A DNA stretch of 20,000 nucleotides from an uncultured virus (IMG/VR IMGVR_UViG_3300022858_001422) (Duplodnaviria; Heunggongvirae; Uroviricota; Caudoviricetes). Of the stretch, positions 1 through 20,000 are shown in pieces; within the stretch, counting starts at the first letter, position 1; each line of letters opens with the position of its first letter. The DNA is taken from the IMG/VR virus record IMGVR_UViG_3300022858_001422; one strand, 5' to 3'. The translations under genes and the position numbers were made by a program. A model generated the notes under the pieces. That model saw only the letters and a list, made by a program, of their open reading frames with translations. It did no database searches and had not been told where the DNA came from.

Positions 1-413
1 TGATATTTTCGATGTTCATAAGGAGGTGGTAATAAAAGATACCAACTGGAATTTATTTCAGTGTAGTTTCCATCTGGTGCTTTTCTGTGTGCATAAGATT
101 CTGCTACGTGCGCATAGTCTTCAATAGGTGTGAACTCAGTATTATAAATTAACTTGTCAAATGTTTCACGCTTGCAATGATCCCAGACTAAACCTTGACC
201 GAAAAATGTGATCTCTGGAAGTGAATCGTAATTATTCGTAATGAAATGAAAGCAATCGTAAATGTTATGACCTACGTTATCAATTCTAATAATCTTATCT
301 CCATCAGGAAGAGTATTGCTTTTATCATAAATAATATACCGATTGGTATATTCTTCAATCCATGAACAATTGTTTTTCCAGTTTGAAATTACAAAAAATG
401 CTTCTGGCTTCAT
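1..413 (-). CDS. DUF3431-like putative glycosyltransferase (partial, runs off the window start)
   Basis: Not in the ORF track; translated by hand: MKPEAFFVISNWKNNCSWIEEYTNRYIIYDKS...IDNVGHNIYDCFHFITNNYDSLPEITFFGQG..WDH. This matches the DUF3431 pattern (IYxK, NVG, NYDxLP, FxQG..DH). Its ATG overlaps the TGA of the upstream gene (ATGA, 410-413). Confidence 0.7.
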   Translation of the reverse strand, partial: MKPEAFFVISNWKNNCSWIEEYTNRYIIYDKSNTLPDGDKIIRIDNVGHNIYDCFHFITNNYDSLPEITFFGQGLVWDHCKRETFDKLIYNTEFTPIEDYAHVAESYAHRKAPDGNYTEINSSWYLLLPPPYEHRKY

Positions 414-1069
414 CGGTTTTTCATCCATTGACTACGATTCCTATGAAATCCAAACGTGGGCATATTTCCCATATTGTTTTCTGGAACTGGATTTTCATAG
501 GCAAATTTAGCCGCTACTTCTGATGGTGCATAGTTAATACCTAAATTTAACATAGCTGTACGTCTATAGACTGTACAATTACCATCTTCATTATAAAAAC
601 CTTGTCTTTCCTGTAATTCCCAACCCATTTTTTTAGGCAAGTCAAGAATTTTTTTGCTACGAAGAGACATTCCGCCATTACCATTTCTTACATGCTCTCC
701 TTCATCTGTAATATATGCAGTTTCAGACCATGGCCAAATAGCCCCAATATAGTCATATTGCAACCAGTCGTCATCAAACATTTCTGGCGAAATGACGTAA
801 CCATGGTCTTGCACCATGAGACAATGTGATGTTTGAATATGTTCGCCTAGATCCAAAAATACAAACTTGCTATATTCGTCAATATTTGTAATTTTATCTA
901 TCTGTTCAAATTGAATTTCTGGCGGCAAGCAGTTTGGTTTGTCATGAGATAAAAGTTTCACTTGCCCAAAATTGATTTTCAACATTGAAAATAACATTGC
1001 CTGAATTGTGCCTTTGATCCTGTCGGTGCAGTCAATTGCCACAAGCGTTACATCTGGTAATTCTTTCAT
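410..1069 (-). CDS. DUF5672-family putative glycosyltransferase
   Basis: 219 aa; motifs LPDVTLVAID, TSHCLMVQDHGYV, YDYIGAIWP, NGNGGMSLRSKK, NEDG, TFGFH are typical of DUF5672. Confidence 0.8.
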   Translation of the reverse strand: MKELPDVTLVAIDCTDRIKGTIQAMLFSMLKINFGQVKLLSHDKPNCLPPEIQFEQIDKITNIDEYSKFVFLDLGEHIQTSHCLMVQDHGYVISPEMFDDDWLQYDYIGAIWPWSETAYITDEGEHVRNGNGGMSLRSKKILDLPKKMGWELQERQGFYNEDGNCTVYRRTAMLNLGINYAPSEVAAKFAYENPVPENNMGNMPTFGFHRNRSQWMKNR

Positions 1070-1749
1070 TGAGACACTCCATATTTTTTGAATAAATAAC
1101 TTCTCTCTTTAGAAACCACCTGTTCGTTGATAAACTTATTCGTAGTCTGTCCTTCCCATAAATATTGTGCAGCCGTTGGATGATATAGAAATTCAGGTTT
1201 TCCAAAAATGTTGAGCATCCTGAAGTACATGTCACTGTCTACAAACCAATTTAATTTTTCATCCCATTCTAAAGCCGCAGTTCGTCTTACAGTCAAACAA
1301 GAAGGTGTTCCGATCAAATTCACAAAAAGAGGATTCTGGCTGATACGAGGAGTTTGAAGTTTGAAAAACTTAACTCTATCGTACGAGTGATAATATTGTG
1401 AGACTACCCAATTTTTATCATAAGAAAATGCTTCTACAATTTTTTGCAGAGAATCTTCGCCAATCAAAAAATCATCTTGCATCAGGAACTTGATTATATC
1501 TCCTTCACAGTTCGCTACACAACTATTCAAATTAGCCCCTAGAGACCCTCTACCGTGTTCATTGCGAATATATTTCACTTTATCAAAATTATCGCATAAA
1601 ATCCTGATTTTATCGTCTTTCGAGTGGTCTGACACAACAATTTCATAATCTGTATAGGTTTGCATAAAAATACTGTCTAAAGCGTACTGAAGAAACTCAG
1701 CACCCCGATTGCTCATAGAATATGTGGGAATCGCCATACTAACTTTCAT
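1066..1749 (-). CDS. Glycosyltransferase family 2 (GT-A fold)
   Basis: 227 aa; KVSMAIPTY, SIFMQTYTDYEIVVSDHS, NLNSCVANCEGDIIKFLMQDD (DxD-like), IGTPS, DSDMY. Confidence 0.92.
   Translation of the reverse strand: MKVSMAIPTYSMSNRGAEFLQYALDSIFMQTYTDYEIVVSDHSKDDKIRILCDNFDKVKYIRNEHGRGSLGANLNSCVANCEGDIIKFLMQDDFLIGEDSLQKIVEAFSYDKNWVVSQYYHSYDRVKFFKLQTPRISQNPLFVNLIGTPSCLTVRRTAALEWDEKLNWFVDSDMYFRMLNIFGKPEFLYHPTAAQYLWEGQTTNKFINEQVVSKERSYLFKKYGVSQ
1595..1613. repeat. CATAAAA-N6-TTTTAT palindrome, intragenic copy
   Basis: C ATAAAA TCCTGA TTTTAT, perfect arms, inside the GT2 CDS. Confidence 0.6.
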
Positions 1750-2440
1750 TTAGAAACTCCTTCATCTTAGTTGTATTCATCGTTGTGTTTTTTGGCATGT
1801 GCTTATTCAAAATGTTGAATGACTCTCGAACTCCAGGCTTTGTTTGAATCGCAAGATCATGAATCGTCTTAGTTTCAGTTCCCACGTTGAAAACTCCTTC
1901 AGCGTTATTATCGATAAGACGTATAATCAGTTTTGCAATAACATCTATATAATCGAAACTACCCATTTGCGTTGTTATGGCGTTGTCATAAGGCCACGGA
2001 TTTGGCTTAAATGATGTACGAATCAGTAAATAGTTGTTTGCCCTAGCTTGAACATAAGCATCGCCCAACATCTTTGTATGAGCATACCAGGTTCTATTTG
2101 TAACTGGAACATCATTTTCTGAAGCATTTTCTTTTGATCCAGAATAAATATAGTCTGTTGAAATATGAATTAATTTTTGATTATCAATATTGCACCAATC
2201 CACCAATTTCATTACGCCAACATAATTCGTTTTCCAGTGGTCATCTCTTTCTTTGGAATATGTGTCTGTATTTGCGATACAGTTGACAACCTGTTTATAA
2301 CCATTAATCCGCCAATACCAATTCGTTTTATTGAAATCAATTCCTTCAAATTTACGTGAAACCCAACTCCACGATGGTTTCTGACTCACAAATTCTTTAG
2401 CAAGTCTTCCTGAACCTAGAACAACTACTCTATTTCTCAT
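1739..2440 (-). CDS. RmlD-like NDP-4-keto-6-deoxyhexose reductase (short SDR)
   Basis: 233 aa; Rossmann VVVLGSGRLA, VVNCIA, LIHISTDYIY, catalytic YxxxK (YAHTK), LLIRTSF, GVFNVG. Confidence 0.82.
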   Translation of the reverse strand: MRNRVVVLGSGRLAKEFVSQKPSWSWVSRKFEGIDFNKTNWYWRINGYKQVVNCIANTDTYSKERDDHWKTNYVGVMKLVDWCNIDNQKLIHISTDYIYSGSKENASENDVPVTNRTWYAHTKMLGDAYVQARANNYLLIRTSFKPNPWPYDNAITTQMGSFDYIDVIAKLIIRLIDNNAEGVFNVGTETKTIHDLAIQTKPGVRESFNILNKHMPKNTTMNTTKMKEFLNES

Positions 2441-3749
2441 AAAAACCTTTCAAGACATCATCAAAATATTGAAAAACTTCTTCTGTATATGCAGGAGAAG
2501 CTCCTACAAAAAATACTCTTTTTAGAACTTCGTTAGCCATAGGATAATCTCTAAAATCACCTAGGTGTTCATAGCCAGGATGAATTAATAAATTTCCTGC
2601 AAAATAATTTCTTGTTTGAATTTTATTTTCTTCAAGATAGGCAACAAGCTTTTCTTTTAGCTCTCGATTATGGCAAATAATTCCCGTTCCAAACCAAACT
2701 GGACTTGCGAAATTTAAAACTTTTGGAGATTTAGTTCCAACAACATGATGAAAAGATTTTGAAATTATCTTTTGACTAACATTTCTTTTAGAATAAATTT
2801 CATCCAATTTGCCAATTTGAACTTTTCCAATAGCTCCTTGAAGATCTAAAGGCTTGAGATTATAACCCATTTTTGAAAATACATATCGATGATCAATAAT
2901 CCCATCATAATTTCTCAACCATTTTGAAAATCGTTTTCCACACGCTCCATTAGGTAATAACCCCTCACTACCAAAACAGATGCATGAGCGGCCCCAGGTG
3001 ACTAAACTTCTAATAATATTATAAATTGCTTTATTGCTAGTAACAACCATGCCTCCTTCACCAGTTGAAATCGTATGTGCTGCATAGAAAGAATGACTAC
3101 TAGCAACGGCGAATTTGTTTAGCAACTTTCCTTCCCATTGACTACCAAGAGAATCACAGTCATCTAAAATTAGTTTTAAGTTATGTTTATTGCAAACCCC
3201 GACCAACTTATCCATCTGTGGAGGATTGCCTAATACTGGTGAAAGAAAAACAGCTTTTGTTTTATCTGTAATTTTCTCTTCAATTAAGTCCAAATCAAAA
3301 TTCAACGTGTCAAATTCAATATCAATAAAGACCGGTTTTAGATTGTTCTGAACTACAACAGAGGTTGTAGTTGGAAAACCAACCACTGATACAATAACTT
3401 CATCATTATCTTTCCAATTGTAATATTCCTTTAGTGCTGCGATCATAATCAAATTTGCTGAAGATCCACTGTTCACCATCACAGCGTATTCTTCATTAAT
3501 AGCTTTTGCAAACTGATTTTCAAATTCTTGAACGTTCGTCCCTGCACTAATCCAGCTCCCTGTTAGAAGAGCTTGTGTAGCAGCCACAACTTCTTCTGTT
3601 CCCCAATACGGGCCAGAATAGTAAACTGGTGTTTCACCTGGAATAAAATTGTCAAAATTATTATGAACACATGATGGAATATGAACATCGCAACTTAATT
3701 CATTGATAAAATTTTCAATTCTTTCATTTGTTTTCATTTCTGTTTTCAT
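2430..3749 (-). CDS. rfbH: RfbH/DdhC (E1)-type NDP-4-keto-6-deoxyglucose 3-dehydratase (DegT/DnrJ family, PMP and [2Fe-2S])
   Basis: VNSGSSANL, GFPTT, LGNP, DDCDSLGS, SFYAAHTISTGEGG (His where aminotransferases have the catalytic Lys), WGRSCIC...ACGKRF, DHRYVFSKMGYNLK, IQTRNYFAGNLL. Start uncertain (3770, 3749 or 3737). Confidence 0.9.
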   Translation of the reverse strand: MKTEMKTNERIENFINELSCDVHIPSCVHNNFDNFIPGETPVYYSGPYWGTEEVVAATQALLTGSWISAGTNVQEFENQFAKAINEEYAVMVNSGSSANLIMIAALKEYYNWKDNDEVIVSVVGFPTTTSVVVQNNLKPVFIDIEFDTLNFDLDLIEEKITDKTKAVFLSPVLGNPPQMDKLVGVCNKHNLKLILDDCDSLGSQWEGKLLNKFAVASSHSFYAAHTISTGEGGMVVTSNKAIYNIIRSLVTWGRSCICFGSEGLLPNGACGKRFSKWLRNYDGIIDHRYVFSKMGYNLKPLDLQGAIGKVQIGKLDEIYSKRNVSQKIISKSFHHVVGTKSPKVLNFASPVWFGTGIICHNRELKEKLVAYLEENKIQTRNYFAGNLLIHPGYEHLGDFRDYPMANEVLKRVFFVGASPAYTEEVFQYFDDVLKGFYEK

Positions 3750-3921
3750 TATCGGTTTTATAAAAACCATCTCCCTTCAATATGAAAGTAAGTCCATACT
3801 TGCGAATAACATTAGAGGACTGACACTCTGGACATAAGGGTGTCAGTCCTGAAATTTCTGATAGGCTAGATTCAACATCAAAAACAAGCCCACAATCATT
3901 ACATTCAAAACCATATTTCAT
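3724..3921 (-). CDS. FmdB-family zinc-ribbon protein
   Basis: 65 aa; YGFECNDCG..F...CPECQS..V and C-terminal LKGDGFYKTD, the characteristic FmdB tail. Confidence 0.85.
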   Translation of the reverse strand: MKYGFECNDCGLVFDVESSLSEISGLTPLCPECQSSNVIRKYGLTFILKGDGFYKTDNENRNENK

Positions 3922-3922
3922 A

Positions 3923-4177
3923 TTATACCATTTTCAGAACATCTTCTTTAACCCAATTAATACTCGCAACCCCAAGAGTATTCCATCGTTCAATTTCATA
4001 ACCGTCATCATTAATCATTGCAATCCAATAGTAAGACGCTCCGTTTCCATTTTCTGAAGATAAAAGAAGCTCAAACCCACAAGCAGGAGTAATAAATCCA
4101 CCATCTTGTTTCTCATTAAGCATTGTAAAAGAATCAATTCTAACTTTATTCATGTAATATTCATAAAAGTCTTTCAT
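3923..4177 (-). CDS. Hypothetical protein
   Basis: 84 aa ORF packed tightly between rmlA and the FmdB gene; AGGAG SD lies upstream. Confidence 0.7.
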   Translation of the reverse strand: MKDFYEYYMNKVRIDSFTMLNEKQDGGFITPACGFELLLSSENGNGASYYWIAMINDDGYEIERWNTLGVASINWVKEDVLKMV

Positions 4178-4178
4178 T

Positions 4179-5042
4179 TTAAAACTCCTTGACTAATGAT
4201 TCTAAATATTCTCGATTGTTCACGGATTCTTTTGCTAAATATAAAAGCTGTTCATCGCCAATAAAACCCATTCGCCACGCAACTTCTTCTACACAGGCAA
4301 CCATAATTCCTTGCATTTCCTGAATAGTCTGGACATAATTTGATGCTTTCAATAAGGCATCGTGCGTTCCAATGTCTAGCCAAACCGTACCTCGTTGAAA
4401 AACTTTGACGTATAAGTTGTCGTTTTCAAGATATAATCTGTTTACATCAGTAATTTCAAGTTCTCCACGACCAGAGATTTTCAAGCTCTTTGACTTCTCG
4501 ACTACAGACGAATCATAAAAGTAAATTCCTGGAATTGCAAGATTTGATTTTGGATATTCTGGTTTTTCTTCAATGCCAATAGCTTTGCCATTAGCATCAA
4601 CTTCTACAACACCATAACGTTCTGGATCATGAACTTTATATGCGAAAATAATAGCTCCAGATTCTAATTTTACCGCCTCCCTGAATAGCCCCGAAATTCC
4701 TGCGCCGTACAAAATATTATCTCCTAAAACTAGGGCTACTGTATCATCACCAATAAAATCCTCGCCAATAATAAAAGCTTCTGGAATTCCTCCTGGATTT
4801 TCTTGAACAGCATATTCAATGTTTATTCCAAGATGGTTTCCATTGCCAAATAATTTTCCATATAAAGGAACATATTCAGGAGATGAAATAATCAAAATGT
4901 CTCGAATTCCAGCTAACATCAAAATTGATAAAGGATAGTAAATTACTGGTTTATCAAATAAAGGCAATAACTGTTTTGAAACTACCTTTGTGGAGGGATA
5001 CAGACGTGTTCCTTTGCCACCTGCTAAAATAATACCTTTCAT
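4179..5042 (-). CDS. rmlA: Glucose-1-phosphate thymidylyltransferase
   Basis: 287 aa; MKGIILAGGKGTRLYP, SKQLLP, LVLGDN, PERYGV, EEKP, RGELEITD, WLDIGTHDALL. Confidence 0.97.
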   Translation of the reverse strand: MKGIILAGGKGTRLYPSTKVVSKQLLPLFDKPVIYYPLSILMLAGIRDILIISSPEYVPLYGKLFGNGNHLGINIEYAVQENPGGIPEAFIIGEDFIGDDTVALVLGDNILYGAGISGLFREAVKLESGAIIFAYKVHDPERYGVVEVDANGKAIGIEEKPEYPKSNLAIPGIYFYDSSVVEKSKSLKISGRGELEITDVNRLYLENDNLYVKVFQRGTVWLDIGTHDALLKASNYVQTIQEMQGIMVACVEEVAWRMGFIGDEQLLYLAKESVNNREYLESLVKEF

Positions 5043-6055
5043 TTTCGCTCCTTCATTTCATTTACCCAATCTTGATTTTCAAGATACCAATCTACCGTTT
5101 CAATAAGCCCATCGTTCAAATTTCTTTGTGGACTCCAACCAAGCTCATGTTTGATTTTGCTAATATCAATGGCGTAACGAAAATCATGTCCTAATCGATC
5201 TGGAACATATTCAATCAAGTCTGCATGGTGTGTTCCTGGATACATATCATCAAAAATATCACAAATTTTAGTAATAATCTCGATGTTCTCAATATCACAT
5301 TCGCCACCAATACAATACGTTTCGCCCAGCTTGCCATTCAACATAATTTCATAAATAGCTTCACAATTATCGTCCACGTGAATCCAGTCACGCATCTGTT
5401 TTCCATCACCATAAACAGGAATTGATTTCCCGTTGTATAGATTATTGATTACTTTTGGAATTAGTTTTTCTGGATGCTGATGTGAACCATAGTTATTAGA
5501 ACTGTGTGTAATGATGGTTGGCAATGCGTAAGTATCATGATAGGACTGTACTAAATGGTCACTGCCAGCCTTAGAAGCTGAATAAGGTGAATGGGGATCG
5601 TATCGTGTATTCTCATCAAAAATATGGCTATCTTGAGGTGTTAAAGCACCATAGACCTCATCTGTTGAGATGTGAATAAATCCCTGAAAGCAGTCTTGCT
5701 TTTGAAAATATTTATTAGCTTCATTCAGTAGTGTTGCAGTTCCAAGAACATTAGTTTTCACAAATCCCAAAGGGTCGTTAATAGAATTGTCTACATGAGT
5801 TTCAGCAGCAAAATGAACAATATAATCTGGACGATGAACTTCTAAAACTGATTGAATCAAAGCCCCGTCTAAAATATCTGCCTCAATTGTAAGACAATGT
5901 TCTTCATCAATCCCTTCGAGATTCCGAGGATTTGAAGCATACGTATTTTTATCAATATTAATGATAAAAGAATTTGGCTCTTTTTTCAAAATAGCTTTTA
6001 CATAATGGCTTGCGATGAAGCCAAGGCCACCCGTCACTAAATACATTTTATCCAT
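5039..6055 (-). CDS. rmlB: dTDP-glucose 4,6-dehydratase
   Basis: 338 aa; LVTGGLGFIAS, HFAAETHVDNSI, HISTDEVYG, PYSASKA, SNNYG, HPEKLIP, RDWIHV, DRLGHDFRYAID. Confidence 0.97.
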   Translation of the reverse strand: MDKMYLVTGGLGFIASHYVKAILKKEPNSFIINIDKNTYASNPRNLEGIDEEHCLTIEADILDGALIQSVLEVHRPDYIVHFAAETHVDNSINDPLGFVKTNVLGTATLLNEANKYFQKQDCFQGFIHISTDEVYGALTPQDSHIFDENTRYDPHSPYSASKAGSDHLVQSYHDTYALPTIITHSSNNYGSHQHPEKLIPKVINNLYNGKSIPVYGDGKQMRDWIHVDDNCEAIYEIMLNGKLGETYCIGGECDIENIEIITKICDIFDDMYPGTHHADLIEYVPDRLGHDFRYAIDISKIKHELGWSPQRNLNDGLIETVDWYLENQDWVNEMKERK

Positions 6056-6770
6056 GTGTATATTTTTCTCCTAAGATTATTTTACCACTTAACAATTTAC
6101 CTGTCAAGCGTTTATAAGAAACTCGAAATGGTTCTTCTTCGTTTTCAACACCAATGTAATTTCTAAGGTTGTCTTTGCACCATTCACCGCCACTAGCACT
6201 TCCCATAAATGGGGCAAGAATTGTGTCGCCCTCATTTGTAAAAGGAAGAAATAATCTATTCATTAGTTTCAATGGTTTCTGCCATTGAATATTTTTTCCA
6301 CTTGAGTTCTTTTCTCGTTCCTTACTCATCGTAGAAAAGTTTCCAAGATCGTCAAACACAGAACAGGGAGTTTTCATTCCTGTTCCCTTTTTATCAAAAG
6401 CTGTGCCAGCAGTTTTCTTTGGGATTTGAATTCTGTCGCCACGCCAAGTATAATCATTTCCTTTAGCATAAACTACAATATAATCATGTTTTTGTGGGAA
6501 TTTATTTTTTGGAACTCCACCCCATTCCTGTTTATAAATAAGTGTGTTCAACCATCTATCTTTACCAACGAGATTATCAAGATATGTTCTTAAATGGTGA
6601 AAAGTGGAATCATCAGTTTGTGCCATGAAAATTCCATTTGGTTGTAAAAAATTCCAGTATTTATCAATCCAGGAAAAATCTGTATTCCCATAAATATAGT
6701 CTGCATAGACCAAATCTATGGGAATTTTGATTTCTACCTTCATGTTATCGTTATAATGAAGTTCTAACAT
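6048..6770 (-). CDS. Atypical beta-class (N6/N4) DNA methyltransferase
   Basis: 240 aa; the motif IV position reads DLVYADYIY (usually DPPY); WQKP, then motif I EGDTILAPFMGSAS and RNYIGVE in beta order. Confidence 0.75.
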   Translation of the reverse strand: MLELHYNDNMKVEIKIPIDLVYADYIYGNTDFSWIDKYWNFLQPNGIFMAQTDDSTFHHLRTYLDNLVGKDRWLNTLIYKQEWGGVPKNKFPQKHDYIVVYAKGNDYTWRGDRIQIPKKTAGTAFDKKGTGMKTPCSVFDDLGNFSTMSKEREKNSSGKNIQWQKPLKLMNRLFLPFTNEGDTILAPFMGSASGGEWCKDNLRNYIGVENEEEPFRVSYKRLTGKLLSGKIILGEKYTHG

Positions 6771-7330
6771 TAGTCCTCAAATCCCATGTACTTACGACTT
6801 GACAAGTAATCCGCCAGGTGTACAAACACTTGCAGTCCTGTTTTTGGTTTAGGAAGAACCTCATCATCGTATTTGCTGGTCGACCATTCTCCCATGTGGC
6901 TCGAAATTGCAGTTGCAATCAATTCGCATTGTTCATCTGTTAATAAGTCTTTCAGGTCTGTTTCATGATGTTTTCTAATTTCACTCGCTGCAATAAGTGG
7001 ATGTGTAAAGGCAGTATATTTTTGTTTTACAATCCCAGACTTATAGCCATCATGCAACATCAAAGCTACAATAATAATGTCGCTATATTTTCGCAATGAT
7101 TTGAAATTTTCGTTCTCTAGCAATGAAATTGCAATCTTGATAGCCATACGAACATGTTTTACCAGTCCATGTTCCTCAAGAGCAAATGACGGGTGATATT
7201 TGAGCGAAGAGCTCGCGGGTACATCAAAAAAATAGTCTGGTAAACGATCTAACATTCCCTCGGCAAAAGCCTTCACATTTTTATCTCGAATTAAATTCAA
7301 TTCTTTTTTGAAATATTCTTGTTTTTCCAT
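6770..7330 (-). CDS. HD-domain phosphohydrolase (phage type)
   Basis: 186 aa; PDYFFDVPASSSLKYHP, GLVKH, LMLHD, HP, ISSHMG, VHLADYLSSR. Confidence 0.88.
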   Translation of the reverse strand: MEKQEYFKKELNLIRDKNVKAFAEGMLDRLPDYFFDVPASSSLKYHPSFALEEHGLVKHVRMAIKIAISLLENENFKSLRKYSDIIIVALMLHDGYKSGIVKQKYTAFTHPLIAASEIRKHHETDLKDLLTDEQCELIATAISSHMGEWSTSKYDDEVLPKPKTGLQVFVHLADYLSSRKYMGFED

Positions 7331-7342
7331 TTTATTCCCTTC

Positions 7343-7588
7343 TTAATTATTTTTTGCAACCAATATTTGAATCAATTTTGTATCATGATTGATCTTTTGG
7401 TTTTTCTTTTCAATAAGGTCTGTTAATTCAAATACCATGCTGAGCAACTGATTGATTTGATCCTGTTTTATATCACAACTTTCAGAAAATCCTTCGGCTA
7501 AATCCCAATATTCAATAGCAACCTTTTTCCAATCTACCTTAACAATAAGTTTTCTCCAATTTATTTTTGCCAATCTTGAAAACAACAT
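7343..7588 (-). CDS. Hypothetical coiled-coil protein
   Basis: The ORF track gives 7343..7612; AGGAG SD favours the ATG at 7588 (MLFSRL). Confidence 0.6.
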   Translation of the reverse strand: MLFSRLAKINWRKLIVKVDWKKVAIEYWDLAEGFSESCDIKQDQINQLLSMVFELTDLIEKKNQKINHDTKLIQILVAKNN

Positions 7589-7609
7589 TCTTACTCCTTT
7601 TAAAAACCT

Positions 7610-7628
7610 CATAAAACATTCCTTTCAT
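7610..7628. repeat. CATAAAA-N6-TTTTAT palindrome copy
   Basis: C ATAAAA CATTCC TTTCAT (1 mismatch), intergenic. Confidence 0.7.
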
Positions 7629-7634
7629 ATTGTT

Positions 7635-7904
7635 TTACCACGCTTGTTCATACTCTTTAATTTTCACACCGTTTTCTTCAAGAATGGCTTTAATTTTAAT
7701 TGAACAATCCAGACATAAATCTTCAATTACAAATCCTTCTCGAAGATCACAATCTGAATACTCTTCTCCGTAAATAAAATTTATATCCATAACTCTTTCA
7801 TCATAAGTTGGTGCGTAGCTATGACCAAATTTTTTACCGCACATATCACAAAAAACATCTTTCTCTGCATTTCTTACAATTGTTTTTTCAACATAAGTTC
7901 TCAT
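7635..7904 (-). CDS. Small zinc-ribbon protein (CxxC...CxxC)
   Basis: FCDMCGK...DLCLDC; probable start MRTYVEK at 7904, just after the upstream stop at 7906, with a GGAG SD. Confidence 0.7.
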   Translation of the reverse strand: MRTYVEKTIVRNAEKDVFCDMCGKKFGHSYAPTYDERVMDINFIYGEEYSDCDLREGFVIEDLCLDCSIKIKAILEENGVKIKEYEQAW

Positions 7905-7905
7905 T

Positions 7906-8202
7906 TTATTTTCGCTCCAATTCAACATCAATGGAACATCTTCCTTCTTGTGCACCTTTCAACTGTTCAATCTCAGCGATCAGGTGGTCTAATTGTGTAT
8001 TTGCTGCATAAAGCAATGTGTTGCTAATTTTTAATTGGCATTTCAGGTGGTCAAACTCTGCAAGAATGTCAGCTTCATGCGTTTTAGTTGCTTGCCGATA
8101 TACCATATGATCGTCTTCGTTTCCGTAGAGATCGAACATTTGCCAACGCTGCGCGGATGAAATTAATTTATACAGTTTCGTTTTCATATCATCGTGGTTC
8201 AT
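7906..8202 (-). CDS. Hypothetical protein
   Basis: The ORF track gives 7906..8223; GAGGA SD favours the ATG at 8202 (MNHDD). Confidence 0.65.
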   Translation of the reverse strand: MNHDDMKTKLYKLISSAQRWQMFDLYGNEDDHMVYRQATKTHEADILAEFDHLKCQLKISNTLLYAANTQLDHLIAEIEQLKGAQEGRCSIDVELERK

Positions 8203-8220
8203 TTCTATTCCTCTAAATAT

Positions 8221-8239
8221 CATAAAATTATGATTTTAT
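8221..8239. repeat. CATAAAA-N6-TTTTAT palindrome copy
   Basis: C ATAAAA TTATGA TTTTAT, perfect, intergenic. Confidence 0.85.
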
Positions 8240-8243
8240 TGCT

Positions 8244-8283
8244 AATAGTATAACAACAGAATTTCTCCTGCTGCTATACTATT
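8244..8283 (-). terminator. 16-bp stem-loop (terminator-like, or back-to-back extended -10 elements)
   Basis: AATAGTATAACAACAG (8244-8259), 8-nt loop, CTGCTGCTATACTATT (8268-8283). Both mismatches are G-U pairs in the minus-strand RNA. It lies about 10 nt after the stop of 8293..8676. No clear U-tract follows. Confidence 0.55.
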
Positions 8284-8292
8284 TTGCTAAAA

Positions 8293-8676
8293 TTACATGT
8301 TGTTCAACATTTCAGTAAGTTCTTCTGGCGACATATTCTTTAGGTTTTCATCCTGTTTATCTGCCAAAATTTCTTTAATGCGTTCTTTCTGTTCATGACG
8401 TTTTGAAGCTTCAATTTTCGCTTCTTTTTCAGCTAGTTTTTTCATTACGACATGTTTTACAATTTCAATTTTCCATACCAGTTCTTTATCTGCTGTTGAA
8501 CGAGTGTTGAGTAAACTTTCTTCTTCCACCTGTTTTAATTCAGTATTGAGCGTCTTGAAAACCTGGTCTAAATCACGAAGTGATAAGTCCCATAGATCCT
8601 CAGTTGCAACTACACCACGAAAAGGGAAACGAAACTTATTACGAATTGCTACTTCAAAAACATTAATTTCACTCAT
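8293..8676 (-). CDS. Conserved phage hypothetical protein (partner of the 678 aa protein)
   Basis: 127 aa; FEVAIRNKFRFPFRG...EDLWDL...coiled coil...MSPEEL; AGGAG SD. From memory this family occurs next to the 678 aa family in large phages. Confidence 0.8.
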   Translation of the reverse strand: MSEINVFEVAIRNKFRFPFRGVVATEDLWDLSLRDLDQVFKTLNTELKQVEEESLLNTRSTADKELVWKIEIVKHVVMKKLAEKEAKIEASKRHEQKERIKEILADKQDENLKNMSPEELTEMLNNM

Positions 8677-8690
8677 TTTAAAATTCTCCT

Positions 8691-10727
8691 TTAGAATTTA
8701 ATTTTGATCACTCGCTCCGAGAGACCTTTAATTTTTACAATAACTTCATTTCTCTGTGTTGAAGAAAATCCAACACCAGAAAGTTGTTCTTCTGATTCCT
8801 CAACATGCAGTTTACTACCTAATGCCTCTAAAACTTTTCTATGTTTTGTTAAATCCTCCTTTAAGAATTCATTATAAAAACCATTTGGTAATTCTGAATT
8901 GATACAATCTTTCAGCATAAAGAAAAAGTGTTTGTTCCCAATACCAGTCTGTTCATCCCAATAGTTAGGTGAGAACATAACGATAGAAACTGGAATAAAT
9001 TGATTAGTTGTAACATTCCAAATTTCACGTGATGAAATAGATGAAGGTAATTGTTCTTTGATAGAGAAAACACCATTTTTAAGTGTTACTTCTGCAACAG
9101 GAATTTGTTCACTCTGACGAACATCTTTACCATAATCAAAAGAATACATCTGACCATTGAATTCAACTTCAGCACGAAAACCATTTCGTCCACCAACATG
9201 ATTATAACAGTGAACAAAGAATTTATAAACTCCATCTCTCATTCTGTTTAATTCTGCCCAAGTAATATTTTCAACCGCTGGGGTTCCAGAAACAGGATTG
9301 ATAATATCTACATCTAAAGTAGCACCAGTAATACGATTATGTTTATTTCTAAAGGAGATATGAGTTCCAGTTGGTTCCATACAGTGAGCATCTAAATCAT
9401 TTTGATCACGCTCAACATCATTCCACTGAATAGAGAAGCGCAGGACACCATCTACCCTGCCACCAGCAGACTTTACATGCTCTTTCATAGAACTATCAGT
9501 AATGTTGCCACTATAAGCCCAACCAAATGAGTTGTTCCATTTGAACATACTTTCTGAATCTTCATTCTTAGGAGCAATCAATGAAACCATATTTGGAGCA
9601 TGTTTATTTTCTAAGAATAATTCTAGTTCTCTCACTGTAGGAAGAACATTTTCAACAAAATCATTGATAGAAATTTCTTCAACTTTTGAAAATTTCTTAG
9701 GATCTGAAGTAGTTTCGTTCATCATTTGTTCAAAAATATCTTCTTCGCCCATGTTCCGTACTGAATCTCGATTCGCAAACAATACATTGTTGATTGTAAT
9801 ATCATCAATCTGAGCATATCTCCGTTGAAGTGAATCGCTATAACCTAATTCTTCAACCGTTTTCTTAGCGTCTTCCAACATCTTTTTAGTAAAAATTGCT
9901 TTTGGTCGTTTATAGTTTGAAGGAGCTACAATAGACTCATACTTGCTTACCGCTAAATCAAGCTCCATCCCTTCGCTCAAATTTACTAACAAAGTTCCAA
10001 TTGAGTGGTTTCTGATTCGCGTCAAAGTACCACTAGAAGAAACAGATTTTTCCCAAGCATAATTTTCCTGTTCCTGTCCTGATAATTTAGAATAAGCTTT
10101 CTTATGTTTTAAAAATTCATTTAAAAGCCCCCTCCATTCCTCGCCTTTGTAAAGTGAATTTTGGGAAATTAATTCTAAAACAGTCATGACGCTTTCTTTT
10201 GAAATTTCATCAAGAGATCGTTTGAACACATTTTTAGACGATAATTTTTCACCCTTTTGTTCATTGATTGCTCCATTGCTATCAATAAATCTTGACGGGA
10301 GCGTCAAGTGAAAATGATTCCACCTACGCATATTTCCATCCTCCAATGCCTCAATACTGCTTTCTGTTCCTACATTTTTTGATCCATAAAGAAAAATTCC
10401 TTCAACTTCATGATTATGAATATATTCAGACAGTGAATCAATAACCGTCTGAAATTTTTTGTCTTCAACTTCAAAATCCCAAAGACTAATCACTTTGTTA
10501 TCTTTAATAACCACAGAATTCCCAATTGTCTTGATAAAGCCTCGACAACAAGAACAATCGTATTCTCGCCGTTCGCGATAAATCTCATTCGTTCCTTCTG
10601 GAAAAGAATCTAAATATAGATTCCACAAATAATCCTTATCGACAGCTACCTCAAATAAACTTGCGGCATCTTTTGAAACGTTATTAAAATGTTCCTGCAT
10701 TTTTGCCCTAAACTCATAGAATTCCAT
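8691..10727 (-). CDS. Large conserved phage protein with a C-terminal YfaP/DUF2135-like beta domain
   Basis: 678 aa; YDCSCCRGFI near the N-terminus, VAPSNYKRP, LRFSIQWN...DLDAHC...LDVDI...AVENITW, SPNYWD, LSGVGFSST. Confidence 0.8.
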   Translation of the reverse strand: MEFYEFRAKMQEHFNNVSKDAASLFEVAVDKDYLWNLYLDSFPEGTNEIYRERREYDCSCCRGFIKTIGNSVVIKDNKVISLWDFEVEDKKFQTVIDSLSEYIHNHEVEGIFLYGSKNVGTESSIEALEDGNMRRWNHFHLTLPSRFIDSNGAINEQKGEKLSSKNVFKRSLDEISKESVMTVLELISQNSLYKGEEWRGLLNEFLKHKKAYSKLSGQEQENYAWEKSVSSSGTLTRIRNHSIGTLLVNLSEGMELDLAVSKYESIVAPSNYKRPKAIFTKKMLEDAKKTVEELGYSDSLQRRYAQIDDITINNVLFANRDSVRNMGEEDIFEQMMNETTSDPKKFSKVEEISINDFVENVLPTVRELELFLENKHAPNMVSLIAPKNEDSESMFKWNNSFGWAYSGNITDSSMKEHVKSAGGRVDGVLRFSIQWNDVERDQNDLDAHCMEPTGTHISFRNKHNRITGATLDVDIINPVSGTPAVENITWAELNRMRDGVYKFFVHCYNHVGGRNGFRAEVEFNGQMYSFDYGKDVRQSEQIPVAEVTLKNGVFSIKEQLPSSISSREIWNVTTNQFIPVSIVMFSPNYWDEQTGIGNKHFFFMLKDCINSELPNGFYNEFLKEDLTKHRKVLEALGSKLHVEESEEQLSGVGFSSTQRNEVIVKIKGLSERVIKIKF

Positions 10728-10728
10728 T

Positions 10729-10968
10729 TTATTCCTCTCTAATTATTCTATCTTTAATCTCATAAAGCTTTCCTAAAAACTCATTACACTCATAGTATGA
10801 AGTCCAGTATTTATCAGACTTTACGTTATACAATCTACTAGAAGCACCCTTGTTTTCTGGAAGTCCAGAAAGAATCTTGAAACCCTCGCCCAACATAGAA
10901 TAGGCTTTCATCTCTTTTTCAGTCAATTCAATATCATTTAAAACTTCATATATGTCAAAATTCTTCAT
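10729..10968 (-). CDS. Hypothetical protein
   Basis: 79 aa; AAGGA SD; first gene after the promoter at 11002-11030. Confidence 0.7.
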   Translation of the reverse strand: MKNFDIYEVLNDIELTEKEMKAYSMLGEGFKILSGLPENKGASSRLYNVKSDKYWTSYYECNEFLGKLYEIKDRIIREE

Positions 10969-11001
10969 ATCTTCATCCTTTTTTATTCTTTTCGTGTTCT
11001 A

Positions 11002-11030
11002 ATCATACCACATAAATGGTATTTTTGCAA
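11002..11030 (-). promoter_or_regulatory. Sigma70/SigA-type promoter
   Basis: Minus strand: TTGCAA (11030-11025), 17 nt, TATGAT (11007-11002), with an extended -10 TG. Confidence 0.75.
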
Positions 11031-11080
11031 CATAAAAAGAACTATTTATTAAAAAACTCACATAAAACGGGAATTCTATG
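11031..11080. repeat. Two tandem CATAAAA-N6-TTTTAT copies, 30 bp apart
   Basis: C ATAAAA AGAACT ATTTAT (11031-11049) and C ATAAAA CGGGAA TTCTAT G (11061-11080), 1 mismatch each; the second abuts the stop at 11081. Confidence 0.75.
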
Positions 11081-11572
11081 CTATTTTTTGCAAAGTTTCT
11101 CATGATCTTTCAGTGTTCCAACACGATAACCGCAATTTTTATTTTTACAAAATATAGTTTCTCCGCCAGGAATTAATGAAGCATAGCAATTTTCACCACA
11201 CACAGGACAAGAACTAATTTTTGGTTCTGGATCTAATGGCATCGGAAAATTTTCGTCATACATCCAAATAATATTGTTGAATCCATTGTTTCTCCAAAAC
11301 TTATATTCCGTTGCTGACGTGTGATGAATCGCATTATAATTTCCTGCGTCTTTATTCATCCATCGAATACCTCGAACACCATCAGCCTCTTCCACTGCGC
11401 CATTATTCCACGCCTTCAGTTCATTTTCTTTCACAACATTTTCTTTATGAATCCAATAAAGGCTATCTGCATCATCGAATTCAATTAATAATTCATTACC
11501 CTTTGAACCTTTAACTTTTGCTTTTATTAAAACATTGTCACCAAACAGAATGTAATTTTCTGTACTATCCAT
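11081..11572 (-). CDS. Hypothetical protein with a C-terminal zinc ribbon
   Basis: CPVCG...CKNKNC at the C-terminus; probable start MDSTEN at 11572 (TAATG overlap). Confidence 0.7.
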   Translation of the reverse strand: MDSTENYILFGDNVLIKAKVKGSKGNELLIEFDDADSLYWIHKENVVKENELKAWNNGAVEEADGVRGIRWMNKDAGNYNAIHHTSATEYKFWRNNGFNNIIWMYDENFPMPLDPEPKISSCPVCGENCYASLIPGGETIFCKNKNCGYRVGTLKDHEKLCKK

Positions 11573-11760
11573 TATTTTTTCTCCCAATCTAAATTATCTT
11601 CAACTGTGTAACTGTACGTTCTCAAAATTCTGGCAGCCTGACTGGTTCTTTTTAGCCATTCATCAGAAAATTCATAATCTAGTTTACAAGCCAGATCAAT
11701 AATATCTTTTGCTGAAGCAGGATCGCTATCTAACAAATATTTTTTATCTAAATAACTCAC
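11572..11760 (-). CDS. Hypothetical protein
   Basis: 62 aa; GTG start with an AAAGGA SD. Confidence 0.65.
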   Translation of the reverse strand: MSYLDKKYLLDSDPASAKDIIDLACKLDYEFSDEWLKRTSQAARILRTYSYTVEDNLDWEKK

Positions 11761-11776
11761 TCTGTTATCCTTTCGT

Positions 11777-11796
11777 CATAAAATCTTCGTTTTATG
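11777..11796. repeat. CATAAAA-N6-TTTTAT palindrome copy
   Basis: CATAAAA TCTTCG TTTTATG, perfect 7-bp arms, intergenic. Confidence 0.88.
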
Positions 11797-11807
11797 CCAT
11801 TTAATTT

Positions 11808-11954
11808 TTATCCGTTACCTTTTTTACGTTTCTCTTGCTCTATGCGTTCTCGTTCTTCACGGTTGATACGATCTCTTTCACGTTCCGCAATATCTCGCAA
11901 TTCTCGTGAAATTCTTTCTTCTCGCTGTTGTCGTTCTGCATCCGTTTCTCTCAT
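11808..11954 (-). CDS. 48 aa Glu/Arg-rich charged helical peptide
   Basis: Not in the ORF track. MRETDAERQQREERISRELRDIAERERDRINREERERIEQEKRKKGNG*; SD GAGGAG upstream of the ATG. Confidence 0.7.
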   Translation of the reverse strand: MRETDAERQQREERISRELRDIAERERDRINREERERIEQEKRKKGNG

Positions 11955-11997
11955 ATTCTTTCTCCTCTATATAAATAATTTCAACTTATTTTTCCAT

Positions 11998-12016
11998 ATA
12001 AAATGTATTTTTTTAT
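11998..12016. repeat. Motif variant with a 7-bp spacer
   Basis: ATAAAA TGTATTT TTTTAT; contains the stop codon at 12013-12015. Confidence 0.55.
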
Positions 12017-12499
12017 TCTATTTTTTTGTACCAAATCTCAAAGGATGATAACATTTCTCCACACAGAATTTTTCCACGACAATGAATACGCATTAATCCA
12101 CTCTCTCGTAAACAATCAATTTTGCCATCCGGCAGCATCAACCTTATTGTATTCAGCTTTTGGTTTTTTTGTCCAATCTTTTCCAAGACCGCCAATACCA
12201 TTCATGCAAAGAACGTCACTACTTCCCATAAATTTACAAAATGGTTCATTATCGATAATTGCTACAAAATTCATAATTCTGAATCCACTATCGTGCAATC
12301 CTTCAATCTCATAAATTTCTGGTTCTCTAATTACGTTTGTTTTCCCTGACAACCACTTCAAAAATCTATATTTCAAAACATCAAATGTTTTTACATCAGC
12401 AGGAATAATAATTAAAGAGCTGCATAAAAGATCGCCACTACCCCATTCTCTTTTAGGAACATTCATAATTTCTTTTTTTGTCATACTATTAATATTCAT
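12013..12499 (-). pseudogene. Conserved phage hypothetical gene split by a +1 frameshift (real or sequencing error)
   Basis: 12116..12499 ends ...AAGWQN*, and the overlapping frame 12013..12201 continues IDCLRESGLMRIHC...LSSFEIW. Removing one base from the T4 run at 12120-12123 joins them as GWQIDCLRESGL. Confidence 0.7.
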
Positions 12500-12504
12500 T
12501 TTTT

Positions 12505-13425
12505 TTATCCTTTCAAACTATCGATAACGTCAAAATAAACTTGAGTCAAAGCTTTTTTATTGGCTGAATGTGGTAGTTGAGATGTGTTATATAGTTCATT
12601 GAATTTTTTATCAAAATTATCAGCCATTTCTATAATTTCATCATAAGAATACTTTCCGTTTTTAATTGATAAAATTTCTTCGGCATTTACAAGAGGAAAT
12701 GTAATTTTACCGGTTGTCAATAACTCCTCGCCCTCAGTCATAAGTCTTACTAAATGGCTTGCATGTTTTGTATCATATCCAAATTTTTCTTCAAGGGGTT
12801 TTCTCTTTGGATTACGGTTCTTATCCCACATGAGATAGTTATCCCAAGCTGTTTTAGATGCAATGTAAGACTTTTCTTTTTCGATCTGTTCTTTATATTC
12901 ATCTTTCAATAAATCAAAACTTAGCGTATCTTTTACAGCCTTAATCCAAGCTAAACTTACAATAGGATTATGTGGCAATCCAAAATCTTTTCGATCTGGT
13001 TTATTTTTTGGAGGATTTAAAAACCATTTTCTGTGTCTTTCAATAAGTTTCAGTTGTGAAAAAGCATAACCAGAAAATGTAAATTTAGACTTCTTGCTAA
13101 TAAAGAGATTTTTATGAGTTAAAATATATTCCCATTCTTTTGTACAAACAAGCATTTTATCTTTTGGAATAAAAAGAAGTTCAATAATATTCGGATTATT
13201 ATCTGCGCAAAGCTTCATAAATTTTTTAAGATTGTAGATTGTTCTATCTTCCTCTTTAAATCCAGAATCCTTTTGGTCAAAATTGTTGAATGGATCTAAA
13301 AGAACGTTGAGAGGCGGAATACATACACCTCGATAATCAATATCGCTTTCTGGTGTTTCTGTTCCATAAAGACGACTGCCTGTTATACATTCAAAAATCC
13401 TGTGTTTTTCTATATCAAAATTCAT
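12505..13425 (-). CDS. DNA polymerase beta-superfamily nucleotidyltransferase (Nuc-transf/RlaP/YcgL-like)
   Basis: GSRLYGTETPESDIDYRGV (GS..DxD), NNPNIIELLF, FSGYAFSQL, GYDTKHASHLVRL, IKNGKY; AGGAG SD favours the ATG at 13425. Confidence 0.9.
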   Translation of the reverse strand: MNFDIEKHRIFECITGSRLYGTETPESDIDYRGVCIPPLNVLLDPFNNFDQKDSGFKEEDRTIYNLKKFMKLCADNNPNIIELLFIPKDKMLVCTKEWEYILTHKNLFISKKSKFTFSGYAFSQLKLIERHRKWFLNPPKNKPDRKDFGLPHNPIVSLAWIKAVKDTLSFDLLKDEYKEQIEKEKSYIASKTAWDNYLMWDKNRNPKRKPLEEKFGYDTKHASHLVRLMTEGEELLTTGKITFPLVNAEEILSIKNGKYSYDEIIEMADNFDKKFNELYNTSQLPHSANKKALTQVYFDVIDSLKG

Positions 13426-13440
13426 ATCTCTCCTAAATAT

Positions 13441-13459
13441 CATAAAATAAAGATTTTAT
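13441..13459. repeat. CATAAAA-N6-TTTTAT palindrome copy
   Basis: C ATAAAA TAAAGA TTTTAT, perfect; contains the stop codon at 13456-13458. Confidence 0.88.
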
Positions 13460-13671
13460 CTGTTTTTATTTCTTTTAATTATAGTAAAAATAACGACAAA
13501 AGACATCGCCAACCCAAATAATTGAAAACAAATTAATAAAAGCCCAATAATCGAATTGACCTCTAATTCAAGAAGAGAACAAACCCATGAATAAACGTTT
13601 CTCCACTGAAAAATACCAATAATACTATAAACAAACCAATTACTTACAGACCATTCAATAAAATTTTTCAT
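13456..13671 (-). CDS. Small membrane protein
   Basis: 71 aa with two hydrophobic segments and a basic C-terminus. Confidence 0.6.
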   Translation of the reverse strand: MKNFIEWSVSNWFVYSIIGIFQWRNVYSWVCSLLELEVNSIIGLLLICFQLFGLAMSFVVIFTIIKRNKNR

Positions 13672-13799
13672 TTTCTTTTCCTTTTTTCTTCAATAATAAG
13701 ACTTACACCAAATACAATTGCACACAATCCTAGAAAAATATAAACCAGGATAACAAATGCAAAAATAAATAGAACTAAATCAAAACCTAACGGGATCAT
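13668..13799 (-). CDS. 43 aa membrane peptide
   Basis: Not in the ORF track. MIPLGFDLVLFIFAFVILVYIFLGLCAIVFGVSLIIEEKRKRK*; fills the gap exactly and ends in an ATGA overlap with the next gene. Confidence 0.6.
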   Translation of the reverse strand: MIPLGFDLVLFIFAFVILVYIFLGLCAIVFGVSLIIEEKRKRK

Positions 13800-13801
13800 A
13801 A

Positions 13802-14029
13802 CTACCTGCTCTGTTCTAGATATTCAAGAAATTCTTTTTGCACATCATCACGAACTGGTAAAACACATTTACTGGCCTGCGCTCCATATAAAAACGCTAC
13901 AACTCCAAGAGACTTTCCGTTTCTAATAAATACTTCATCATCTCCTCTAAATTTAATAGAATATACTCCACAAAATTTACCCATGCTTTTAAATTCTCTA
14001 ACAATAATTAGGTTTTTAAAACTTCCCAT
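13802..14029 (-). CDS. Hypothetical protein
   Basis: 75 aa; TAATG overlap with the upstream gene and a GGAG SD. Confidence 0.65.
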   Translation of the reverse strand: MGSFKNLIIVREFKSMGKFCGVYSIKFRGDDEVFIRNGKSLGVVAFLYGAQASKCVLPVRDDVQKEFLEYLEQSR

Positions 14030-14448
14030 TATTCATCTCCTTCAAGACTTTCATCATCAACAACCCATCTCGTAAAACCAACCTTATAGGCATCATTCTT
14101 ATGACTAAAATTATGATGATTTCCTATATCATACTTACTTCCAATCCATCCATCAATATTGTAAGGCTTTAAAAGTTCTTCTTTTTCGTTATCTGATAGA
14201 CCAAACGATCCTTTTGAAATTTTTATGAATTCTTTTTTCATTTCTCGCTTCATTCCAATCCTATCAATATTATGTATAGAAATATTGCATTCTTGTAATG
14301 AAAGCCCTGTAATAGCTCTTGAAAAACTTTCTAAACTCATCTCAATATCACAAAAAGTAACGCCAGACTTTTCATCTGTAATTGCGATATGAATAGGTTC
14401 TTTGTTTCTAAAATCATTATACCTTGAAATTGTAATTTTACCGTTCAT
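14029..14448 (-). CDS. Conserved phage hypothetical protein
   Basis: 139 aa; GKITISR...IHIAITDEKSGVTF...SLESFSRAITGL; AAGGA SD. Confidence 0.75.
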   Translation of the reverse strand: MNGKITISRYNDFRNKEPIHIAITDEKSGVTFCDIEMSLESFSRAITGLSLQECNISIHNIDRIGMKREMKKEFIKISKGSFGLSDNEKEELLKPYNIDGWIGSKYDIGNHHNFSHKNDAYKVGFTRWVVDDESLEGDE

Positions 14449-14476
14449 TTTTTATCCTTATTTATAATTAAAATCC

Positions 14477-14498
14477 TCATAAAACTATTATTTTATGA
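14477..14498. repeat. CATAAAA-N6-TTTTAT palindrome copy
   Basis: TCATAAAA CTATTA TTTTATGA, perfect 8-bp arms, intergenic. Confidence 0.9.
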
Positions 14499-14503
14499 TG
14501 TTT

Positions 14504-14701
14504 TCAGTCTTCCATCAAAATTATATCATCAAGAAGTTCCAGACAATTAATAATTTTTTCAAGCATTCTTTTTTCATCATCCTGAAAAATCTCTTCTAAC
14601 CAATTTTCTTCTAGTTCTTCAATATATTCAATCCTTGACTCTACCATTTTTTTATATTTTCTTGTTTCATCGAGCAAAACATATTTATCTGATTCATTCA
14701 T
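14504..14701 (-). CDS. Acidic hypothetical protein
   Basis: The ORF track gives 14504..14758; GGAG SD favours the ATG at 14701 (MNESDK). Confidence 0.6.
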   Translation of the reverse strand: MNESDKYVLLDETRKYKKMVESRIEYIEELEENWLEEIFQDDEKRMLEKIINCLELLDDIILMED

Positions 14702-14717
14702 TTCATTTCTCCAGACA

Positions 14718-14894
14718 CTAGATTTCTTCAAACATAAATTCAAACCCATAAGCTTCATTTGTCCATTCCAGAAGAATAGACGTTTTTTCAGCCATCAACA
14801 TTTCGTTCCATTCTTTTTCTGTAATATCTAAATCCTCAAGAATGATAACACTTTCTGTTTCTACCATATCTGAATTATAAACTTTGATCTGCAT
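14718..14894 (-). CDS. 58 aa acidic hypothetical protein
   Basis: Not in the ORF track. MQIKVYNSDMVETESVIILEDLDITEKEWNEMLMAEKTSILLEWTNEAYGFEFMFEEI*; AAGGA SD; fills the gap between neighbours. Confidence 0.65.
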   Translation of the reverse strand: MQIKVYNSDMVETESVIILEDLDITEKEWNEMLMAEKTSILLEWTNEAYGFEFMFEEI

Positions 14895-15123
14895 ATTTTT
14901 TTCCTTCTTTCATTTCATTCAACATTTCCAATAATTCTTCTTTTTGTTCTGCAATTTGACAACACAATTCTATCAGTTCAATAGCCTTTGGCAATTCATA
15001 ATTAGATAGAATTTCATCGTATTCGTTTACTCCTCCATTATCAACAAGATCATCAAGCGCCTCCTGACAATCACAAAGATCCCCAAAAGTATTTTCAAAA
15101 CGACAATAAGACATATTGCTCAT
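14875..15123 (-). CDS. Conserved phage hypothetical protein (MSNMSYCRFENT family)
   Basis: 82 aa; recognisable N-terminal motif; AGGAG SD; first gene after the promoter at 15162-15190. Confidence 0.8.
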   Translation of the reverse strand: MSNMSYCRFENTFGDLCDCQEALDDLVDNGGVNEYDEILSNYELPKAIELIELCCQIAEQKEELLEMLNEMKEGKKYADQSL

Positions 15124-15161
15124 TATTTTCTCCTAACATAAAAATTCTTCTTGCTGTTATC

Positions 15162-15190
15162 AGTATACTGCGTTATATCCCATATGTCAA
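15162..15190 (-). promoter_or_regulatory. Near-consensus sigma70/SigA promoter
   Basis: Minus strand: TTGACA (15190-15185), 17 nt, TATACT (15167-15162). Confidence 0.85.
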
Positions 15191-15197
15191 CTGTTAT

Positions 15198-15350
15198 TCA
15201 ACTAATGAATTTTTCACAGCCAACTTTTACATCGCGAATCCAATTACATCCAACCTTGACCCAATAAAAATCTTTGTAAACAGCAACATCGCCATTTTTT
15301 AGAATAACTGTTTTTGGCATTTCCTCAATTGTCATAACTTTTTTCTGCAT
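15198..15350 (-). CDS. 50 aa hypothetical protein
   Basis: Not in the ORF track. MQKKVMTIEEMPKTVILKNGDVAVYKDFYWVKVGCNWIRDVKVGCEKFIS*; AAGGAG SD. Confidence 0.65.
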   Translation of the reverse strand: MQKKVMTIEEMPKTVILKNGDVAVYKDFYWVKVGCNWIRDVKVGCEKFIS

Positions 15351-15389
15351 ACCTGATCTCCTTTAAACATATTCTGTATAAAATTTATG

Positions 15390-16472
15390 TTATGGGTTTA
15401 TGTGCATTGGCATAATAATAAACTGCATTTTTCCATCTGTTGTTTCAAACAATACTGGCATATCTTTTTTATTGAATTTAATGTTCCAATATTTATCAGT
15501 ATTTTTCAATCCGTTCAATACATAATTTCCATCCAGGGCAACATGTTCTTCTTCTTCTAAGAATGGAAAATTCATTTTATAATGATACGTGTTTGTTGAT
15601 GAGTTTCTGTTATCCTCATGTTTCCAATCAATTCCGTTTACACGAAAAACAACAACGCTGTTTTCTTTTAGAAAAGCACCTTCAACACCTTCAATAACTT
15701 CTTCAATATCTAACTTCTCAACGTGCTTAAATTTTGTAGGTATAACTGCATCAATAGCAGGATGATTAAAACTTGCGTGTTCCACATCAATATAAGCAAA
15801 ACCATTAGTATAAGCAATTGCCCATTGTGATTTATAAACAAAACCATCCTGTTCTTTCTCTCTATTGAATAAGTTCAGTAAAATATCTTTCTTTGAATTT
15901 ATCAACTTCATAAAAGTCTTGTTGACAAAATACTCTTCATCAAGATGTGTTTCTGTTTTACAAACCAATACACTGAAACCATCAGTTGAGAAAATCCTGT
16001 TTCCACTAAAGAAAACACCATCAAAAGCAGGCTTCTGTTTGCACGAAACCCTGTTACAATACTTCAGCTCTTTGTCAATATCTTTTAGAAGCCAGGTTGG
16101 ATTCAAAATTTCATTGATAACGCATGCATTAAGGAAAGGAACTTCGTCAAAATCAATTAGTTCTTCAATCTTATAGGATTTTTTCTCGTCTTCAATTGTC
16201 AAATTGTTATCATCATCAATCTGAATAGAAAAATCTCCATTGAAATTCTTTGTGTATTTTTCAAAATCTTTCAGCTTCACAGTGAAGCTGTTTTCAATTT
16301 GTTCATCAATAACATGGGCAACAGCAGTTTCAAAATCAGATGTCCAAACCAAAGTTTTGTTATCCATTTTCATAAAGTGGATATTTTGAGCAACTGGCAC
16401 TGAAGTTTCTTTTCCAACTGATCTTTTGCATTCTGTAATAATAGTCTTCATATACTTTGAATTAATAAACAT
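15390..16472 (-). CDS. Divergent DNA polymerase III beta-clamp (DnaN)-like protein
   Basis: 360 aa, the size of DnaN. TSDFE (cf. TDLE), STDGFSVL (cf. ATDGHRL), HPAIDAVIP (cf. YPxYxxVIP), LDGNYVLNGL (cf. FNxxYLxDAL), C-terminal FIIMPM (cf. YxxMPM). GAGGAG SD. Confidence 0.75.
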   Translation of the reverse strand: MFINSKYMKTIITECKRSVGKETSVPVAQNIHFMKMDNKTLVWTSDFETAVAHVIDEQIENSFTVKLKDFEKYTKNFNGDFSIQIDDDNNLTIEDEKKSYKIEELIDFDEVPFLNACVINEILNPTWLLKDIDKELKYCNRVSCKQKPAFDGVFFSGNRIFSTDGFSVLVCKTETHLDEEYFVNKTFMKLINSKKDILLNLFNREKEQDGFVYKSQWAIAYTNGFAYIDVEHASFNHPAIDAVIPTKFKHVEKLDIEEVIEGVEGAFLKENSVVVFRVNGIDWKHEDNRNSSTNTYHYKMNFPFLEEEEHVALDGNYVLNGLKNTDKYWNIKFNKKDMPVLFETTDGKMQFIIMPMHINP

Positions 16473-16474
16473 TT

Positions 16475-16615
16475 TTAATCCTCCTCAATCATTAAACATT
16501 CTTGATCAATTTCTTTTAGAATCTTATCTGAATTCCAGGACACTCTAACATAAACTATTTTATCAATAGAGACCCAAGATTTTTCAACAATGCCTCTGGC
16601 ATTTTCAAATTGCAT
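16475..16615 (-). CDS. Possible 46 aa ORF or gene remnant
   Basis: MQFENARGIVEKSWVSIDKIVYVRVSWNSDKILKEIDQECLMIEED*; fills the gap but has no clear SD. Confidence 0.4.
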   Translation of the reverse strand: MQFENARGIVEKSWVSIDKIVYVRVSWNSDKILKEIDQECLMIEED

Positions 16616-16620
16616 GTGAG

Positions 16621-16911
16621 TTAAAGAATCTTCATTCTCATACAATATTTATAATGAATGCTCAAATACTCTTCAGCTTCTTTTTTAGAAGGTAAAATAA
16701 CACCAATTCTTTTATAGTATCCCGTACTGGTATCATAAGAAAGAATTTCATAATTGAGATATAATTTATAAGAATCTTCATTATAGAAGTTTTTAAAAAT
16801 ATAATAAATCATTGAAAAATCATTTTTCAATGATTCTATAACATCTTTAAATTCTTCCCCATAATTTTCCAGGGCATCTTCTGACATTTTCACTCTATCA
16901 TTTTTTTTCAT
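16621..16911 (-). CDS. Hypothetical protein
   Basis: 96 aa; AGGAG SD. Confidence 0.65.
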   Translation of the reverse strand: MKKNDRVKMSEDALENYGEEFKDVIESLKNDFSMIYYIFKNFYNEDSYKLYLNYEILSYDTSTGYYKRIGVILPSKKEAEEYLSIHYKYCMRMKIL

Positions 16912-16951
16912 TTTATTGCTCCTGTTCTATAATCTTTCATTAGTAAAATCG

Positions 16952-16970
16952 CATAAAATCTATCTTTTAT
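16952..16970. repeat. CATAAAA-N6-TTTTAT palindrome copy
   Basis: C ATAAAA TCTATC TTTTAT, perfect; begins 3 nt downstream of the TATAAT at 16974-16979. Confidence 0.88.
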
Positions 16971-16973
16971 CGT

Positions 16974-17002
16974 ATTATATCATTAAGCAACAATTGCTGC
17001 AA
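16974..17002 (-). promoter_or_regulatory. Sigma70/SigA-type promoter with extended -10
   Basis: Minus strand: TTGCAG (17002-16997), 17 nt, TATAAT (16979-16974), preceded by TG-A. Confidence 0.65.
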
Positions 17003-17042
17003 CTACAACAACAAATAAAACCACAACTAATATCGCTTCCAT
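16983..17042 (-). CDS. 19 aa hydrophobic peptide
   Basis: MEAILVVVLFVVVVAAIVA*; AAGGA SD; the ATG is 1 nt after the upstream stop. Confidence 0.45.
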   Translation of the reverse strand: MEAILVVVLFVVVVAAIVA

Positions 17043-17043
17043 G

Positions 17044-17250
17044 TTATTCCTTTATAGTGTTGAAAAACTTCGTCAATGTCTTTTGTACTTTCTGTTCTCC
17101 TTCAGTGGTATTACACCAGACAGAAACATCAAAAATATTATCACAAAAGTGATACCTGACTTTACACTGGTAACGATCCTCTAATAATTTTTTAATTTTT
17201 TCATTATTAGGATTATTCTCATCTGTGTAAAAAGTAATAGAAAAAATCAC
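17044..17250 (-). CDS. Hypothetical protein
   Basis: The ORF track gives 17044..17319; probable GTG start at 17250 overlapping the upstream TGA (or ATG at 17256). Confidence 0.6.
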   Translation of the reverse strand: MIFSITFYTDENNPNNEKIKKLLEDRYQCKVRYHFCDNIFDVSVWCNTTEGEQKVQKTLTKFFNTIKE

Positions 17251-17468
17251 AACCATAACATCACATCTTGAAAATCTTCTGTTAAAACTTCTTCGGCATC
17301 CTGAATATTTGGAACGCACTCATAAGTAGCTTCAAAACCATCTTTATCAAAATACGATCCATCGGAGGGATAATACTTATTTTTATACAACCACTGTTTA
17401 GCCTCTTTGATATTTTCAGCCCATCCCAAAATTTCTAAACTCTCACGACCTGTTTTAATAATAACCAT
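17247..17468 (-). CDS. Hypothetical protein
   Basis: 73 aa; GGAGGAG SD; TAATG overlap. Confidence 0.7.
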   Translation of the reverse strand: MVIIKTGRESLEILGWAENIKEAKQWLYKNKYYPSDGSYFDKDGFEATYECVPNIQDAEEVLTEDFQDVMLWL

Positions 17469-17623
17469 TACTTCAATTCTCCTCCGTCATTCCAATGACT
17501 CAAACAATAACTAATCCATGAATAAATTACTGCAAATGTAAACGCTGCCGCTAAACAGGCAAAGAATACAAATACGAAAATCCCTGCCACTAACAGCGAT
17601 ACAATAACACCTTGTAAACCCAT
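17468..17623 (-). CDS. 51 aa membrane peptide
   Basis: Not in the ORF track. MGLQGVIVSLLVAGIFVFVFFACLAAAFTFAVIYSWISYCLSHWNDGGELK*; AAAGGA SD; TAATG overlap with the next gene. Confidence 0.65.
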   Translation of the reverse strand: MGLQGVIVSLLVAGIFVFVFFACLAAAFTFAVIYSWISYCLSHWNDGGELK

Positions 17624-17635
17624 CAAATTTCCTTT

Positions 17636-17878
17636 CTAAGAGCTTTTAGATAGTTCTCTTAGTAACTCTACACATTGACGGTTTTTTTCTTCATCACCGC
17701 CAAATTTGTGTTCAATAATATCTGCAAAATCCAACCAGGAAATTGTTTCATTATCACCAATAATAAATGAAAAAGAATCAATTCCAAAATTAATTAACTC
17801 TGTTTCACTATCTGTTAATGCCCTGCACGTGTAAGCCAAGGCAATTTTTCCACCTTTATATTTCTTGATCGTGTTCAT
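17636..17878 (-). CDS. Hypothetical protein
   Basis: 80 aa; AAGGA SD; TAATG overlap. Confidence 0.65.
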   Translation of the reverse strand: MNTIKKYKGGKIALAYTCRALTDSETELINFGIDSFSFIIGDNETISWLDFADIIEHKFGGDEEKNRQCVELLRELSKSS

Positions 17879-18351
17879 TATTTGATCCTTTCAATTCTTT
17901 CGTTCAAAAGTTCTTTAAAAATTCTGTTCTTTTGTACTTCTTGTTCACTAAGGCAATCATTTTCATTTTTATAAATATATTCATCTTGATGCAGATAAAG
18001 ATATTCTACGAAAGATGCCAAAAAATCTTTCTCGCATTTTGAACCATGTTTAAAACTATCTAAGTGAGCTATAACCAAAAACGAACACTCAACAAACTTA
18101 GAATTGGTAAATTTATAATTTTTTGGTGATAATGAACCAATAAAATAATTGATTGCAACATTATATTCTTGAATTTTTTTATTCTTTTGATCTAACCCTA
18201 ATTGAGCCATCCAAGAAATATCTTGAATCATTTTTGCAATATTTTCGTTGTCTTCAGAAACAAATTTTGTAAACAGTTTCCAGAATTTATATTTTTGTTC
18301 TGGCATACTAAAAAAATCTTTAATACTATTAAATAAATCTAATTCATTCAT
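17878..18351 (-). CDS. Hypothetical protein
   Basis: The ORF track gives 17878..18363; GGAGGA SD favours the ATG at 18351. Confidence 0.65.
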   Translation of the reverse strand: MNELDLFNSIKDFFSMPEQKYKFWKLFTKFVSEDNENIAKMIQDISWMAQLGLDQKNKKIQEYNVAINYFIGSLSPKNYKFTNSKFVECSFLVIAHLDSFKHGSKCEKDFLASFVEYLYLHQDEYIYKNENDCLSEQEVQKNRIFKELLNERIERIK

Positions 18352-18368
18352 AATTTCCTCCAATACTA

Positions 18369-18387
18369 ATAGAATATCTCTTTTATG
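18369..18387. repeat. Palindrome copy
   Basis: ATAGAA TATCTC TTTTAT G (1 mismatch); contains the MTase stop codon at 18383-18385. Confidence 0.7.
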
Positions 18388-19108
18388 CTACTTGATAATC
18401 CATATACAAATCAACAATCTCAACAGGTGAAGATGTATGTAAAAATCCTTTTTCAAAACTTTCTACAATGTAGGCTGAAACATATCGTTGTTCACACTTT
18501 TCTTTGATAAGACTTTCTGTTTGTTCATTCTTAAAATAATCCACTGTACGATCATTCTCGCCACGAACACGACTAACACCAGTTCCTTTTGGTAGAATAA
18601 AAGTCCCTCCAAAATCTTTTGTGTTTTCAATAGCAATTCTAATTGCTGCTACATGAGATTTTTCATCATAGCCCTCAAATTTTGCACCAAACGGAGGATT
18701 AGAAATAACCATGTCAAACTCAAGACTTTCAATTAGTTCCTTTGTTACGTCCGCACAAATCCAGGTAGCCTGTGGCACAATTAATTTGCCAATTTCTACA
18801 AACAACGGATTGTTTTCAACACAAATATATTTATTGCTAGGATTTCTATAGCTATGAACAAACGAAAGAACACCAATTCCAGCACATAAATCTAAAATTA
18901 TGCTGTTATCCACATTCGACCAGGGCATGATATGAAAAGCAATCTCTACTGGTGTAAAAAATGCGTTACCTTTCTTTGCTTCTTTTGGTGAAAGTAAGAA
19001 TGGATCAATGTTATCAATGTTATCCAAAATATAGTTTGTGTTAAAACTTCCTGAACGAATTATATCTATCGTTTCATCGTGCAATTTCACTTGTTGTTTT
19101 GCTGGCAT
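18383..19108 (-). CDS. Orphan gamma-class N6-adenine DNA methyltransferase
   Basis: 241 aa; motif X GNAFFTP, motif I ILDLCAGIG, CVE, motif IV FDMVISNPPFG, FILP. Confidence 0.88.
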   Translation of the reverse strand: MPAKQQVKLHDETIDIIRSGSFNTNYILDNIDNIDPFLLSPKEAKKGNAFFTPVEIAFHIMPWSNVDNSIILDLCAGIGVLSFVHSYRNPSNKYICVENNPLFVEIGKLIVPQATWICADVTKELIESLEFDMVISNPPFGAKFEGYDEKSHVAAIRIAIENTKDFGGTFILPKGTGVSRVRGENDRTVDYFKNEQTESLIKEKCEQRYVSAYIVESFEKGFLHTSSPVEIVDLYMDYQVA

Positions 19109-19120
19109 AATTTTTATCCT

Positions 19121-19378
19121 TTATTTTACTCTATTCTCACTTGTATGAATCCAGTTATAATCTTTGCCGGTTGTTTTGTGCATATAGGCCATACAACGCA
19201 ACCACGACCAATCAAAACCCTCTGGTATCAATTCTGCCACTATAGGGCAACGATTTCTAACTATAAAGTATACCATATCGGATCTAATTTCATCGGATAA
19301 TGTTGGAATTTTCTTGATATCTAAAAATTTTCCTGTACAAATAGACTTCATATGTTTATTAAATTCTCTTTTTTTCAT
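19121..19378 (-). CDS. Hypothetical protein
   Basis: 85 aa; GAGGA SD. Confidence 0.65.
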   Translation of the reverse strand: MKKREFNKHMKSICTGKFLDIKKIPTLSDEIRSDMVYFIVRNRCPIVAELIPEGFDWSWLRCMAYMHKTTGKDYNWIHTSENRVK

Positions 19379-19389
19379 TTTTCAATCCT

Positions 19390-19408
19390 CATAAAATGAT
19401 AATTTCAT
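19390..19408. repeat. CATAAAA-N6-TTTTAT palindrome copy
   Basis: C ATAAAA TGATAA TTTCAT (1 mismatch), intergenic. Confidence 0.72.
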
Positions 19409-19424
19409 TTTAATTCTCCCCATA

Positions 19425-19667
19425 TTATCGCCAATAAATAATTTTTATATTGTTATAACCACGCTTACTTAACCATTCTTTAGTAAACTTTTCTACTTGT
19501 TTTCTTCTTGTTTCTGAAATATCATACAGATTGTTTGGACTATAAAACATAATAAAATCAGAATCTTCTTCTACCAGGTCTAATATCCATTGTTCTGTAT
19601 TGAATGTTTGATATTTTTCAACTAACGCCATAGATAAGGATGATGTTAAATCTCTGTCAAAAGTCAT
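19425..19667 (-). CDS. Hypothetical protein
   Basis: The ORF track gives 19425..19730; AAGGA SD favours the ATG at 19667 (MTFDRD). Confidence 0.6.
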   Translation of the reverse strand: MTFDRDLTSSLSMALVEKYQTFNTEQWILDLVEEDSDFIMFYSPNNLYDISETRRKQVEKFTKEWLSKRGYNNIKIIYWR

Positions 19668-19680
19668 TTTATTTTTCCTT

Positions 19681-19872
19681 TCATTTTTTATATTCGCGAC
19701 CAAAATAATGGTTCGCAAAACTCCATTCAAGTGTTTTTGTCATACATTTAATACCAAGTTCAACATATACTCTATCAAAAGTAATTATACCAATAATCCC
19801 ATCTAGCAAGAAACCCCAACATACTAGCCATCTAAGAAGATTATAAATTATAACAAGATTAATTTTTTTCAT
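19681..19872 (-). CDS. Small membrane protein
   Basis: Probable start MKKINLV at 19872 with a GAGGAG SD; one hydrophobic segment. Confidence 0.6.
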   Translation of the reverse strand: MKKINLVIIYNLLRWLVCWGFLLDGIIGIITFDRVYVELGIKCMTKTLEWSFANHYFGREYKK

Positions 19873-19873
19873 T

Positions 19874-20000
19874 TTATTTCTCCTCTGCCAACATTTTCGT
19901 TTTATATGACTCAACTTCTTCCATTGTTAACCACTCTGGCTTTTCGTTGAGTTCGCCATAAATTCTTTTCATTTCATTGATATGTTCCTCAATGTTATAG
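19874..20000 (-). CDS. LPD11-like domain protein, C-terminal part (partial)
   Basis: Translated by hand: ...YNIEEHINEMKRIYGELNEKPEWLTMEEVESYKTKMLAEEK*. The IxEMK...EKPEWLT...Y..KM pattern resembles large polyvalent protein-associated domain 11. Confidence 0.65.
   Translation of the reverse strand, partial: YNIEEHINEMKRIYGELNEKPEWLTMEEVESYKTKMLAEEK

What the first reader, a model, noticed from the sequence alone, without database searches (positions are those of the whole stretch)
7610..19408. Oriented palindrome CATAAAA-N6-TTTTAT marks gene junctions and divides the accessory region into modules
Seen: 11 junction copies, with left arms at 7611, 8222, 11032, 11062, 11778, 11998 (7-bp spacer), 13442, 14479, 16953, 18369 and 19391. 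The arms are conserved, the spacer length is fixed at 6 bp, and the spacer sequence varies. A C precedes the left arm on the + strand in 9 of 11, so the site has an orientation relative to transcription. Intergenic DNA is a small share of the window, yet my manual scan found only one intragenic copy (1596). In three copies (12013, 13456, 18383) the TAA stop of the upstream gene sits at the same position within an arm. In most copies the next gene's SD follows within about 30 nt. The intervals between sites hold 1-7 genes. Knowledge: inverted arms around a 6-8 bp spacer describe both tyrosine-recombinase core sites (e.g. Xer/dif, 6-bp spacer) and operators of dimeric repressors. Inference: either (a) recombination sites that bound exchangeable gene cassettes, an integron-like or pdif-like system for phage accessory genes, or (b) a genome-wide operator or nucleoid-protein site. 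Non-identical spacers argue against classical homology-dependent recombination between arbitrary pairs.
Basis: partly seen in the sequence, partly recalled or inferred. Interest (0 to 1): 0.85.

Follow-up and report, generated by a model that had tools for sequence, protein, structure and literature searches.

The report
Gene-junction palindrome of SPbeta-like phages
An 18-base palindrome sits between genes in this phage and in the whole SPbeta-like phage group, and related phages have swapped genes preferentially at exactly these sites.

Summary
ATAAAA-N6-TTTTAT occurs 6 times exactly in the window against 0.07 expected. Only the 6-base spacer is enriched, and 10 of 11 copies with at most one mismatch lie between genes. 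Each copy lies between the upstream stop codon and the next ribosome-binding site.

The motif marks many SPbeta-like (YonO-encoding) phages, including Bacillus phage SPbeta itself (38 copies against 4 in the control). In a 6.4 Mb Paenibacillus genome all 20 exact copies lie inside the prophage. It differs from SPBRE, the known SPbeta repeat bound by the repressor MrpR.

In three comparisons, homology between relatives starts or stops at the motif. Motif-bearing gene junctions serve as breakpoints more often than motif-less ones (9/10 against 9/33, and 17/38 against 7/35).

The two arms degenerate symmetrically and the predicted RNA hairpin is weak. This favours a duplex-DNA site for a two-fold symmetric phage protein, which has not been identified. 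A dedicated recombinase is neither shown nor excluded. I found no description in the papers I could read; the 1999 SPbeta genome paper was not available.

The parts
1596..1613 (.). Exact copy inside the family-2 glycosyltransferase gene 1066-1749. It is the only intragenic copy.
7611..7628 (.). Junction copy with 1 mismatch (ATGAAA arm in sense orientation), upstream of the SD and start of gene 7343-7612.
8222..8239 (.). Exact junction copy, 19 nt before my called start of the gene ending at 7906. Contig joints 7984->8200 and 8240->10983 leave this 41-nt piece as an island.
11032..11049 (.). Junction copy with 1 mismatch, in tandem with 11062. In sense orientation it is followed directly by a sigma-A-like TTGCAA-17-TATGAT.
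11062..11079 (.). Junction copy with 1 mismatch, just after the stop of gene 11081-11587. Contig ends 11054/11082 bracket it.
11778..11795 (.). Exact junction copy, 17 nt before the GTG start of gene 11572-11760. Contigs start at 11767.
11998..12016 (.). Exact arms with a 7-base spacer, the only such copy.
13442..13459 (.). Exact junction copy. The TAA stop of gene 13456-13671 lies in the arm, and the next gene starts 16 nt on. Contig ends 13426/13455 overlap it, and a variant joint 12503->13439 removes the downstream gene.
14479..14496 (.). Exact junction copy between genes 14504-14758 and 14029-14448.
16953..16970 (.). Exact junction copy, 41 nt before the start of gene 16621-16911.
18369..18386 (.). 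Junction copy with 1 mismatch. The TAA stop of gene 18383-19108 lies in the arm.
19391..19408 (.). Junction copy with 1 mismatch. Metagenome contig L038 is 100% identical to the window from 12151 up to base 19408 and unrelated beyond it.

Best explanation
The motif is the junction element of SPbeta-like phages. It is an 18-bp two-fold symmetric DNA site with half-site ATRAAA and a fixed 6-bp spacer of free sequence. It sits between the stop codon of one gene and the ribosome-binding site of the next, in long co-oriented gene arrays.

Shown: it is real and specific to the 6-base spacer. It is confined to the phage or prophage and absent from the host chromosome. It is conserved across phages that share almost no genes. 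Junctions that carry it are preferred breakpoints of gene replacement, insertion and deletion between relatives.

Inferred: it is read as duplex DNA by a dimeric phage-encoded protein, not yet identified. All copies share the same arms in the same register at positions where a join harms no gene. Recombination between otherwise unrelated neighbours therefore resolves inside the arms, and the genes between two sites behave as exchangeable cassettes. In this reading the exchange is a by-product of a conserved protein-binding site, a short linker in Botstein's sense, and not the work of a dedicated recombinase.
For: Enrichment and spacer specificity.

Position between stop and SD: 10/11, 27/35 and 47/54 copies are intergenic in W, G1 and G2. 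Over nine genomes, 354 copies lie within 45 nt upstream of 1931 called starts, against 46 in a control shifted into the genes; the distance peaks at 12-22 nt.

Phage-specific: in a 6.4 Mb Paenibacillus genome 20 of 20 exact copies lie in an 82-kb stretch around the YonO homologue. The figures are 17 of 28 in Aquibacillus and 6 of 11 in Virgibacillus.

Family-wide: SPbeta 38 against 4 in the control, G001 35:5, G002 54:5, G006 40:0, G009 20:0, G010 38:4. G1 and G2 nevertheless share only 12 of 239 proteins by blastp.

DNA rather than RNA: single variants at the paired positions 3 and 16 are symmetric, G.T 31 against A.C 31, and single changes (62) far outnumber double G-C changes (13). In W+G1+G2 the table 39/18/17/10 shows no association. 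Predicted RNA hairpins are weak, -1.3 to -6.2 kcal/mol, and 2 of 6 fold in another register. In SPbeta some copies precede terminators, not genes.

Not a promoter: copies lie inside the SPbeta late region, which YonO transcribes as one operon from one start site (PMC5467207, passages).

Breakpoints:
- L038 against the window, at base 19408.
- G2 against G11: 22 of 32 boundaries lie within 5 nt of a copy. For G2's own copies the count is 17, against a mean of 1.55 and a maximum of 7 in 2000 random placements.
- SPbeta against five named relatives: 15 of 41 boundary positions, against a null mean of 1.15 and maximum of 6. 10 of the 11 copies in that 20 kb are used.
- Junction-level test: 9/10 motif junctions against 9/33 others (p=0.0007), and 17/38 against 7/35 (p=0.03).
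Against: No binding protein is identified.
- The best phylogenetic-profile hit (YorM: 7 of 8 motif-positive genomes, 0 of 5 negative) is a cell-wall 3D-domain protein and so not a plausible binder.
- The DndB/ParB-like YopQ is present in only 5 of 8 motif-positive genomes, even with a profile search.

Twelve conserved bases in two 6-bp arms are short for homologous recombination.

In G2 against G11 the spacer nearly always stays with the shared block. Random use of either arm predicts this in only about half of the cases, so some polarity is unexplained.

One G11 insertion and one SPbetaL2 insertion are flanked by copies with the same or nearly the same spacer, as conservative site-specific integration would give.

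Pooled over nine genomes, G3 and C16 are associated (odds ratio 3.0, Fisher p=0.005). I attribute this to G2, which favours both variants, but it is also what a weak hairpin constraint would give.

Breakpoints also occur at motif-less junctions and inside genes: 10 of 32 and 26 of 41 boundaries are not at a copy.

Gene calls are from my own rough caller.
Confidence: 0.5

Rival explanations
1. Dedicated site-specific recombination. The 18-bp sites would be core sites (arm, 6-bp overlap, arm) for one of the orphan tyrosine recombinases of SPbeta-like phages (YopP or YomM type). Cutting at the arm-spacer boundaries would excise, insert and exchange promoterless gene cassettes, giving an integron-like or pdif-like system carried by a phage.
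For: - The architecture matches a tyrosine-recombinase core site.
- SPbeta integrates with a serine recombinase, yet it also carries YopP, YomM and the recombinase-fold repressor MrpR. MrpR's own operator is likewise an inverted repeat around a spacer.
- G1 has five such genes.
- YomM homologues in G2, vB_BcoS-136, G1 and Sundance keep the R-K-H-R-H/W-Y set, read by eye from an alignment.
- Crossovers map to the arm-spacer edges: the outer-arm position 3 or 16 differs while the spacer is identical.
- The yoqH-yoqI indel joins two copies exactly at left arm | spacer.
- Two insertions are flanked by copies with the same or nearly the same spacer.
- In G2 against G11 the spacers stay in place while the arm-to-arm segment is replaced.
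Against: - The arms are only 6 bp, and spacers differ between nearly all copies. Classical exchange needs spacer identity, yet events between different spacers are seen.
- Homologous blocks carry both flanking sites, unlike integron cassettes.
- YopP and YomM families also occur in motif-negative Sundance, KKP_3916 or Mediterraneibacter.
- SPbeta and G8 YomM have K in place of the second catalytic R.
- Adjacent copies sharing a spacer are no commoner than chance overall: 6 of 566 adjacent pairs against 0.75% of non-adjacent pairs.
- No circles or hybrid sites were observed. The contigs laid cannot show them.
Confidence: 0.25
2. RNA-level element. In the polycistronic mRNA the AU-rich dyad just 5' of the SD would form a small hairpin or bind a phage RNA-binding protein. 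This would insulate or couple translation of each cistron, or mark a processing site. Breakpoints would gather there only because it fills the intergenic gap.
For: - The copy abuts the SD, mostly 12-22 nt before the start codon.
- The upstream stop codon lies in the left arm in 18 of 57 sites.
- In the window a flanking C...G can lengthen the stem, and four of six copies fold better than every one of their 200 shuffles, though only at -2.4 to -6.2 kcal/mol.
- Pooled G3-C16 association, odds ratio 3.0.
Against: - A.C singles are as common as G.U singles (31 against 31), and singles outnumber compensated pairs 62 to 13.
- There is no association within W+G1+G2.
- The stems are all A-U and marginal, and 2 of 6 fold in another register.
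- The stem sequence is conserved while the loop is free, the reverse of most protein-bound RNA hairpins (general knowledge).
- Copies occur before terminators, with no gene following.
- Motif-less junctions express genes in the same arrays.
Confidence: 0.15
3. Promoter or promoter-proximal operator of each small transcription unit.
For: Two copies abut canonical sigma-A -35/-10 pairs: window 11032 and G2 59627. Some window copies have a TATAAT-like box a few bases upstream.
Against: - Those boxes lie at no fixed distance from the motif.
- In G1 and G2 the SD follows within 0-3 nt, leaving no room for a leader.
- Copies lie inside the single YonO-driven late operon of SPbeta.
- The arms match no known -35/-10 spacing.
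Confidence: 0.05
4. Compositional by-product of A+T-rich gaps that need a TAA stop and a U-rich stretch before the SD.
For: The left arm contains TAA/TGA. TTTTAA variants next to the SD are asymmetric: 19 in the right arm against 4 mirror-image variants in the left arm.
Against: - Only spacer 6 is enriched.
- Equally A+T-rich relatives lack the motif: G16, Sundance, Fictibacillus.
- The host chromosome has none.
- The degeneracy is symmetric.
Confidence: 0.03

Closest known systems
PeSL (promoter-early stem-loop) cassettes of T4-type phages (Arbiol et al. 2010, PMC2839356: abstract and sections 13 and 16 read; Comeau et al. 2014, PMC4122927: search listing only)
   Same: A repeated intergenic element lies between the upstream stop and the downstream SD in plastic regions full of small unknown genes. 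Insertions, deletions and replacements between close relatives are bounded by it.
   Different: PeSLs conserve about 100 bp, contain a sigma-70 promoter and a G+C-rich terminator stem-loop, and recombine by homology. This element has 12 conserved bases, no promoter and no stable stem. It also lies inside a single late operon.
SPBRE, the operator of the recombinase-fold master repressor MrpR/YopR of SPbeta (Kohm et al. 2023, PMC10516654: abstract and passages read)
   Same: Same phage group. It is a dispersed inverted repeat around a spacer in intergenic DNA, and it was found first in silico.
   Different: The sequence differs (ATACA-N7-TGTAT type). SPBRE has about 10 sites at promoters, against 38 junction copies here. 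MrpR ChAP-seq gave peaks only at SPBRE sites.
Tyrosine-recombinase core sites bounding modules (Xer/dif, pdif modules) and integron attC arrays (recalled, not read here)
   Same: Inverted arms around a 6-bp spacer. Arrays of promoterless co-oriented genes separated by palindromic sites. Breakpoints fall at the sites.
   Different: The arms are 6 bp, not 11 bp as in dif, and attC sites are 57-141 bp. Spacers are nearly all different. Blocks carry both flanking sites. No IntI-type or Xer-type partner is shown.
Stoperators of mycobacteriophage L5 and SAS/ESAS of cluster K phages; OB sites of KorB on RK2 (all recalled, not read here)
   Same: Dozens of copies of one short site spread through a mobile genome in short intergenic gaps or just upstream of starts.
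   Different: Stoperators and SAS are asymmetric and oriented. KorB sites are few and promoter-linked. None is reported, to my recollection, as a mosaic breakpoint.
Linker or boundary sequences of lambdoid phages (Botstein's modular theory; HK620/Sf6 boundary sequences; recalled)
   Same: Short conserved sequences at gene borders proposed as foci of exchange between modules.
   Different: Those are weakly conserved and their role is disputed. Here there is one defined 18-bp dyad with statistical support.

Membership tests
Tyrosine-recombinase core site (Xer/dif-like, pdif-type module boundary) | Inverted arms around a 6-8 bp spacer of fixed length | tested here: met
   6-6-6 architecture. Only spacer 6 is enriched.
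Tyrosine-recombinase core site (Xer/dif-like, pdif-type module boundary) | Arms long enough for specific monomer binding (about 7-13 bp) | tested here: not met
   Conservation covers 6 bp per arm, plus a weak A at -1 and a weak inner position.
Tyrosine-recombinase core site (Xer/dif-like, pdif-type module boundary) | A cognate, catalytically competent recombinase in the same element | tested here: inconclusive
   There is none in the window. Relatives carry YopP and YomM-type genes, some with a full catalytic set, but these also occur in motif-negative phages.
Tyrosine-recombinase core site (Xer/dif-like, pdif-type module boundary) | Exchange between sites with identical spacers, leaving hybrid sites | tested here: inconclusive
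   Two insertions are flanked by copies with the same or nearly the same spacer. Other events join copies with different spacers. Adjacent same-spacer pairs are at the chance level.
Integron attC / cassette array | attC of 57-141 bp with paired R and L boxes; each cassette carries one attC; IntI, attI and Pc are present | tested here: not met
   The site is 18 bp. Shared blocks carry both flanking copies. No integrase lies in the window.
PeSL regulatory cassette | Sigma-70-type promoter plus a stable terminator stem-loop within about 100 bp of conserved sequence | tested here: not met
   No fixed -35/-10 boxes. Hairpins are -1.3 to -6.2 kcal/mol. Copies lie inside the one-promoter late operon.
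PeSL regulatory cassette | Bounds indels and replacements between close relatives | tested here: met
SPBRE / MrpR operator | 15-bp SPBRE consensus at the MrpR-bound promoters | tested here: not met
   The sequences upstream of aimR, yonT, yonX, yopV, yorE and yonP share a different palindrome. Only yorE also has a junction copy nearby.
Dimeric-repressor operator (434 or KorB style) | Two-fold symmetric half-sites that vary independently, with a free central spacer | tested here: met
   Position 3/16 tables; the spacer is unconserved.
Dimeric-repressor operator (434 or KorB style) | A protein that binds it | not testable with these tools
   Phylogenetic profiles gave no convincing candidate.

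The most novel reading that the evidence does not exclude
SPbeta-like phages carry a cassette-exchange system of their own. The 18-bp junction sites would be core sites for their orphan tyrosine recombinases (YopP or YomM type), which cut at the arm-spacer edges and move promoterless accessory genes in and out of operon-like arrays and between co-infecting phages. This would be a phage counterpart of integrons.
Probability: 0.22. Interest if true: 0.9.

Novelty: new variant of a known kind. Interest (0 to 1): 0.72.

Why it matters
SPbeta is a long-standing model prophage of Bacillus subtilis, and its relatives carry many defence and counter-defence genes in exactly these arrays (Gad1 and Gad2 are annotated there). 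A defined 18-bp site that marks where such genes are swapped would make phage mosaicism testable at single sites in a genetically tractable host. It would point to an unassigned DNA-binding or recombination function among the conserved unknown proteins of this group. It would also give a practical marker for delimiting accessory-gene cassettes in prophages and metagenomic contigs.

Tried and rejected
- Own contig. The window is not in the phage records, IMG/VR or the species genomes. No whole genome is held. One 8.9-kb metagenome contig matched.
- RNA evidence. No RNA holder was listed.
- Laid contigs. They are fragmented. Some ends coincide with copies (8210, 11054/11082, 11767, 13426/13455, 19408) and others do not (14769, 17642/17645, 19235). 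Only 31 of 608 pieces and 24 of 321 loose ends were shown, so I made no count. They cannot show circles.
- Host search. A search with the 678-aa protein found nothing in genome contigs.
- More close pairs. G1 against five contigs of about 141 kb gave no match. G8 against G16 gave zero hits. G2's neighbour protein found only G2 and G11.
- Rejected identities. SPO1 late or middle promoters, a T4-type late promoter and phiKZ-type TATG were considered from memory and dropped, because the flanks are not conserved in relatives. SPBRE was rejected.
- Binder by phylogenetic profile. YorM is a 3D-domain cell-wall protein. YopQ is DndB-like but present in only 5 of 8 motif-positive genomes.
- A target-site-duplication model, with the arms as terminal inverted repeats of each cassette. 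It fits one G11 insertion but not the general pattern of distinct spacers.
- Earlier scan notes. Nothing on this genome. Two conceptually similar notes on other genomes did not bear on this case.
- Literature. Term searches in the SPbeta review, two SPbeta preprints and the MrpR and YonO papers found no such motif. Broader searches also found none.

Full report
**1. The observation**

ATAAAA-N6-TTTTAT occurs 6 times exactly in the 20-kb window. The mean in 200 dinucleotide-preserving shuffles is 0.07, and no shuffle reached 6. With one mismatch allowed there are 11 copies at spacer 6. Every other spacer from 0 to 14 gives 0-4 copies, and the everted arrangement gives 0-6. At two mismatches the signal sinks into background: 21 against 13.3 expected.

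The copy at 11998 has exact arms and a 7-base spacer.

The window is about 94% coding by my rough gene caller, yet 10 of the 11 copies lie outside genes.

All credible genes are on the minus strand. Read in the sense of transcription, each copy follows the stop codon of one gene and precedes the SD and start of the next. In W, G1 and G2 the upstream stop is the TAA or TGA inside the left arm in 18 of the 57 oriented sites for which an upstream ORF was found.

**2. Where else the motif occurs**

The window has no near relative in the phage records. Loci found through its 678-aa protein showed the same motif in two IMG/VR contigs:
- G001: 35 copies with at most one mismatch, against 5 for the reversed control pattern.
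- G002: 54 against 5.

In these contigs 27 of 35 and 47 of 54 copies are intergenic, mostly 10-20 nt before a start codon and abutting GGAGG.

G1 and G2 share only 12 of 239 proteins by blastp. The motif is therefore far better conserved than the gene content.

A scan for the motif followed by an SD found 105 places in IMG/VR, many in contigs of 115-145 kb. Four of five such contigs tested were enriched: 40:0, 52:12, 20:0 and 38:4.

Portal similarity places G1 among SPbeta-like siphoviruses. G1 encodes a homologue of the SPbeta polymerase YonO, a CI-like repressor and five tyrosine-recombinase-like proteins.

Bacillus phage SPbeta itself has 38 copies against 4 in the control. vB_BcoS-136 has 28 against 8. 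The Staphylococcus SPbeta-like phage has 18 against 13 overall.

The following are not enriched: Sundance, KKP_3916, G16, TsarBomba, pCD1602_4 and G003-G005.

Whole genomes that carry YonO prophages give the clearest control.
- In a 6.4 Mb Paenibacillus genome, all 20 exact copies lie within 82 kb around the YonO gene.
- In Aquibacillus 17 of 28 lie in the prophage contig region, and in Virgibacillus 6 of 11.
- Two other YonO prophages, in Fictibacillus and Mediterraneibacter, show no enrichment.

The element therefore belongs to the phage and is not a signal of the host chromosome.

**3. What it is not**

*Not SPBRE.* SPBRE is the known SPbeta repeated element, bound by the recombinase-fold repressor MrpR (PMC10516654, abstract and passages). 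The sequences upstream of aimR, yonT, yonX, yopV, yorE and yonP share a different palindrome. The ChAP-seq in that paper reports ten peaks, all at SPBRE promoters.

*Not annotated.* The SPbeta record annotates stem-loops and two palindromes in 50-100 kb, but none at the junction copies.

*Unlikely to be a promoter.* YonO transcribes the SPbeta late genes as one operon from one mapped start (PMC5467207, passages), yet copies lie between genes of that cluster. In G1 and G2 the SD follows within 0-3 nt.

**4. DNA site or RNA hairpin**

Over nine motif-positive genomes, 354 copies with at most two mismatches lie within 45 nt upstream of 1931 called starts. A control shifted 120 nt into the genes gives 46.

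The main variable positions are 3 (A or G) and its partner 16 (T or C). The counts are:

| Pair at positions 3 / 16 | Copies |
|---|---|
| A / T | 222 |
| G / T | 31 |
| A / C | 31 |
| G / C | 13 |

The two single variants are equally frequent. In the sense RNA one of them is a G.U pair and the other an A.C mismatch. Single changes outnumber compensated pairs 62 to 13.

Pooled, G3 and C16 are associated (odds ratio 3.0, p=0.005). Within W+G1+G2 there is no association (39/18/17/10), and 10 of the 13 double variants are in G2. I therefore read the pooled association as a lineage effect, but it is a point for the hairpin model.

Predicted RNA hairpins of six window copies have -1.3 to -6.2 kcal/mol, and two fold in a different register.

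In SPbeta some copies are followed by an annotated terminator and not by a gene.

Taken together, this favours recognition of duplex DNA by a two-fold symmetric protein with half-site ATRAAA.

**5. Mosaic boundaries**

*Window against L038.* Metagenome contig L038 is 100% identical to window 12151-19408. It is unrelated from the next base on, which is the upstream edge of copy 19391-19408. A contig of run X21 also leaves the window at 19408. It may come from the same population.

*G2 against G11.* G11 (183 kb) is 98-99.9% identical to G2 outside a 28-kb variable region that is a patchwork of shared and unshared segments.
- Of 32 block boundaries, 22 lie within 5 nt of a copy in one of the two genomes.
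- For G2's own copies the count is 17, against a mean of 1.55 and a maximum of 7 in 2000 random placements.
- Homology typically starts one base before ATAAAA or ends at or just after TTTYAT. One 39-nt island of identity is a single copy.

*SPbeta against five relatives.* I compared SPbeta 80-100 kb with Goe13, phi3T, SPR, SPbetaL4 and SPbetaL2.
- 15 of 41 distinct boundary positions lie within 5 nt of a copy, against a null mean of 1.15 and a maximum of 6.
- 10 of the 11 copies in that stretch are boundaries in at least one comparison. The exception is the intragenic copy.

*A fairer null.* Most boundaries fall at gene junctions anyway: 26 of 32 and 36 of 48. Among junctions, those carrying the motif are used more often:
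- 9 of 10 against 9 of 33 in SPbeta (p=0.0007).
- 17 of 38 against 7 of 35 in G2 (p=0.03).

The preference is real but not exclusive. It rests on my own gene calls and on BLAST end points.

**6. Anatomy of the joins**

In G2 against G11 the spacer nearly always stays with the shared block. The outer arm often differs at position 3 or 16. The replaced unit therefore runs from a right arm to the next left arm.

In the SPbeta group I see joins at left arm | spacer, inside the right arm, and near the spacer-right-arm edge. The first kind is the yoqH-yoqI indel, which joins two copies with different spacers.

One 611-bp insertion in G11 and one 2.2-kb insertion in SPbetaL2 are flanked by copies with the same or nearly the same spacer. 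Overall, though, adjacent copies share spacers no more often than chance.

These patterns fit either of two mechanisms:
- exchange at the arm-spacer edges by a recombinase that tolerates heterologous spacers;
- microhomology-mediated joins filtered by selection.

I cannot separate the two by computation.

**7. Candidate proteins**

SPbeta encodes MrpR/YopR, YopP and YomM, all of tyrosine-recombinase type. By my reading of an alignment, YomM homologues of G2, vB_BcoS-136, G1 and Sundance keep the catalytic residues, while SPbeta and G8 have K for the second R.

None of these families separates the 8 motif-positive genomes from the 5 motif-negative ones.
- The best profile, YorM (7/8 against 0/5), is a 3D-domain cell-wall protein.
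- The DndB/ParB-like YopQ scores 5/8 against 0/5, even with a profile search.

The binder remains unknown.

**8. Verdict**

The best-supported reading (0.5) is a phage-specific duplex-DNA junction site, bound by an unidentified dimeric protein, that doubles as the preferred crossover point for cassette exchange. Its closest analogue in role is the PeSL of T4-type phages (PMC2839356). It differs from the PeSL in size, content and probably in mechanism.

A dedicated recombination system (0.25) and an RNA element (0.15) remain open.

I found no description of the element in the papers I could search or read. The 1999 SPbeta genome paper was not available, so prior mention cannot be excluded.

Noticed in passing
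window 1-7330: A minus-strand block encodes RmlA-like nucleotidyltransferase, a 4,6-dehydratase, a DegT-type aminotransferase, an RmlD-like reductase, a family-2 glycosyltransferase, DUF5672, an N6/N4 DNA methylase and an HD-domain protein. This may be a sugar pathway for DNA or surface modification. It has no junction copies apart from the intragenic one at 1596.
   Followed up: no
window 8293-10727; G1 56463-58945; G2 67098-69556: A 678-aa protein with no Pfam match and its 127-aa neighbour are 47-60% identical across W, G1 and G2. The 678-aa protein alone is about 61% identical in Bacillus phage TsarBomba. This pair is by far the best conserved between phages that share almost nothing else.
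   Followed up: partly
G11 73053-74773 and 32967-34328 (loci L284, L282): Two insertions relative to G2 are each flanked by an 8-bp direct repeat. One, of 1.7 kb, splits the 678-aa gene homologue. They look like IS-type insertions and are unrelated to the motif.
   Followed up: no
window 10990-11079: Two motif copies lie 30 nt apart (11032, 11062). In sense orientation they are followed by a canonical sigma-A-like TTGCAA-17-TATGAT. G2 59627 has the same arrangement of a copy next to a promoter, after a terminator hairpin.
   Followed up: partly
G1 12025-16257 (locus L039): Two tyrosine integrase genes flank a tail-fibre-like gene and a small XRE-type regulator, which might be a tail-fibre switching module. 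G1 has five integrase-like genes in all.
   Followed up: no
SPbeta 79874-81256 (yopQ); G2 86454-87761; Paenibacillus prophage (L425:4048-5343): YopQ-like proteins, encoded next to the repressor MrpR/YopR, match Pfam DndB (ParB-like fold) just above the curated cut-off.
   Followed up: partly
SPbeta 50181-50198: This copy lies directly against the annotated yonB start, and its 6-base spacer contains GGAG. Here the ribosome-binding site sits inside the spacer.
   Followed up: no
SPbeta 92393-92769: The small opposite-strand gene yoqT lies exactly between two motif copies, as an inverted cassette would. The + strand ORF 11794-12048 of the window also lies between two copies, but it is doubtful.
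   Followed up: no
window as a whole; All 24 listed runs holding the window are labelled salt lake metagenomes. Halophilic Bacillaceae (Aquibacillus, Virgibacillus) carry motif-rich YonO prophages, which hints at the host group. Apart from the 678-aa/127-aa pair, only scattered accessory genes of the window have homologues in SPbeta-like genomes.
   Followed up: partly
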